A DNA stretch of 64,000 nt from Candidatus Latescibacterota bacterium (lineage in GTDB: Bacteria > Latescibacterota > UBA2968 > UBA8231): assembly GCA_963422735.1 (NCBI GenBank), contig OY730476.1, positions 2,496,001 to 2,560,000 on the forward strand. Reading direction: 5' to 3'. Both the position numbers and the translations under genes were made by a program. Within the stretch, counting starts at the first letter, position 1. Each line of letters starts with the position of its first letter. The notes under the pieces were generated by a model. It saw nothing but the letters and a program-made list of their open reading frames with translations, was not told where the DNA came from and did not search any database. Below are positions 1 through 64,000 of the stretch, in pieces.

Positions 1-2
1 CG

Positions 3-893
3 CTGGGCCTCGTCATCGGGTTGGGGCTTGGCAGCACGACGTATGTGATCGTGCTGGGAGCCGTCGCCCGCGTCGTCCATCCCGCGAACCGCAGCACGGC
101 GTTTGGCATCGTCACTGCGGCCGGATCGTTTGGGACCTTCGCCTTAGTACCCGGGGTGCAGTGGGTGATTGTCCACGCGGGTTGGCAAGCGTCCTTTGTG
201 ATCAGCGCGGCCCTAATCGGCTGGATTGTGCTGTTGGCCTTTGGCTTTCCGCGCCGCCCCAGTACGCACGCGGCCCGGCCACACAGGGAGGGTACGCTGC
301 TGCAAGTGCTGGTCAGAGCGCGGGGCCATTCGGGCTACTGGCTGCTCAACGCGGGTTTCTTCGTCTGCGGCTTCCACGTCGCCTTTATCGCCACGCACCT
401 GCCTTCGTTCCTCACCGACAACGGCCTGTCGCGCATGACCGGAGCCACGGCCTTGTCGCTGATTGGCCTATGCAACATCTTCGGCTCGTCTTTGTTCGGC
501 TGGCTGGGCGACCGCTACCGCAAAAAATATCTGTTGAGTGCGCTCTACCTCAGCCGCGCCGTGGTCATCGGCTTGTTTCTTTTCGTCCCCCTGACCAGTG
601 TTTCCGCTTTGCTCTTCGGCGGCCTAATCGGCTTCTTGTGGCTGGCCACCGTGCCGTTGACCAGCGGAACCGTGGCGCAGATATTCGGGGTGCGCTACTT
701 GTCAACGCTGTACGGCATTGTCTTTTTCAGTCATCAGGCCGGCAGTTTCTTGGGCGTCTGGCTAGCGGGCCTGCTCTACGACGCGACTGGGTCGTACGAT
801 CCCGTCTGGTGGCTGGCGATTGTCCTCGGCGTGGCGGCTGCGCTGCTCCACCTGCCGATTGCCGACCTGCCGATTGAGGACGAATCCCGCTAG
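3..893 (+). CDS. MFS transporter (5' end outside window)
   Basis: Many TM helices; MFS motif A-like 'GWLGDRYRKK'; YbfB/MCT-like 'FFVCGFHVAFIATHLP'. Confidence 0.9.
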   Translation: MGLVIGLGLGSTTYVIVLGAVARVVHPANRSTAFGIVTAAGSFGTFALVPGVQWVIVHAGWQASFVISAALIGWIVLLAFGFPRRPSTHAARPHREGTLLQVLVRARGHSGYWLLNAGFFVCGFHVAFIATHLPSFLTDNGLSRMTGATALSLIGLCNIFGSSLFGWLGDRYRKKYLLSALYLSRAVVIGLFLFVPLTSVSALLFGGLIGFLWLATVPLTSGTVAQIFGVRYLSTLYGIVFFSHQAGSFLGVWLAGLLYDATGSYDPVWWLAIVLGVAAALLHLPIADLPIEDESR

Positions 894-921
894 TCAAATT
901 TTGGCTTAAAGGAGGCTATAA

Positions 922-1080
922 ATGTCCGCTTTAGTCGCAAGCATAATTAGCCTGAAGGGCGGCGTTGGCAAGAGTACCTTGACTATGATGCTGGGGAGTT
1001 CTTGGCCTATCGCCACTCGCAAAACGTCTTCCTCATCGACATGGACGCTCAAGCCAATTTGAGTTTCCCTCGGCCTCGAC
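922..1080 (+). pseudogene. parA: ParA/Soj family ATPase 5' relic
   Basis: RBS AAGGAGG, ATG at 922, MSALVASIISLKGGVGKSTLTMMLG (deviant Walker A); frameshift in the G run leads into FLAYRHSQNVFLIDMDAQANLS; then truncated. Confidence 0.75.
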
Positions 1081-1129
1081 CGGGAAATGCGTCTCTTATC
1101 CATCACCGTCTCGCCTCGCAAAGTCCGGC

Positions 1130-1230
1130 AGCGACGCAAGTTGCCCTCCTTTGTCGGCGACACCCAATCCGACGTCGCCCTCCGCCACGACGAATACTTG
1201 GCCGAACAGGATCCTCATGCCTCTTCCTGA
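1130..1230 (+). pseudogene. Antitoxin (VapB-like) 3' relic
   Basis: Translates to ...FVGDTQSDVALRHDEYLAEQ..., resembling the C-terminus of antitoxins upstream of PIN toxins; overlaps the vapC start. Confidence 0.5.
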
Positions 1231-1627
1231 AAAGATTATCATAGACACGTCCGCCTTCTACGCCCTCGTTTCGGCCAAAGACGCCTTTCACAGTAGGGCG
1301 GCTGGCACCTAGGAGCAGCTAATCGACCGGGAACAGGAGATCTGGATTACGGCCTACGTCTTGGTGGAAACCATAGCCTTGGTTCACCGACACCTCGGCT
1401 TAGGTATTCTTGCGGAATTCGCGAAGGGAGTCGATGGAACGGTAAGAATCTTCTGGGTTGAGAGTGCCATCCACAAGCAGGCGTTGAGCCAATTGACGGC
1501 AAGCCAAGGTGCCGGTCTGAGTTTCGTGGATTGGACGGTGGAGCTAGTCTCCCGGATACTCAACGCGCACATCTTCACTTTCGACCGCGGCTTCGCCGAG
1601 TGCAGCCTTCCCGTCATTCCTCGCTGA
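1217..1627 (+). pseudogene. vapC: PIN-domain toxin (VapC) with in-frame TAG at 1310-1312
   Basis: MPLPEKIIIDTSAFYAL...GT*EQL...VETIAL...LSFVDW...IFTFDRGF carries the PIN acidic motifs. Confidence 0.8.
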
Positions 1628-1780
1628 TCCGCCCTGCGATAGAATACGTCCGAGCCCCTAGCGCACACCAACGCACAGACCGTCGGGGCGGATCAGCGCG
1701 TCGGCCCTAAACCGGCCCCAGCTTTCCTTTCGCCCATCGCAATTATCAACGCAAGCGAACTCAACACACAGGAGGACGTT

Positions 1781-2320
1781 ATGGCTGCTAGCTTCAAGGA
1801 ACTCACGAACTTTTTCAGGGAAATTGGTGCTGCCGAAGTAGGGCATACCAACAAGACCTACTTGGCCCACTGCATCGGCGTGTACGGAGACATGAAGAAG
1901 TGGGGAGGCGACGATGTGATGTGCCACGCCGCGCTCTTTCACTCCATATACGGCACCGAGCTTTTCCAAGATTTTGCCCTGCCTGTTGAGCACCGCGATC
2001 AAGTGCAGGCACTCATCGGCGAGCGGGCCGAATACTTGGCGTACGTCAATTGCGCCATGGTGCGCGACACCTTCGATGCCGCGGTGGAGCAGCATAGTGC
2101 TCCCTACGTGCTCCAAGACCGCTTGACCGGCGATTCCATCGAGATGACCGAGCCGGACCTCAACGATCTAGTAACGATCCACCTGTGCGACTGGCTGGAG
2201 CAGGTGGCGCGGTGGGGCCAATGGGACTATCGCCGCGCCGCATTTGAGCGCATGGCCCAGCGCTTGGGCGGCATCGCCGAGGAGCGGTTCGCCGAGGTTT
2301 TCGCTGGCCGCCTCAAATAG
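1781..2320 (+). CDS. DUF6817-like HD-type protein
   Basis: RBS AGGAGG; motifs 'H..KTYLAHCIGV' and 'CHAALFHSIYGTE'. Confidence 0.75.
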   Translation: MAASFKELTNFFREIGAAEVGHTNKTYLAHCIGVYGDMKKWGGDDVMCHAALFHSIYGTELFQDFALPVEHRDQVQALIGERAEYLAYVNCAMVRDTFDAAVEQHSAPYVLQDRLTGDSIEMTEPDLNDLVTIHLCDWLEQVARWGQWDYRRAAFERMAQRLGGIAEERFAEVFAGRLK

Positions 2321-3806
2321 ACACCGAGAACAGCTTGGCTTTGTACAGGTGAAAGCGGAGGCCGACGTTTTCGCCCGCGAGGGCCGCTAGGCCGGCTTGG
2401 CCCCGCCAGTGCGCGGCCTCGGAGATGGAATCACCCGTGAGAGGATCGGCCTCGGCGAGCGAGAAGCCGGGGTGGGCTTCTACGGGCTGGGGAGGCGTGT
2501 GAATGGTCTGGACGATTTCGGCCTTGACCCAGCCGTCAGGGGCCGTGCGAAAGTTGAGCAGCAACTCACGGCCGCAGCAGGGCCGCTCGATGAGCGTGAC
2601 TCGGCCCTCGCCTTTGGCTTCTATTCCCGCGAGCCGATCCGGTTCCCAACAGGCCCAGCGAAATTCCCCGTCCTCGGGGTAGGTAGCACCGCGGTGGAGG
2701 AAATCGTGGCGGCGATGATAACCCCTAAAAGGCAGCCTCCAAGTGCCGTTGGCGGCGATGAGATTCGGGCTGGCGTAGAGCTGGCCGTACGTTCCCCCCT
2801 CATAGGCGCGGTCGATGAGAGGCTGGCGGAAGGGCCGAATCCATTGGTGGTTATCGCGGCTAACCGCGAGCTGGACATCGACCGTAGAGGCGATCCGATG
2901 GTACACCGATGGAAACATCAAGTAGCGCGGCTGCGTACCGGGGTACGGCGTGTAGCAGGGGTTGTAGATGTCGTCGTCAAGCGCGTCTAACGGGTCGGGC
3001 AGGAGGCAGGGGTGCGGATCGGCCAAGGATTCAAACTGAGCGCCCGAGACGCGGCGCACCAAGCGTCGGCGGTCGATATGGCCGCGCAAGTACGCCACGT
3101 ATTGCCCTTGGTGGGGATCGTAAACGCAGAGGTTGTGGGTGTCTAGCTGGGTCGCGCCGGCGTCAAAGACGGGCGCGCTGAGGTTCTGCCAGTGGATGCC
3201 GTCGGAAGAGGTCGCGCCGAGGAGCTGCTGCCGAATCTCAATCCCTCGGGCCTTTTCCCCGGCCGACACATCGCCCAAGTCGCGGGCCACGAGCAGGGCC
3301 TTGAAGCGCACGGAGTCTATTTCCGGGTCGGGCTGGCCGTCGCGGAAGTAGCGCGCCCCCGGGCCGACGGCCTTATAGCGCTCGGCCGCCGGGGCACTGG
3401 GGTCGATGAACACCCAACCGAGGGGATGGTCGCGGCCCGCGCTAATGATGTTGTTGCAGGTAGAGCCTTCGTACTCGCACAATCCCAGATCCGGCCGCTG
3501 TCAGGTAAAGCCGTCGTCGCTTTCGGCGTAGCAGATATATGTGCGCGCGATGTCGTCCAAGCGTTGCACGCCGTACCAGAGGCGATAGCACCCTTTTTCA
3601 TGGAGCATGGCGTTGATGTGGAGGTTGGCTCCTTGCTCCCAAGGACGCTCCTTGTGGAAGAATACCGCGGATTTGTGCGCCAGTTCGGGCGCGAGTTCAA
3701 TGCCTTGGGGCGGGTCCTGCGACCAGACGGTGCCATCGTCTTCGAGCTTGCGGTGGGAGGCCCAGATGCCGTACCAGTCGAGAAAGGGCGTGGGTTGGGG
3801 TTGCAT
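2313..3806 (-). pseudogene. Five-bladed beta-propeller glycoside hydrolase-like protein interrupted by one in-frame TGA (3501-3503)
   Basis: ORFs 3501..3806 and 2313..3482 are in frame: YAESDDGFT*QRPDLGLCEYEGSTCNN; further Asp-box-like SSDGIHW and SRDNHQW motifs. Confidence 0.75.
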
Positions 3807-3812
3807 GGTGAA

Positions 3813-4847
3813 CTAACTCCGGGAGTTTGCGCCGATTAGGTCGCTGAGGAGGACCAATTCGCCGCCGCTTTCGGCCGAGGCATTGGCCCCCAAGACGGCG
3901 GCTAGGCTGTTGAGGGAAGGGACGTAGGGGCTGCGCGGCATGGAGGGATCGCCGGCTTGGACGGCGGCGATAAAGGCGCGGGCTTGGGAGAAGAAAGCAC
4001 CGCGGGATTGCGGCTTTTCTTGGGCCTTCCACACCACCTCGCCGTTTTCCCGTATTTGTTGCGGATTCCACTCGATGATCGAGTCGTCGCTGACGACGAG
4101 GATTTCGCGCCTAGCGCAATCGACGTTGCTCATTACCCGCGAGACGCTGGCGTTGGCGGTCAAGCGCCCCTTGAAGCGGTAGTTGACGTTGTACACGTGG
4201 GGCAGATTCATCGGCTCAATGCGCTCGGCGGGCAGGGATTCGACGTAGAAGGCCGAGACCGCCTCAATGTCGCCGAGAAAGTAGCGCAACAGATCGACGC
4301 TGTGGATGGTGTTTTCGACGAAGGAGCCACCGCAGAGTTCGTAGCGGCTGGTCCAGTAGCGGATGGGCTGACCGCTGTAGAAGTTTTGGATCTGGGCGTG
4401 GCGCGGAGTGCGCTTCTGCAATAGCTCTAAGGTCGGCGCGGAAGCAGGCTCGTAGCGATAGACGAAACCGACTTGGGATACGATGCCAGCTTTTTCAACC
4501 GAGGCGTTGAATTCGACGACTTGCGCTAGGTCGAGGGTCTGTGGCTTTTCGACGAAGAGGGCGACGCCTTGGTCAGCGGAGATGAGCACCTCGTCGGTGT
4601 GTGCAGTCGGTGGAATGCACAAGTAAACCGCGTCAAGTTCCTGCTTTGCGAACATTTGGTGGTGATCGGTATAGGTCGAACGAGGCTTATAGAGGGCAGC
4701 TTGTTCGCGGAGGGTTTCCTCGCTTTTGTCGCAAAATGCCTCGAAGACGACTTGGCCTTCCTCGGCGAGGGCAGCTAACGCGGGTAGGTGTGCCCTTTGG
4801 GTGATCCAGCCGAGGCCGATGCAGCCGACGCGGACAGGTTTCATCAA
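3813..4847 (-). CDS. Gfo/Idh/MocA family oxidoreductase
   Basis: GCIGLGWI Rossmann motif, EKP motif, 'ENTIHSVD'. Confidence 0.92.
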   Translation of the reverse strand: MMKPVRVGCIGLGWITQRAHLPALAALAEEGQVVFEAFCDKSEETLREQAALYKPRSTYTDHHQMFAKQELDAVYLCIPPTAHTDEVLISADQGVALFVEKPQTLDLAQVVEFNASVEKAGIVSQVGFVYRYEPASAPTLELLQKRTPRHAQIQNFYSGQPIRYWTSRYELCGGSFVENTIHSVDLLRYFLGDIEAVSAFYVESLPAERIEPMNLPHVYNVNYRFKGRLTANASVSRVMSNVDCARREILVVSDDSIIEWNPQQIRENGEVVWKAQEKPQSRGAFFSQARAFIAAVQAGDPSMPRSPYVPSLNSLAAVLGANASAESGGELVLLSDLIGANSRS

Positions 4848-5171
4848 AACGGCTCCTTTTGGAAACCCAAGCCTTTAAGCTTGGGAGGAAAAAGGTAGCG
4901 CACCGATAGGCCCCTCTCAGGTTAGGTGACGGCTGGGCTAAAACGAAGTGGTGGACCGAACGGTCCAGCCCATCGGCGCGCATTCCGATGTGGTGATGTT
5001 TTACCGAACATTGGGGACTTTTTTACTGGACGCGGTGTGGCAAGAACGGTATCTGTATGAACGTCGCTTGAGATGGCAATTCCCAACTTTTCGACATCGA
5101 CTTTCGCGTGTGCGGTGGCAATTGCCGCACATGCACCCCTCGCCTACGCAGGGGCAGGCATTGAAGCGTCT

Positions 5172-5545
5172 ATGCGCCTCTTTCAGTTTAAGAAGCGGTC
5201 TTAAAATTCCTCGTGCCGCCCGTTGTGCTAAGGAAAGTGTCTCGCTCCATGAAAAACGCTCGATGCGAAGGCCGCTGGACGACTCTTCAGGCGACCTAAC
5301 GGGAATTTTCAGACCGCTTCTAAGATGTGCCTCAGTCGTCGTCAGCATTGATTGGCGACTACGCGAACATCTGGAACCACTTTGTCGAACTTTCGCGTCG
5401 CTACTACTTGCGATATGGCAAGCACCTCGGCTACTATCGGGCCGCAACGCACCTACCAAGCTGAAGAAGACGCGTGGTGGAAAGACTTGGACGCCTCGAC
5501 CGCAGCTATCAGTCGTTCTTCAAGCGCATTACCAAACGGCCGTGC
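5172..5545 (+). pseudogene. tnpB: IS200/IS605 TnpB N-terminal relic interrupted by a MITE
   Basis: After removing the MITE and allowing frameshifts: MRLFQFKMCLSRRQH / LIGDYANIWNHFVELSRRYYLRYGKHLGYY / KLKKT / RLDRSYQSFFKR. Confidence 0.65.
5192..5320. mobile_element. 129-bp MITE with 19-bp TIRs and TAA target duplication (IS5-like ends)
   Basis: GAAGCGGTCTTAAAATTCC (5192-5210) and GGAATTTTCAGACCGCTTC (5302-5320), 1 mismatch; TAA at 5189-5191 and 5321-5323. Confidence 0.8.
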
Positions 5546-5602
5546 CGCTGATGGGACAATCCCAATCCTCAGGCTTGGGTATCACTGAATTGCAATTCCT
5601 TC

Positions 5603-6502
5603 TCAAGGGGTGGCTTCGATGCGGGCGATGAGATCGGGAGACAAGTAGCGGCCGTCGGAAACGGCAGCGGAGACTTCGAGTTCGCCTATTGTTGCAGCAC
5701 CGGTGAGTAGCACCGAGACTTGGGGGTCCGACAGCAAGTAGCGCAGCCCGTGGTCGGGCATGTCGCCGGGTTCGTCGGCGAGCAGGGCTTCGATTTTTTC
5801 GAGTTTGGGATACAGCTCGGCAAAGCGGCCGGCCTCCTTCCAAGCGTCGCGCTTGGAGCCGAGCAGGCCGGCGTGCAGCGGCGAGGCGAGGATGATGGCG
5901 ATGTCGCGGGCAGCCGCGGTGGGCAGGAGGGTCTCCTTAGCCGTCTGCACCAGCAGGTCGTATTTGAGAAAGGTGATCACCGAGACAAAGGCGTCGGACT
6001 CGGCGAGGGCATCGCGCATTAGCACGAGGTCCGAGCCAGTGAGCCCAATGTGTTGTGCGAGTCCTTGCTCGCGAATTTCGAGCATGGTCTCTAGGGCGCG
6101 CCCCCGGCCGAATATCCCTTCCCAGCCTGCCTGCTCGGCCTCGTGGAGTTGCAGAAGGTCCACTGAGTCGCGCTGCAAGCGCAGGAGACTAGCCTCAAAT
6201 CCCCGCCACACTGCGTCGCGAGTGTAGCCGAAGGGCGCGGGATAATAGCCTACCTTGGTCGCCAGATAATAGGGCGCGTCAACGCCTTTGAGAGCGTGGC
6301 CGAAGACCTTTTCGCTGCGGCCTTGGCCGTAGAGCGGGGCGGTGTCAAAATAATTGATGCCGAGCTGAAGGGCGCGCTCGACCATGGCGACCCCGTGCGC
6401 CACTGGCAGGAGGCCGTATTCCGGGCGTCCGTAGAACCAAGACCCGCCCATGGCGATTTCGCTGACTTGCCAGTTCGTTTTGCCGAATCGTCGGTATCGC
6501 AC
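5603..6502 (-). CDS. Aldo/keto reductase
   Basis: GTG start (MRYRRFGKTNWQVS); 'YFDTAPLYG', 'LATKVG', 'DLLQLH'. Confidence 0.92.
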   Translation of the reverse strand: MRYRRFGKTNWQVSEIAMGGSWFYGRPEYGLLPVAHGVAMVERALQLGINYFDTAPLYGQGRSEKVFGHALKGVDAPYYLATKVGYYPAPFGYTRDAVWRGFEASLLRLQRDSVDLLQLHEAEQAGWEGIFGRGRALETMLEIREQGLAQHIGLTGSDLVLMRDALAESDAFVSVITFLKYDLLVQTAKETLLPTAAARDIAIILASPLHAGLLGSKRDAWKEAGRFAELYPKLEKIEALLADEPGDMPDHGLRYLLSDPQVSVLLTGAATIGELEVSAAVSDGRYLSPDLIARIEATP

Positions 6503-6591
6503 ACGCGCTCCGCTGTTGAGGCTAAATGGAATGGAGTAACTTAGACACAGCGACGACCGACCGCCACTTTTCCACTCACTTGGAGACAACG

Positions 6592-7380
6592 ATGCGCTAC
6601 AGCTATATGGTAATCGACTTTGCGGATCTCGGGGACGATTTCGCCGCTGGGTTGGGCTTCATCCGGGCCTGCGGGTACGAAGGCGTCGAGTTGAACCTGA
6701 CGCCCACGGTGCTCGGTCAATTAGACGCGATCGAGCACTCGGTGGAGGCGTGCGGCTTGGTGGTGCCGTCACTTTTGACCGGAGCCGCCTATGCCGAGGG
6801 GCTGTGCTTGAGCGTAGCCGACTCGCATCGTCGCGCCGGTGCTGTCGCTAGGCTGCGGGAGTATTTGTCGATTGCCCGGCGTTTCAACGCCATCCTCGTC
6901 GTGGGACTTTTGCAGGGCTTGCGCGAGGACGAGCCCGACGCCAAGATGGCCAACGAGCGCATTGCGGCAGGCCTGCGCGAAGTGGGCTTGGCCGCCCAGG
7001 ACGCTGGCGTGGGCTTGGTCGTCGAGCCGATCAATCACCTGCAAGTGGGGTTTAACAATTCCGTGGGCGAGGTACGCGCCCTGATTGAGCGCATTGGTAT
7101 GCCGACTTTTAGGCCAATGGTCGATACGATCCACATGAACATTGAAGAACGGTCGTTGACCCAGCCCATTTTCGACTGCGGTAGTGCGCTGCGGCACGTC
7201 CACTTGTGCGAGAGCAACGGCGGCGTACTAGGCAGCGGTCACATCGACTTCAAGGCCGTGATCGCGGCCTTGGACGCCATCGGCTACGCGGGTTTTGCCT
7301 CGGTTAAGGTCTATCGCCAGGCCAGCTTGCGCGAAGCCGCGCCCGCGAGCTTGGCGCACTTGCGCGGGCTAGCCGGCTAG
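6592..7380 (+). CDS. Sugar phosphate isomerase/epimerase (xylose-isomerase-like TIM barrel)
   Basis: 'EPINHLQ', 'DTIHMNIEE', 'HVHLCESN', 'GSGHIDF'. Confidence 0.9.
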   Translation: MRYSYMVIDFADLGDDFAAGLGFIRACGYEGVELNLTPTVLGQLDAIEHSVEACGLVVPSLLTGAAYAEGLCLSVADSHRRAGAVARLREYLSIARRFNAILVVGLLQGLREDEPDAKMANERIAAGLREVGLAAQDAGVGLVVEPINHLQVGFNNSVGEVRALIERIGMPTFRPMVDTIHMNIEERSLTQPIFDCGSALRHVHLCESNGGVLGSGHIDFKAVIAALDAIGYAGFASVKVYRQASLREAAPASLAHLRGLAG

Positions 7381-7742
7381 CGGGCCGCCCAATACCCGAC
7401 GAATACAGCGGGAATCCCCAGCAGCAGTTGCAGCCCAATGTGGAGTAAGGCGGCCGGTACCTGGCCCGTGCGCAGTATGTGAGCGGTTTCGTAGGCCACG
7501 GATGAAAAAGTGGTGAAGCCGCTGAGGAGGCCGACGAAGAGGAATAGACGAAGCTGGGGGCCTAGGTATTGACGTTCTTCGGCCAAGCCCCCCAAAAAGC
7601 CAATGACTAGGCAGCCGACCACGTTGACCACGAGGGTGGCGTAGAGCGGGGTACCCAACAGGCGCTGGGTACCCAATGAAACCAAGTAGCGCAGCACGGC
7701 CCCGAGAAAGCCGCCGCAGCCTACCAGTAGAATGCGATCCAT
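7377..7742 (-). CDS. crcB: Fluoride efflux channel FluC/CrcB
   Basis: 'GGFLGAVLRY', 'ATLVVNVVGC', 'GLLSGFTTFSS'. Confidence 0.95.
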   Translation of the reverse strand: MDRILLVGCGGFLGAVLRYLVSLGTQRLLGTPLYATLVVNVVGCLVIGFLGGLAEERQYLGPQLRLFLFVGLLSGFTTFSSVAYETAHILRTGQVPAALLHIGLQLLLGIPAVFVGYWAAR

Positions 7743-8314
7743 GACGAGCTAACAACGGCATCGCCCTTCGCGCGGGCAAGTTTTCGCTGGAAGCTGGCCG
7801 CCGATACGACCGCTGGCACTCCCTGCAAAAGGCCTAGTCCGCAGTCTCGCACACCACAGCTATTTCCAGCTTTTCGACGACGAGCTGCGGCGCATCGGAT
7901 ACCCGCCCCTGTGCGCTAGCACCCTAGCCCGCGGCGATGAGTGGCCGCGACGACTTGGACGACGATGTCCGTCCCTTCGTCAGCCCACTTTTGATAGATC
8001 GGGTGGTCGTACCGCGGCAAGTGCTGGCTCGGATAGGGCACTCCCAGTTTCACCAAATGCTGTCGATCTGCGACCCGAGCGCGTCGGCAAACTCGAACAG
8101 ATGCTCCACGAGATCGGGCCGATCCAGGTCGCGGCGATGCTGCACATTAATCGCAAAGGTCACGTCAAAATTAAGCAACGAAGACATCTAGGAAACTGTC
8201 GTTATCGCAATCGACGAAGACAGCGGTCATACCAAGATACGGCACACTTGCCACGCCTAGTCCTGCGGCGACTACGAGGCGGCGGCGAGATGGATGGGCA
8301 TAGGAGGATGCTTT

Positions 8315-9220
8315 TTACAGATCGTCTGGCGAGGCGTCGGGGATTTGGGATTTATGCGCTAGGGCGTGTTCGTACTGTTGGGTGCAAGAGACGCGGGGGA
8401 AGTTTTCCGCTTGTGCGCGGCCCAAGAGGAGGTCGAGTTGGCGCGCACGGCGGTCGATGCGATAGACGGACCAAGGGTGGAAGATGGGCAAGTAGTAGGG
8501 CAGAGTTGCTTTTTGCACATAGTCGATGCCCGGGGCATAGGCTTCGTACACGCCTTGGGCGTCCACGGGCATTTGCGCTGGATAGGGCCAAGGGAATTTT
8601 GGCGGCCACAACACCTTGCCCGGCTGCCCGGTGAGGATGTTGTCGTGCCAGGCGTGCGAGGGCATTTCGAGGAGGCCGGGGAAGCCCTCGCGGGCGTACC
8701 AGAAGGGCCGGTTGAGCGGCGCGGGCATGGTTCCATCCGGCCCGGCCCCCACCGTGCGCATATAGCGGTAGCCGGCCTCCCACATCACGTGGAGGATGTG
8801 CTCTTGGCCAATGAAGCCTCGGGTGTAGCCACCGGGCGCGGTCAAGCCAATCACCGGGCGAGAAAAGGTGTCTTCGATCAGTTTTTTGGAATCGACTAAC
8901 TCGCGCTGCAAGGCGGCGTGGTCACCGGCTAAACCGATTAGGTCTTTGTGGGTGAACGAGTGGCATTGGATGTCGAAAAGGGGCTCGTCAAGGATGGCGC
9001 AGAATTCGGGCGCGGCGCGTTGTAACAACTCGGCGACGATGAAAAAGGAGGCGGGCACTTGCCGCTCTAGATGCACTTGGGCCACGGCTCGGACGCCGGC
9101 GATGCACTCGGCCAGCCGCTCTCCCTCGTAGCTAATCCGTCCTTGATAGCCCGGCCCGGTCGGCGCGTCCCACCAAGCGTACACAGCTTCGGTGTCGTAA
9201 GCAGATATGTAGGAAGGCAT
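8315..9220 (-). CDS. Polysaccharide deacetylase family protein
   Basis: 'YDTE', 'PASFFIVA', 'CHSFTH', 'APGG', 'FHPW'. Confidence 0.8.
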   Translation of the reverse strand: MPSYISAYDTEAVYAWWDAPTGPGYQGRISYEGERLAECIAGVRAVAQVHLERQVPASFFIVAELLQRAAPEFCAILDEPLFDIQCHSFTHKDLIGLAGDHAALQRELVDSKKLIEDTFSRPVIGLTAPGGYTRGFIGQEHILHVMWEAGYRYMRTVGAGPDGTMPAPLNRPFWYAREGFPGLLEMPSHAWHDNILTGQPGKVLWPPKFPWPYPAQMPVDAQGVYEAYAPGIDYVQKATLPYYLPIFHPWSVYRIDRRARQLDLLLGRAQAENFPRVSCTQQYEHALAHKSQIPDASPDDL

Positions 9221-9330
9221 GAGTTAGAGCGTCTTTGGCGATTGGGGGGGATGGGGTAAGTTAAGACCGGAGGCGATGGATCGTCAATTTTGCGACAAAC
9301 GCAATTCCGCACGCGCCGAGGATAACAACC

Positions 9331-10548
9331 GTGAAAATCACCGATGTTGACATCATTCCAGCGCACGTGCCGCTTGCCGCTCGCAATGCCGAGCACGCCG
9401 TGCGCTTTCGCTCCATTGACCAGCGCACCTTCTTCAAGGTGCAAACCGACAACGGCTTGGTGGGCTGGGGCGAGTACCGCTGCTCGCCGCCGCCTGCGCA
9501 GAGCGTGGAGGGCCTTATCGGGCGCAGTCCCTTCGACTTTTTGGGCAGCGATGTCCATCTCGGTTTGGCCGGGGCCTTGTACGACGTGATGGGCCAGTAC
9601 CTCGAAGTGCCGGCCTATAAGCTAATGGGCCCCAAAGTGCGCGACCGCGTACCCGTGGCGGCTTGGACTCGGCCCGCGGATCCCGAGGAGCTAAGCCGCG
9701 AGATCCGCCGCGCCGCCGACCAAGGCTACCGGCTGTTCAAGATGCACACTTGCCAGCACTACGACGTGTTCGAGCAAAACCGCGCGGTAGAGGATGTGGC
9801 ACCAGCAGGCTTCAAGATGCAGTACGACTTCAATTCCAACCGCACCTTGGCCACTGTGTTACCTATCGTCAAACAACTCGAAAAATCGCCCGTAGTGGGC
9901 TATATCGAGGATCCCTTGGTACTGAGCGATGTAGAAGGCTGGCGGCGGCTCCGCGCCCAATGCAGCGTGCCGCTGGTCATGCACGTGCCGCCGCTAGGCG
10001 GGTTGCAGGAGGTCGTGCAGGGGATGGCCGATGCGTATATCGTGGCCGAGTACTGCGGCGGGTTTGGCGACGCGTTGGTGCGCGGCTTGGCCTATGGCAA
10101 AGCCAATGTGCAAGTGGTGGTGCAGCTAACCGGAGGCACCTTGGCCAAGGCGTTGGCTCTACACTTGTCGGCCGTGCTGCCTACGGCGGCCCACTCGATC
10201 AATCTCGACGACCAGTACCAGGAGGACGCGGCCTGTCAGCGCATTGAAATCGTCGAAGGTTGTTCGCCCGTGCCCGAGGGGCCGGGCCTCGGCGTGGAGG
10301 TGGACGAAGCGGTCATTGCGCGCTTGGCGCAGCGCGGCCCAGCGGAAATCCCCCGGCACTTGGGCAAGCTGCGCCTGCCGGACGGGCATGTACTCTACAC
10401 GGCCAGCATTCCACCCATAGATGCGTTGACCGGCTTTGCCGAGGGAACCATCCGGGGCTTGTCGTTTGAGGTGTGGAGCGACGATGGGTCTGAGGAATTC
10501 GAGCGCATGTACGGGCGGGTGGAAGAAGAGGGGTCGGTGTTGGAGTGA
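9331..10548 (+). CDS. Mandelate racemase/muconate lactonizing (enolase superfamily) protein
   Basis: 'KVQTDNGLVGWGE', 'ALYDVMGQYLEVPAYKLMG', 'YDFN', 'IEDP', 'PEGPGLGVEVDE'. Confidence 0.9.
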   Translation: MKITDVDIIPAHVPLAARNAEHAVRFRSIDQRTFFKVQTDNGLVGWGEYRCSPPPAQSVEGLIGRSPFDFLGSDVHLGLAGALYDVMGQYLEVPAYKLMGPKVRDRVPVAAWTRPADPEELSREIRRAADQGYRLFKMHTCQHYDVFEQNRAVEDVAPAGFKMQYDFNSNRTLATVLPIVKQLEKSPVVGYIEDPLVLSDVEGWRRLRAQCSVPLVMHVPPLGGLQEVVQGMADAYIVAEYCGGFGDALVRGLAYGKANVQVVVQLTGGTLAKALALHLSAVLPTAAHSINLDDQYQEDAACQRIEIVEGCSPVPEGPGLGVEVDEAVIARLAQRGPAEIPRHLGKLRLPDGHVLYTASIPPIDALTGFAEGTIRGLSFEVWSDDGSEEFERMYGRVEEEGSVLE

Positions 10549-10626
10549 GAGACTGGCGTAAGCGATTTGAATCCTCTTGGTCCTTTCGCAGTCTCCTAAG
10601 CCGGCCGGGCATGCTGCCCGGCGCGT

Positions 10627-11259
10627 ATGTACTGTCCACTGTCCATTGTTTTACTAGACCTGATGCCCCCCCGGCCGTCTTGGCTCAAGCCCCGTACGGC
10701 CTGCAAGAACATCTCCATCCGGCCATTGTCCTTAGCTCGGACGATTACTTTGTGTACATCAATTCGGGATCCCGCACGGACCACGGCGAGCGGTCCGAGG
10801 ATGGGGCTTTTGCCAGAGTCGTCGGCCATTTTGCGAATGCCGGCGGATGGTCAAGACATTCTGATTCCGATCGCTGAGGAGACGCTGCAGGCTTCGGGCT
10901 ACTTGTGCGCCGACGAGTTCCGCAATGCCTTTGGCATGGCCTTTGCCGCCAACGGCGATCCTATTGACGCCGAGATCATCGGCAATAGAATCTACGTGAT
11001 CGAGTGGAGTGGTGGTCGCGGCTTATGGGAGATTACCCTGCCCGGCAGTTCGGCCACCGCGGTGGAAAAAGAAAGTGGCAGTGCGCCCGACGGGTACGCG
11101 CTAGCGCAGAATTATCCTAACCCCTTCAACTCCAACACGACTATCGCCTACGAAGTGGGCAGCGAAGGCCCGAATGACGCTGGACAGAATATCTGCGGTT
11201 TGGTACAGGGCCGGTTGGCGGCGGGACGCTACGCGGTGAAGTGCGCTTGCACCGCCTAA
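10627..11259 (+). pseudogene. Eroded secreted protein (sugar-dehydrogenase-like propeller fragments) with T9SS type-A-like C-terminal domain
   Basis: Fragments in two frames (YINSGSRTDHGE; RNAFGMAFAANGD; IYVIEW) followed by 'ATAVE...YALAQNYPNPFNSNTTIAY'. Confidence 0.6.
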
Positions 11260-11363
11260 AGTCGGCGTATATGCGCTCGGAGCGCACCCGGAACTTGTCG
11301 CGCTTAAAGGCGCGGTGAGGCAGATAGCTTCTGACAGATATTAACAAAGACAAAGGAGAATCG

Positions 11364-12662
11364 ATGATGAACCAGCGTAGCGCACTTTTGAGATTCATCG
11401 GCATTCCGTTGCACTGGCAGATCGCCCTTGCTCTCGCCCTTGCTGCATTAGTAGGCTGGCTGGCCGACGAGCATACGATGCTGTTTGGCGCGTCGCTTGT
11501 GGAAATTTTCGATTTTTTCGGCGGCTTGTTCCTCAACGCGCTGAAGATGATCGTGGTGCCGCTCATCTTGTCTTCGATCATTGTGGGCGTCCGCAACATG
11601 GCGAGCCAGAACGCCTTTGGACGCATCGGCGGGAAGACGGTGGCTTTTTACGTGGCTACCGGGTTGCTGTCGGTTTTTACTGGTCTCGTTTTTGTCAATC
11701 TCATAGCACCCGGCGAGACTGAATCGGCGCGGGCGCTGGGCATCGCGCTGCCAGACCCGTCGCAAGTCATGGACAAGGTAGAGGGGCGCGGCATACGCGA
11801 TCTGGTTGAGGTACTCAAGCGCACGATACCGTCCAACATTTTCGCAGCGGCACTAGAGGTTCAACTGCTGGCACTGGTATTCGTCGGAGTCGTGTTCGGG
11901 TATTTCATGTCGCGGCTGAACGGGCCGGCGGGCGACACCCTACAGCAGTTCTGGGTCGGTATGCACGGCCTCATGATCTTGATCACAATGTGGATCATGC
12001 GATTTGCTCCCATCGGCGCGTTTGCGCTGGTGGGCAAGACATTGCTCGTCTCCGGCTTTGCTGCGCTTGAAGCGTTGGGCCTGTTCTTCCTGACCGTATT
12101 GCTGGCACTGGCGGTGCATTTTGCCGTCTGGTTGCCGCTGCTGCTGCGCTTGGTTGCCGGCATCAGCCCATACGCCTACTACGCCAAGATCGCACCCGCG
12201 CAATTGACCGCGTTTTCGACCGCTTCGTCTTCGGCAACCTTGCCAGTGACCATCAAAAGCGCCGAACAGGCTGGCATCTCCAACCGCGTGACTAGCTTTG
12301 TCCTGCCGTTGGGTGCGACGGTGAACATGGACGGGACGGCACTCTACGAGTGCATCGTGGTGGTCTTCATTGCCCAGGTGTACGCGTTCGCGTCTGGCGT
12401 GGATTTTGGCATCGCGGAGCAGCTAATCGTCGTATTGCTCGCCTTGCTCACGTCGATCGGCGTGGCGGGCATCCCCGCTGCCAGCTTGGTCGCGATTGCG
12501 CTGATCTTGCCCGCGGTCGGCTTGCCGGTGGAAGCCATCGCCATCGTTCTAACTGTTGATCGCCTGCTCGATATGTGCCGCACGGCCGTCAACGTGACCA
12601 GCGATCTAGTGGTCACGGCGCTGGTGGCGCACACAGAAGGCGAAGACCTGATCCGAGCTTGA
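11364..12662 (+). CDS. Dicarboxylate/amino acid:cation symporter (DAACS, GltP-like)
   Basis: '[12 protein letters not shown]', '[15 protein letters not shown]', '[16 protein letters not shown]'. Confidence 0.95.
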
Positions 12663-12666
12663 TGGG

Positions 12667-14181
12667 CTACAAGATGCCCACGCGGGGGCTGCTGGCGTCT
12701 TCCAACATGCCCTCGGCTGCCACGAGATTGAGCTGGCCGACTTCCTCGGGCGTCAGGTCCGGCAAGCACTCCACCAATCCCAGAAAACGCTCGATTTCGG
12801 CCGGCTCTACGAGTCTCTCGGTCAATACAGCTAGCTTGTCGATGTAGTCTGGCCGCGCAAAGGGCCGGTCGCCGAGGTAGTGGGCATTGGGGTTGTCGAG
12901 GCGTTCGGTGATCTGGGTGCCGTCGCCGAGGCGGACCGCGACTTGGGCGCCGAACTTCTTGTGGACGGGATCTGGATGGTGATAGGCTTGGGTCCACTCG
13001 GCGACTTCTTCGGTGCGGATTTTGTGCCACAGCGCGATGGTCGAAGGGCGGTGGGCGCGCTCCGAGGTATAGGAACGCACGTGGTGCCAAGCGCCGTCCT
13101 CCGAGGCGACAGCGAGGATGTACATGGCGCTGTGGTCGAGGGTCTCGCGCGAGGCGTCTGGGTCCATTTTCTGTGGGTCGTTGGCCCCCGTGCCGATCAC
13201 GTAGTGCGTGTGGTGGCTGGTGCGGATTACGATGTCTTCTACTTGGTCTAGATCTATATGGCGATCGTGTAGCCGGAAGCCGAGGTCGATCAGGGCTTGG
13301 GCTTGGTATTCGGCGGAGTGCTCCTTGGTGTAGGAGCGGAGGATGGCGCGCATCCGTTCGCCGGGACCGGGCAGGGGGACTGAGTATTCGGCGTCTGGCC
13401 CGGACAGCATCCAAGCGATGACTGCGTCGCGGCCCTCGTAGATGGGCGACGGTGCCCGTTCGCCGAGGCGCGCCCGGCCCACAGCTTCAATGGCGATCTT
13501 GTTGGCTTGGGCTGGGGCGTAGGCTTTCCACGAGGTGATGTCCCCTTTGCGCGACTGGCGGGTAGCGCAGGCCAAGTGCAGGCTCTGATTGATGGCTTGG
13601 TAGATTTGCTCAGCCGGCATCTGGAGCATAGTTCCCAGCCCGGCCGCTACAGCCGGGGCGAGGTGGGCGACATGGTCGATTTTGTGCTCGTGCAGGCAGA
13701 TGCCAGTGACTAGCGCCATTTGCACCTCATAGGCCGTGAGTATCCCCAAGGTCAGCGCGCGGCCGTCGGCACCTGTTTGCTGGGCGGCGGCGAGCAGGCC
13801 GGGGATGGTGTCGCCGGGGTGCGAGTAATCGGCCGCGAGATAGGTGTCATGCATGTCGAGTTCGCGCACGGCCACGCCATTGGCGAGGGCAGCCCACTCG
13901 CAGTGGAAGCTGCGGTCGTTGGCTACGCCGAAGAGGCGGGCACCGCTGTTGCGGGGATGGGAATAGCCCAAGGCGAGGAGGCGGGCGTTGCGCACCGGCG
14001 AGCGGTTGATTGCGGCTAGTGCGACCGCGGCGTTGTCGATGACGCGATTGCCAATCATCTCGGCGACATCCGCGTCGAACGCTTGGTTGTGGGCGGCGAG
14101 TTGGGCTAGCTTCCAAGCCAATTGCTCTTTGCGCGGGAGGACAGTACCGTCTGGGTGGGTCTTGACGATGTGACTTTGCAT
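12667..14181 (-). CDS. prpD: MmgE/PrpD family, 2-methylcitrate dehydratase
   Basis: '[19 protein letters not shown]', 'SWKAYAPA', '[11 protein letters not shown]', '[11 protein letters not shown]'. Confidence 0.9.
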
Positions 14182-14276
14182 GACCTGCTTCCGTGGTTGG
14201 CAGAGTTGGAAAAGACAAATAATAGGGCCTACCGCTGTGGACGGACAAGCGCAAGAACAGATTGCGAAGGAGAGAG

Positions 14277-15221
14277 ATGAAAGTCTTGATGAGGATGGAT
14301 TTAGCAGAGGAGTTGATAGAGCAGATTCGGCAGGTGTCCGAGGAAGTGGAAGTAGTGCGCGTGGACTCGGATGCGGCGGCCTTGGAAATCATGCCGGAGA
14401 TCGAGGTCGTCTGCGGGCATGTCAGCCGGGAGATGTTCGCGCGGCGGAAAAAGCTCAAGTGGATGCAGAGTTGGGGGGCGGGGGTAGATGGGTTGCTGCA
14501 CTCCGAACTGGTCGCGAGCGATGTAGTGTTATGCAGTGCCAAGGGGTGGGTGGGGGTGCATATGGCCGAACATGCGATGGCGTTGTTGCTCGGGTTGACG
14601 CGGGGGCTCCACACAGCCGTGCGCAATCCGGGCTGGGATCCGCGCTGGTCAATCCGCGCCGCGTCGTGGGAACTGATTGACCAGACGATGGGCATTGTGG
14701 GGTTGGGGGGGACCGGGACGGCGCTAGCCCAGCGTGCGAGCGCGTTCGGAATGCGAATTATAGCGGTGGATCCAGAGGAGGTCGCCGTGCCGGAAACAGT
14801 GGAAGCCTGCTGGGGGATGGATCAGTTCTACGCGCTGTTGGACCAATCCGATGTGGTGGTGATTTGCGCGCCGCTGACCGCGAAGAGCGCAGGGCTGTTC
14901 GGCCGAGAGGCGTTTGCGCGGATGCGGAGCCATGCGCTGCTGATCAATGTCACGCGAGGGAGGATCGTCAATGAGCAGGCATTGCTAGCAGCACTTGTCG
15001 AAGGGCAGATCGGCGGGGCGGGGTTGGACGTAGTGCCGCAGGAGCCCCTGCCCGAGGATCACCCCCTGTGGCGGATGGACAATGTGCTGATCACGCCGCA
15101 TACGGCCGGGGGATCGCCCAACCGCGACATTCGGTGCGCGACGTTGTTTTGCGAGAATTTGCAGCGCTATCTGGCGGGGGAGACGTTGCTGAGCGTGGTC
15201 GACAAGAGCAAGGGGTATTGA
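14277..15221 (+). CDS. D-2-hydroxyacid dehydrogenase
   Basis: 'GIVGLGGTG', 'INVTRG', 'GAGLDVVPQEPL', 'ITPHTAG'. Confidence 0.93.
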   Translation: MKVLMRMDLAEELIEQIRQVSEEVEVVRVDSDAAALEIMPEIEVVCGHVSREMFARRKKLKWMQSWGAGVDGLLHSELVASDVVLCSAKGWVGVHMAEHAMALLLGLTRGLHTAVRNPGWDPRWSIRAASWELIDQTMGIVGLGGTGTALAQRASAFGMRIIAVDPEEVAVPETVEACWGMDQFYALLDQSDVVVICAPLTAKSAGLFGREAFARMRSHALLINVTRGRIVNEQALLAALVEGQIGGAGLDVVPQEPLPEDHPLWRMDNVLITPHTAGGSPNRDIRCATLFCENLQRYLAGETLLSVVDKSKGY

Positions 15222-15259
15222 GGCTATAATGCGCCGCAAACGGCGATAGCGGCAAGGTT

Positions 15260-16519
15260 GTGAAAGAGACAGGTCTTGGCGAATATTGTGTCATGTCTGC
15301 TTGGAGTGACATGCCCTGCTTGAGGTGCTGCGGTGCATGGGCCGTGATGCTGTGGGCCACGCTCGCTGTGGTCGATGCCGCCGACACCAACGAGGCGCTG
15401 GGGGACCGCTATCTGGCGGAGGGACGCTATCGCTTGGCGGTGCAGGCCTTCGAACAGGCTGTGCGGTGTCAGCCCGAGTCGGCGGACCGCCGCCGCAAAT
15501 TGGCCGCTGCCTACGCCGAGGACCAACAATTGTCCCAGGCAGTCGCCGCCTATCAAGAGGCGATCGCCCTGCGGACCGATTACGCCAAGGCACGCACCGA
15601 GTTGGCGATTCTGCTGACCCGTCTCGACCGTCGCGACGAGGCGATGATAGCACTCGAAAAAGCAGTTGAACTCAGTCCCGATTACGCGTGGGCGCATCTA
15701 TCGCTGGGACAGCTCCACTTCAGCAAGGGGAACTACGACTCAGCGCAAGTCGCCTACCGCCGTGCCCTCGCCGCCAAAGGCGACTACGGCGAGGCTTGGT
15801 ACCATCTTGGCGAAGTCCAGCGCAAGCTGAACGGCTACGCCGCTGCCGAGCAGGCGTATCGCCGTGCCCTCGCCGCCGACTCAACGGTGGCCAAATACCG
15901 CAACGGGCTAGCCACCAGCTATTACCGCCGCCGCAATTATACCGCCGCTGTCGGAGAACTAAGGCGAGCGGTACGGCTAGATTCGCTCTATGCACCGGCC
16001 CGCTTTAACTTGGGAAATGCTCTGCTGCGCATAGGTCGGCGCGAAGAGGGCCAGCGTCAGTTGGACATTTACCGGCGTCTCGAAGAACAAGAGCGGGGTA
16101 TCGCCTCGCTAAAGAACACATTGCTGACAACGCCCGACCAAGCGACAGTCTATCACGATCTAGGCATGCTCTACTCGCGTCGCGGCCAGTACGACCAAGC
16201 CCAGATTCACTACATGCAGGCGATCTCCCGGGACACCTCGTTTGCGCCCTCGTACCACAATCTAGGCAATATCCAGTTGCGGCAGGGGCGGTTCGAAGCG
16301 GCACTCGACCTATTCCGCCGGGGCCTGCAGGCGGATTCCACCTATGTGTTGTCCTATTTGGCGCTGGGCAATGTGCAGATGCGGCTCCAGCAAGTGCCTC
16401 TGGCACTGACAAGCTATCTCCAAGGTTTGCGGTTTGCCCCGGACGATCTGCGACTCAAGCGCAACGCTGCGTTGGCTCGGCGGATCCTCGCCACCGCTCG
16501 ACAACAGGAGTCTCCGTGA
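15260..16519 (+). CDS. Exported tetratricopeptide repeat protein (cluster copy A; start uncertain)
   Basis: Tandem TPRs (AWYHLG, ARFNLGNAL, SYHNLGNI); paralogue at 49012. Confidence 0.9.
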   Translation: MKETGLGEYCVMSAWSDMPCLRCCGAWAVMLWATLAVVDAADTNEALGDRYLAEGRYRLAVQAFEQAVRCQPESADRRRKLAAAYAEDQQLSQAVAAYQEAIALRTDYAKARTELAILLTRLDRRDEAMIALEKAVELSPDYAWAHLSLGQLHFSKGNYDSAQVAYRRALAAKGDYGEAWYHLGEVQRKLNGYAAAEQAYRRALAADSTVAKYRNGLATSYYRRRNYTAAVGELRRAVRLDSLYAPARFNLGNALLRIGRREEGQRQLDIYRRLEEQERGIASLKNTLLTTPDQATVYHDLGMLYSRRGQYDQAQIHYMQAISRDTSFAPSYHNLGNIQLRQGRFEAALDLFRRGLQADSTYVLSYLALGNVQMRLQQVPLALTSYLQGLRFAPDDLRLKRNAALARRILATARQQESP

Positions 16520-18177
16520 GGTCGCACACTCGGTGGTGGGTGCTCGCGGGCATCGCTTGGCTGTTGGCACTCGGTGGTGGGGCGGTGGGTGCTGCCGCAC
16601 CTCGTTTCGTCGAGGTCACTATGGAGGCAGGCATCGACTTCCGCTATATCAATGGTGCCAGTGGGGCCAAATACATGCCGGAGGCGGTGGGATCTGGGGC
16701 GGCTTTCTTCGACGGCGATGGCGACGGTTTCCTCGACTTATATATCGTCAATGGCGCGGCTCTGCCCGGCTATGAGGGACCAACCGGCTCCAATGCCTAT
16801 TATCGCAATCGGGCTGATGGCACGTTCGTCAATGCCACCTTAGTATCGGGGACGGGGGACGAGGCCTTTGGCATGGGGGCAGCCGTCGGCGATATTGATG
16901 GCGATGGCGACTCCGACCTCTATGTCACTAATTATGGCCCCAATCGACTCTACGAAAACGACGGGTGCGCGGTCTTTGCCGATATCGCGTCCGAACTCGG
17001 TGCGGCAGACCCGGGTTGGGGCACTCACGCGGCTTTTGTCGACTACGATAGCGATGGCGACCTCGACCTCTACGTTGCCAACTATATGGACTTTGACCCA
17101 GCGCAGAATGTGGAGTGTTTTGCGGGCAAGGTGCGGTCGTATTGCGGGCCAACGACCTATCCGGGGCAAACAGGCGTCCTCTACCGCAACGACGGGGGGA
17201 GATCGTTTGCCGAAGTGACGGCAGCAGCCGGTCTGCACAACGATTCCGGTCGCCAGTTGGCGGCGGTCTTCGGCGATCTAGATGGCGATGGCGACTCCGA
17301 TCTCTTCGTCGCCAACGACAAGAAGCCCAATTTCCTTTTTGTCAATAACGGCGACGGTACCTTCTCAGAAAACGGTGCAGTGGCGGGGGTTGCCTACAAC
17401 GAAGAAGGATTAGCCGAGTCGGCGATGGGGGCCGATCTGGGCGACTACGACAACGACGGGCGGCTCGACATTATCGTCGCTACCTACCAGTGGCTGGCCA
17501 ATACCCTCTACCACAACGACGGCGACGGCTTCTTCACCGACTTGACGTTCGCCGTAGGACTAGGCGTGGCGAGTGTGCCGTATCTTGGTATGACCGCTGC
17601 CTTCGTCGATTGCGATAACGACGGTTTCCTAGATGTCTTCGTTGCTAACGGCCATCTCGACGAGAACGTCGCCGAATACGACCCTTCCACCACCTATCCA
17701 CAGCAAAACCAGTTGTTTCGCAACAGCGGCGACGGCTCCTTTATCGAGGTCAGCGACCAGAGCGGACCGGGGATGCGCGTCGAAAGGGTAAGTCACGGAG
17801 CGATCTTCGGCGATTACGATAACGATGGCGATGTTGACTTTTTTATTTCCGACTCTGACACACCCCATTGCACCCTGCTGCGCAATGATGGCGGCAATGC
17901 CAATCACTGGCTCAGGGTCCGTACCGAGGGCCGCCAGAGCAACCGGGAGGGCATCGGTGCTAAGGTGCGGGCAGTAGCTGGCGATCTGGTCCAAGTGCGG
18001 GAGGTCCGCGCTAGTTATGGCTATATGGGCAGCAACGATGTGCGATTGACCCTAGGATTGGGCCAGTATGCGACAATCGATACGCTGCAGATCTTTTGGC
18101 CCAGCGGCGCGGTGCAGACGCTAGTGGAATTGGCAGCCGACCGGGAAATCTCCGTGGTAGAGGCGGCCGACCGATGA
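16516..18177 (+). CDS. CRTAC1-family FG-GAP/VCBS repeat protein with ASPIC/UnbV C-terminus
   Basis: Signal peptide; repeated DxDGDGxxDLYVxN; 'NHWL..SNREGIGAKV...WPSG'. Confidence 0.93.
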   Translation: MRSHTRWWVLAGIAWLLALGGGAVGAAAPRFVEVTMEAGIDFRYINGASGAKYMPEAVGSGAAFFDGDGDGFLDLYIVNGAALPGYEGPTGSNAYYRNRADGTFVNATLVSGTGDEAFGMGAAVGDIDGDGDSDLYVTNYGPNRLYENDGCAVFADIASELGAADPGWGTHAAFVDYDSDGDLDLYVANYMDFDPAQNVECFAGKVRSYCGPTTYPGQTGVLYRNDGGRSFAEVTAAAGLHNDSGRQLAAVFGDLDGDGDSDLFVANDKKPNFLFVNNGDGTFSENGAVAGVAYNEEGLAESAMGADLGDYDNDGRLDIIVATYQWLANTLYHNDGDGFFTDLTFAVGLGVASVPYLGMTAAFVDCDNDGFLDVFVANGHLDENVAEYDPSTTYPQQNQLFRNSGDGSFIEVSDQSGPGMRVERVSHGAIFGDYDNDGDVDFFISDSDTPHCTLLRNDGGNANHWLRVRTEGRQSNREGIGAKVRAVAGDLVQVREVRASYGYMGSNDVRLTLGLGQYATIDTLQIFWPSGAVQTLVELAADREISVVEAADR

Positions 18178-18323
18178 GCGCACGGTGATTTTACCTGAGC
18201 GCGTGGACGGTAGTGGTGTCGGCTGCCGAGCAGGTTCCCGACTCGGCTTTGGGTGGTGTAGAGTCAGTAGCTTTGCGGCGTTTTGATCTGTCGCCGGGCG
18301 CGACGCAATAAACGGACGAGTAA
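18174..18323 (+). pseudogene. 5' relic of a further secreted protein coupled to the CRTAC1 gene
   Basis: ATGA overlap with upstream stop; MSAR*FYLSAWTVVVSAAEQVP is signal-peptide-like with TGA at a likely Trp. Confidence 0.35.
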
Positions 18324-18351
18324 TTGACAGATGATGGCTCCGCAGTAGCTT
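18324..18351 (+). promoter_or_regulatory. Possible sigma70 promoter for the foldase gene
   Basis: TTGACA-16 nt-TAGCTT upstream of RBS AAGGAG and TTG start. Confidence 0.35.
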
Positions 18352-18414
18352 TCACTGCAGTTCGCTGCAAAATCTCGCCCGCTGCGGAGAAGCGACAAAA
18401 AGGAGAGCATCTAA

Positions 18415-19845
18415 TTGCGTTTCACTGACCTTGCCAACAAATCCATCACCGGCATTGCTTGCGCGTTATTGGCCTGCTGCAGCATGGCTGCTGCCCAAAC
18501 CGAATACGTCGTACGCGTGAGCGACGAGAAAATCTCGGTTGCCGAGTTCCAACAGCGCGCCCAGAAAATGATGAAAACGGGTTTTCGCCATATCGACATT
18601 GAAGACCCCCAGGCCAAAAAGGTTTTTCTCGACGGCATCATCGCCCACGAGTTGCTCGCGCAAGAAGGGATGCGGCGCGGGCTAGACCGCGATACGGTGA
18701 TCGCCGAGGAGGTGCGGCGCGTCGAAGAGCAGGCGTTGCGGAGCAAGCTCTACGAGGTCGCGGCACTGACGGGCGATTATTTGTCAACCGAAGAAGAGTT
18801 ACGGGCGTTTTTCGTCGAGCGGCAGTTCGACGCGGAGGTCTATAGCCAGCACATCGTCTGCGCCACCGAGGAAGAGGCGTGGGAAGTGCTGGATCGACTC
18901 GGCAAGGGCGAGACATTTGCCGAGCTTTTTCCGCTCTATTCGGTGCCGCACATTCAGAAACGTTTTGCGCCAGCCGGTCGGGTCGGTTGGGTTAAAACCG
19001 GCGGCTTGCTGCCCCCGTTGATCGAACCAATCAAGAGCATGAAGCCAGGCGAGGTCTATCCGCAACCGGTCGCGACCAGTTCGGGTTTCCATGTCTTCAA
19101 GCTCGAAAATCGGCGCAAGACGGATTTTGCCGCGACCCGGGACTGGTTGGAACGCCGATTGCGCGAGGTGAAGCGGGGGCGGGATATGGAGGCCTATGTC
19201 GGCGAATTGCGCCGGCGCTATGCGCTGACTCTGAACCCAGAGACGATGCAGCAATTGCAGGCGCTAGCCCCCGGGGTCAAGGCGTGGTCGGGGGAGGATC
19301 AGGTGTTGCTTAACTGGCAGGGCGGCGAGCTGACGCTCGGCGAATATCTGGAGTATCACCGCTTGGGCCGGGTCAAACATCCGGCGTCCCTCGACAGTGC
19401 CGGGTTGCACAAGGCCGCCGACGGGCTGGCGGGACGGGAGATCATGTTGGCAGAGGCCCGCAAGCTAAAGCTCGATGATGATCCAGAGATCAGGATCAAG
19501 ACCAAGACTCGCCGCGACGAATTGCTGATTCAGTGGCTCTATCGCGTCGAGGGCAAGGCGGTCGCGCTGGAGCAGGACGTGCCGGAAGGGGAAGTACGCA
19601 CGTTCTACGACGAAAACACCGATATGTTTACTCGTCAGGACGGGGAGGTTGCGGACTTTGATCTGGTTCGAGATAGCATTCGCGGGGCGCTGCTCACTCA
19701 TAAAGAAAATAAAGCGATGGATGATCTGATCGCCCGGCTACGGGAGGAACGCAAAGGGGAAATAGAGATTTATCTCATAGGTTTCGACCGCGCCCAACTC
19801 GTGCGGCCCGTTGCCCCTGCGAAGCCAGAGTCATTGCTAGAGTAA
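18415..19845 (+). CDS. Exported PpiC-type peptidyl-prolyl isomerase/foldase (SurA/PrsA-like), copy A
   Basis: Signal peptide; 'QHIVCATEEEA..L.KGETFAEL', 'GRVGW', 'PVATSSGFHVFKL'. Confidence 0.88.
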   Translation: MRFTDLANKSITGIACALLACCSMAAAQTEYVVRVSDEKISVAEFQQRAQKMMKTGFRHIDIEDPQAKKVFLDGIIAHELLAQEGMRRGLDRDTVIAEEVRRVEEQALRSKLYEVAALTGDYLSTEEELRAFFVERQFDAEVYSQHIVCATEEEAWEVLDRLGKGETFAELFPLYSVPHIQKRFAPAGRVGWVKTGGLLPPLIEPIKSMKPGEVYPQPVATSSGFHVFKLENRRKTDFAATRDWLERRLREVKRGRDMEAYVGELRRRYALTLNPETMQQLQALAPGVKAWSGEDQVLLNWQGGELTLGEYLEYHRLGRVKHPASLDSAGLHKAADGLAGREIMLAEARKLKLDDDPEIRIKTKTRRDELLIQWLYRVEGKAVALEQDVPEGEVRTFYDENTDMFTRQDGEVADFDLVRDSIRGALLTHKENKAMDDLIARLREERKGEIEIYLIGFDRAQLVRPVAPAKPESLLE

Positions 19846-20043
19846 GACGGAGGTATATCTAACGCTTCTGTGAATTTCTAATTGGATTCTTTGTTGGCGT
19901 GTATTATATTACGCCACACAAGCTGCAGGGTAATAGCCGTTTTTACCTATGCCAATCGTGTAGGTAGAATGTTTAAGTCAATATTTTATACGTATAATGC
20001 GTAACGTAATATCGTAATAACCTCCAAAGAAAGGGGATTGCAG
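19846..20043 (+). promoter_or_regulatory. AT-rich promoter region of the core operon with palindrome over the -10 box
   Basis: Sharp GC drop; perfect palindrome TTATACGTATAA (19986-19997) overlapping TATAAT (19993-19998). Confidence 0.55.
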
Positions 20044-20967
20044 ATGCGTAAACTTATCCTGATGGGTGTGTTCAGCTTAGCTTTTGTTGGGCTGGCGAAT
20101 GCCCAGTTTAATGACCCTCCCGCACTGGAGAACCGCAATGGTAGTATGGGCTTCCAGTGGTACATGCTCGAAGTGCCCGACGATGCCAATATGGTGATGG
20201 ACGGCAAGGCCGATGATTGGGACTGGTGGGATCCCGAATACACTATTGTCACCGAGGAGTTCCGCGATGAAGCCGATCGCCCATCGCCGACCCGCGACGA
20301 CCTTAGCCTCACTCTGTTTATGGGGTGGAAGGGAGGCGATATCAACCGCTGGTTTGTGTTCTTGGAGATCGTCGATGACACGTTGCATCATCACGGTACC
20401 AACATCGAGCGCTGGGAAGGCGAGATGATCGAGTTTGCTCTCGATCCTCAAGATCACGGCCGCGAATTGCCCTCCGGTTACAACATGGAGTGGCTCGGTG
20501 CGCCTGGCGATCTGAGCCCGCCCGCCAATATCCGCTACCGCTGGCTGGATCAGGAGGCTTGGATACAATACGGCGATCCAGAATACATGGACTATTCGGT
20601 GACCGTTGACCCGCCTGAAGCTTGGGCAGCTGATATCTGGCCTACTGGCGGTACTACAGTCTATGAGTTCAACTACGTAGTCCTCTGGTTCCACGAGGAT
20701 GGCGGCCCTTCCGTCAGCCAAGTCCATCAGCTCGACAGCGTCGCCGGTGAAGATGGTTTTGGCCTGCCGTTCTCCTTTTGGATCGAGGACGGCGATTCCA
20801 GTGCGCCCGACAACGACCTCACCTCGCGCGGCCCCGAGGCTTCGGCCCGCCAGTACTACTCGCACGCCTTGCTGCTGCGGACCGGCGAGTATGTTGATGG
20901 CCGTGGCGATGTTGGGACTGCGGTGGAGAATTCGACCTGGGGTCAGATCAAGCACGCCTATAAGTAG
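20044..20967 (+). CDS. Secreted acidic CBM9/DOMON-like protein with C-terminal TAVENSTWGQIK tag (copy A)
   Basis: Signal peptide; 'MDGKADDW' start typical of DOMON/CBM9-like folds; paralogue at 63124. Confidence 0.8.
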   Translation: MRKLILMGVFSLAFVGLANAQFNDPPALENRNGSMGFQWYMLEVPDDANMVMDGKADDWDWWDPEYTIVTEEFRDEADRPSPTRDDLSLTLFMGWKGGDINRWFVFLEIVDDTLHHHGTNIERWEGEMIEFALDPQDHGRELPSGYNMEWLGAPGDLSPPANIRYRWLDQEAWIQYGDPEYMDYSVTVDPPEAWAADIWPTGGTTVYEFNYVVLWFHEDGGPSVSQVHQLDSVAGEDGFGLPFSFWIEDGDSSAPDNDLTSRGPEASARQYYSHALLLRTGEYVDGRGDVGTAVENSTWGQIKHAYK

Positions 20968-20993
20968 GCCTTACCTAGTCGGTTAGCAGAGAG

Positions 20994-21034
20994 GTAATTC
21001 GGGGCAATGGGCGTTTGCCATTGCCCCGAATTGC
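20994..21034 (+). terminator. 15-bp perfect stem-loop after first operon gene (attenuator or mRNA stabiliser)
   Basis: AATTCGGGGCAATGG-7 nt-CCATTGCCCCGAATT; weak U tail. Confidence 0.7.
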
Positions 21035-21065
21035 TTGAGTGTCGCCCATGATAAGGATCTAGCAC

Positions 21066-21803
21066 ATGCGCGGATTGTGGTTGATTGGCATCTTGCTCAC
21101 CATAGGGGGCTGTGGCCGCTATTTCCCACAAGACCTGCGGCCGATGGCCCAACAGGCGGAAGGGATGGTGGTCAACGACGATGGCTCGGTCACGTATACC
21201 CTCAGTCGTCTGGCCATCAATCTCAAGCCGATGATCGACGCTGAACTCAACCGGCAATTTCCCGCCGCCTCTACTGGCGGTGCGGCTTCGACCAACCCCT
21301 ACACCTTCGGCGACTGGCAGATACCTGGCGAGGATTGGACCCGGCCGCGCTTTACCGTGATCCAGCTCAAAGTGAGAAATTACCAGTTCCCCAAAGTCGT
21401 AATTGACCCGCAAAAGGCGACGATTGCCTCGACTAACAACAGAATCTACCGATCGCTTTCCTACGCCCAGCTTTATACTTATTTCCGTGCCTTCTGGCAG
21501 GGGCGTACCGGCCAGGGTCGAGTCGCCTTCAAAAGCCGCACCAGTATCCTCCGACAATCCATGTACACCGAAGCGACCACCGTCTTTAGCGGAAGCGAAC
21601 AAGAGGGTTATCTGGTTTTCCCCCTGCTCGACAACGACGTGACGAACATCCGCCTTGATCTCGAAGATATTGCCGTCCGCTTCAACTACGCTGGCGAAGC
21701 GGTTGAAACGATCAATCTCAGCTTCTCGTTCGAACGCGAGGTGCTGCGGGGATATCATCTTTCGGATGCGCAGCAGGCGAGCGCGGCCGCAGAGCGAGAA
21801 TAA
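21066..21803 (+). CDS. Uncharacterised lipoprotein (copy A)
   Basis: Lipobox-like LTIGG-C; 'NPYTFG.W', 'GRTGQGR', 'GYLVFP' shared with 62278..62991. Confidence 0.85.
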   Translation: MRGLWLIGILLTIGGCGRYFPQDLRPMAQQAEGMVVNDDGSVTYTLSRLAINLKPMIDAELNRQFPAASTGGAASTNPYTFGDWQIPGEDWTRPRFTVIQLKVRNYQFPKVVIDPQKATIASTNNRIYRSLSYAQLYTYFRAFWQGRTGQGRVAFKSRTSILRQSMYTEATTVFSGSEQEGYLVFPLLDNDVTNIRLDLEDIAVRFNYAGEAVETINLSFSFEREVLRGYHLSDAQQASAAAERE

Positions 21804-21840
21804 CGGCGTGTACATTCGTCCTCTACATCTATAGTTAAAA

Positions 21841-23835
21841 ATGATCACTATCTGGATCAGAGCCGCGGCCCTATGTCTATGGATCACTGCGGCCCATGGC
21901 CAGGTAGAGGTCTATCAGGTCGGTCGCGGAGGTCTGTCGTGGACCGATCAAGCCTCCGTGCAGACCGGGGCAGTGGAAAGCGATGGCTCGCTGCAATCGC
22001 TCGAACTGGCCAGCGGCCAAAATTTGATCCAGCTACTGCGCGATTCCGGCCTGACTTGGTTAAAGGGACAGCCCCCTGATTTCACGGCAGTGGGTCAGCC
22101 GCGGGCGTGGTCCAATGACGGCCTATTCAACCAGATCAACGGTCCCCTGCGCTTGGTTGACGGCGACCCAAGCAGCTCCTCCGAGGGCAGCTTCAAGAGC
22201 GTCCGCAATCAGGCGGGAGCGACCTTCTCTTGGGATCTGGGTTCCCCTTTCCCGATCAATCGAGTGCGCTTCTACCCCGACCCCAACGATCCCGACTCCT
22301 TTATCAAGGCTTTTGAGTTGCTGGTCAACGACGGAGCCGACTTCAACGAGATCAACCGACCCACCTATCAGTTGCTGCGGAGAGTGGAGGGCAACCGCAA
22401 CCAAGTCGTCGATTTGGAATTTCTGCCCCTACAGGGTCGTTTTCTGCAGCTCAAGGTTTTGTCCAAGTCGGCTTTCAACTTGGCCGAATTTGAAATTTTC
22501 GGCGAGGGTTTCGTGCCAGTGTCGAGTTATGTCTCCGACCTGCACTCTTTTGGCGAAGCAGTCAATTTCGGGCAACTGCGGATTCACTCCACCAAGCTGA
22601 TACGTGGCGCTGGAGGCGAGGATCGGCGGCCAGCCGCCATCCTGCAGATGCGCAGCGGTGCCGACGACACACCGCTGTCCTACTTTCGCCGCGACCGCGA
22701 CACCGGCTCTGTTGCGGAGGTCTCGTTCGCCGAGTACAACGCCGATCTGCCACGGCGTGCCTTGTTCCGCCAGGATCCCAGCACCGGCGATGTACTCGAG
22801 GAACTAGAGCGGGTTGACTATCTAGAACTGCCGGCGGAAGAGCAAGGGCCGGTGCGCGACTTCGTCAAGGGCGATATCCGCGACGACGGGGGCAACTGGA
22901 GCCCGTGGTCGACACCTTTGACAATCGACGCGACGGGCACCCTAATCCTGCCGGTCAATCTACCCAGCCCGCGCGAGTTTTTTCAGTTCCGCTTCTTTTT
23001 TCAGGGTGACGCCGAGACCACGATCCGCATCGACACCCTGAGTTTGGAGCATTCGCCTGCGCTCGTCAGCAACGCGGTAGGCGAGGTGGCACTGGCAAAT
23101 GATCTAAGTCCGCAGGGCAGGATTATCGCTGTTGCGGGCGGAGTGGATACATCTTTTGTCTACGACATCCGCGCCGATTTCGACGCGGAGGGGTTGGCGG
23201 GTTTTCGCGGCATCAAGCTGGCGGCTTTCCCTCCGCCGGTTTTTTCCGGGCTGCAGGTGGGCGATCCGCTCGTTGCTGTTGGCGATGTCGTGGTTGCGGA
23301 GACTGCCGATGGCTTTGAGGTATTTTTCGATCCCGTGCAAGAGGCCAACAATCAGCCGTTGCGAGTTACCTTCAAATTGCGGCTACTCGAGCACAATACG
23401 CCAGTCAACGCTTGGCTGCTAGGCGCGGGCGAGGTGCCGCCTCATCCTATTTCGGTCGGCGATGCCAGTAGCGATGTAGGCACCGGGACGATCAATATCT
23501 TCACGCTCGATTCCCGTCCAAAAATCGAAATCCAGCTTTTGACACCGATTGTCACGCCCAATGGCGACGCGGTCAATGACGCGGTCGACATCGACTTCGT
23601 CTTGGCCCAATTCGCCGGGGATCTCGAGGTCGATATCGGCGTTTTTAACCTGTCCGGCGTCGAGGTACGCCGGCTCGTCTCCGGCATGCTATCCGCAGGG
23701 GCGCACCGCGAGGCGTGGGACGGCAAGGGAGAGAGCGGCGCAATGGTGCCGCCGGGGATCTATATCATTCGGTTTTCCGTCAAGGCCGATGCAGAAGCCC
23801 TTGAAACCGCCAAGTTAATAGGGGTGGCGTATTGA
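21841..23835 (+). CDS. Secreted protein 1 with discoidin-like region and FlgD-Ig/T9SS type-B-like C-terminus (copy A)
   Basis: Signal peptide; 'WDLG..FPINRVRFYP', 'AEFEIFG', 'WSPWS', 'TPNGDAVND...WDG...VPPGIY...GVAY'. Confidence 0.85.
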   Translation: MITIWIRAAALCLWITAAHGQVEVYQVGRGGLSWTDQASVQTGAVESDGSLQSLELASGQNLIQLLRDSGLTWLKGQPPDFTAVGQPRAWSNDGLFNQINGPLRLVDGDPSSSSEGSFKSVRNQAGATFSWDLGSPFPINRVRFYPDPNDPDSFIKAFELLVNDGADFNEINRPTYQLLRRVEGNRNQVVDLEFLPLQGRFLQLKVLSKSAFNLAEFEIFGEGFVPVSSYVSDLHSFGEAVNFGQLRIHSTKLIRGAGGEDRRPAAILQMRSGADDTPLSYFRRDRDTGSVAEVSFAEYNADLPRRALFRQDPSTGDVLEELERVDYLELPAEEQGPVRDFVKGDIRDDGGNWSPWSTPLTIDATGTLILPVNLPSPREFFQFRFFFQGDAETTIRIDTLSLEHSPALVSNAVGEVALANDLSPQGRIIAVAGGVDTSFVYDIRADFDAEGLAGFRGIKLAAFPPPVFSGLQVGDPLVAVGDVVVAETADGFEVFFDPVQEANNQPLRVTFKLRLLEHNTPVNAWLLGAGEVPPHPISVGDASSDVGTGTINIFTLDSRPKIEIQLLTPIVTPNGDAVNDAVDIDFVLAQFAGDLEVDIGVFNLSGVEVRRLVSGMLSAGAHREAWDGKGESGAMVPPGIYIIRFSVKADAEALETAKLIGVAY

Positions 23836-25916
23836 TCCGTTCAAATACCAGAGCATGTGTGGTGCTGCTGTGGTTGCAGGGTGCGGCTTGGGGGCAGGCA
23901 ATGGATGCGGCTTGGGTTGTCGGCGGAGCCAACGGAGAGCCTTGGGCCCAGGCGCGCGAGCGCTGGATTGCCCTCGACGACACTAGCCGCGTCGGGTCGA
24001 TCCAGCCGCAGGAAATTCCGCGTGGCCACAGCGTTATGCGCGAATTGGTGCGGACCACCGGGATTTCGAGCCAGCGCAATATCTTCGGCTACACTTGGAA
24101 TTTCTCCAAAGGCCCGATCACTCTCGAGGGCGACACCTTGCGGCTAGGCTGGAATCCGCGGCTGTGGGACGCCGGCGGGCGCGAGGCGGGCACGGTAGCG
24201 ATCTCGCGCGGATTAGTCGATGGGGACGGGCTGAGCCCGGCTTTCCTGCACGCCGAACGCACCGATGGTTTGCCGACGGTTGACAAGTTTTTCACGCTCG
24301 ACCTCGGCGTACCGGTGCCGATTGACAGCATCTCCTTTTACCCGCCGCAGAGCGGTCTATTCGAAGACGGTCGGCGGCAGCGGGCACTGTTTCCGGTCGC
24401 CTATGAGGTCAGCCGCGCCAATACGCCGGTGGACTGGCTGATTTTTGAAGATGAAGATGTCTCGACCGGGACAAATGGCTACCATCCCCTAGAAGAGACC
24501 TTGGGTAGCACCTTCACCAACAATACCAGCGTCGTCTCGTTGAAAGCCGGGCTGCGCTTCACCCGCTTTTTGCGCTTCAAGTTCGGCGGCGTGACCTCTA
24601 CCGGGATGCTCGCGGAAGTCGAGGCCTTCGGACGAGGTTTCCCCGCCGAAGGTCGCTATATCTCAAAAGTCCATTCTTTCGCCGGGCAGGTCAGCCTTGG
24701 TCGGATCACTTGGAACTTCACCAAATACCGCCAAGCATCTTCGGGCGAGGTCTCGGTTGATCCGGCGGCCCCGGTCGAGTTGCTGCTCCGCACCCGGGCG
24801 GGGATCGACGCCGACCCGATCGATTACTTCATCTTTGATGAGCTCGGTCGCCAAGTTTTGGTAGATCGGGAGAGCTATTTCGATGGGCCACCGCCGCGCA
24901 GCCAGTTCGAGATATCGTCGGTCAATTCGGGCGGGCTTGCCGGTTATCGGGCTTCGCGTTCCGACGATATTACCCATTGGAATAATTGGTCGGTGCCCTA
25001 CCAGATGTCGGGCGACGAGATCCGCTCTTCCGACGGCAGGGAATTTTTCCAGTTCCGCTTCGAGATCAAGACCGCCGACCCGCTCGCCTTCGGCGTCCTC
25101 GATTCGGTGGCCTTCGAGTTTTCGCCGGTGCTGGCCGATAGCGTACTGGGGGAAGTGTCGCTAGCAGGGTTGGCCGAGGACCAGCAAGGCGTGGTGGAAG
25201 TGCCATTGGGGATAGATACGCTTTTCGTCTATGATATTCGCACTGTATTCGGCACGGGTGCCCGCCCCGGTTTTGACGGCGTCGAGCTCGATGTGCCTGC
25301 GGGGGCACGTTTCGTCGGCTTGGAGCGGGATGGGGCCGAGTTGCTGGAGGGAACGGATTTCTCCCAACAAACCGCTGCCGGTCGCCTGCGGATTCTCTTC
25401 ACCGAACCAATCGCCGAGGACGCGGTTTTGCGGCTCCGCTTCCGCAGCGCGATCTACCAAGCCTCCGTTTTTATGGAAGGACGGATATTCAACAGGGGCG
25501 CCGCAGTCGCAAGCTTGCCACAGTCGATTGAGTCGGGCAACGCTCGCACGGAGGGCGGCAGCAACGGCATTCAGGTGGTGGCGACCGAGGTCAAAACGCG
25601 TGTTATCGGAGATCTATGGCTTTCGTCCCCGGTCATCACTCCCAACGGAGATGGGGTCAATGAGGAGACCATGGTTTCCTTCAACCTGTTCGGCGTCGGC
25701 GGTGCTGGAGTCCGAGTCGAGATCTACGACCTAGCCGGGCATCGGGTCTCCTCGGTGCTAGACCAACAGGCCATTGCCGGACCCTACGGACCCAGTTGGT
25801 CAGGGCAGGACGGAGGGGACGGATTAGTCGCGCCGGGGATCTACCTGATTGCGGTTGAGGTAGATGTGGATCGGGGCATCCAAACGCTGTTCAAACCCGT
25901 CGCAGTGATCTATTAA
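23832..25916 (+). CDS. Secreted protein 2 with FlgD-Ig/T9SS type-B-like C-terminus (copy A)
   Basis: TTG overlapping upstream stop; 'TLDLGVPVPID', 'AEVEAFG', 'WNNWS', 'TPNGDGVNE...PGIY...AVIY'. Confidence 0.85.
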   Translation: MIRSNTRACVVLLWLQGAAWGQAMDAAWVVGGANGEPWAQARERWIALDDTSRVGSIQPQEIPRGHSVMRELVRTTGISSQRNIFGYTWNFSKGPITLEGDTLRLGWNPRLWDAGGREAGTVAISRGLVDGDGLSPAFLHAERTDGLPTVDKFFTLDLGVPVPIDSISFYPPQSGLFEDGRRQRALFPVAYEVSRANTPVDWLIFEDEDVSTGTNGYHPLEETLGSTFTNNTSVVSLKAGLRFTRFLRFKFGGVTSTGMLAEVEAFGRGFPAEGRYISKVHSFAGQVSLGRITWNFTKYRQASSGEVSVDPAAPVELLLRTRAGIDADPIDYFIFDELGRQVLVDRESYFDGPPPRSQFEISSVNSGGLAGYRASRSDDITHWNNWSVPYQMSGDEIRSSDGREFFQFRFEIKTADPLAFGVLDSVAFEFSPVLADSVLGEVSLAGLAEDQQGVVEVPLGIDTLFVYDIRTVFGTGARPGFDGVELDVPAGARFVGLERDGAELLEGTDFSQQTAAGRLRILFTEPIAEDAVLRLRFRSAIYQASVFMEGRIFNRGAAVASLPQSIESGNARTEGGSNGIQVVATEVKTRVIGDLWLSSPVITPNGDGVNEETMVSFNLFGVGGAGVRVEIYDLAGHRVSSVLDQQAIAGPYGPSWSGQDGGDGLVAPGIYLIAVEVDVDRGIQTLFKPVAVIY

Positions 25917-25934
25917 CGGCCTAGCGAGAAAAAG

Positions 25935-28292
25935 ATGAGACGCCCATTGAACCAAATACTGGCTGTGGCGGTAGCTGCCGCGTTATCAGGAGCAGAGCTG
26001 GCTGCGCAGGATCTGGTTTTCAGCGGATTGGATTTCGACGCTTGGGATCATCCCCGAGGCTTGGTCAACGTCCGGGAAGACGGCATCGGGGTCAAGCGCT
26101 TCGGCAAGACCTTCAATGCGGTGGCCAATGCCAACGAGTTCTCATCGGTTATCATCGGCGATCTCTACGGCAGCATCCGACCGGTGCGCACCCCCTCGAA
26201 CCAAGCTGACGCCCACTTGATCGCCGACCAAGATCCCAATACTTGGTGGAAGCCCGTTGCCACCGACCCGACGGAGAACTTCTGGGTGGAGCTCGATCTG
26301 GGTCGGGCGGTAATCGCCGAGAATATCCGCGTGGTCTTCCCCGATACCACCAACGCACGACCGTTTACGTTTTTCTCGATATTCACCAGTCCGGGGGTGC
26401 GAGTGGCTTTCGGCGGGGGCAACCGGATCGTCTTCAATCAGGTCGGCCGTCCGATCAACAACAACACCGAGCGCGTAGTCGAATTCCAACTCGAAATGGA
26501 TAAGGACGCGTCGCAGAAATTCTCGCCGGTGCGCTTTGTGCGCTTCGAGGCCGCCGGCCGCACGCCCGACGCGGCACTAGCCGAGATTGAGGTTGACGGC
26601 GTAGGGTTCAACATCGCCTCTAAGGTCTCGATCGAACGCCGGATTGAGCGCGGCGACGAAGGGTGGGGTGGGCGGACTTGGACTTCGGATGCACGCGAAT
26701 GCGCGGACCGTGCCTGCGGGCGCGGCAGCGGTGCCGAGGCGCTAATCGACGAGGACTTAGGCTTTCGCATGTGGAATATCGAGGCGGTTATCAAAAGCGG
26801 CGATTGGCGCGATTCGGGTTACTGGGGTGTGGTCGATTTTGAAAACGTCTTCCGCGTTGACCGAGTAGTTTGGTTGCCCTATGTCAGCGGCGTTGGCCCC
26901 TATCCGTACGCCCATTTTTCCGGCGGCTGTGGTTGGTCTAACCAAGAGTTATTCACTTCGGACGGAACGCCCAGCAAGACCGCGATCCCGGAAGTGGAAG
27001 GCCCTTTTGAATACGGACTGCTCGCCGCGGACACCGGCAACAAGGGCATCTACGATTTTCAGTTCCCGCCGCGAGCAGTGCGGTTGATCAACTGGCGCGT
27101 GCCTAGCGGGTCCGGTAATTGCCGGGCGTTGCAGTGGTGGATCTTCCACAGCGAGGGCTATCCCGCTCGCATCTCCATTGAGTCGGTCGATCTGCCGATG
27201 GGCGGTGCGCGAAGTATCCGCCGGGTCGAGTGGGATGCCGATCTACCGCCTGGCACCCGGGTCGAGGTGCAGACTCAGACGGGCAACGGCTTCCAGAATA
27301 TCAAGCGCTACTACTTGACCAATGGCAAGGAAGTCACCAAGGAGGGCTACGAGGCGGCCAAGAGGCGCCAGCGCGGCGATATAGTCGATGAGAGCATCCG
27401 AGACGCCTCTTGGAATACTTGGAGCAACCCGCACCGCTTCTCGGGGCAGGCCTTCCAGTCGCCGACGCCCCGGCAATGGTTGCAGGCTCGCGTGGCGTTA
27501 ATCAGCGATGATCCCGAGGTCTTCCCCAAACTGCGTTCGCTGACTTTTGTGGCCAGCGATCCGGTGATTTCTTCCGGGCTGAGTGGCAGCGTCTTGCCGA
27601 GGGAGGCCGCATTGGATTCGCTGACGGAATTCCGCTATACGATCAAGCCGGCGGCCTTCAACCGCAGCGACGTGGGTTTCGACCGGGTGTTGATCACTCT
27701 GCCTATAGGTGGTGTTGGGGCCAATTTGGTGCAGGCGACGGTCGGCGGGGTCGAGGTCGAGGCGACCAGCGCGCTGCAAGGGGATTCACTGCTAGTGCAG
27801 TTGCCCCCGCCCGTAGTCCGGCGCGATTCGGTGGAGATTGCCTTTACAACACGCGTATTCGCAAGCCCGACGGTTTTCGAAGCGTTCGCCTTCAATTCCG
27901 CGCAGACCGACAACACCCAAGGCGTACTGCCGGTGGTTTTCGGGGCCGACTGGGTTTTCGTGCCAGACGCGGTGGCCGATGGGGAGCTGGTCCGCAAGCT
28001 CGGTCACACCGATATATTCACGCCGAACCAAGACGGAACCAACGACCTTTATCAGCTAAGTTTTATCGTGGTAAAGACCGAGAAGCAACCACGAGTGCGG
28101 ATCTTTGCCCTCAATGGGGTCCAAGTCGCCGAGTTGGCCAACCACAATCCCGCGGGCAACCAAGCGCAATACGCTTGGGATGGCACCACAGCCTCTGGGA
28201 CGGTACCCCCGGGGGTCTATCTGGTGCATATTTCCGTGCCCGCCGACGCCGGGGAAGAAGTGGTCCAGAAGCTCTTACACGTAGCATACTGA
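25935..28292 (+). CDS. Secreted protein 3 with FlgD-Ig/T9SS type-B-like C-terminus (copy A)
   Basis: Signal peptide; 'WVELDLGRAV', 'AEIEVDG', 'WNTWS', 'TPNQDGTND...WDG...VPPGVY...HVAY'. Confidence 0.85.
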   Translation: MRRPLNQILAVAVAAALSGAELAAQDLVFSGLDFDAWDHPRGLVNVREDGIGVKRFGKTFNAVANANEFSSVIIGDLYGSIRPVRTPSNQADAHLIADQDPNTWWKPVATDPTENFWVELDLGRAVIAENIRVVFPDTTNARPFTFFSIFTSPGVRVAFGGGNRIVFNQVGRPINNNTERVVEFQLEMDKDASQKFSPVRFVRFEAAGRTPDAALAEIEVDGVGFNIASKVSIERRIERGDEGWGGRTWTSDARECADRACGRGSGAEALIDEDLGFRMWNIEAVIKSGDWRDSGYWGVVDFENVFRVDRVVWLPYVSGVGPYPYAHFSGGCGWSNQELFTSDGTPSKTAIPEVEGPFEYGLLAADTGNKGIYDFQFPPRAVRLINWRVPSGSGNCRALQWWIFHSEGYPARISIESVDLPMGGARSIRRVEWDADLPPGTRVEVQTQTGNGFQNIKRYYLTNGKEVTKEGYEAAKRRQRGDIVDESIRDASWNTWSNPHRFSGQAFQSPTPRQWLQARVALISDDPEVFPKLRSLTFVASDPVISSGLSGSVLPREAALDSLTEFRYTIKPAAFNRSDVGFDRVLITLPIGGVGANLVQATVGGVEVEATSALQGDSLLVQLPPPVVRRDSVEIAFTTRVFASPTVFEAFAFNSAQTDNTQGVLPVVFGADWVFVPDAVADGELVRKLGHTDIFTPNQDGTNDLYQLSFIVVKTEKQPRVRIFALNGVQVAELANHNPAGNQAQYAWDGTTASGTVPPGVYLVHISVPADAGEEVVQKLLHVAY

Positions 28293-28332
28293 TGCAAAGC
28301 TTTGCCTTCACAAACCTATGGGAGGGGTGACG

Positions 28333-30981
28333 GTGAAACATAGAACTCTGCTATTGCTGGCTTGCCTGAGCGTAGCGCTATCGCTGCCGCCAAAGTCCAG
28401 TGCCCAACGCGAGACCGGCTTTGAAAACCCTTATTACACGTCTGGGGCAGAGATCGCGCCTTCGACCCTTGTGCCAACTGTGCGCAAATGGTATTTGCCG
28501 CAGCGCCTCTACTCGCTCTACGACTGGCGGCAGGAGCAGTATTCCAACTACGCGCGCAACCTTTACGAGCGCTATAACGACATCTTTCTCGAAGGCTCGC
28601 CCTTCTACGATGTGTACGGCAATTACATCACCCAGGGCTGGCAGGTGTACAATTGGACCGAGGACTACCCTACCCAAAACGGCAGCAACATTAGCAAAGA
28701 CCCGCGTTTTACCTCTTGGTTCAACAACATACTGATCGCTTCGAGCCATTCCGGGCAATTCCACTCCTCCCTGATGGTCGGCGATGGGATCCGCACGACC
28801 CTGACGCCGCTGACATTTTCCAAACCGCGTTTCGATGGGGTGCAGTGGGATCTGATGACCGACAAATACGCGATCACCCTGCTGTCCTCACGCGTCAACA
28901 ACACCGGCCGGGTCGCCGAGGAGGAAGGCGCGGCCGGGGTGCAGTTCACGACATTTACCAACCTCTGGGCCGCCCGGGGTCAGGTCGGTGTTGGGGATTT
29001 TGCCAAGTTGGGTTTGACCTTTGTCAACGCCGCCCACCGCAATTCCGATGTGCCCTTCGGCGACAACTCGCTACAGGGCTTGTTGAGCGGGCCGATGAAC
29101 GCCGATTTTGTGCGCTCGATCATCGTGCGGATCTCCGATGACTCCCCGGAGGATGGCGAGGGGGGGGCGCTATTGTCGCGCTGGCGCATCTTCGTCAATG
29201 GCGTCGAGCACACCGACGACATTGAGCCTACGGTCGAAGGCGGCCTGCGCCGTCGCGGCGTGATTGAGGCCAGCGGCCCGGACGTTATTACCCTGACCTT
29301 CAATATCGAGGATTTCTCGTCGAGCGAGGAGGACGAAATCGACGATTTCCGCCAGATCAAGTTCGTCGAGATCGGCCTAGTGTTGGCCAACGACTACAAG
29401 GTGGAGATCACCTCTAACAAGCAGACCAACCAGCTTGGTACGCCGGTATTTTTGCCGATGCTGCGCGCTCCGGGCAATGTCAAGGACGGGTCCAATCAGG
29501 CCTTCCACCGCTTCCGCTATGGCCTGCCGACGGCCAACCGCATGTTGGGTTTCGACCTAGCGATCAGCGATGTAGCCGGTTTTGAGTTGCGCGGCGAGTT
29601 CGTGCAGAATTCGCAGTACCGCCGCTATCCCAACGAGAATTTTACCCGACGCCAAGCGCTGGCCAAAAAGGAGGCCAATGCCTTCTATTTGACGGCCCAG
29701 CAGCGCTCCTACCCTTGGACGGTCTTTGTCGAGACCTTCAGCATTGACTCCGACTATTCGACCCGCGCCTTCATACCCAACGCCGAGGGCGATGTCCACT
29801 ACGACAGCGAGGAGCGCAATGTCTTCGAGTTTGTCGATGACAACGACGACCAAGACGAACTCCCCGACTGGAGTCGGCGCTATTTCGGTTCCCGCGTCAA
29901 CACCCGTCAGGGCCGGGGGCTATTGACCGATAACGCGGTCTTCCCAGGCATTGACGAGGACAACGATGACATCTCCGATTTCAACCGCAACTTCAACCGC
30001 GAGCCGGACTACGCTGAGCCGTTCCTGCGCTTCGAGATCGAGCCCCCCGAGTTCCTGTTCGGGATGGACATGAACAACAACACGGTCATCGACCGCTTCG
30101 AGGACGACACCCAAGCCGACTACCCCTATAAGCTGGGGCACCGTGGCTTCAACGTCTATGTCGGGCTGGAAGTGACGCAGGGGACCAACCTAATGGTCGG
30201 TCGTCTCGACGAGCGGTTGTTGAACACGGCTCGTAAGAACAGGTCGACCTACCTGCTGCTGACGACGAAAAAGGAGATGCCTGAGAAGAATCTCCGAATG
30301 CGCTTAGTCGTCAATCCGCGCAAGGTCAAAGACGATATCCCCGACGACGTTTTCCTGTGGGTCGATACGCCTGGCACTCGAGGCAGCGCGGTCTTGACCC
30401 GCGACCAGTTGGTGGCCCGGGACGTATTCGTCAACGCGATGTTCTTCGAAGTGCAGTACGACCGTTTCTTCCCTTTTACCACCAAGGTCAAGCACGAACT
30501 GTACAATCTATTAGGCACACCCCAAACAGGGCGCCGGGACCAGAGCTTTCTTGGCGTGGTCAACAAGGGCGAATACCCTCTCTCATTCAGGGAGTGGGAC
30601 TTCCTGCCGCGCTGGAAACAGCTCTACAGCAGCCGCACTCCGGCCGATCAAGGCGTCTTAGAGACTCAGGAGTTGACCGAGATATTCTCCATCCAAGCCA
30701 CGCGCGATATCAACGATAACATCGGCGTCACCGTCGGGGCCGAATACGAGTTATTCTACAACTTGCGCGAGCGGATAGTCCCACTACTGCCAGGTTATTT
30801 GGAGGACGGCAAGACCCTGATTTTGGCCGGGCAGATCGCCAATAGCTCTAGCTATTTAGGGTACGCGTTGACTACCAATGTCGGCGTGCGCTGGGTGCGC
30901 CAAGATCTGTTCGCCACGCCGCCGGCGTCCGATTTATTTTCCTTTATCACCGTTTTCGCAGGGCTGGGCACCGACCGCTAG
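28333..30981 (+). CDS. Large exported protein with Asp-rich Ca-binding-like repeats, putative outer-membrane beta protein (copy A)
   Basis: GTG after GGAGG; signal peptide; DDNDDQDELPD, DEDNDDISD, DMNNNTVID; amphipathic beta-like stretches; paralogue at 52980. Confidence 0.8.
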   Translation: MKHRTLLLLACLSVALSLPPKSSAQRETGFENPYYTSGAEIAPSTLVPTVRKWYLPQRLYSLYDWRQEQYSNYARNLYERYNDIFLEGSPFYDVYGNYITQGWQVYNWTEDYPTQNGSNISKDPRFTSWFNNILIASSHSGQFHSSLMVGDGIRTTLTPLTFSKPRFDGVQWDLMTDKYAITLLSSRVNNTGRVAEEEGAAGVQFTTFTNLWAARGQVGVGDFAKLGLTFVNAAHRNSDVPFGDNSLQGLLSGPMNADFVRSIIVRISDDSPEDGEGGALLSRWRIFVNGVEHTDDIEPTVEGGLRRRGVIEASGPDVITLTFNIEDFSSSEEDEIDDFRQIKFVEIGLVLANDYKVEITSNKQTNQLGTPVFLPMLRAPGNVKDGSNQAFHRFRYGLPTANRMLGFDLAISDVAGFELRGEFVQNSQYRRYPNENFTRRQALAKKEANAFYLTAQQRSYPWTVFVETFSIDSDYSTRAFIPNAEGDVHYDSEERNVFEFVDDNDDQDELPDWSRRYFGSRVNTRQGRGLLTDNAVFPGIDEDNDDISDFNRNFNREPDYAEPFLRFEIEPPEFLFGMDMNNNTVIDRFEDDTQADYPYKLGHRGFNVYVGLEVTQGTNLMVGRLDERLLNTARKNRSTYLLLTTKKEMPEKNLRMRLVVNPRKVKDDIPDDVFLWVDTPGTRGSAVLTRDQLVARDVFVNAMFFEVQYDRFFPFTTKVKHELYNLLGTPQTGRRDQSFLGVVNKGEYPLSFREWDFLPRWKQLYSSRTPADQGVLETQELTEIFSIQATRDINDNIGVTVGAEYELFYNLRERIVPLLPGYLEDGKTLILAGQIANSSSYLGYALTTNVGVRWVRQDLFATPPASDLFSFITVFAGLGTDR

Positions 30982-31018
30982 GTCGCCGGAGTTCAGCAAT
31001 TGCCCGAAGGCCGGCCGC

Positions 31019-31966
31019 GTGACACTGAATCAGGTCAACTACCTCAACACGGGATTGATGCTGGCGGCGGCGGGCATCGCGGTCGCGCTGCCATTTGAGT
31101 TGTTCCTCTTTGCCTATGCGATACTCGGGCCGGCCCATTATCTAACCCAGATCTCTTGGCTCCACGACCGCCAGTATTTTACCACCGGTAAGTGCGATTT
31201 CCTGCTCCTGCTGCTGTTGACTTTGCCGATTGCTGCGCGGTTCGTCTTTGGTCAGTGGCTGCCGGTGGGTGTGGCTTGGGATGGGATATTCGCTTTTGTT
31301 GCGCTACTCGCCGCTGCGGGGATGGCCCATTTTCAACGCGCTTTCCACAAACTGTTGCTAGGTGCCTTGGCGGCCTTGTGCGCGGGTTATATTTGCCGGA
31401 TCCCCGACATCGCGCTGTTGTTTTCCTTCTTCGTGCCAACGCTGATCCACGTGTATGTCTTTACCGGTGCCTTTATCTTGCACGGCACACTTAGAAGCCC
31501 CAATCTGTCGGGTTGGCTGTCGTTGGGCGTCTTTGTTTTGTGCGGGGCCGTGTTCTTCGTCTTTGACATCCCCAATTGGGGCTATGGGGCGACCGAATAC
31601 ATCCGCACGAGTATGGGGCGCTTGGTGGTGATCCCAGAGCAGTTTATCCGAGTATTCGGCCTGAGTACAGCATGGAATTCAGTGGTGGACGTGATGCGTT
31701 TTATCGCCTTTGCCTATACCTACCATTACCTCAACTGGTTTACCAAGACCAAGGTGATCCGCTGGCACGAAATATCGCGGCGGCGCTGTATTGCTATCGC
31801 GCTCTTATACCTTCTCTCGGTGGGGATCTATGCCGTCGATTACCGCTGGGGGATCAGCGCCCTCTTCTGCTTGAGCCTGATGCACGTGTTCTTGGAATTT
31901 CCTCTCAACCACAAGACGTTTGTCGGGATCAGTAGCCACCTGCGCGGTGTTCTGGCGCGGGCGTGA
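31019..31966 (+). CDS. Uncharacterised polytopic membrane protein with His motifs
   Basis: Several TM helices; 'GPAHYLTQISWLHD', 'TLIHVY', 'YTYHYLNWF', 'HVFLEFPLNH'. Confidence 0.75.
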   Translation: MTLNQVNYLNTGLMLAAAGIAVALPFELFLFAYAILGPAHYLTQISWLHDRQYFTTGKCDFLLLLLLTLPIAARFVFGQWLPVGVAWDGIFAFVALLAAAGMAHFQRAFHKLLLGALAALCAGYICRIPDIALLFSFFVPTLIHVYVFTGAFILHGTLRSPNLSGWLSLGVFVLCGAVFFVFDIPNWGYGATEYIRTSMGRLVVIPEQFIRVFGLSTAWNSVVDVMRFIAFAYTYHYLNWFTKTKVIRWHEISRRRCIAIALLYLLSVGIYAVDYRWGISALFCLSLMHVFLEFPLNHKTFVGISSHLRGVLARA

Positions 31967-33918
31967 ACGAACCCGAACACATCGGTAGCCAAACACCCCT
32001 AGCGATTACTTGGCGCGGGGTGGCTCTGGGTGGACTAACGATTGCCGTGATGTTCACCTACCTCATCCTCTATGCGGGGATGGGGGCGGGATCTGAGGGC
32101 TATGTGCAGTCGCAGTTCCCGATGATGGCGTTTATACCCTTCGTCCTCTGGCTGTTCCTCAATGCGATACTGGCGCGGATTTCGCCCCGGTTGGTGCTGA
32201 GCCAAGGCGAGTTGTTGACCATTTTCGCGATGGTGTGGATTGTCGGCGCGATCCCACAATGGGGGTGGATGGAGTATTGGGTCGCGCTGATGGCGGCGCC
32301 TGCCTATATGGCCACGCCCGAGAATCAATGGGCGGAGATAGTCTGGCCCTTCATGCCTTGGCACGTCTTTCCCGATACTGCGCCGCGGGTAGTAGAGGCC
32401 TTCTGGTTGGGGCAGGTCACGGGGACGCCGGTGCCTTGGGATGGCTGGTACGCACCGCTGAGCCAGTGGTTTGGAGTTTCCGTCGCCATGGTGGCGTTTG
32501 GGTTTGCACTGGTGGTGATTTTCCAGCGGCAATGGGTCGAGGCGGAGAAGCTGAGCTTTCCTTTGGCGCGGATGCCGCTGGAGCTGACCGAGGGCTTTGA
32601 CGGACGAGGGCGGATGCCGGACTTCTTCCACAAGAAGCTTTTTTGGCTGGGCTTCAGTGTGGTTTTCCTGCCGACGCTCTACAATGTCATCAGCTATTTC
32701 ACGCCCGGGCTGCCGCTTGTCGAGCTATGGACAGAGCACTACAGGCTCGTATTGCCCCGGCCCTTCCCCGGGCTGACCATCCGCTTGATGGCTCCGGTAT
32801 TGGCCCTGACCTATATGTGCCCTTTGAATATCCTCGGCAGCTTAGTGTTCTTTGCGCTGTTGGCCGCGCTGAAGCTGGGCCTGATGCAGCAGGTGGGAGT
32901 CCGCGTGGGGTTATCGGGCCAGGAAATAAGCGGTGGCGGCATTCTGCAGATGGAGAGTTTTGGCGCCTTGGTGTTCATTGCCGTGTGGTCGGTGTGGTTG
33001 GCCCGCAGCCATCTGCGCTCGGTGTGGCAGCAAGCCCTCACCGGCCAAGGAGACGACCGCGATGTCCGCTCCTATCGCTTGGCCTTGGCAACCCTGATCG
33101 CATCGGCGGCTTACGTGGTCGGTTGGGGGGTTAGTCTGGGGGTGAGCCTGCCTTTGTCGATCGGGGCCTTCCTGCTGATGGTAATGACGTACTTCGTAAC
33201 CATTAAGTTGGTCGCCGCCACCGGGTTTCCCTACCTGACCCCGAGTTGGGCCAATGCCAAAGGGGAGATGTTTGTCACCGAATTGATCGGCTCAGCCAAT
33301 TTATCACAGCAAAACTTGGTGTCGTTCAAGATATTTTCCAGCAACATGTTTTTCGGCAATATCCGCCTGCCGGTATGGCCGGCCTTACCGCATCTGCTGC
33401 GGATATTTCCTTTGCGCAGACAACCCAAACGAGTGGTGGCGGTGGTGGCGGTGGCCTTTCCGGTCGGCTTCCTGGTGGCGGCGTGGGCTACGATCTCTAT
33501 GGCCTATGACGTTGGAGCGACCAACCACCTGATGGTCATTATCGGGCTATACGATCAAATCGCACATATCCAGCTCAATCCCCGGGTCGCTGATCCGGGC
33601 AAGTGGGGCATCTATCTGCTAGGATTTTTCGAAGCGGCTGGACTGGCGTTTTTGCGGGGGCGATTCTATTGGTTTTCTCTGCATCCGATCGGTTTGGCCT
33701 ATCAGGCGACGGCGGGCACTTCGATCTATTGGTTTAGCCTGTTCCTAGTGTGGCTGGCCAAACTGGTCCTATTGCGCTACGGGGGAATTCGCGCCTACCG
33801 TACGGGCAAGCCCTTTTTCTTTGGTTTGGGGATCGGCTATGTCATTGGCGTGGTGTTTTCTGGAGTTGTCGATATGATCTGGTTCCGAGGGCAGATGCAC
33901 GTGGTCCACGATTGGTAA
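31963..33918 (+). CDS. DUF6785/DUF6784-like polytopic membrane protein (putative transporter)
   Basis: 'IFQRQWVEAEKLSFPL', 'SLHPIG', 'LRYGGIRAYR..KPFFFGL..G'; many TM helices. Confidence 0.75.
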   Translation: MNEPEHIGSQTPLAITWRGVALGGLTIAVMFTYLILYAGMGAGSEGYVQSQFPMMAFIPFVLWLFLNAILARISPRLVLSQGELLTIFAMVWIVGAIPQWGWMEYWVALMAAPAYMATPENQWAEIVWPFMPWHVFPDTAPRVVEAFWLGQVTGTPVPWDGWYAPLSQWFGVSVAMVAFGFALVVIFQRQWVEAEKLSFPLARMPLELTEGFDGRGRMPDFFHKKLFWLGFSVVFLPTLYNVISYFTPGLPLVELWTEHYRLVLPRPFPGLTIRLMAPVLALTYMCPLNILGSLVFFALLAALKLGLMQQVGVRVGLSGQEISGGGILQMESFGALVFIAVWSVWLARSHLRSVWQQALTGQGDDRDVRSYRLALATLIASAAYVVGWGVSLGVSLPLSIGAFLLMVMTYFVTIKLVAATGFPYLTPSWANAKGEMFVTELIGSANLSQQNLVSFKIFSSNMFFGNIRLPVWPALPHLLRIFPLRRQPKRVVAVVAVAFPVGFLVAAWATISMAYDVGATNHLMVIIGLYDQIAHIQLNPRVADPGKWGIYLLGFFEAAGLAFLRGRFYWFSLHPIGLAYQATAGTSIYWFSLFLVWLAKLVLLRYGGIRAYRTGKPFFFGLGIGYVIGVVFSGVVDMIWFRGQMHVVHDW

Positions 33919-34154
33919 AGGGGCTATGTCCGCGATCTGTTGGGCTTGGGTGCAGACCTCGTCAACGCCAGCGTTGTAACAGCCGCTTTCGAAGTTGACA
34001 AATTGGGGTGAGCGATTGAAGGCGTTGCGGTCGGTCGTCGATGGCGAGCGGAGATTGGTCAGCCAATGTTGCGCTGGCAGCGTGGACCTACTGGCTGTTG
34101 TCGGGTGATAGCAAGGGCCGGGCTAGTCTTGAAGAAATCCCTACTCACTCACCT

Positions 34155-35042
34155 CTATGGACGCTCGTATTTGGGGTCCAGTGCATCGCGTAAACCGTCG
34201 CCTAGAAACGAAAAGCCCAGCATAGTCAGGGCGATGGCGACAGTCGGGAATAGCGCTAGATGCCAGTAGATGCGGACATAGGCGTTGGAGACGCCGACCA
34301 TCTTGCCCCAACTGGCCATCGGATCGTTAATCCCCAAACCGATAAAGCTCAAACCCGCTTCGGCGAAGATGGTGCCTGGGATACCAAAGCTGACAGCGAC
34401 TAGGATTGGGGTCAGCGCGTTGATAAGTAGGTCGCGGAAGATAATTTTGCGCGTCGGCACACCCAGTGCCCTTGCCGCTAGGGCGTATTCTTGCTCGCGC
34501 AGGGTCAAAAATTGTGCCCGCGTCAGCCGGGCGATGCCGATCCAGCCAGTGATGCCCAAGGCGACGACAATAGTCGCCAAGCCGCCTTCGAGGACCGAGA
34601 TGATGAGGATGGCAAAGAGCAAGCTGGGAAAGGCGGTCATCACGTCAATGATGCGGGTGACGACAAAATCGAGTCGCCCGCCGAAATAGCCAGCGAGGGC
34701 ACCGACCGGCACCCCGATTAACACGGCGAGGGCCTGGACCAGCAGACTGACGGTTAGCGAGGTGCGGGCACCGTAGATTAGGCGGCTGAGATAGTCGCGT
34801 CCAACCTCGTCGGTGCCCAGCAGGTGATCCGGGTGTTGCAAAGGCGCGAGCAAAACCTTGTCGAAATAAGCGTGGTCGTAGGGGAAGGGCGCGAGAAGAT
34901 CGGCGAAGATTGCCAAAAAGGAAATCACGCCGACAATGGCCAGGCCAATGACGGCGAGGCGGTTGCGCACAAAACGCCGTCGGGCGTCGGCCCAAAAGGA
35001 GCGGTGGGCACCGTCGATTCCGTCGTCGAGGGACTCGGTCAT
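34155..35042 (-). CDS. oppC: Oligopeptide ABC permease (OppC/DppC)
   Basis: 'LLGTDEVGRDYLSRLIYGARTS'; EAA loop 'EYALAARALG'. Confidence 0.92.
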   Translation of the reverse strand: MTESLDDGIDGAHRSFWADARRRFVRNRLAVIGLAIVGVISFLAIFADLLAPFPYDHAYFDKVLLAPLQHPDHLLGTDEVGRDYLSRLIYGARTSLTVSLLVQALAVLIGVPVGALAGYFGGRLDFVVTRIIDVMTAFPSLLFAILIISVLEGGLATIVVALGITGWIGIARLTRAQFLTLREQEYALAARALGVPTRKIIFRDLLINALTPILVAVSFGIPGTIFAEAGLSFIGLGINDPMASWGKMVGVSNAYVRIYWHLALFPTVAIALTMLGFSFLGDGLRDALDPKYERP

Positions 35043-36007
35043 CAGGCTTCTTTTCTGCCGCCGAGTTTGACGCGCGGGTCGATGAGAGTATAGGCGATAT
35101 CGGTCAGCATATAGGTGATACCCCACAATAGGGCCACCAGCAGGAAAGTCGCCATGATCATCGGGTAGTCGCGGTTGAGGGTGCTGGTGACGAAGAACTT
35201 ACCGAGGCCATTGATGCGGAAGATGGTCTCGATAAAGATGCTGCCGGTGATGAGGTTGGGTATTTCGGTGCCCAGCGCAGTGACCATCGGGATCTGTGCA
35301 TTGCGCAGCACGTGGTGCCGCATGACCTTTGCTTCGCTCAGGCCCTTGGCTCGGGCGGTGCGCACATAGTCCTCGCCGATGACATCGACGATGCTGGCGC
35401 GGGTGTAGCGAGCAATGATCGCCATCGGTGCCAGCGCGTAGGCTAAGACCGGCAGAATCCAATCCGAGCACAGGATATCGCCGCAGAGGCAGGATCCGGA
35501 ATTGCTCCAGCCGCCGGTGGGCAGCCACTGCCGTGCAACCCCGAAAAACAGGATAAACCACATCGCCACCACGAAATTGGGCACGGTGACGCCGAGCATC
35601 GCGCCAAAGGTCACGATATTGTCAATCCAACTGTTCTGGCGATAGGCAGCTAACATGCCGGCGGCTATCCCACAGCTAAAGGCCACGAGGATCGTCATCA
35701 CGCCGACTTGCACAGTGACGATCCAGGTCTTGCCAATCAGTGCGGCGACTGTGGTCTGCGGCTGCTGGTAGGGGATGCCGAAGTCGAAGCGAACCGCGTG
35801 GCTCATGTAGTTGAGGTATTGCTGCCAGACGGGTTTGTCGAGGCCGTATTTGCGCTCAATATTCTCGCGTGCGGCTTTGGGCAGTTTGGCCTGTTGGGTG
35901 TCGAAGGGGCCGCCTGGCACCGAGTGCATCAGTGCGAAAACGATCATCGACACTGCGAGTAGCACAAAGGCCAGGGCGATCAAGCGGCGGGCCAGATAGA
36001 AAAGCAT
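35042..36007 (-). CDS. oppB: Oligopeptide ABC permease (OppB/DppB)
   Basis: 'PGGPFD', 'YGLDKP', 'DYVRTARAKGL', 'RDYPMIM'. Confidence 0.93.
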   Translation of the reverse strand: MLFYLARRLIALAFVLLAVSMIVFALMHSVPGGPFDTQQAKLPKAARENIERKYGLDKPVWQQYLNYMSHAVRFDFGIPYQQPQTTVAALIGKTWIVTVQVGVMTILVAFSCGIAAGMLAAYRQNSWIDNIVTFGAMLGVTVPNFVVAMWFILFFGVARQWLPTGGWSNSGSCLCGDILCSDWILPVLAYALAPMAIIARYTRASIVDVIGEDYVRTARAKGLSEAKVMRHHVLRNAQIPMVTALGTEIPNLITGSIFIETIFRINGLGKFFVTSTLNRDYPMIMATFLLVALLWGITYMLTDIAYTLIDPRVKLGGRKEA

Positions 36008-36051
36008 CGCCTATGGCCCCGGGTGCGCTCTTTGGCAGTGATCGCCGGTCA

Positions 36052-37755
36052 TTATTGCGCCATGCCGATGTATATATCGCCCCACATCCAGTCGTTGCCG
36101 GAGTGGTTGCCGTAGGTCCCTTCTGGCCCCGGCTCGCGGATGCTGGCACCACGAACCGTGGGCCGAAACAGGTCGCCGGCCCAGCGGTGGGCGATAAAGG
36201 CTCCGCCGACATCGTCGACGAGAAGCCGCTCGGCATCGCGGAAAAGCTGGTCGCGGCGCTGGGGGTCGCCCATTAAGTTGCTGGCCTCGTCTAGGATGGC
36301 GTCGAAGCGTTGGTTGCGCCAGGAGTGGCGACCGCTGCTGACCCAGATGCCGAGCAAGTTGATGGGGTCGGCAAAGTCGATGCTATAGGCGACGGCACCC
36401 AGCGCAATGCCAGTGGGTCGCTCGTGTAGGGCGTTCATAAAGACTTTGTTGTCTTTGTTCGAGACTTGGATCGAGACGCCCAAACACTGGGAGATCGAGG
36501 CAGCGGCAGCTTGATAGACTGAGGCAATGCCGGGATTTTCGTTGCGCAACCACATCACCTGCGGCGGAAAGCTAACACCGTCAGAGTAGCCGGCTTGGGC
36601 TAGGTGTTCCTTAGCTAGGCCACAGTCGAAGCGCTGATAGTGGGCAAGTTGACCCTGTACATCGGCGGCGGGAAAGCCAGGCATGAGCATGGAATGGGCG
36701 GGCATGGCCTTGATCTCGCCGTAGACGCCCTTGACGATGGCCTCGCGGTCGATGGCGTGGGCGAAGGCCTTGCGCACATTGATGTCGTTGAAGGGTGGGT
36801 TGTGCGCGTCGAAGAAGACATAGTCGGTGCCGATCAGACCGGGGCGCAAGTAGTTGGCTTGCAGCTCGGGGTCGCGCTGGATGGTGGCGAAATCGGCTGG
36901 CGACAAGTCGTTGAAGTTTAAGGTGTCAATTTCGTTGTTGAGATAGGCGATAAAATAGGTCGCTGGCGACAGGTATATCCCCTCGATCCGCGCCAACCTC
37001 GGCGGTCGGTAGCCCGCGTAGTGCGGGTTGGCCTTGAAAACTACTTTGAAACCGTGGTCGAAAGACTCCAGCATAAAGGGGCCGGACGAGACTGAGGTGG
37101 TCGGGTCGTTGTTGTAGTAGGGGCCGTGCGTCTCCAGTGCCTTCTTCTGCAGCGCGAAGGCGTATTTCATGATTTTGGGCAGTGGCGGAAACACGCCCTT
37201 GGTCACAATCTCGAGGGTGCGGTCGTCCACGGCGCGGACCCCCAATGCTTCGATAGGTAGTTTTCCGGCAATGACCTCGTCCCAGTTCTCGATCCCACCC
37301 TTATCGATGAAAGTGTAGTACCAGGCGAAATCCCAAGCGTGATCGGGACTGGCACTGAAGCGGAAGGTTGCGACGTAGTCGTGGGCGGTGACAGGGGTGC
37401 CATCGCTCCACATCAGACCCTCGCGCAAAACAAAGGTCCAAGTCACTCCGTCGTCGGCGACCGACCAACTTTCAGCGGCACCAGGTTGGGGATTTTGCGC
37501 CTTGTCGAAGGTGACCAACGGATCGTTGAAGAGATTGGACCCGCAATAGGGCTGATAGACGCTGACCGAAAAGTCGAAAGTGATCGAGTTGGCGGTATTG
37601 TTGCAGGGGATGCGGTACACCTGCTGGTCATAGGGTAGCGCGTCGGGCGGCAAGTCCAGACTAAGGATGGTCTTTTCTTGGGCACTGCCGGGGCGGATGA
37701 AAAGCGCGAAAATAGCGATCAACAGCGGGACGGAAGTTGTAATGTTGTTTTTCAT
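36052..37755 (-). CDS. oppA: Peptide ABC substrate-binding protein (family 5)
   Basis: 'AESWSVADDGVTWTFVLREGLMWSDGTPVTAHD', 'SSGPF', 'VRKAFAHAIDRE'. Confidence 0.92.
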   Translation of the reverse strand: MKNNITTSVPLLIAIFALFIRPGSAQEKTILSLDLPPDALPYDQQVYRIPCNNTANSITFDFSVSVYQPYCGSNLFNDPLVTFDKAQNPQPGAAESWSVADDGVTWTFVLREGLMWSDGTPVTAHDYVATFRFSASPDHAWDFAWYYTFIDKGGIENWDEVIAGKLPIEALGVRAVDDRTLEIVTKGVFPPLPKIMKYAFALQKKALETHGPYYNNDPTTSVSSGPFMLESFDHGFKVVFKANPHYAGYRPPRLARIEGIYLSPATYFIAYLNNEIDTLNFNDLSPADFATIQRDPELQANYLRPGLIGTDYVFFDAHNPPFNDINVRKAFAHAIDREAIVKGVYGEIKAMPAHSMLMPGFPAADVQGQLAHYQRFDCGLAKEHLAQAGYSDGVSFPPQVMWLRNENPGIASVYQAAAASISQCLGVSIQVSNKDNKVFMNALHERPTGIALGAVAYSIDFADPINLLGIWVSSGRHSWRNQRFDAILDEASNLMGDPQRRDQLFRDAERLLVDDVGGAFIAHRWAGDLFRPTVRGASIREPGPEGTYGNHSGNDWMWGDIYIGMAQ

Positions 37756-38801
37756 CTGTCTAATAAATCGGCTGCCTGCACTGGAGTACTAGGCTGGCGC
37801 AGCAGACAGGCGACTTGGCGTCCGGCACCGATAGTGGTTAGTTGTGGGATGGTCGTTTCGCATTGTGCTTGGCGCTCGGCGCAGCGGGGGTGGAACGGAC
37901 AGCCAGTGGGGATCGCAGTCGGGTTGGGCGCGTCACCGTCGAGGAGGATTCTCGTCCGGCGCTTTTGGGGGTTGGGGACGGGTGCCGCCGAGAGCAAGGC
38001 TTGGGTATAGGGGTGCAAAGGGGTGTCATAGAGCGCAGCTTTGGGGGCCAATTCGACGATCTTGCCCAGATACATTACGGCGACCCGGTCGGAGATGTGG
38101 CGCACGACGCTGAGATCGTGGGCGATAAACATATAGGTCAACCCCATGTCGGCTTGGATGTCCTGTAGCAGGTTGACGATCTGGGCTTGGACCGAAACAT
38201 CGAGAGCAGAAACTGGTTCGTCGGCGACGATAAAACGCGGCTCGACAGCTAGGGCGCGGGCGATGCCGATTCGCTGGCGCTGGCCGCCGGAGAATTCGTG
38301 CGGGTATCGATGAGCAGCCACAGCGGGCAAGCCGACCATTTCCAGCAGTTGCGCGACTCGGGCACCGACCTCTTTGCCGCGTGCGAGATGATGGGTGGTG
38401 ATTCCTTGGGCAATGATCTTGTGTACTGTCAGCCGCGGGTTTAGCGAACTGTAGGGATCTTGGAAGACTACCTGCATTTGGCGGCGGATAGCGCGCATGG
38501 GCCCACCGGACAGACGGCTGATGTCGACACCGGCGAAATGCACTTGGCCAGCGGTGGGTTCGATCAAGCGCAGGATCAGACGCCCGAGGGTGGTTTTACC
38601 ACACCCGCTCTCGCCGACTACGCCGAGGGTTTCGCCCTTGTGGACGGCCAGCGACACGTCGTTGACGGCCCGCACTTGACCGGTGGGCCGGCCCCAGCGG
38701 CTTTTGCGGATGGCGAAGTGCTTGGTCAGACCGATGGTGGCCAATAGCGGGTCCGCGACTTGGAGCAAGGGCGTAGTACTGGTGGCTAAAGCTGGCAGCA
38801 T
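37752..38801 (-). CDS. oppF: Oligopeptide ABC ATPase (OppF/DppF)
   Basis: GESGCGKTT, FSGGQRQR, DEPVSALDVSVQAQ, C-terminal GCPFHPRC. Confidence 0.93.
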   Translation of the reverse strand: MLPALATSTTPLLQVADPLLATIGLTKHFAIRKSRWGRPTGQVRAVNDVSLAVHKGETLGVVGESGCGKTTLGRLILRLIEPTAGQVHFAGVDISRLSGGPMRAIRRQMQVVFQDPYSSLNPRLTVHKIIAQGITTHHLARGKEVGARVAQLLEMVGLPAVAAHRYPHEFSGGQRQRIGIARALAVEPRFIVADEPVSALDVSVQAQIVNLLQDIQADMGLTYMFIAHDLSVVRHISDRVAVMYLGKIVELAPKAALYDTPLHPYTQALLSAAPVPNPQKRRTRILLDGDAPNPTAIPTGCPFHPRCAERQAQCETTIPQLTTIGAGRQVACLLRQPSTPVQAADLLDR

Positions 38802-38992
38802 GTGTAGTAGCGGTTGGCTGTAGAAATGGATCCCAAGCGGCCCCTGCACGCGAAGCGCGAAGCTTGACCGCCCGCACACAGTGTGGCTTTATTGGGCCGG
38901 CGCAACGGTTACCGTGCGTGATCGCGGTGAATATAATAGGATGCAGCCGCGATGCAAGAATTCGCCATGGACGTCTAACTCAGGATCAACTC

Positions 38993-40222
38993 TTGTCCGA
39001 TTCAAAAAAAACTTGGCCGGCTATCAATAAAGCAGAGGCCTACTGGAGAGATATTGCCGCTGATTTTATGCAGGCACCCGACGAGTCCTATCTCAATACC
39101 GGTTCTTGGGGGGTGTTGCATCGTTCGGTTTTCGACGCCTTAGTCAAGGGGTTGAAAGAGTTGGAGAGCAATCCGACGCACAACCGCGCCCAGCAGGTTG
39201 ACCGCATGAACCAAGCGCGGCGCGATCTAGGTGCCTTTCTCAACGCTGCACACGTTGACTTGGCTTTCACGACCAATGTCACCATCGCCATCAACCAAGT
39301 CGTCCACGGCCTCGATTGGCAGCCCGGCGACGAGATTTTGGCTTCCGACCAAGAATATGGTGCCATCGACAACTGCCTGCACCACGCCGAGCGCCGTTAT
39401 GGCGTTGCGGTGCGCCGAGCGCCGATCTCTATTCCGCCCGAGGAGCCCAAGCAAATCGTGGACTCTTTCCACCGGGCGCTGACCGCGCGGACGCGGCTGT
39501 TATTGGTCAGCCATGTAACGTCGCCTTCTGGGCTCATCACCCCGATCAAAGAGTTGGCCGAGTTGGCACACGCCCACGGCGCGATGATCGCCGTTGACGG
39601 GGCGCATGCCCCTGGGCAGATCCCTTTGGACCTGACCTACTACGGCTGTGATTTCTACGGCGGTAATTGTCACAAATGGCTCTGCGCGCCCAAGGGCACG
39701 GGATTTTTGTACGCCCAGTCGCAAGTACAGGATAAGCTTCACCACATCGCCGTTAGTCATGGCTACGACAACGACGGGCCCAAGCCCAATGATGCGGGAG
39801 TGCTTTGTATCAAGGGGCAGCCTTTTATGTGGCAGCTAACGGCTATCGGTACGCGCGAGTTGTCCTGTTTCGGAGCAGTAGCCGAGGCGGTGGCCCTGCA
39901 AAACGAGATCGGTAAGGAGCGAATCGCCGACCGCGGGCGGCAGTTAGCTGGCTATTTGCGCCAGCGCATGGCCGAAACGGGCTGGGTCGAACCGCTTTCC
40001 TCGCCACACCCGGATCTCTCCAATTCGATTTCCACGTTTCGGCTCAAAGGCTTTGGCTCCGACAATCCCGGACCGATCCTCTATGATAAATACCGGATCA
40101 CGACCCCGGTTTGGGGCCAAGCCGAGCCGGGTTATACCCAGCGGGTTTCCACCCATATCTACAACAACTTTGGCGAAATCGACCGCATGGTCGCGGCGCT
40201 AGACGAGATCAGAACGGGATAG
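38993..40222 (+). CDS. Class V PLP enzyme (isopenicillin N epimerase/C-S lyase-like)
   Basis: 'YLNTGSWG', 'VDGAHAPG', 'GNCHKWLCAPKG', 'RVSTHIYN'. Confidence 0.88.
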   Translation: MSDSKKTWPAINKAEAYWRDIAADFMQAPDESYLNTGSWGVLHRSVFDALVKGLKELESNPTHNRAQQVDRMNQARRDLGAFLNAAHVDLAFTTNVTIAINQVVHGLDWQPGDEILASDQEYGAIDNCLHHAERRYGVAVRRAPISIPPEEPKQIVDSFHRALTARTRLLLVSHVTSPSGLITPIKELAELAHAHGAMIAVDGAHAPGQIPLDLTYYGCDFYGGNCHKWLCAPKGTGFLYAQSQVQDKLHHIAVSHGYDNDGPKPNDAGVLCIKGQPFMWQLTAIGTRELSCFGAVAEAVALQNEIGKERIADRGRQLAGYLRQRMAETGWVEPLSSPHPDLSNSISTFRLKGFGSDNPGPILYDKYRITTPVWGQAEPGYTQRVSTHIYNNFGEIDRMVAALDEIRTG

Positions 40223-40243
40223 ATGCCTGCGGCCAAGCAGGGA

Positions 40244-42496
40244 TTAGAGGTTCGACAAATAGGACAACTTGAGTAGCAGCACCCGATTGTCGGGCCGCGT
40301 GTTGCTCTGCGTCTGGTTGTACGCTAGGAAGAAATGGCTTTTGGGGCTGTACTCCCAGCCGAACAGGGCGCTGATCAGGTGATGGTTGTTGGTTTGTTGC
40401 TGCGGACTTAAGAGCTGTCGCCGTTCGGTCTGGGCGAAGATGCGCAGGAAGGTGTCGCGGGTAAACAGATAGGTCGTGCGCAGCGAGCCGACGGTGAAGC
40501 GGCCGTCTGCCTCGCCGCCCCGGTCGCGGGTCTGGGCCAAGGTGCCGCCGATGTCGATGGCTAAGTTGGTGAAGGGACGCAGAATGCCAAGGAGCGCGAG
40601 CTGGCGCTGTTGACCGACGGCCTGTCGCGAAAAGTTAAAGAAGTCGCCGATGAGGCCAGAGACCTCAACTGACGCTGGGCGCGAGGAGTTGGTGGCGATG
40701 AAAAACCCGAATTCGTTGGCGTCGAAAATATCGGTCAGTTCGATATTGTGGCTGCGCCCGTAGTGGACATCGAAATAGCTGACGAGCGTTTCGGTCAGTT
40801 CCATCCCCGCTTTCAGTTCGCTCTGCCAGCCGACTAAATCCTCCGCGAACTCGGGCGCAAGGGCACGTATAGGGTTGTCGTGATGCCAGTTGGCGAAATA
40901 GGCGGCGGCGTAAAGCCCCTTTGATATGCCAAGGTCCCCTTCGACGAATGCCCGGTGCCCCTTCCAGCGCGGCCCATAGCTCCCAGCCAGCACTAGCTGC
41001 TGCCAGCCGCGAAAAGGCTCTTTGCGCAGGAAACCGGTCTCGTTGGTGTCGAATCGGGGGGCGACTTGTTCTAGAACTAGTGAAGCTTCCCAGAGGAAAT
41101 TGCGCTGGCTGAGTTCGAGAGTGAGGGCCGAATGGTCTTGGTCCGGCCCGTTGCGGAAGCTCATCGCGTACTGGCCCTGGGCTTTATAGGTCTTGGCGAA
41201 GGTGATATTGGCATCGACGCCGCCGACCCGGCTGTGGGTGCCGTCGAGGTCTTTGCCGGCGTACATGACGCCGATATTCGACTGGCGTAAGATGTCTTTT
41301 TTGACGCGCAGTGCTGAGAAAAGCACCTCCTCGCTCAAGGCGGGCCCGTCGCCTAGTTCCAGCAGGCCGATGCCGCCGGTCTGGCTGCCTAAGAAACCGA
41401 GCGAGTAGTCGCCGACCTTACCGGTCATTTTGCTCCCCCAGACGATATCGCCCCGGCTGCCGATGCGCCGGCTGAAGAAGAGATCAAAAGGCGTTGAAAA
41501 AAAACTGTTGCCCTCGACGAAAAATGGGCGCTTCTCGGGAAAGCGGGTTGGAAAGCGAGTTAAGTTGATCTCGACTTGGTCAGCTTCGACCTGAGCGAAA
41601 TCGGGATTGACCGTCAGGTTGGCCTTCAGCGCTGCGGTCAGGTTGTATTGCAGGTCGAGGCCGATGGCACCTTGGCCCCCGGTGTCCTGCCCCGAGGTCT
41701 GGGACGCGCCCCCCACAGCATAGGGCGTGACCTCGAAGAGCTTGCCCGATTCGATATCGGCGAAGCCGACGGCATGGCCCAGATCCGACATCCGCGTGAA
41801 AACGCCCGCCTGGGTCATTTGTTTCCACACCGTCCATTCGTTCTTGCGTTTGTTTACGCGCTCAATGTCGAAGCCCCAGATCTGGTCTTGGCCCTTGGGA
41901 AAGCGGAAGTTGGCAAAGGGGATTTTGAATTCGGCGGTCCAACCGGCGGAGTCGATTTGCGTCTCAACCCACCATATGCCGCGCCAATTGCGGTCCGAGC
42001 TGCTGTCGTCGTAGCGGTAGCCATCAGCTTGGATGCCGCCCGGAGTGGTCGCAAAAGTGTACCCGGTGCGATGGTCGTGGTGCGGGTCAATGTAGAAGGA
42101 GATCCAGTCCGACGGGAAAATCTGGCCACGGCGGTCAAGACGGTTGACGATTTTTGTCGGTTCGGCGTCGTAGCAGCTAAACCCCACATAGAGGTTGTGG
42201 CGGTCATAAACGATATGGAATTGGGTGTCGTCGGTGGCGGGTGCGCCGCGCTGGGGTGCTAGTTGGCGCATGCCTTTTGCCGCTTGCGCCCGTTGCCAAG
42301 CCGCCTCGTCGAGGCGACCGTCAATGGTGGGTGGTGCTGCATCGCCGAGCTGGTAGGCTTGGATGACGTGTATGCCGAGATCTCCCGGATGGGCCAACAG
42401 GACAATGGGAGAAAAGGCAGTTAATAATAAGGCGATGACTGCGAGCACCGGCATTCTTTTGAGTCTTCTCAACATCTGTTGCCTCCTTATGGCCAT
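40244..42496 (-). CDS. CBM9-like + DUF5916 outer-membrane protein (start uncertain)
   Basis: 'IDGRLDEAAW', 'WTAEFKIPF', 'NPDFAQVEAD', 'FPEKRPFF.EG', 'FFSRRIG'. Confidence 0.88.
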   Translation of the reverse strand: MAIRRQQMLRRLKRMPVLAVIALLLTAFSPIVLLAHPGDLGIHVIQAYQLGDAAPPTIDGRLDEAAWQRAQAAKGMRQLAPQRGAPATDDTQFHIVYDRHNLYVGFSCYDAEPTKIVNRLDRRGQIFPSDWISFYIDPHHDHRTGYTFATTPGGIQADGYRYDDSSSDRNWRGIWWVETQIDSAGWTAEFKIPFANFRFPKGQDQIWGFDIERVNKRKNEWTVWKQMTQAGVFTRMSDLGHAVGFADIESGKLFEVTPYAVGGASQTSGQDTGGQGAIGLDLQYNLTAALKANLTVNPDFAQVEADQVEINLTRFPTRFPEKRPFFVEGNSFFSTPFDLFFSRRIGSRGDIVWGSKMTGKVGDYSLGFLGSQTGGIGLLELGDGPALSEEVLFSALRVKKDILRQSNIGVMYAGKDLDGTHSRVGGVDANITFAKTYKAQGQYAMSFRNGPDQDHSALTLELSQRNFLWEASLVLEQVAPRFDTNETGFLRKEPFRGWQQLVLAGSYGPRWKGHRAFVEGDLGISKGLYAAAYFANWHHDNPIRALAPEFAEDLVGWQSELKAGMELTETLVSYFDVHYGRSHNIELTDIFDANEFGFFIATNSSRPASVEVSGLIGDFFNFSRQAVGQQRQLALLGILRPFTNLAIDIGGTLAQTRDRGGEADGRFTVGSLRTTYLFTRDTFLRIFAQTERRQLLSPQQQTNNHHLISALFGWEYSPKSHFFLAYNQTQSNTRPDNRVLLLKLSYLSNL

Positions 42497-42557
42497 ACCT
42501 CGGCGTCGCTGAGCGTGGCAAGGGCCGCACTGTGGATAAATTCCCGATGGCTAATGG

Positions 42558-42612
42558 TCATTCGCTGTTGTCCTCGTCGCGATCATCGTCCTTGTAGGCT
42601 GATGGCAGCGAT
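42558..42612 (-). pseudogene. 3' relic of a RidA paralogue
   Basis: IAAI/AYKDDDRDEDNSE* (1-nt insertion) matches the tail IAAIAYKDTDDDE of 44836..45294. Confidence 0.55.
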
Positions 42613-42733
42613 GCTGTGCGCTCGAGGCGCACCCGATAAAAGCGGTGCTAATAAACGCAATGGGCGAGGTGCCAACAACCGACCTCCGTCCGCAGGTCAG
42701 GATCTATACTAACTAAGCGCGATGTATAGGATA

Positions 42734-42842
42734 GAAGGCGTTTGCGCCGATGCGGCTCCACGCGTTGTTTTGCGAGAATTTGCGGAGCTACTTGGCGGGA
42801 GAGGCGTTGCTGTGCGCGATCGACAAGCGCAAGGGGTATTGA
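42734..42842 (+). pseudogene. Internally deleted relic of a D-2-hydroxyacid dehydrogenase paralogue
   Basis: AFAPMRLHA|LFCENLRSYLAGEALLCAIDKRKGY* matches two separate segments of 14277..15221. Confidence 0.75.
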
Positions 42843-42878
42843 GCTAAGATAACACCGTTTCCAATCTATGTTCTCGTT

Positions 42879-43560
42879 TTATCCAGTCGGGGATAAACTG
42901 CTAAGTAAGCTATAAAACCCCGGCACGTGATTGGGATGGAGCAGATGGCATAGCTCGTGGATAACGACGTATTCAATACATTCTCTGGGTGCTTTTATAA
43001 GCTCCCGATTCAATGTTATACCGCCTTTACTGCTGAAACTGCCCCAGAGCGTTTTCATCTTGCGGATTTTAAGCAAAGGCTTGTCCATCCCTTTTTTTAA
43101 AGAGATGCCAGCATTCTTCAAATATTTGAGCAAAATAAACATCTGCCTTGCTCCGGTACCATGCTTCAAGCAGCATCGCTATATGCTCCGGCTTATCGTC
43201 AACCGCTTGTATGTGGAAGAAGCCGCGCTTTAACAAAACTGCGTCTGTTTCAGACGGCCTTGTCTTCAGCCGATACTGTTTGCCGAGATAAAGATGGCTT
43301 TCGCCACCGACCAATCTCCGCTTGGGGGTGCGCGGTGCAAACTGTGCGAAATAGCGAATCTGGCGTCTTATCCAGCGTATGCGCTTGTAAACGAAACCCT
43401 CAACAAGAGTTTCATCTGTTCCTAGTGGGGCTTTTACAACTACCGAACAGTCGGGATGAACTACGATCTCAACAGTCTTTCTTTTTGAGTAACTCAAGTG
43501 AAAGGGGATGATTTCGTCCATCTGTTCAGACGATAAATCAATGTTTTTACCACATCGCAA
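42879..43560 (-). pseudogene. M48/YgjP (DUF45) metallopeptidase, frameshifted
   Basis: ORF 43069..43560 (RKTVEIVV, GESHLYLGK) plus ORF 42879..43169 (WGS, 'YVVIHELCHL'). Confidence 0.8.
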
Positions 43561-44725
43561 AAGAAATCATCCAGCTCGTTTTTTGCGGCATTCTGCGCGT
43601 CGCTATCGTTCCAAAAGCTCACCTTCCAATTTTTTTAGTGCGTTTTTGATGGCAAGTGCTGTTTCTGCGGCAATGTCGTCAACCCGGCTTTCACCCATGT
43701 CAATTTCTGTCAAACAGAGCTTGACTGCCCCAAAATACGCGCTGGCTTCTTCGCTATCGCGGATAGAGTAGGGGACATCGTCGCGTTGTGTGTTTGCGAC
43801 CTTATCGCGGAGAGCACTCACCTTTTGCGAATAGTCAAGGTATGATATCCGCTGATTCCTGAAACCGTCCATTGCGTCTTGAATGAGCGTTGAGAACTTC
43901 TCGTAAAAAGCCGGGTCTTTGTCCATGCTTTCAGTAATTGTGCGCTTGGCCTCATGGGCGATGATATCGGCCCTTGCCGCCGTAGTCTTGGTTCGATAGA
44001 TGCCTCGCTCCTCTTCGACCATTTTGACCATAGAGAAGGTCTTATCATCAAACATATTCACGGGGTCGTTTAACCGAGTAACCTCATTGGCCTGAATATG
44101 CGTGTCCAACAATTTTTTAATCCGAGGTTCATAGTCGCGGTAATCAATGGCTTCGGCGTAGCGCGGCTTGACCGCCCGTCTCAGTTTCTGAAAGCACTTG
44201 AGATCGCTTTTGTAGCGTTTCAGTTGCTCCTCGTCGGCCTGCATAATGAACTGCTCAGCTAAGAGGGCCATGGCAAGGGTCTTGCCGTATTGCGTGAGGC
44301 GTTAGTAAAACTCACTCCGCACTGCGTCGTCAGTCAGCAGCACTTCGCAGCGTTCTTCATCGCGATCGCGGGAGTTTTTGATTGCCTTGAAGATGCCCCA
44401 AAGGTCTGAGTAGCGCTGTGGCAGCTTTGGCACTTCTTCATGTATGGAGGTCAGAAAATCCGCAAGGTCGTCTCCGTCAAAATCCGAAAGCGCGTTATAT
44501 ATGTGCAGTGCCTTGTCTAGTTCACCCAGCACATTGGCATAGTCGAACTCCTTGCCTTCATACAGGCAATCGCCTGGAGGAGCGTGTGTTCGCACAACTT
44601 GCGTTACAGGTAGAGCACGGTATTGCACGGCGCGTCAAACCCGGTGATGAGTTTGTCCACGACAATTAGAATTTCCGGCTTGTCCGAGTGCTTAAATTGA
44701 TCGATGATTTGCTTGTTATATCGAA
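43560..44725 (-). pseudogene. hsdR: Type I restriction subunit HsdR C-terminal relic
   Basis: 'ILIVVDKLITGFDAP.NTVLYL*', 'HTLLQAIA', then fragmented ORFs; adjacent to M48 gene as in typical type I R-M loci; lower GC. Confidence 0.8.
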
Positions 44726-44835
44726 CGACATATCAAAAATCCTAGCCCGGCCGCGTCGGCGACCAGCACCGGTTGTCTTCTTAGGGCCGATTGAGCGTAT
44801 TAACAGGCTCCAACTCGAACGAGGAGATACCAATT

Positions 44836-45294
44836 ATGAAAAGCTGTATCCGCGCCGCACTCGCATTCGCGCTCGCCGTCTCACCAGCCTTTGCCCAAGA
44901 GGCCGTGCCGCTCAAGACCCTGCCCTTCAGCCCGGCCCGCCAAGCCGGCGACTTTCTCTTCATCAGCGGTCAGATCGCCCGCACGGCCGACGGTGCTGAC
45001 GTCAAGGAGTCGGTCGCGGCCGAGACTCATCAGATCATGGAAAACATCGGGCAGATACTTGAAGAGCACGGATATGCGTACGACGACCTCGTCAATGTCA
45101 CCGTCTGGCTCTCGGACATTGAAGATTACCACGAGATGAACAAGGCATACGCCTCGCACTTTAAGGAGCAATTTCCGGCGCGGGCCTGCACCGGTGGGGC
45201 GCAGATCGTCTTCGATTTTCGCGTCGAGATTGCCGCCATTGCTTATAAAGACACGGATGACGATGAACACCATGACCGTGCCGACGAAGATTAG
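44836..45294 (+). CDS. RidA/YjgF family protein with N-terminal signal peptide
   Basis: MKSCIRAALAFALAVSPAFA-Q; 'PFSPA', 'ISGQI', 'MNKAY', 'FPARAC', 'VEIAAIA'. Confidence 0.88.
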   Translation: MKSCIRAALAFALAVSPAFAQEAVPLKTLPFSPARQAGDFLFISGQIARTADGADVKESVAAETHQIMENIGQILEEHGYAYDDLVNVTVWLSDIEDYHEMNKAYASHFKEQFPARACTGGAQIVFDFRVEIAAIAYKDTDDDEHHDRADED

Positions 45295-45297
45295 ACC

Positions 45298-46296
45298 ATG
45301 CCGCTGAGCCGCCGTCGCTTCATGCGCGAGACCGCGCTAGCCGCCAGCGGCCTAGCCCTCGCCGGGACGGCGCGCGCGGAAAAGGACATCCCCATGAGCA
45401 CTGCTCGCCCCCTCTTTATTTCTACTTGGCCCTTTGGCAAAGCCGCCAACGAACAATCGCTGCGGATCGCCGAACAGGGCGGCTCCATCCTCGACGCCGT
45501 CGAGCGCGGCATCCACGTCGCCGAGGCCGACGCCGCCAACGCATCCGTAGGATTAGGGGGGATCCCCAACGCCCAAGGCGTGGTGCAGCTCGACGCCTGC
45601 ATCATGGACGGCGAGGGGCAATGTGCTGGTAGCGTCGCCGCCATTGAGGGGATCCTGCACCCGATCTCGGTGGCGCGCCGGGTGATGGACGAGACCAAGC
45701 ACGTCATGCTCGTCGGCGAAGGCGCGCGGCAGTTCGCGCTAGAGCAGGGTTTTGCAAGCGTCGAGTTGCTGACGGAAGAAAGGCGCAAGGCGTGGGAGGA
45801 ATGGCGGGAAAAGCAGGGCGCGGCCGACAATCACGATACCATCGCCCTACTCGGCCTCGATGCCGAGGGACGACTCGCCGGTGGGTGCTCGACTAGCGGC
45901 TGGGGGTACAAGCTGCCGGGCCGCGTCGGCGACTCGCCGATCATTGGTAGCGGCCTGTACGTCGATGGGGGCGTGGGCGCGGCCGGAGCTACTGGTCTGG
46001 GCGAGAATGTCATGCGCTACTGCGCCACCTTCCTCGTCGTCGAATACATGCGTCAGGGGCTTCACCCGGAGGAAGCCTGCGTCGAGACCATCGGCCGCAT
46101 CGTCGCGCTCGACCCGCGTCCAGCCGAGGAATTGCACCTTAACTTCGTCGCGCTCGACAAGCAGGGCCGCTTTGGCGCGGCTGGCACCAACGAGGGCTTC
46201 CAATATGCCGTGACCTATCCCGGCTACAGCGAAGTGCTCACGGGCATTGGGGTGGGCGCGGGCGAGATCGGACCCGAGGGAGGCAATCGACGCTGA
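45298..46296 (+). CDS. N4-(beta-N-acetylglucosaminyl)-L-asparaginase (Ntn hydrolase), Tat signal
   Basis: SRRRFM; 'HD|TIALL' autocleavage site, 'STSG..YKLPGRVGDSPIIGSG', 'ATGLGE'. Confidence 0.92.
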   Translation: MPLSRRRFMRETALAASGLALAGTARAEKDIPMSTARPLFISTWPFGKAANEQSLRIAEQGGSILDAVERGIHVAEADAANASVGLGGIPNAQGVVQLDACIMDGEGQCAGSVAAIEGILHPISVARRVMDETKHVMLVGEGARQFALEQGFASVELLTEERRKAWEEWREKQGAADNHDTIALLGLDAEGRLAGGCSTSGWGYKLPGRVGDSPIIGSGLYVDGGVGAAGATGLGENVMRYCATFLVVEYMRQGLHPEEACVETIGRIVALDPRPAEELHLNFVALDKQGRFGAAGTNEGFQYAVTYPGYSEVLTGIGVGAGEIGPEGGNRR

Positions 46297-46377
46297 GGCT
46301 TAGCAGCCGTCTGCTTCACCGCGCCCCCCGTCTGCCTTTAGGCGCGACAAATTCCCGCTGGCCGCCGCGTTGGCTCG

Positions 46378-47180
46378 CTAGGAAGGAATTCCAGACGGCT
46401 GCTCATTTTCGCGCACTAGCAAATAGACGACCAAGGCTATCATATTGCCCAAGAGACCGAATAAGCCCCAAGCCGCGGCTCTTTCCCGGTTCTTTTGAGT
46501 GTCTAGGACCATCCACGCAGGGATGGAAAGCCAGAAGAGGATCAAGCTGCCGATCATAACCACGGCGACGGTTATATTTCGCACCAGTCTGATCCTTTCG
46601 AGTCTATCTATAGGATGCTCCCCAGACTTGTATAGCGTTTGCGAAGCCTCCATCGAGACCGCCACGGCGATTAAGCCATCTTTGACGCGGGTCATTTCTA
46701 CGGGCCTACGGGATGTGTATCCTCCTCTATAACCACCAATTACCGCCGGCAATAGGATGGCGGTCCGCTGTATGGGCTGAAGCAGCCCTTCGGGCACGGT
46801 CTCCAATAGTTTAGTCAGAGTACCGAGAGGAAAATCTGCGACATTGCATATTGGGGGAGTATATCGGCCGTAATATACAATGAAGCCTTGAGCATTGGTC
46901 ACCCATACCTCGCCGATGGTTTCCTCTTGGGCCACCACTTCGATTAGGGTGTTGGGTTTTCTGGTTGCCGTCGAGTGTGTCTATGAGGCCCACGATCCGC
47001 TCTAAGGCAGCTTTGGCTTCGCTCGCCCTTGTCCGCTCGTCTTCCCGCAAGTGGTGGTGCCATTCGTCGCGGTCTTCTACTGCCTCAGTTCTCCTTGGGA
47101 CCACATAGAACTCGAGAAATGCGAAGGAGGAAAGGAGAACCAGTACGCTCAGGATGGTCAGCTTAGGCAGCCATCTATGC
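46378..47180 (-). pseudogene. Fragmented membrane protein downstream of ECF sigma (possible anti-sigma)
   Basis: Broken ORFs ending in TM segment 'AAAWGLFGLLGNMIALVVYLLVR'. Confidence 0.45.
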
Positions 47181-47189
47181 AGGGCGTCT

Positions 47190-47495
47190 TTAATAGTTGT
47201 GGGGGTCGCGAGCCGATGGCAGCTCGGCCACTTTCTCGGCTGGAATGCTCATGCTTTGGCGGCGCAGCTCGTCCATACGCAGGTTGTGGGCCACGGTATA
47301 AAGCCAAGTCGAAAATTTGCCCCGAGGTTTGAAGCGGTCGGCGTTTTCCAATACGCGCATGTAGGTCTCCTGAAACACATCTTCTGCCAAGGCCGCGTCC
47401 TGCAAGAGCCGAAAGATAAAATTGAAAAGGGGCTGGCGATGGCGCGTGTAGAGTTCGTCAAACGCCTGCGCATCTCCTTGGCGGAGATTTTCCAT
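47190..47495 (-). pseudogene. ECF sigma factor, region 2 only
   Basis: 'GDAQAFDELY', 'AEDVFQETY', 'FSTWLYTVAHN..MDELRR'; region 4 absent. Confidence 0.8.
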
Positions 47496-47569
47496 CAGTT
47501 CACATCTGTCTATTTATGCGGATGGGGCCGCAGTTTCGTTCACGGTGGTGATGAACGGCCTAGTCCCGT

Positions 47570-47643
47570 CCCCAGGGCATTGCCCCTACAGGGGAAACGC
47601 GGAACCACGCATGGTGCGGCGAACTGCGTAACGTCAGTGAATA
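47570..47643. repeat. MITE end plus GTAG-type REP fragment
   Basis: 47601-47643 matches 55831-55873 at 37/43 nt; GGGCATTGCCCCTAC is REP-like. Confidence 0.65.
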
Positions 47644-47662
47644 ACTTAGGATTGCTATAGGA

Positions 47663-48958
47663 TCACGGGTGTCTCAGGGCTGTCTGCAACGCCTCGACGG
47701 CGCGGTCGATGTCGGTCTCGTCGTTAAAGATGTGCGTGGAGATGCGTATGGCGTTGTAGTTTTCCTTCGGTACGCCAGTATCCTCCACATAGGCGTACGT
47801 GCCCTGCGCTGGTTTGAGGAAGATATTGCGCTTTTGCAATGCGGCGACGACTTCGCTGTGGCTGCCGCTGGTGAGTAAGAAGCTGACGATGCCCGAGGAG
47901 AGCTCGCGTTGGGACGGAGTGATCGGCGCGAGTTGGGGGATTTCCGCTAGGTGCTGGCGCGCGTAGCCGCAGAGTTGGCGGCAGCGCACTTCGACGCGCG
48001 GGCGGCCGATGGCGTTGTGAAATTCCATCGCCACTCCGTGCGCGACGATCTGCGGCACATTGCGGGTGCCGGACGAGGCGGAATAGGCCCTATAGCCGGA
48101 ATACGTGAACACGGGTCGGACGCGATCTTGCACTTCCCTGCGGATGTAGAGCAGTCCTGTGCCCTTGGGAGCGAGCATCCACTTGTGGCTGCTGGAGGCA
48201 TAGGTGTCCACGCCGAGTGCTTTGACGTCGACGGCGATCATGCCTGGGGCCTGCGCTCCGTCGCAGACTAGCAGGATGTCGCGGGGTCGGGTGAGGGCAG
48301 CGATGGCCGCCAGCGGCATTTGCAGCCCGGTGATGGTGTCGATGTGGCTGAAGCTGCACACGCGGGTGCGCGGCGTCAGGTGATCTTCCGCTAGTTGCAG
48401 AATCTCTGCGGCATCGCGCACAGGATTGGGCATTTTGATGCAGCGAACCACCACACCGCGAGTGCGCGCCAAGTGCTGCCAGCAAACCATGCCGCCGCCG
48501 TGTTCGTGATTCGTCGTCAGCACCTCGTCGCCCGGCTGGAGGTCGAGGCCGCTGGCTACGTGGTTCATGCCTTCGGTCGTATTGCGCGTCAGCGCGACCT
48601 CGTCTAGCTCGGCCCCAATGAACTCGGCCCCCTTGGCCCGCACCTTTTCCATCTCGTTGCCGAGGCCGCCCCAAGTGTTGGCCAGCGGATTGCCTTCCAG
48701 CTCGGCAAGGTACGCGGTCAGGGCGTCGGTCACCACGCGGGGCGTCGCACCAATACTGCCGCAGTTGAGATGCACTAGCCCCGGGTGCAGGCGAAACTCT
48801 CGGCGCACCCGCTGCCACAGCGCTCGCTCGCTGCTAGCGGCCGCCACGTCTCGACCGAGGGTGCCGAGCCGCTCGGCAAGCCCTGCGGCCACGTCGGGAA
48901 GGAATGGGGCTGCGGCCGCGGCTACGGCGATCTCCTTGAAAAATGCTCTTCGTTCCAT
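47663..48958 (-). CDS. Tat-exported class V PLP enzyme
   Basis: MERRAFF twin-Arg; 'LNCGSIG', 'CDGAQAPG', 'SSHKWMLAPKGTG', 'RISTHIFN'. Confidence 0.88.
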   Translation of the reverse strand: MERRAFFKEIAVAAAAAPFLPDVAAGLAERLGTLGRDVAAASSERALWQRVRREFRLHPGLVHLNCGSIGATPRVVTDALTAYLAELEGNPLANTWGGLGNEMEKVRAKGAEFIGAELDEVALTRNTTEGMNHVASGLDLQPGDEVLTTNHEHGGGMVCWQHLARTRGVVVRCIKMPNPVRDAAEILQLAEDHLTPRTRVCSFSHIDTITGLQMPLAAIAALTRPRDILLVCDGAQAPGMIAVDVKALGVDTYASSSHKWMLAPKGTGLLYIRREVQDRVRPVFTYSGYRAYSASSGTRNVPQIVAHGVAMEFHNAIGRPRVEVRCRQLCGYARQHLAEIPQLAPITPSQRELSSGIVSFLLTSGSHSEVVAALQKRNIFLKPAQGTYAYVEDTGVPKENYNAIRISTHIFNDETDIDRAVEALQTALRHP

Positions 48959-49011
48959 GGATTTGTCCTATGAGTTTGTCGGTAGTACTAGCTCAGTCTA
49001 TACTTTCTATT

Positions 49012-50199
49012 ATGTCTTGGTACAGATCCTCTCTGCTCCTGCTGGCGGTTGTCGGCTGCGGACGAGCACCCGACCCGGCGCACGAAGTACACGGCGACCG
49101 CTCAATGCACACCGGCCACTACGGAGAAGCCGCTGTCCACTACCAGTGCGCCGTTGAGCAGAATGCAAAATCGCCGGTGCTCTACCGCAAGTTGGCCGAG
49201 GCTCACGCGAAAAACGAAACCCTGTCCGCCGCCGTCCACGCGTACGAGCAGGCCATTTCCCTAGAGCCACGCCACGCCAAGACGCGGACCGAGTTGGCAA
49301 TCCTGTTTACGCGCCTCGACCGCTACGACGAGGCCTTGGCTCTGCTCGAACAGACGGTGCGGGAGCAGCCCGATCACGCCCGTGCGCAGATGGTGCTGGG
49401 CTTGCTGCACGCCCGCGAGGGACGCTACCCAGCCGCGATTGCCGCCTATCAGCGCGCCATTGCCGCCGTGCCCAGCTACGGGGAGGCGTGGTTCAACCTC
49501 GGCGAAGCCTATCTCAAGCAAAACGACTACGCGGCCGCTGAGCAAGCCTTTAGCCGCGCCGTAGCCGCGGACACGACCTCAGCCCAATTTCGCAATAGCT
49601 TGGGGCGCAGCTACTATCTTCGGCGCGACTATGAGGCAGCCGCGGCCGAGTTTCGCCGCGCCGTGCAGCTAGACTCGCTGTTTGCCCAAGCCCGCTTCAA
49701 CCTCGGCAACGCCTTGCTGCGCTCCGGGCAGAAGGAAGTGGGGCGACGCCAGCTTACGCTCTACAAGCGGCTCGACGAAGAGGAGGGCCGAATCGCCATG
49801 CTGAAAAACACCTTGGCGACGCACCCAGACGACGCTGGTACCTACCACGACTTGGCCGTTGTGTACGGGCAGCGCGGCCAATACCAAGAAGCGCGCATCC
49901 GCTATCTCCAAGCACTCGACCGCGACCCTGCTTTTGCGCCTGCCCACCACAATCTCGGCAACATCCACTTCCGCCGGGGGGAAATGGCCGCGGCCGAGCA
50001 GAAGTTTCGCCAAGCATTGCAGGCCGATTCCACGTACGCCCTCGCGCACTTGGGATTGGGCAATGTCCAGATGTTGCGCAAGCAGTACGAGCGCGCCATT
50101 GCCTCCTTCCACCGCGGCTTGCGCCACCAGCCCGACCACCCCAAGCTCCGTCGCAACCTCGCGGCCGCCGAGCAACTCGCCGCGCAGCTTGGCCCATGA
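49012..50199 (+). CDS. TPR lipoprotein (cluster copy B)
   Basis: Lipobox LAVVG-C; TPRs collinear with 15260..16519 (AKTRTELAIL, ARFNLGNALLR, LKNTL). Confidence 0.9.
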   Translation: MSWYRSSLLLLAVVGCGRAPDPAHEVHGDRSMHTGHYGEAAVHYQCAVEQNAKSPVLYRKLAEAHAKNETLSAAVHAYEQAISLEPRHAKTRTELAILFTRLDRYDEALALLEQTVREQPDHARAQMVLGLLHAREGRYPAAIAAYQRAIAAVPSYGEAWFNLGEAYLKQNDYAAAEQAFSRAVAADTTSAQFRNSLGRSYYLRRDYEAAAAEFRRAVQLDSLFAQARFNLGNALLRSGQKEVGRRQLTLYKRLDEEEGRIAMLKNTLATHPDDAGTYHDLAVVYGQRGQYQEARIRYLQALDRDPAFAPAHHNLGNIHFRRGEMAAAEQKFRQALQADSTYALAHLGLGNVQMLRKQYERAIASFHRGLRHQPDHPKLRRNLAAAEQLAAQLGP

Positions 50200-50688
50200 T
50201 GCCGCGCACCTCGTCGCTGTGGGCTATCGTTGTATTCGTCGCGCTCGCGGCGGCCGAGCCAGCCCCGCAATTTGTGGAGATCACCGAGGAAGCGGGCCTA
50301 GATTTTCGCTATGTCAACGGGACCAGTGGCCACAAGTACATGGTGGAAGCGGTCGGCTCGGGTGCGGCCTTTTTCGACAGCGACGTGGATATATTCGTCT
50401 CGGACTCGGCCCCCGCTGCGCAATACGGGGCGGCAATGCCAACCACTGTCTGACGATTGAGGCCGTTGGAACCGCGAGCAACCGGGATGGCTTGGGTACG
50501 CGTCCGCGCCGTGGCCGGCGACTTGGTGCAGACGCGGGAGGCTCATGGGGTCCAGCGACGTGCGCCTGACGCACGGCTTGGGCGACCACAGGGTCGATAC
50601 GCTGCAAGCCCATTAACCCAGCGGAGCGGTGCAGACGCTGGTGGGCGTGGAGGCCGATCAGCGCATTGTGATTCGGGAGGATCGTTGA
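50196..50688 (+). pseudogene. CRTAC1/ASPIC-UnbV paralogue collapsed by internal deletion (copy B)
   Basis: GAAFFDSD fused directly to VDIFVSDS, then frameshifted NANH..SNRDG..AVAGDLVQ..PSGAVQTL. Confidence 0.85.
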
Positions 50689-50856
50689 GGAGGTTGGAGC
50701 GTTTTGACGATAGAGCGCTATTGGGCGATAATGTGTACCGCGATTGATTCGTTTAATGATCGCTTATAAGAGGCGAAAACAATGAGTGCAACGCGATTTT
50801 GTCCTTGCAGATATTGGTGTCGATGTCACACTATCTGAGAAGTGGGATAGTCCCAA

Positions 50857-51057
50857 ACGACAGGTGCGGAATTCATCCGTCGTGTGCGAGCGTTTGGGCG
50901 TGGAGATTTTTTTTACTCGCGACAGGGCAAAGGTAGCCATGGTCGCCTCTATTACGGCAAGCGGTTCACGACGGTGAAAGATCGAAAGAAAGAGATCAGT
51001 CGGAGCTTAGTCGCTACCATGCTCCGACAACTCGGATTGTCCGCAGAGGACATCTAG
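50857..51057 (+). CDS. hicA: HicA-like mRNA interferase, begins with ACG instead of ATG
   Basis: (T)TGAEFIRRVRA...GKGSHGRLYYGKRFTTVKD..KEI...MLRQLGL; not in the ORF track. Confidence 0.75.
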   Translation, partial: TTGAEFIRRVRAFGRGDFFYSRQGKGSHGRLYYGKRFTTVKDRKKEISRSLVATMLRQLGLSAEDI

Positions 51058-51089
51058 GTACTGAAAACCGTGGACGATGAAGGTGTCTT

Positions 51090-51521
51090 ATGGCGCAATT
51101 GAGACGATTGGCCTATCCGGTGAACCTACAGATGATGCCCGATACCGTGCTTGTGTCGTTTCCCGACATTCCAGAAGCCTTGACCGAGGGCGATACGCAA
51201 CGCGAGGTGCTGTCGGAAGCAGCGGACTGCCTTATCGCGGCACTTGGAGGGTACGTGAACGACGGGCGGCGCATTCCGAAACCGTCGGCAGGTAACGGAC
51301 CCGTTGTTGAGTTGCCGGCACTCATCGCTGCCAAGCTCGCGCTCTACGAGGCAATGCGCGAGCAGGACATCGACATTGGCGAATTAGCGGAGCGGCTTGG
51401 CGCAGTTGCAACAACGGTACGACGACTCCTCGATCTGGACCATAGCTCACACATCGATCAGGTCGAGACCGCGCTAGAAGCGTTGGGCAAACGACTAGTG
51501 TTGGAAGTATATGCCGCTTAA
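51090..51521 (+). CDS. hicB: HicB antitoxin with C-terminal HTH
   Basis: 'VSFPDIPEALTEGDT', 'IPKPS', 'RLLDLDHSSHIDQVETALEALGKRL'. Confidence 0.92.
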   Translation: MAQLRRLAYPVNLQMMPDTVLVSFPDIPEALTEGDTQREVLSEAADCLIAALGGYVNDGRRIPKPSAGNGPVVELPALIAAKLALYEAMREQDIDIGELAERLGAVATTVRRLLDLDHSSHIDQVETALEALGKRLVLEVYAA

Positions 51522-52911
51522 CGTGAGAGCGTACCCAAGTCGACTACCCGATTATTGGTGTCATGTAGTTAGCCCTTTCGCGCTCCTTTTATTGTGCAGC
51601 GCGGCTCTATGCGCGGAAGATACGGTCCTGCGCGTAGGAGACAAGGCCATTTCGGTGCGGCGGTTCGAGGCGATGGCGCAAAAGCTGCGGGAGACCGGCT
51701 ACAGCCACGTCGAGGAGCTGAACAGCCAAGGCAAGCAGGAACTGCTTGACGGCGTCATCGCACGGGAATTGCTCATTGCCGAGGGGCTCCGGCGCAGGTA
51801 CGACCGCGATTCGACCATCGCCCGGGCCGTGGCCAAGAGCGAGCGCAAGGCGCTGATGAACAAACTCTACGAGCTGGAGGCTGTGCAGGCGTCGTATTCG
51901 TTTTCGGACGCCGAGCTGCGGGCGTTCTTTGCCCAACAGCAGTACGACGTGGAAGTCCTCAGCCAGCACATCGTCTGCGCCACCGAAGAAGAGGCCCACT
52001 ACGTCCTCGGGTTGCTTGAAGAAGGGACGCCTTTTGAGTCGCTGGTGCGGCCCTATTCTCTCCAGCACATCCAGCAGCGCTTTGGCCCCGGCGGTTGGGT
52101 CGGCTGGTTTAAGGTCGGCGAGGTGTACGAGGAGCTAAAGGGGGCCCTTGGCACCATGCCTATCGGCAGCGTGTATCCCGACCCCGTGCAGACCGCGAGT
52201 GGCTACCACATCTTCCGGCTTGAGAGCCGACGCCCCGTCGATTTTGCCGCGGTCCGCGAGTGGGTGGAGAAAAAGGCCCGCGTACAAAACCGGGCCGACG
52301 ATATGGAACGCTACGTCGGCACTCTGCGCCAGCGGTATCAACTCGCGCTGGATGCGGAGGTTTTTGCCGAGTTGCTTGCCACTCCGCGGCAATCAACGCA
52401 GTGGGATGGAGGGGACGCGCCGCTGCTCACGTGGCGCGGCGGCCAGCTCATGGCGCGGGAATACCTCGCCTTAGTCGAGCAGGGCCGTGCGCCGCATCCG
52501 GTCGAACTCGATAGTGTGCGCCTGTACAAGGCCGTGGATAACCTCGCCGGCAAGCAGATCATGGAGACGGAAGCCCGCAAACTGGGGATTGACGACGATG
52601 CGGATATCCGCGCCAGCGTCGAAAGGGAACGAGATGCCCTGCTAGTCAAGCGGCTCTACCAAGCCGAAGCCGAACGGGTCGGGGAAATCGGCGACGCGGC
52701 CGTGAGGGCCTTCTACAACCAGCACCTCGACCAGTTTACCCTCGCCGATGGCCGAGTAGCGGATTTTGCTTTTCTGCGCGAGAGCATTCGCACGGCCCTG
52801 CGAAAACGGGCCGCAACCCAAGCCATGGATGCGCTATTAGCCGAGTTGCGCGAGGCGCATGCAAGTCAGATCCACGTGTTTTCAGATGCGTTGGAGAAAG
52901 CATTTCAATAG
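51511..52911 (+). CDS. Exported PpiC-type foldase (cluster copy B; start uncertain)
   Basis: Collinear with 18415..19845 (SQHIVCATEEEA, HIQ.RF.P.G.VGW, GYHIFRL). Confidence 0.88.
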   Translation: MPLNVRAYPSRLPDYWCHVVSPFALLLLCSAALCAEDTVLRVGDKAISVRRFEAMAQKLRETGYSHVEELNSQGKQELLDGVIARELLIAEGLRRRYDRDSTIARAVAKSERKALMNKLYELEAVQASYSFSDAELRAFFAQQQYDVEVLSQHIVCATEEEAHYVLGLLEEGTPFESLVRPYSLQHIQQRFGPGGWVGWFKVGEVYEELKGALGTMPIGSVYPDPVQTASGYHIFRLESRRPVDFAAVREWVEKKARVQNRADDMERYVGTLRQRYQLALDAEVFAELLATPRQSTQWDGGDAPLLTWRGGQLMAREYLALVEQGRAPHPVELDSVRLYKAVDNLAGKQIMETEARKLGIDDDADIRASVERERDALLVKRLYQAEAERVGEIGDAAVRAFYNQHLDQFTLADGRVADFAFLRESIRTALRKRAATQAMDALLAELREAHASQIHVFSDALEKAFQ

Positions 52912-52979
52912 AAGAGTGTGGGCGTACCCTTTTGAGCATCCATCGTAGGGGCAACTCTCGTTTGCGGCGTGGCTGGCGT

Positions 52980-55625
52980 TTAGCGGTCCGTGCCCAATCC
53001 CGCGTACACCGTGATGAAGGAGAGCAGCTCGGACGAAGCCGGTGATCCGTCGAGGTTGTTGCGAATCCAGCGCGCACCGACATTCGTCGTCAGGGCGTAG
53101 CCCAAGTACGCTGAGTCGTTGGCAACTTGGCCGGCGAGCACCCACGTCGTGCCGTCTAGGAGGTAGCCCGAGGGCAGGGGGTCTGGCGTGGGACGGAGAT
53201 TGTTGAACAGCTCGCACTCGGCCCCGGCGATGAAGCGCATGTTTCTGTTGATGCGGCGCACGGTTTGCAGCGAGAAAATTTCCGTTAGCTCGCGGGTTTT
53301 GAGTGCGCTGCGCTGCGCCGGCACCCGGTTGTTGTAAAGCTGTTTCCACTTGGGTACCACGGTCCAGCCACGGATGTGGGTGGAGTACTCGCCTTTGACC
53401 ACGATGCCTAAGAAGCTCTGGTCGCGCAACTCGTCCCTCTGATTCCCCAATTGCTGATAGAATTCGTGTTTGACCTTGGCCGTCAATGGCAGGTAGCGGT
53501 CGTAATGTACTTCGAGGTACGTGGTGTTGACAAAGGCGTCGCACGCTGGTAGGAGGTCGCGAGTAAAGACCGAGCGGCCGCGTGTGCCGGGCAGGTCGCG
53601 CCACAACAGCACGTCGTCGGGAATGTCGTCTCGGACCTTGCGCGGATTGGCAATCAGCCACGCGCTGAAATCCTTTTCGGGAAACTCCTTTTTCGCGGTC
53701 AGCAGCAGGTAAGCGGCTTGGTTTTCCCGGGCCGTCTCTAGCAGGCGCTGATCGAGATAGCCGACCATGACGGTTGTGCGGGGTAAGAGCTCGATGGCTG
53801 CGTAGGTGTTGAATCCTTGGCGGCCCAGCTTGTAGGGATAATCGGCTTCCCCATCGTCCTCAAAGCGGTCGATGACGCCGTTGCTGTTCATGTCCATGCC
53901 GAACAAAAACTCCGGCGGATCCACATCAAAGCGCAAAAACGGCTCCTCGTAGTCGGGCTGAGTGTTGAAGTTCCGGTTGAAATCCGAAATGTCGTCGTTG
54001 TCCTCGTCAATGCCCGGGAAGACCGCGGCGTCGGTCAGCAACTGCTGCCCCTGCCGAGTGTTGACGCGGCGGCCGAATGTGCGCCGCGTCCAGTCCGGCA
54101 ACTCATCCTGATCGTCGTTGTCATCGACGAATTCGTACAGGTGTCGCTGCTCGTTATCGTAAAATACCTGCCCCTCGGCGTTGGGGATGAAGGCACGGGT
54201 AGAGTAATCCGCGTCGATGCTGAAAACCTCGGCGAAAAACGTATAGGGATAGTTGCGTTTTTGCGCGGTCGCGTATAGGGCTTGGGCCTCATTGGTCGCT
54301 AGCGTCTGGTCCTTGGCCATGTTCTCGTTGGGAAAGCGGCGGTTCTGAAAGTTGCGGACGAACTCGCCCCTGAAGTCAAAGCCTTGTAGGTCGGCAATGG
54401 CGAGGTCAAATCCCAACATGCGGGTCCCGGTCGGCAGGCCGTAGCTAAACCGATGAAATGCCTGATTCGAGCCGTCCTTGACGTTGCCGGCTGCGCGCAA
54501 CACCGGCAGGAATACGGGCGTGCCGAGGATGTTTGTCTGCTTGTTGGAGGTCACTTCCACCTTGTAGTCGTTGGCCAGCACGAGGCCGATCTCAATGCGC
54601 TCAATCTCGCGGAAATCGTCGATGGCGTCCTCCGTACTCGGGGAGAAGTCTTCAATGTTGTACGTCAGCGTGATGACATCCGTGCCGCTGGCCACAATCG
54701 CGCCGCCGCGGCGAATGCCGCCCTCGACCACAGCAACGATGTCTTTGGTGTGCTCGACGCCGTTGATGAAGATGCGCCAGCGCGACAACAGTGCGCCGCC
54801 CTCGCCGTCTTCGGGCGAATCGTCGGAAATGCGCACGACAATGGAGCGCACAAAGTCCGTGTTCATCGGGCCGCTGAGCAGGCCGCTGAGCGAGTTGTCG
54901 CCAAAAGGCAGGTTGGAATTGCGATGCGCCGCATTGACAAAGGTCGCGCCGAGGGCGGCAAAATCCCCGATCTGCACCCGCCCCTTGGCCGCCATCAGGG
55001 CGGTGAAGGTATTGGCCTGGACGCCACCTCCGATTTCACTGGAGGAAATTTCTCCGGTGTTGCTGATCCGCGACGACAGCATGGTCAGGGCATACTTGTC
55101 GGTCATAAGATCCCACTGAATGCCGTCGAATCGCGGCTTGGAAAATGTCAGGGGGGTCAGGGTCGTGCGGATGCCGTCGCCCACCATCAGGGCCGAGTGG
55201 AACTGCCCGGAATGGCTCGACGATACGAGCAAGTTGTTAAACCACGAGCTAAAACGCGGATTTTTGGTGATGATGCTGCCGTTGTCTTCCGGGTAGTCTT
55301 CGGTCCAGTCGTACACTAGCCAACCCTGCGTGATGTAATCGCCGTACACGTCGTAGAACGGCGAGCCTTCCAAAAAGACCTCAGTGTAGCGCTCGTAGTG
55401 GTCGCGGGCGTAGTTGGAGTATTGCTCTTGCCGCCAGTCGTATAGCGAGTACAGCCGCTGCGGCAGGTACCACTTGCGCACCGAGGGCACGAGGGTCGCT
55501 GGAGAGACTTCAGTACCGGTGGCGTAATAGGGGTTGTCGTACCCAGTGGCGCGTTGGGCACCCACCTCTTGCGGCGGCGCCCAAGCGAATAGACACATTA
55601 GCAGTGCGAAAATTCGACGTCTCAC
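52980..55625 (-). CDS. Large Asp-repeat putative outer-membrane protein (copy B)
   Basis: Collinear paralogue of 28333..30981 with long identical stretches and the same C-terminus AGLGTDR. Confidence 0.85.
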   Translation of the reverse strand: MRRRIFALLMCLFAWAPPQEVGAQRATGYDNPYYATGTEVSPATLVPSVRKWYLPQRLYSLYDWRQEQYSNYARDHYERYTEVFLEGSPFYDVYGDYITQGWLVYDWTEDYPEDNGSIITKNPRFSSWFNNLLVSSSHSGQFHSALMVGDGIRTTLTPLTFSKPRFDGIQWDLMTDKYALTMLSSRISNTGEISSSEIGGGVQANTFTALMAAKGRVQIGDFAALGATFVNAAHRNSNLPFGDNSLSGLLSGPMNTDFVRSIVVRISDDSPEDGEGGALLSRWRIFINGVEHTKDIVAVVEGGIRRGGAIVASGTDVITLTYNIEDFSPSTEDAIDDFREIERIEIGLVLANDYKVEVTSNKQTNILGTPVFLPVLRAAGNVKDGSNQAFHRFSYGLPTGTRMLGFDLAIADLQGFDFRGEFVRNFQNRRFPNENMAKDQTLATNEAQALYATAQKRNYPYTFFAEVFSIDADYSTRAFIPNAEGQVFYDNEQRHLYEFVDDNDDQDELPDWTRRTFGRRVNTRQGQQLLTDAAVFPGIDEDNDDISDFNRNFNTQPDYEEPFLRFDVDPPEFLFGMDMNSNGVIDRFEDDGEADYPYKLGRQGFNTYAAIELLPRTTVMVGYLDQRLLETARENQAAYLLLTAKKEFPEKDFSAWLIANPRKVRDDIPDDVLLWRDLPGTRGRSVFTRDLLPACDAFVNTTYLEVHYDRYLPLTAKVKHEFYQQLGNQRDELRDQSFLGIVVKGEYSTHIRGWTVVPKWKQLYNNRVPAQRSALKTRELTEIFSLQTVRRINRNMRFIAGAECELFNNLRPTPDPLPSGYLLDGTTWVLAGQVANDSAYLGYALTTNVGARWIRNNLDGSPASSELLSFITVYAGLGTDR

Positions 55626-55645
55626 GGAGTGCTCCCTCTTAATAC

Positions 55646-55867
55646 CTGACGTTACGCAGTGGTTTGTCGCCGACGAACCCGTCCATGCAGGCGGTGCCCA
55701 ACCGGTGGGGCCCGCTGGCTTCCTGCTTCCGCAGAAAGGACCCCTGCCCCCGTTGAGGGCCGAACCAAGGTGCAGGCCCAAAGCTCGTCATTGCCGCACA
55801 GGCGTGACATCCAGTAGGAGGAGGCGGGGCGAAACCACGCATGGTGTGGCAAACTGCGTAACATCTG
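55646..55867. mobile_element. ~222-bp MITE-like insertion with imperfect 15-bp TIRs inside the copy-B operon
   Basis: CTGACGTTACGCAGT ... ACTGCGTAACATCTG (2 mismatches); TAATA on both flanks; absent from the copy-A spacer. Confidence 0.7.
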
Positions 55868-58225
55868 TTAATAAGCAACATGCACAAGCCTGTAGGCGCG
55901 GTCGGCGCGGGCGTCTGCTTCTATTGCAATTCGCAGGACATAGACGCCGGGCGGCACCGTGCGGCCGGCACTCCGTCCGTCCCAGACGTAGCGGACGCGC
56001 CGCCCCGGCAAGCCGTAGTTTGCGAGTTCGACCACAGGCCGGCCATCTAGGGTAAAGACCTGTACTTGCGGTACCTGCTCGGTCTTGACGACGGTGAAAT
56101 TCAGTTCGCATTGGTCGTTTGCACCATCGCCGTTGGGGGTTATCGAGCGGGTGTGCTCGACATTGCGGATCAACGAGCCGCTGGAGACCACCTCGGGCAC
56201 GAAGACCAAATCGGCACCGAACTCAGCGGGGACGACGCCTTGGAGGTTATCGCCTGCGGCCGAGTTGAAGACAAACGCGTTGAAGACCGTGGGGCTGTGG
56301 GACAGGCGCGCGGAAAAGGCGATGGCGACCGAATCCCGCCGGACGAGCGGCGGCGGCAGTTCCACTAAGAGCGAATCTCCCCGCAACAGGCCAGTAGCCG
56401 CCACCTCGGCTTCCCCCACGGATGCCCTGATGAATGCGACGTCTTGGTCGCCGCCGGGCGGGAGTAGGATGAGCGCGCGGTCGAACCCGGCGTCTCGGCT
56501 ATTGAAGGCCACCGGGGCGAGGGTGTAGCGAAACGTCTGCAATGTGTCCATAGCGGCTTCGCGGGGGAAGATGCGGCCCGTCAGTCCAGCCGTGATGACC
56601 GGCGCATTGGCCACAAACGTGAGCGATCGCAGGGTGGGGAAGACCGCTGGATCGTCGCTGATGAGCCGCACCCGCGCTCGCAGCCACTGCCGCGGCGATG
56701 GCGAAAGGAATGCCTGCCCTGAAAACCGGTGGGGTTGGCTATACGCGCTCCAAGTGTCGTCGCGCACCTGTTCCTCGACGATGTCGCCGCGGTTGCGGGA
56801 CTTGGCAGACTCGTAGGCTTGTTTGGTCACTTCTTTGCCGTTGGCGAGGAAGTAGCGCTTGATGGTCTGGAAGCCATTGCCGGTCTGGGTTTCCACTTCG
56901 ATGCGGGTTCCGGGCGGCAGGTCGGCGTCCCATTCGACGAAGCGCATGCTGCGGGCGCCGCCGAGGAAAATGTCTTCGGACTCCAGCTCGACTTGCACGG
57001 GATAGCCCTCGCTGTGGAAGACGAAGAGTTGGACGGCGCGGTGGAACTGCTGCGGCCGCGTTACGCGCCACAACAGCAGCCGCAGTGCGCGTGGCTCGAA
57101 CTGGAAATCGAACAAATAGCGGCCGGAGTTATCCACGGACGACAGCAACTCGTAGTGGAAAGTACCTTCGACGACCGGATCGGAGCTATTGCTCGGGGTA
57201 CCGTCGGAGACGAAGAAATCGAAGCTGGGCCAACTGCCCTGCTTGTCGCGCTGGAATCCGTAGAGGAACGGGCCGCGGCCCGACACAATCGGCATCCAGA
57301 TGAGTCGATCGACGCGAAAGACATTGCCGAAATCGACGACGGACCAGACGCCCGAATCGCGCCAGTTGCCCTTGTCCGACGCCTCGATGTTCCACCCGCG
57401 AAATCCCACATTTTGGTCGATGAGGGCCTCAGCTCCGCTGCCCTTGCCACAGCCCTCGCAGTCGCGGTGCTTGGACGTCCATGTCCGTCCTCCCCAGTGC
57501 TCGGCACGATCCTCGGTCTGCACCATGGAGGAGAGGTTGAAGCCAATGCCGTCCACCTCTATTTCGGCGAGCGCGGCTTCGGGCGTTGCGCCGGCTGCTT
57601 CAAAGCGCACGAAGCGCACGATGTCGAAGTCGAGGACCTCGCTCGCGCTCAGGTACTCGCCCGTGGCCGGGGAGAGGCCAGTCGTGGTGAGGTCAAACTC
57701 GACCAGGGACTCGGTGTTGTTGTTGACCGGCCTGCCCAAGCGGCGATAGACGATGCGCTTGGCCCGGCCGCCGAAGACCGGAATGCCCGGGCTGACGTAC
57801 ACCGAGAAAAAGTTAAAGGGCTTGGCCCCTTCGCGGTCGGGAAAGAGGACGCGCACCTTGTCGGCCACGACGGTGCGCCCCAAGTCTAGTTCCAGCCACC
57901 ACGACTGTACCGGGGTGTCCGGGTCGGGCTGCCACCAAGTATTGGGGTCTTGGTCGCCGGCTAGGTCGGCCTGCTGCTGGTTGGACGGCGTGCGCACAAA
58001 ACGCTGCCCGTAGTCGCCGATGGCCTTGGAGGAAAACTCGCGGGCGTTGGCCACCGCGTTGAACCGCTGCCCAAAGCGCTTCACTTTAATGGACTGAGGC
58101 AAGACCTCGACTAGCCCCTGCGGATGGGCCCAAGAAGCAAAGTCGGATCCGGCAAAGCGCAGGTTCTGGCTGCTTGCTGCAGCCGCGAGCAGGAGGGGAA
58201 AAATGGCTAACGATAGCGTTTTCAT
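55868..58225 (-). CDS. Secreted protein 3 with FlgD-Ig/type-B-like C-terminus (copy B)
   Basis: Paralogue of 25935..28292; 'TPNGDGAND...WDG...VPPGVY...HVAY'. Confidence 0.85.
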   Translation of the reverse strand: MKTLSLAIFPLLLAAAASSQNLRFAGSDFASWAHPQGLVEVLPQSIKVKRFGQRFNAVANAREFSSKAIGDYGQRFVRTPSNQQQADLAGDQDPNTWWQPDPDTPVQSWWLELDLGRTVVADKVRVLFPDREGAKPFNFFSVYVSPGIPVFGGRAKRIVYRRLGRPVNNNTESLVEFDLTTTGLSPATGEYLSASEVLDFDIVRFVRFEAAGATPEAALAEIEVDGIGFNLSSMVQTEDRAEHWGGRTWTSKHRDCEGCGKGSGAEALIDQNVGFRGWNIEASDKGNWRDSGVWSVVDFGNVFRVDRLIWMPIVSGRGPFLYGFQRDKQGSWPSFDFFVSDGTPSNSSDPVVEGTFHYELLSSVDNSGRYLFDFQFEPRALRLLLWRVTRPQQFHRAVQLFVFHSEGYPVQVELESEDIFLGGARSMRFVEWDADLPPGTRIEVETQTGNGFQTIKRYFLANGKEVTKQAYESAKSRNRGDIVEEQVRDDTWSAYSQPHRFSGQAFLSPSPRQWLRARVRLISDDPAVFPTLRSLTFVANAPVITAGLTGRIFPREAAMDTLQTFRYTLAPVAFNSRDAGFDRALILLPPGGDQDVAFIRASVGEAEVAATGLLRGDSLLVELPPPLVRRDSVAIAFSARLSHSPTVFNAFVFNSAAGDNLQGVVPAEFGADLVFVPEVVSSGSLIRNVEHTRSITPNGDGANDQCELNFTVVKTEQVPQVQVFTLDGRPVVELANYGLPGRRVRYVWDGRSAGRTVPPGVYVLRIAIEADARADRAYRLVHVAY

Positions 58226-58235
58226 AGTGCCTCCG

Positions 58236-60293
58236 TCAGTACGCGACCCCGACCGTTTCCATGCGGGCAAATGTGCCGCGATCAACCTCGACCTCGACGC
58301 CGACTAGGTACAGCCCCGGGGGCACGAGTTTCCCCCGCTCGGCCCGCGCATCCCACCGCAGCGCATACGGCCCGGCTGCGGCCCGCGCATCCAAAATTGC
58401 GGCGCAGCGACGACCGCTCAGGTCGTACACCTCCACCCGCAACGCGCCCCCATCGACGCCGAACAAATCGAATCCAATGGCGACCTGCTCGTTGACCCCA
58501 TCGCCGTTGGGCGTGATCACGGGTGAAGACAGTCCAACCGCCCCGAGAATGCCTAGGCCTGTGTCGCTGGAGACGACTTGGATGCTGTTGCTGGACACAT
58601 CGGCGTGGGCGTCTCCGGCCTCAATGGACTGCGGCAAACTAACAGCCAGGGTGTTAAAAAGACGGCTGGCTAAAAAGACCGATGGCTGGAAAACCGCGCC
58701 TTGAAAGCGCACGCGAAACGCCTTGTCTTCCTGGAACGCTGTGGGAAAGGTGAAGCGCAAACGTCCGTCGCTAGCGGCGATGGAAAAATTCACATCCTCG
58801 GCTGCCGGCTGGTCGTCAATGGTCAGGTCGAGGAAGCGGGTGGCCGGAGGAACCTCCAACTCGATGCCGTCGAATCCCGCGTGGTCGGTTGCGCCGGCCT
58901 CTGTGCGAATGTGATAGGCAAAGCGCTGGATGACCCCGAGGGGCACCTCGACGGCACCGTCCGCATCGGTGCGCCCGTCGAGGGCAATTTCCGCCAGTGC
59001 GCGGTCGGCCAACAGCGGCGAGACCTCAAAGGCCAAGCTGTCGAGTACGCCAAAGGCCATCGGGTCTTCGGTGGTGATAGTAAAGCGAAATTGGAGGAAC
59101 TCGGCTCCGTCTGAGGAGCGGATCTCGTCGCCCGATGCTTGGTAATTGACCGACCAGTTATTCCAGTTTTCTACATCGTCGTCGCGCTTGGCCCGGAAGC
59201 CGGCGATCCCCTCGGAAAACCGTTCTACCACCCGCGGCGAGTCGAAATAGGTCTTCTCATCTACTTCCACCAGCCGGCCGAGGTCGTCGAAGATGAAGTA
59301 CGTCTTGGGGTCGGCGTCGAAGCCAGCGCGGGTCTGCAAGTATAGCTGCACCGGCGCGGTGGGGTCGGCGGTGATCGCGCCGGAAGGCAATTGGCGATAG
59401 CGGGTGAATTTCCACGCGACCCGTCCCAAGCTCACGGCTTGGCCGAAAGAATGGGGCGCGGAGATGTAGCGGGCCTCTTGGGGGTAGCCGCGGCCAAAGA
59501 CCTCGATTTCGGCCAGCAAGGTCGTGGTGGAGACCTCCCCGAACTTGAAGCGGAGAAAGCGAGTAAAGCGCAACCCTGGTGCGAGGGAGACGACACTCGT
59601 GTTGTTGGCAAAGGTGCTGGCGATAATCTCGTCGAGGGGGTGGTACCCCGCCGACCCAGTTGAAACGGTTTCGTCCTCAAAGATCAGCCATTCAACCGGC
59701 ACGTTCGTCCGGCTGACTTCATAGGCGCGGGCGAATAGTTCGCGCTGCCTTTGGTTGTCGCTGGTCAGCCCAGTCTGTGGCGGAAAGAACACGATGCTGT
59801 CAACGGGCACTGGCACGCCGAGGTCGAGTGTGATGAATTGCGCGCTGTTGGGACGGCCATCGGCCCGCGCCCTGTGAGTATAGCCCGCGGTTAGTCCGTC
59901 GCCATCGACTAGCCCGCGCATGACCTCTGGGGCGAGGGCGTTGGTTCCGCCCCCCAGCCACAGACGCGGGTGCCACCCAACCTCTAAGGTGTCGGCCTCG
60001 ATCTGACGCGGCCCCTTGTGCAAGCTCCAGCGATAGCCAAAGAGGTTGCGCTGAGTCGTGGCAATGCCAGTGCGCACGAGTTGGCGAGTAACCGTGTGGC
60101 CTAGGGGAATTGCCCGCGGCTGGATCGCCCCAGCGCGCGCGGAGTCGTCGAGGGCGATCCAGTGCGCTACGGCCTCGGCCCAAGGCTCGCCGCTTGTGCC
60201 CCCTACGACCCAAGCCGAGGGCGTCTGCGCCGCCACCCGGCCGCTGATGGCGAGGAGCAACACCAGCCACCGCATGTTGCTCGGAGCGGTCAA
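58236..60293 (-). CDS. Secreted protein 2 with FlgD-Ig/type-B-like C-terminus (copy B)
   Basis: Paralogue of 23832..25916; 'TPNGDGVNE...VPPGLY...GVAY'. Confidence 0.85.
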   Translation of the reverse strand: MTAPSNMRWLVLLLAISGRVAAQTPSAWVVGGTSGEPWAEAVAHWIALDDSARAGAIQPRAIPLGHTVTRQLVRTGIATTQRNLFGYRWSLHKGPRQIEADTLEVGWHPRLWLGGGTNALAPEVMRGLVDGDGLTAGYTHRARADGRPNSAQFITLDLGVPVPVDSIVFFPPQTGLTSDNQRQRELFARAYEVSRTNVPVEWLIFEDETVSTGSAGYHPLDEIIASTFANNTSVVSLAPGLRFTRFLRFKFGEVSTTTLLAEIEVFGRGYPQEARYISAPHSFGQAVSLGRVAWKFTRYRQLPSGAITADPTAPVQLYLQTRAGFDADPKTYFIFDDLGRLVEVDEKTYFDSPRVVERFSEGIAGFRAKRDDDVENWNNWSVNYQASGDEIRSSDGAEFLQFRFTITTEDPMAFGVLDSLAFEVSPLLADRALAEIALDGRTDADGAVEVPLGVIQRFAYHIRTEAGATDHAGFDGIELEVPPATRFLDLTIDDQPAAEDVNFSIAASDGRLRFTFPTAFQEDKAFRVRFQGAVFQPSVFLASRLFNTLAVSLPQSIEAGDAHADVSSNSIQVVSSDTGLGILGAVGLSSPVITPNGDGVNEQVAIGFDLFGVDGGALRVEVYDLSGRRCAAILDARAAAGPYALRWDARAERGKLVPPGLYLVGVEVEVDRGTFARMETVGVAY

Positions 60294-62278
60294 TAGGCCA
60301 CCCCTACAGGCTCTACTGCGGCAAACATGTCGAAGTCGGCCTCCACGCCGACGCGGCAGAGGTACAGGCCCGGGGGCACCAAGCTGCCCTGTTCGTTGCG
60401 GCCGTCCCAGATTTCGGAGTAAAAGCCGGCGGGCCGCGGCTGGGAGACTAGCTGCCGCACCCGGCGTCCGCTGAGGTCAAAGACCTCGACCGCCACTGCT
60501 GTATCCGCGGTGAACTGGGACAACACGAGGTCAATGGCAACGGCATCGTTGCGGCCGTCGCCATTGGGCGAGATCATAGCCGTTGAAAGCGCTAATTGCA
60601 GCTCGGGCTGTGCCTGAGTCGCAAAGGCGTTGGTTGCGTTCGTGCCCGCTAGTTCGCTGGCGTTGCCCGGGGAGATGGGATGCGGCGGGACGCTCCCCGC
60701 GCCGAGGAGATAGGCGTTGATCGGGGTATTGTGTCCCAGCAGCCGCAGGCGGAAGGATATCCGCAGGGGTTGGTTGTTGTCGGCGGTGACGGGCGCAAAG
60801 AAAATGTCGAAGCCGCTCTCGGTCGCCGTCCATTCAAAGTCTTCTACGGCCGCGAGGGGGTCGCCCATTTGCAGGCTCTCGAATACCGGCGGTGGAGACG
60901 TCTCAATGCGGACGCCGCGATACCCGGCCACATCGGCTGCGAACTCGGTGCGGATGTCATAGGTAAAGGTCGTGTCGATGCCCCCTTCGACTTCGAGCAG
61001 GCCGCTGGCGGGAAAGGGATCGGCGGCGAGGGCCACCTCGCCAACGGCCTCGCCGACCAGCCTAGGAGAAAATTCCACCTGAAAAGTGTCGATGCGCACG
61101 GCATTTTCGGCGTCGCCATCGAAGAGAATGCGGAACTGCATGAACTCTCTCGGGCTGGGTAACCCGATGGGCACCTCGATCGTACCCATGCCCGCGATGT
61201 GCGTACTCGGCGACCACGCGCTCCAGTTGTCAACATCGTCGCGGATATCGCCCTTGACGAAATCACGCACCGGTCCTTGCTCTTCGACCGGCAGATTGAG
61301 ATAGTCGGCCCGGTCCAGCTCCTCTAATAGTTCGCCCGTGACTGCGTCTTGGCGAAACAAGGCGCGCCGCGGCAGACTGGTGTTGTATTCGGCTGCGGTC
61401 ACCTCCTGCTGGCGACCGGTGTCGCGATCGCGGCGAAAGTACGCCAGCGGGCTGTCGTCGGCTCCGGTCCGCATCTGGATGGCCGCGGTCGCGGCCCCGG
61501 TCGTTCCGAATCGCGTGGCGTGTACGCGCAAGCGGCCGTAGTTGACTGGGCCACCAAAGGAATGCAAAGCCGACTCGTAGCTGGCGACCGGCACAAAGCC
61601 CTGCCCGTAGATTTCAAACTCCGCGATATTGAACACCGTCTTCGACAGCACGCGCAGCTGTAGGAAGCGGCCCTGCAAGGGGGCAAATTCGATATCTACT
61701 GTGGATTCGCGGTTGACATCAACCCGCCGCAAGAGCGCGTATTGCGGCCGGTTGATGTCGTTGAAGTTTTCTCCGTCATTGACTCGCAGTTCAAAGGCTT
61801 TGACAAAGGCGTCATCGTCGGGAGCGGGAAAGAAACGAATGCGGTTGACCGGGAAGGGCGCACCTAGATCCCAGAAGAACGTCGCCCCGGCTTGGCTCTG
61901 TGCGGTCTTGAACACACCTGACGAGGAGGTCGTCGGATCGCCGTCGATTAGGTCGAGAGGGCCGGCGACTTGATTGAAGAAGCCGTCGTTGGACCATGCT
62001 CGCGGCTGGCCGCCGAGGGTGAAGTCGCGGGGTTGGCCGTTGAGAAAGCGTTGGCCCGAAGCGCGAAGCAGTTCGATGAGGTTTTCCCCGGCCTGTAGCT
62101 GCAAGGGCTGCAGAGCACCATCGACGTCTAGCGCGCCGATCTGCGTCTCGGCCTGCGAGACCCACGAAAGCCCCCCCTTGCCGATGTGCCACACCTCGAC
62201 TTGGGCATCGCTTGGCGCTAGTCCCCCAAGCACCGCTAGGAAGGTGCCGACGAGGGATCTGGACGCGGGGGCGGTCAT
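60290..62278 (-). CDS. Secreted protein 1 with FlgD-Ig/type-B-like C-terminus (copy B)
   Basis: Paralogue of 21841..23835; 'SPNGDGRND...WDG...VPPGLY...GVAY'. Confidence 0.85.
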   Translation of the reverse strand: MTAPASRSLVGTFLAVLGGLAPSDAQVEVWHIGKGGLSWVSQAETQIGALDVDGALQPLQLQAGENLIELLRASGQRFLNGQPRDFTLGGQPRAWSNDGFFNQVAGPLDLIDGDPTTSSSGVFKTAQSQAGATFFWDLGAPFPVNRIRFFPAPDDDAFVKAFELRVNDGENFNDINRPQYALLRRVDVNRESTVDIEFAPLQGRFLQLRVLSKTVFNIAEFEIYGQGFVPVASYESALHSFGGPVNYGRLRVHATRFGTTGAATAAIQMRTGADDSPLAYFRRDRDTGRQQEVTAAEYNTSLPRRALFRQDAVTGELLEELDRADYLNLPVEEQGPVRDFVKGDIRDDVDNWSAWSPSTHIAGMGTIEVPIGLPSPREFMQFRILFDGDAENAVRIDTFQVEFSPRLVGEAVGEVALAADPFPASGLLEVEGGIDTTFTYDIRTEFAADVAGYRGVRIETSPPPVFESLQMGDPLAAVEDFEWTATESGFDIFFAPVTADNNQPLRISFRLRLLGHNTPINAYLLGAGSVPPHPISPGNASELAGTNATNAFATQAQPELQLALSTAMISPNGDGRNDAVAIDLVLSQFTADTAVAVEVFDLSGRRVRQLVSQPRPAGFYSEIWDGRNEQGSLVPPGLYLCRVGVEADFDMFAAVEPVGVAY

Positions 62279-62991
62279 CAGTTGAGCCGGACCGCGGCCG
62301 AGGGGTCATACCCTTGCAAGGTGTCGCGCTGAAAGGAGAAGCTCAGGTCAATCGCCTCTACGGGGGCGTCTGCATAGTCGAAGCGCAAGACGATGTTCTC
62401 GATGTGTACTTGGATCGCCCGGACATCGTCGTCGAGGACGGGGAAGACTAAATACCCCTGCTCTTCGCTGCCGCTGAAGACCAAGGCCCCGCTGTACAGC
62501 GTCCTCTTGAGCGCGTCCGTGCGGGCTTGAAAGGTCTTGCGCCCTTGCCCCGTGCGGCCCAGCCAATACGACCGAAAATACTGATATAATTGAGCGTAGC
62601 TCAGCGCCGCGTACTGCCGGGTGTTGGCCGCGGCAATGTGCGCGTTAAGCGGGTCGATCTTGATCTTGGGATATTGATAGTTGTTGACCTTGAGCCTAAA
62701 GACGGTAAACCGCGGCGGCGTCCACTCGTCGCCCGCGGCAGTCCACTCGCCAAAGGTGTAAGGGTTGTCGGACAGGTCTGGCCCGGGGGCGAGGCGGTTT
62801 AATTCCTCGTCCGTCATGGGCTTGAGCTCAATCGACAGGCGGTCGAGGGCATAGGTGATGGAGCCGTCGTCGTTGACGGTCATGCCCTCGGCTTGGCGGC
62901 TGGCGGGTTGGAGCGGCGTGTGAAAGTAGCGGCCGCAAGCCCCCACCAGCAGGGCCAGTAGTAAGGACCAAGCCCAGAGCCGTTTGTACAC
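62278..62991 (-). CDS. Uncharacterised lipoprotein (copy B)
   Basis: Lipobox LVGA-C; paralogue of 21066..21803. Confidence 0.85.
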   Translation of the reverse strand: MYKRLWAWSLLLALLVGACGRYFHTPLQPASRQAEGMTVNDDGSITYALDRLSIELKPMTDEELNRLAPGPDLSDNPYTFGEWTAAGDEWTPPRFTVFRLKVNNYQYPKIKIDPLNAHIAAANTRQYAALSYAQLYQYFRSYWLGRTGQGRKTFQARTDALKRTLYSGALVFSGSEEQGYLVFPVLDDDVRAIQVHIENIVLRFDYADAPVEAIDLSFSFQRDTLQGYDPSAAVRLN

Positions 62992-63006
62992 GGTGCAACC
63001 CCCTTA

Positions 63007-63052
63007 GAAGCTGTTTGGAAACGCCTCGAACAAGGAATTTCCAGACAGCTTT
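63007..63052. mobile_element. 46-bp inverted-repeat scar with IS5-like ends
   Basis: GAAGCTGTTTGGAAA ... TTTCCAGACAGCTTT flanked by TTA/TAA; ends resemble the 5192-5320 MITE. Confidence 0.5.
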
Positions 63053-63053
63053 T

Positions 63054-63094
63054 AAAAAAGAAGTCAGGCCAATTAAGGGTCTAATTGGCCCGAC
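63054..63094 (-). terminator. Intrinsic terminator after first gene of copy B
   Basis: Minus strand GTCGGGCCAATTA-6 nt-TAATTGGCCTGAC followed by TTCTTTTTT. Confidence 0.8.
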
Positions 63095-63123
63095 GGATTC
63101 TTAAGTACTGCGATACTTGTTGT

Positions 63124-64000
63124 TTAAAACGAGTCCTTGATCTTACCCCAAGTCGATGACTCGACTGCTGTGGGGCCGGAGTACTCGCCAACTTGCAGCA
63201 ACTTGGCAATGGAGTAGTACTGCCGAGCCGAGGCTTCGGGTCCGCGGGTAGTCCAGTCGTTGCGGCCGCCCGGGGTGCCGTCTTCGTCGGGAGCGAAGCT
63301 CGAATCCGGTCCTTCGCCGTCTTCGTACCACATGGCGAAAGGCAGGCCCGCGCCGTCTTGGCCGGACACTGCGTCTAGCTGCCACACTTCACTCGCCGAC
63401 GGGCCAGCGTCCTCTTGGAAGGCAAGTACCTTGACGCTCCACTCGTAGTACGTGGTGCCGCCCTCGGCCCACAGGTCAGCAGCCCAGGCTTCGGGCGGAT
63501 CGACGCGCACGGCCATTTCGATCCACGGCGATTCGCCGTACTCGGCCCATGCCTCTTGCTCAGTGTAGCGGAAAGCGACATTGGTCGGCGGGCTGAGATC
63601 GCCCGGCGCCATCAGCCACTCCATGGTGTAGCCCGAAGCCGGGCTGCGCTCGCGCCCGTGATCCTGCGGATCGAGGCCGACCTGCAGCATGTCGCCGTCC
63701 CAGCGGGCGATATTCGTGCCGGCGTGTGCCAGCACGTCGTCAACCGCTTCCAAGAAGCAGTACCAGCGGTTGTCGTCGCCGCCCTTCCAGCCCATGAAGG
63801 TGGTAATGAACAGGTCGTCGCGGTCTGGGGCCGGGCGGTCGCCTTCATCGCGCCACTCATCCATAGTCAAGGTGTACTCAGGGTCGAACCAAGCCCAGTC
63901 GTCGCTATGTCCGTCAATGGTGATGGCACCGGGGTCGGGGACTTCGAGCATGTAAAACCAAAATCCCTGACTGCCATTGCGATCCTCGAGGGCGGGCGGA
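63124..64000 (-). CDS. Secreted CBM9/DOMON-like protein with TAVESSTWGKIK tag (copy B; 5' end outside window)
   Basis: Paralogue of 20044..20967; frame stays open to the window edge (PPALEDRNGSQGFWFYMLEVPD). Confidence 0.85.
   Translation of the reverse strand, partial: PPALEDRNGSQGFWFYMLEVPDPGAITIDGHSDDWAWFDPEYTLTMDEWRDEGDRPAPDRDDLFITTFMGWKGGDDNRWYCFLEAVDDVLAHAGTNIARWDGDMLQVGLDPQDHGRERSPASGYTMEWLMAPGDLSPPTNVAFRYTEQEAWAEYGESPWIEMAVRVDPPEAWAADLWAEGGTTYYEWSVKVLAFQEDAGPSASEVWQLDAVSGQDGAGLPFAMWYEDGEGPDSSFAPDEDGTPGGRNDWTTRGPEASARQYYSIAKLLQVGEYSGPTAVESSTWGKIKDSF

Follow-up and report, generated by a model that had tools for sequence, protein, structure and literature searches.

A conserved envelope gene module in Latescibacterota that couples a giant predicted outer-membrane barrel to genes for putative type-B-like T9SS cargo

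The window analysed here is a 64,000-nt stretch of DNA from a Candidatus Latescibacterota bacterium (GCA_963422735.1, contig OY730476.1, positions 2,496,001-2,560,000, forward strand). Positions are window coordinates, the genes are lettered A to I plus K, and the suffixes 1 and 2 mark the first and second copies. ORFs A1 to I1 were confirmed at the coordinates and in the order given by an initial annotation. This had regarded every product as apparently exported, and the hydrophobic N-termini read from all nine sequences agree. It had also treated the nine genes as one module, which holds for six of them. Among 46 related loci with 8.7 kb or more of sequence upstream, 39 have the complete core D-E-F-G-H-I in order and on a single strand. 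About 30 MAGs, all of one phylum, supplied the loci, so the shared order may partly reflect inheritance. Order and strand are nevertheless retained among paralogues down to 24-50% identity, and stop and start codons overlap or abut at F/G (23832-23835), G2/F2 and E2/F2. The core genes are a conserved syntenic envelope module. The TPR, FG-GAP and PpiC genes, at times with a DUF6785 gene, form a looser set that recurs independently of the core; the nine-gene cluster is two modules, each also found separately. The core set is covered by no Pfam or NCBIfam model and the literature searched yielded no paper describing it, in line with its being called undescribed.

The looser set begins with A1 (15260..16519, plus strand), an exported TPR protein of 419 aa matching Pfam TPR families with E-values down to 1.8e-45. 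It is followed by B1 (16516..18177, plus), a 553-aa FG-GAP_3 and UnbV_ASPIC protein (PF13517, 9.1e-50; PF07593, 2.2e-19), and C1 (18415..19845, plus), a 476-aa PpiC-type rotamase with a SurA-like N-domain, SurA_N (PF13145, 2.4e-12; PF13624, 5.2e-07), which we presume to be a periplasmic foldase. K1 (31963..33918, plus) is a loose neighbour, a polytopic DUF6785 and DUF6784 membrane protein of 651 aa with about 12 hydrophobic segments (PF20581, 1.7e-85; PF20580, 5.2e-20). Gene-neighbourhood counts across the genome show the independence of this set. An FG-GAP gene lies within 5 kb of 69% of the 26 A-like genes, while an I-like gene lies that close to only 12% of the 40 B-like genes and 12% of the 26 DUF6785 copies; for the 13 C-like genes the share is 54%. 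In most related loci C adjoins the core, with position and orientation differing between them. The promoter that had been placed upstream of D1 (19942-19970, 9 of 12 positions) was rejected as chance-level, with 7 such sites found and 7.2 expected.

The core opens with D1 (20038..20967, plus), a secreted protein of 309 aa without a Pfam family. Its description as CBM9/DOMON-like is weakly supported by three lines of evidence: Atlas features at 0.97 to clusters with PF06452 in 13-100% of members, CBM9_1 matches in 2 of 12 orthologues (best E 2.5e-07), and xylanase CBM9 domains as the best PDB matches of the D profile (E 0.053). The C-terminus of D carries a conserved motif, TAVE..[ST]WG.[IV]K..[FY]. 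The 'TWG' tail was rightly read as a tag, since WG.[IVL]K ends 39 ORFs in the genome where chance would give about 7. Of the 26 D-sized tagged ORFs, 21 have a barrel gene no farther than 12 kb away; the tag, a short modular element at the C-terminus, also occurs on about 10 small non-D ORFs. The hairpin reported after D1 (20992..21036, plus) has a perfect 19-bp stem (MFE -47 kcal/mol, z -4.3, none of 200 shuffles as good). The corresponding site is structured (z <= -2.5; median -4.5) in 35 of 38 related loci, compared with 4 of 25 H-I and 5 of 23 G-H spacers. Such a strong and conserved hairpin suggests that D is made in excess.

E1 (21066..21803, plus; 245 aa, no Pfam family) is a lipoprotein, as annotated: its lipobox (..IGGC|GRYF) contains a cysteine, Cys16, that is invariant in all 14 aligned orthologues. 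Its AF2 model (pLDDT 88.9) is a single domain with an Ig-like beta-sandwich fold and has weak matches only (YcdA, Z 8.0; YjhA, Z 7.7; MPT63; ApaG), the best being DUF4352-type proteins.

The next three genes were described as FlgD-Ig-tailed paralogues, which is borne out by their mutual identity of 24-27% and their F5/8-type-C domains and FlgD_ig, CHU_C or TIGR04131 tails. F1 (21841..23835, plus; 664 aa) is a secreted discoidin-type protein with a type-B-like CTD, matching F5_F8_type_C with 33.2 bits (cut-off 28.2), FlgD_ig with 35.2 (27) and CHU_C with 22.9 (27). G1 (23832..25916, plus; 694 aa) is 27% identical to F1 over 729 columns and stays below all cut-offs (CHU_C 19.9 bits, or 23.6 in the genome scan; FlgD_ig 18.8). 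Only H1 (25935..28292, plus; 785 aa, CTD at residues 692-770) passes the cut-off of a type-B model (CHU_C 31.7 bits versus 27), and its TIGR04131 score is below (28.7 versus 35). The H family profile matches an FlgD Ig domain (6e-07) and a galactose-binding-like protein (0.0035). Type-A CTD models gave no match to F, G or H at E <= 0.01.

I1 (28318..30981, plus; 887 aa) is predicted to be an outer-membrane beta-barrel of an undescribed family, about three times the size of PorP/SprF. A Pfam search returned nothing at E <= 10, including Plug and TonB_dep_Rec. The AF2 model (pLDDT 67.4 overall, 80-90 in the barrel parts) has a conserved N-terminal stretch (30-130), six strands, an inserted beta-domain (about 243-395) and about 20 more strands, giving a barrel of about 24-26 strands in which the C-terminal end lies. 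Conserved Asp/Asn-rich loops with invariant columns (about 505-603) fit the annotation as a large outer-membrane Asp-repeat protein. The best Foldseek matches were MtrB, SlpA, FimD and LptD. In VIA comparisons FimD (Z 14.8) was tied with BtuB (14.5) and FhaC (14.1); the FimD alignment covers 329 residues at rmsd 7.7 and 13% identity (model 147-881, chain 137-632). The family alignment has no invariant cysteine.

The same nine genes were said to recur at 49-64 kb, and eight of them do. A2 (48943..50199, plus) is 53% identical to A1, matches Pfam TPR and has a possible lipobox (..AVVGC). B2 (50196..50679, plus) is a broken remnant: its frame stops after about 85 codons, and tblastn recovers B1 residues 29-60, 450-485 and 503-549 as fragments that do not share a frame. 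C2 (51511..52911, plus) is 47% identical to C1 (PF13145, 1.2e-13). The core is inverted relative to these genes. On the minus strand lie I2 (52980..55781; 71% identical to I1 over 883 residues from ORF residue 52, the listed ORF being probably over-extended at its 5' end), H2 (55868..58285; 58%, CHU_C 28.2 bits), G2 (58236..60293; 56%), F2 (60290..62278; 59%, FlgD_ig 31.5 bits) and E2 (62278..62991; 58%, lipobox ..VGAC|GRYF). D2 (63124..64000, minus; 60% identical to D1) has its 5' end outside the window; the full ORF spans genome positions 2559124-2560131 and ends in ..TAVESSTWGKIKDSF. It is also followed by a hairpin (63063..63094, minus), a 14-bp stem and then a U-run (spacer MFE -51.6 kcal/mol, z -4.9, none of 200 shuffles as good). 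The two copies are 47-71% identical, and in one relative a single contig likewise has this pair, spaced by about 29 kb (L020 and L039). Judged by these identities and this retained pair, the second copy is an old paralogue and gives no evidence that the module moves.

The proposed search for sprA, porU and porV found all three in the host genome, encoding SprA (84 bits), PorU (632 bits, above cut-off) and, beside it, PorV. GldK, GldL and GldM were not found, with the GldL and GldM controls also silent, and PorP/SprF was undetected by two models whose control searches were likewise silent. Because the translocon genes are encoded elsewhere, the module is not the self-contained assembly that had been envisaged. 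The genome has 30 I-like barrels, with about 30 diverged module copies per genome. Of the 78 full-length type-B-like tails, 59 have such a barrel no more than 10 kb away, as do 10.6% of random points, and the other 19 lie farther away. Seen from the barrels, a tail occurs within 10 kb of 29 of the 30, and an F/G/H-like gene within 5 kb of 90%. The phylum-wide comparison covered 168 genomes, of which 160 have SprA, 107 the barrel and 80 a type-B tail. All 80 tail-positive genomes carry the barrel; in 27 barrel-positive genomes no tail scored E <= 1e-5. Neither barrel nor tail occurs in three families (56 genomes), although 55 of the 56 have SprA; at the family level, gain or loss of the one goes with that of the other. 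The genomes compared are related, so these co-occurrence counts overstate independence. Linkage and co-occurrence agree with the suggested link to type-B cargo and co-encoded barrels.

The gene set probably builds surface binding complexes. The reading we favour, with about even confidence, is that these are fed by the T9SS and that barrel I takes the place of PorP/SprF as cargo partner. Sec would carry all products across the inner membrane, as their N-termini suggest, and barrel I would be inserted into the outer membrane, probably aided by the neighbouring SurA/PpiC-type foldase. F, G and H would exit through the SprA translocon by their type-B-like CTDs, and gene linkage and cross-genome co-occurrence suggest that barrel I would receive and hold them at the surface, the role of the small PorP/SprF barrels for type-B cargo in Bacteroidota. 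For D and E we offer guesses. E probably faces the periplasm, because the GRYF following its cysteine is basic and aromatic, and may scaffold the conserved N-terminal stretch of the barrel. D, probably in excess, may join or coat the complex via its tag. The gene set resembles the annotated outer-membrane platform, abundant subunit and minor subunits: a barrel, an over-produced small subunit and three CTD-tagged paralogues.

The closest known systems are the type-B T9SS pairs SprB-SprF, Fjoh_3952-Fjoh_3951 and PG1035-PorP-PorE of Bacteroidota, in which, as here, type-B cargo genes directly adjoin a barrel gene. The TPR/beta-propeller periplasmic partner PorE recalls the TPR and FG-GAP neighbours. 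PMC9143113 and PMC12618676 describe type-B cargo as binding or needing a cognate co-encoded barrel, so the claim that the module fits no known class was overstated. They also state that surface cargo stays barrel-bound (PMC9143113) and that several cargos may share one barrel (PMC12618676). Barrel I differs in its 887 aa, about 24-26 strands, inserted domain and Ca-type loops, with no detectable relation to PorP/SprF, and it lacks conserved cysteines, unlike the SprF tail with its reported cysteines (PMC12635249). The module also differs in its three fixed paralogous cargos, lipoprotein and tagged CBM9-like protein, and in its Latescibacterota host with about 30 copies and no GldKLMN found (GldL/M controls silent). 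A fused CBM9_1 and DUF5916 outer-membrane protein in the window (40244-42496, minus) similarly pairs a CBM9/DOMON-like domain with a large barrel, but D and I are separate genes. It is unrelated to the I-family profile (hhalign probability 0.2), and BLASTP found no relation to D.

A PUL-like system for capture and import seems unlikely. D, F, G and H would bind polymer or nutrient, barrel I would be the uptake channel gated by its inserted domain, and transport across the inner membrane would fall to DUF6785 or ABC systems, with one substrate per paralogous set as in SusC/SusD pairs. Like SusC/SusD loci, the roughly 30 diverged copies set a large barrel beside proteins with carbohydrate-binding-type domains, and some Bacteroidota likewise have FG-GAP/ASPIC proteins encoded beside SusC/D. 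The 24-26-strand barrel encloses a beta-domain and matches TonB-dependent transporters (BtuB) no worse than any other structure, a DUF6785 gene lies 3' of I here and in loci L020 and L021, and several neighbourhoods encode catabolic enzymes of sugar-acid type along with ABC permeases or binding proteins. Against this, signatures of TonB-dependent receptors and of SusD are missing from the module, Plug and TonB_dep_Rec do not match I even at E <= 10, and the binding proteins are T9SS-tagged rather than lipoproteins. ExbB/ExbD lie near a single neighbourhood, that of distant barrels of 25% identity, and few DUF6785 genes (the 12% above) have a barrel nearby. No glycoside hydrolase, polysaccharide lyase or sulfatase was found at E <= 1e-5 among 144 unassigned ORFs (56 of which matched any family) in about 9 kb around 20 barrel neighbourhoods outside the window.

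We consider still more doubtful an usher-like fibre or coat, in which D would be the excess major subunit, polymerised or threaded through barrel I with a C-terminal donor strand, E the periplasmic holder, and F, G and H minor or tip lectins. Hairpins are known 3' of major pilin genes, and that of D is similar; as in chaperone-usher operons, a small subunit gene precedes it. The short modular tag of D, the Ig-like sandwich of E and a barrel of FimD/PapC-like size, best aligned over its whole length with FimD, would also fit, and usher plugs, like the inserted domain of I, sit after the sixth strand. The FimD score is nonetheless tied with unrelated barrels, and Usher PF00577, which was positive in the E. 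coli control, found no match in the genome. I lacks the usher C-terminal domains, its model ending in the barrel; E is a single-domain lipoprotein whose best folds are DUF4352-type, not PapD-like chaperones; a pilin fold for D would be hypothetical; and the T9SS tails of F, G and H imply a different export route. It is very improbable that these are co-located envelope genes of an expanded family, together by ancestry and with no joint function. The relatedness of the MAGs favours this, but order kept among diverged paralogues, overlapping codons and the family-level joint gain and loss of barrel and tail argue against it.

For T9SS-fed surface display around barrel I, the discoidin/CBM32-like and CBM9-like domains point to glycans or glycoconjugates as the predicted ligands. 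With about 30 diverged copies in a genome, many binding specificities would be available, for adhesion or capture.

The host genome is a single 4.95-Mb contig with a G+C content of ~60%, in which the window occupies bases 2,496,001-2,560,000. Eleven ORFs, A to K, lie on its plus strand between 15.2 and 34 kb. Five kinds of ORF were named by Pfam and NCBIfam: A, a TPR protein; B, with FG-GAP_3 and UnbV_ASPIC domains; C, a PpiC rotamase with a SurA-like N-domain; the paralogues F, G and H; and K, with DUF6785 and DUF6784. D (309 aa), E (245 aa) and I (887 aa) had no Pfam matches, even at E <= 10. Together with F, G and H they form the core D-E-F-G-H-I (20038-30981, plus strand). Between I and K is the orphan ORF J (30878-31966, plus strand; 362 aa as listed), which overlaps the end of I and has ~10 hydrophobic segments. 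It belongs to no Pfam family and has no relative in 64 related loci or in the rest of the genome. The gap from I to K measures ~200-420 nt in the two closest relatives, L020 and L021, and the window has ~780 nt extra. Directly downstream of the DUF6785 gene, the minus strand encodes an Opp/Dpp-type ABC peptide transporter (34155-38879) with two permeases, a family-5 binding protein and an ATPase.

The initial annotation described nine genes that recur at 49-64 kb. A, C and D to I do recur there, as A2 and C2 followed on the opposite strand by I2-H2-G2-F2-E2-D2, whereas the FG-GAP gene is a frame-broken remnant (B2, 50196-50679, plus strand) in which the ~60 first codons are intact and are followed by a stop and by C-terminal pieces in another frame. 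D2 continues past the window end. The two copies are 53% (A), 47% (C), 71% (I), 58% (H), 56% (G), 59% (F), 58% (E) and 60% (D) identical. A relative whose I is 96% identical also keeps both copies on one contig, ~29 kb apart (L020 and L039). The duplication is therefore old and inherited, and nothing points to the movement of the module that had been proposed. Elsewhere in the window, a lone 35-residue fragment (8174-8278, minus strand), 86% identical to residues 343-377 of B1, stands upstream of a polysaccharide-deacetylase-like gene. The G+C content falls to 0.514 at 42001-44271, compared to ~0.59 in the surroundings, and this dip coincides with a fragment (43603-44271, minus strand) that looks like the C-terminal end of a type I restriction endonuclease subunit.

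Genes related to those of the locus are numerous in the genome. Using tblastn (E <= 1e-8, coverage >= 0.5), we counted 30 I-like copies, five of them at only 24-28% identity, along with 76 F/G/H-like, 40 FG-GAP/ASPIC, 26 TPR, 26 DUF6785, 17 E-like and 13 PpiC copies. An F/G/H-like gene occurs within 5 kb of 90% of the I-like genes, and each of the eight D-like genes that tblastn recovered lies within this distance of an E-like as well as an F/G/H-like gene. Among the TPR genes, 69% have an FG-GAP gene within 5 kb, and only 12% of the FG-GAP genes and 12% of the DUF6785 genes are near a barrel gene. Co-occurrence within 5 kb thus divides the nine genes, originally read as one cluster, into two modules. 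Barrel cassettes also vary, with two barrels in tandem or fewer paralogues, and the barrels with 9 kb of flank on each side account for ~490 kb of the 4.95-Mb genome.

Pairs of TPR and FG-GAP/ASPIC genes (15260-18177 and 48943-50679 in the window) form a recurrent module of their own, often with PpiC or DUF6785 and independent of the barrel cassette. The polytopic DUF6785+DUF6784 proteins are encoded at 31963-33918 and in 25 other places, and 35% of these 26 copies have an FG-GAP/ASPIC gene within 5 kb; our literature search found no paper on DUF6785. The most distant I-like barrels are a tandem pair at 25% identity (genome 2324621-2329910). They adjoin ExbB/ExbD/ExbD, a 1,098-aa TPR protein and DUF4159 proteins (L092 12370-13970 and L093 13000-16296; genome 2312-2339 kb).

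Beyond this genome, I has at least 1,020 relatives among 7,999 candidates scored. At least 953 clusters at 50% identity match it at E <= 1e-3 in a set of 1.84 billion representatives, 307 of them at E <= 1e-30. None of the 120 relatives listed carries a Pfam domain, and the named ones among them are hypothetical proteins of Latescibacterota or of MAGs labelled Gemmatimonadota. Scanning prokaryotes with one genome for each species recovered 582 relatives; the best 64 of these loci are titled Latescibacterota/Latescibacteria or Gemmatimonadota/Gemmatimonadetes, with L043 titled 'uncultured bacterium'. Where at least 8.7 kb upstream of I could be inspected, D-E-F-G-H-I are found in the same order and on one strand in 39 of 46 loci, which bears out the proposal of a syntenic core. 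Insertions displace the first genes beyond the fetched flank in six of the seven exceptions, and the remaining one lacks all five genes. A, B and C are usually close to the core in related loci, placed before it, after it or inverted. No description of the module was found in the literature searched, including searches for Latescibacter with type IX secretion or T9SS, and the accessible portion of PMC4454575 (Latescibacter, sponge, outer membrane) does not mention it.

The predicted model of I is a large beta-barrel with a mean pLDDT of 67 and values of 80-90 in the barrel parts. An unmodelled, very conserved N-terminal stretch (30-130) is followed by six strands, an inserted beta-domain (~243-395) and about twenty further strands, and the protein carries conserved Asp/Asn loops. 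The best Foldseek matches were MtrB, SlpA, FimD and LptD, with TM scores of only 0.2-0.3. In VIA-align, FimD aligned best over the whole barrel (329 residues, Z 14.8), level with BtuB (14.5) and FhaC (14.1). Since these matches are generic and tied, the model indicates that I is an outer-membrane barrel outside any recognised family. A canonical fused CBM9_1 + DUF5916 outer-membrane protein of 750 aa is encoded between the two cassettes (40244-42496, minus strand). We rejected the idea that D and I are a split version of this architecture, as both are unrelated in sequence to the fused protein; hhalign of the barrel-family alignment against it gave a probability of 0.2.

[quoted passage not shown] These three are mutual paralogues (24-27% identity). 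An F5/8-type-C (discoidin) domain is present in F, weak and under the cut-off in H, and absent from G, and a second domain, galactose-binding-like, is hinted at by the H-family profile (E 0.0035). Their C-terminal domains are all matched by FlgD_ig and CHU_C, and that of H also by TIGR04131. The H1 tail passes the CHU_C cut-off (31.7 bits, cut-off 27) and falls under that of TIGR04131 (28.7, cut-off 35), and F1 (22.9) and G1 (19.9) remain under the CHU_C cut-off of 27. A six-frame CHU_C scan of the genome scored H1, F1 and G1 at 36.1, 27.1 and 23.6 bits. Sequence searches of F and H against the PDB returned FlgD Ig-domain matches only. E is a lipoprotein with an invariant cysteine followed by GRYF. 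It was modelled with confidence (pLDDT 88.9) as an Ig-like sandwich with helices, which weakly resembles YcdA (Z 8.0), YjhA (Z 7.7), MPT63 and ApaG.

The type IX genes suggested for inspection were recovered in part. The translocon and shuttle genes are present: SprA (SprA_N, 84.3 bits), PorU (632 bits, over the cut-off) and PorV (65 bits, adjoining PorU). GldL and GldM were not found in the genome, in searches whose controls were also silent, so that their absence is not proven, and nothing there exceeded the GldK cut-off. PF11751 and TIGR03519, the models for PorP/SprF, likewise had no match in the genome and had silent controls, which leaves absence unproven. In Bacteroidota, type-B cargo binds or requires a cognate, co-encoded PorP/SprF barrel, according to the accessible text of PMC9143113 and PMC12618676. 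Here, that place beside genes for type-B-like cargo is occupied by I, which is unrelated in sequence to the PorP/SprF barrels of Bacteroidota and three times larger. I1 itself matched neither of these two models, nor any other Pfam family (E <= 10) or NCBIfam family (E <= 0.01). The available part of PMC12635249 describes tail cysteines of SprF that bond to GldK; unlike SprF, the barrel family has no cysteine among the invariant or near-invariant columns of a 28-sequence alignment.

Barrels and tails are also associated in number. Of 107 CHU_C tails in the genome we kept 78, namely those with E <= 1e-3 whose coverage of the model began at position 7 or before. An I-like gene is at most 10 kb away from 59 of these, compared to 10.6% of random points, and 29 of the 30 barrels have a type-B-like tail of full length at this distance or less. 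Across the 168 species-level genomes of the phylum, SprA occurs in 160, barrel I in 107 and a TIGR04131-type tail (E <= 1e-5) in 80, all 80 of which also have the barrel. Both barrel and tail are missing from the 56 genomes that represent three families of the same class, and SprA is found in 55 of these genomes. As the 168 genomes are kin, this co-occurrence should be read as a pattern, not as a statistical test. By position and co-occurrence, I fits the role of a cognate barrel.

Three weak lines of support hint that D may be CBM9/DOMON-like. Its language-model features score 0.97 to clusters annotated in part as CBM9_1; PF06452 (CBM9_1) matches two of 12 D orthologues (best E 2.5e-07), with none for D1 itself at E <= 10; and the top PDB hits of the D-family profile are xylanase CBM9 modules, at weak E-values of 0.053 and 0.25. 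D ends in the tag TAVE..[ST]WG.[IV]K..[FY], retained in orthologues down to 24% identity. Thirty-nine ORFs in the genome end in a D-type tag, compared to ~7 expected; 26 of them are of D size, and for 21 of these 26 an I-like gene is found no more than 12 kb away. The tag also ends ~10 small proteins that are not D-like (126-272 aa), mostly far from barrels (e.g. G000:C1:1133134-1133751 and 2670681-2671289), so it looks modular. This suggests that TAVE..SWG.IK is a modular sorting or docking signal.

Immediately 3' of D, each window copy has a strong hairpin (z -4.3 and -4.9), with a stem sequence that differs between the two. Across related loci, 35 of 38 show a structured spacer between D and E (median z -4.5). 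The H-I and G-H spacers are mostly unstructured, with structure in only 4 of 25 and 5 of 23. We infer that the hairpin would be a device that raises D above the downstream products. An intrinsic-terminator scan found 17 terminators against 19.7 expected, and it missed the D hairpin of copy 1, which lacks a U-run. The sigma-70-type promoter initially placed upstream of D did not exceed chance expectation in a promoter scan. Contigs of four RNA-labelled runs cover D to I, in relatives that are 90-95% alike in X2, X3 and X5 (two studies) and 99% alike in X1. The D-bearing contig had the top word depth in all four runs; since contig depth cannot rank genes and DNA may be present in the libraries, we did not use this as evidence for excess D.

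The reading that we find best, to which we give an even chance, is that the cassette encodes a surface-display complex fed by T9SS and bearing lectin-type heads, with putative contacts between the products. An import role for I, as in a polysaccharide utilisation locus, appears unlikely. Within ~9 kb of the 20 barrel neighbourhoods outside the window we collected 269 ORFs, of which 125 were labelled as relatives of A to K and 144 were left unassigned. Fifty-six of the 144 have a Pfam family at E <= 1e-5, and none is a glycoside hydrolase, lyase or sulfatase at that threshold, which weakens the import reading. Recurrent neighbour families are ABC permeases (5), PpiC (4), DUF4159 (4), TPR (3) and GDSL (2), and ExbB/ExbD occurs in only one neighbourhood. 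These contents argue against a classical polysaccharide utilisation locus. I also lacks plug and TonB_dep_Rec signatures of TonB-dependent transporters (Pfam, E <= 10), and its structural alignment to these or SusC is only generic.

Assembly of D in the manner of an usher is quite unlikely. In ushers a plug domain separates strands 6 and 7 of a 24-strand barrel; the model of I places six strands before its inserted beta-domain. Its FimD score is tied with those of the unrelated BtuB and FhaC, and Usher PF00577 has no match genome-wide at E <= 0.01, with a positive E. coli control. That the genes, with their shared order across loci, have no joint function is highly improbable. The surface-display reading can be extended, in a form that we regard as doubtful. 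The I-family would be a second, unrelated class of type-B-CTD receptors, through which a minimal T9SS made up of SprA/PorU/PorV and lacking GldKLMN and PorP would place fixed lectin trios on the surface. Excess D with its new tag would be polymerised or docked on the same barrel, and each cassette would be a distinct, previously unseen surface organelle, with about thirty displayable per cell.

The Latescibacterota form a widespread, uncultured phylum. The barrel family, with at least 953 clusters at 50% identity, has neither a name nor a Pfam model, and the C-terminal tag conserved on D would represent a novel signal for sorting or docking. With their binding domains, the cassettes are candidates for the hold of these bacteria on particles, hosts or glycans. 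Should type-B T9SS cargo have the barrel as its partner, cargo anchoring would have arisen two or more times within the FCB group, and a lineage seemingly without the Bacteroidota motor and PorP would be available for studies of type IX export.
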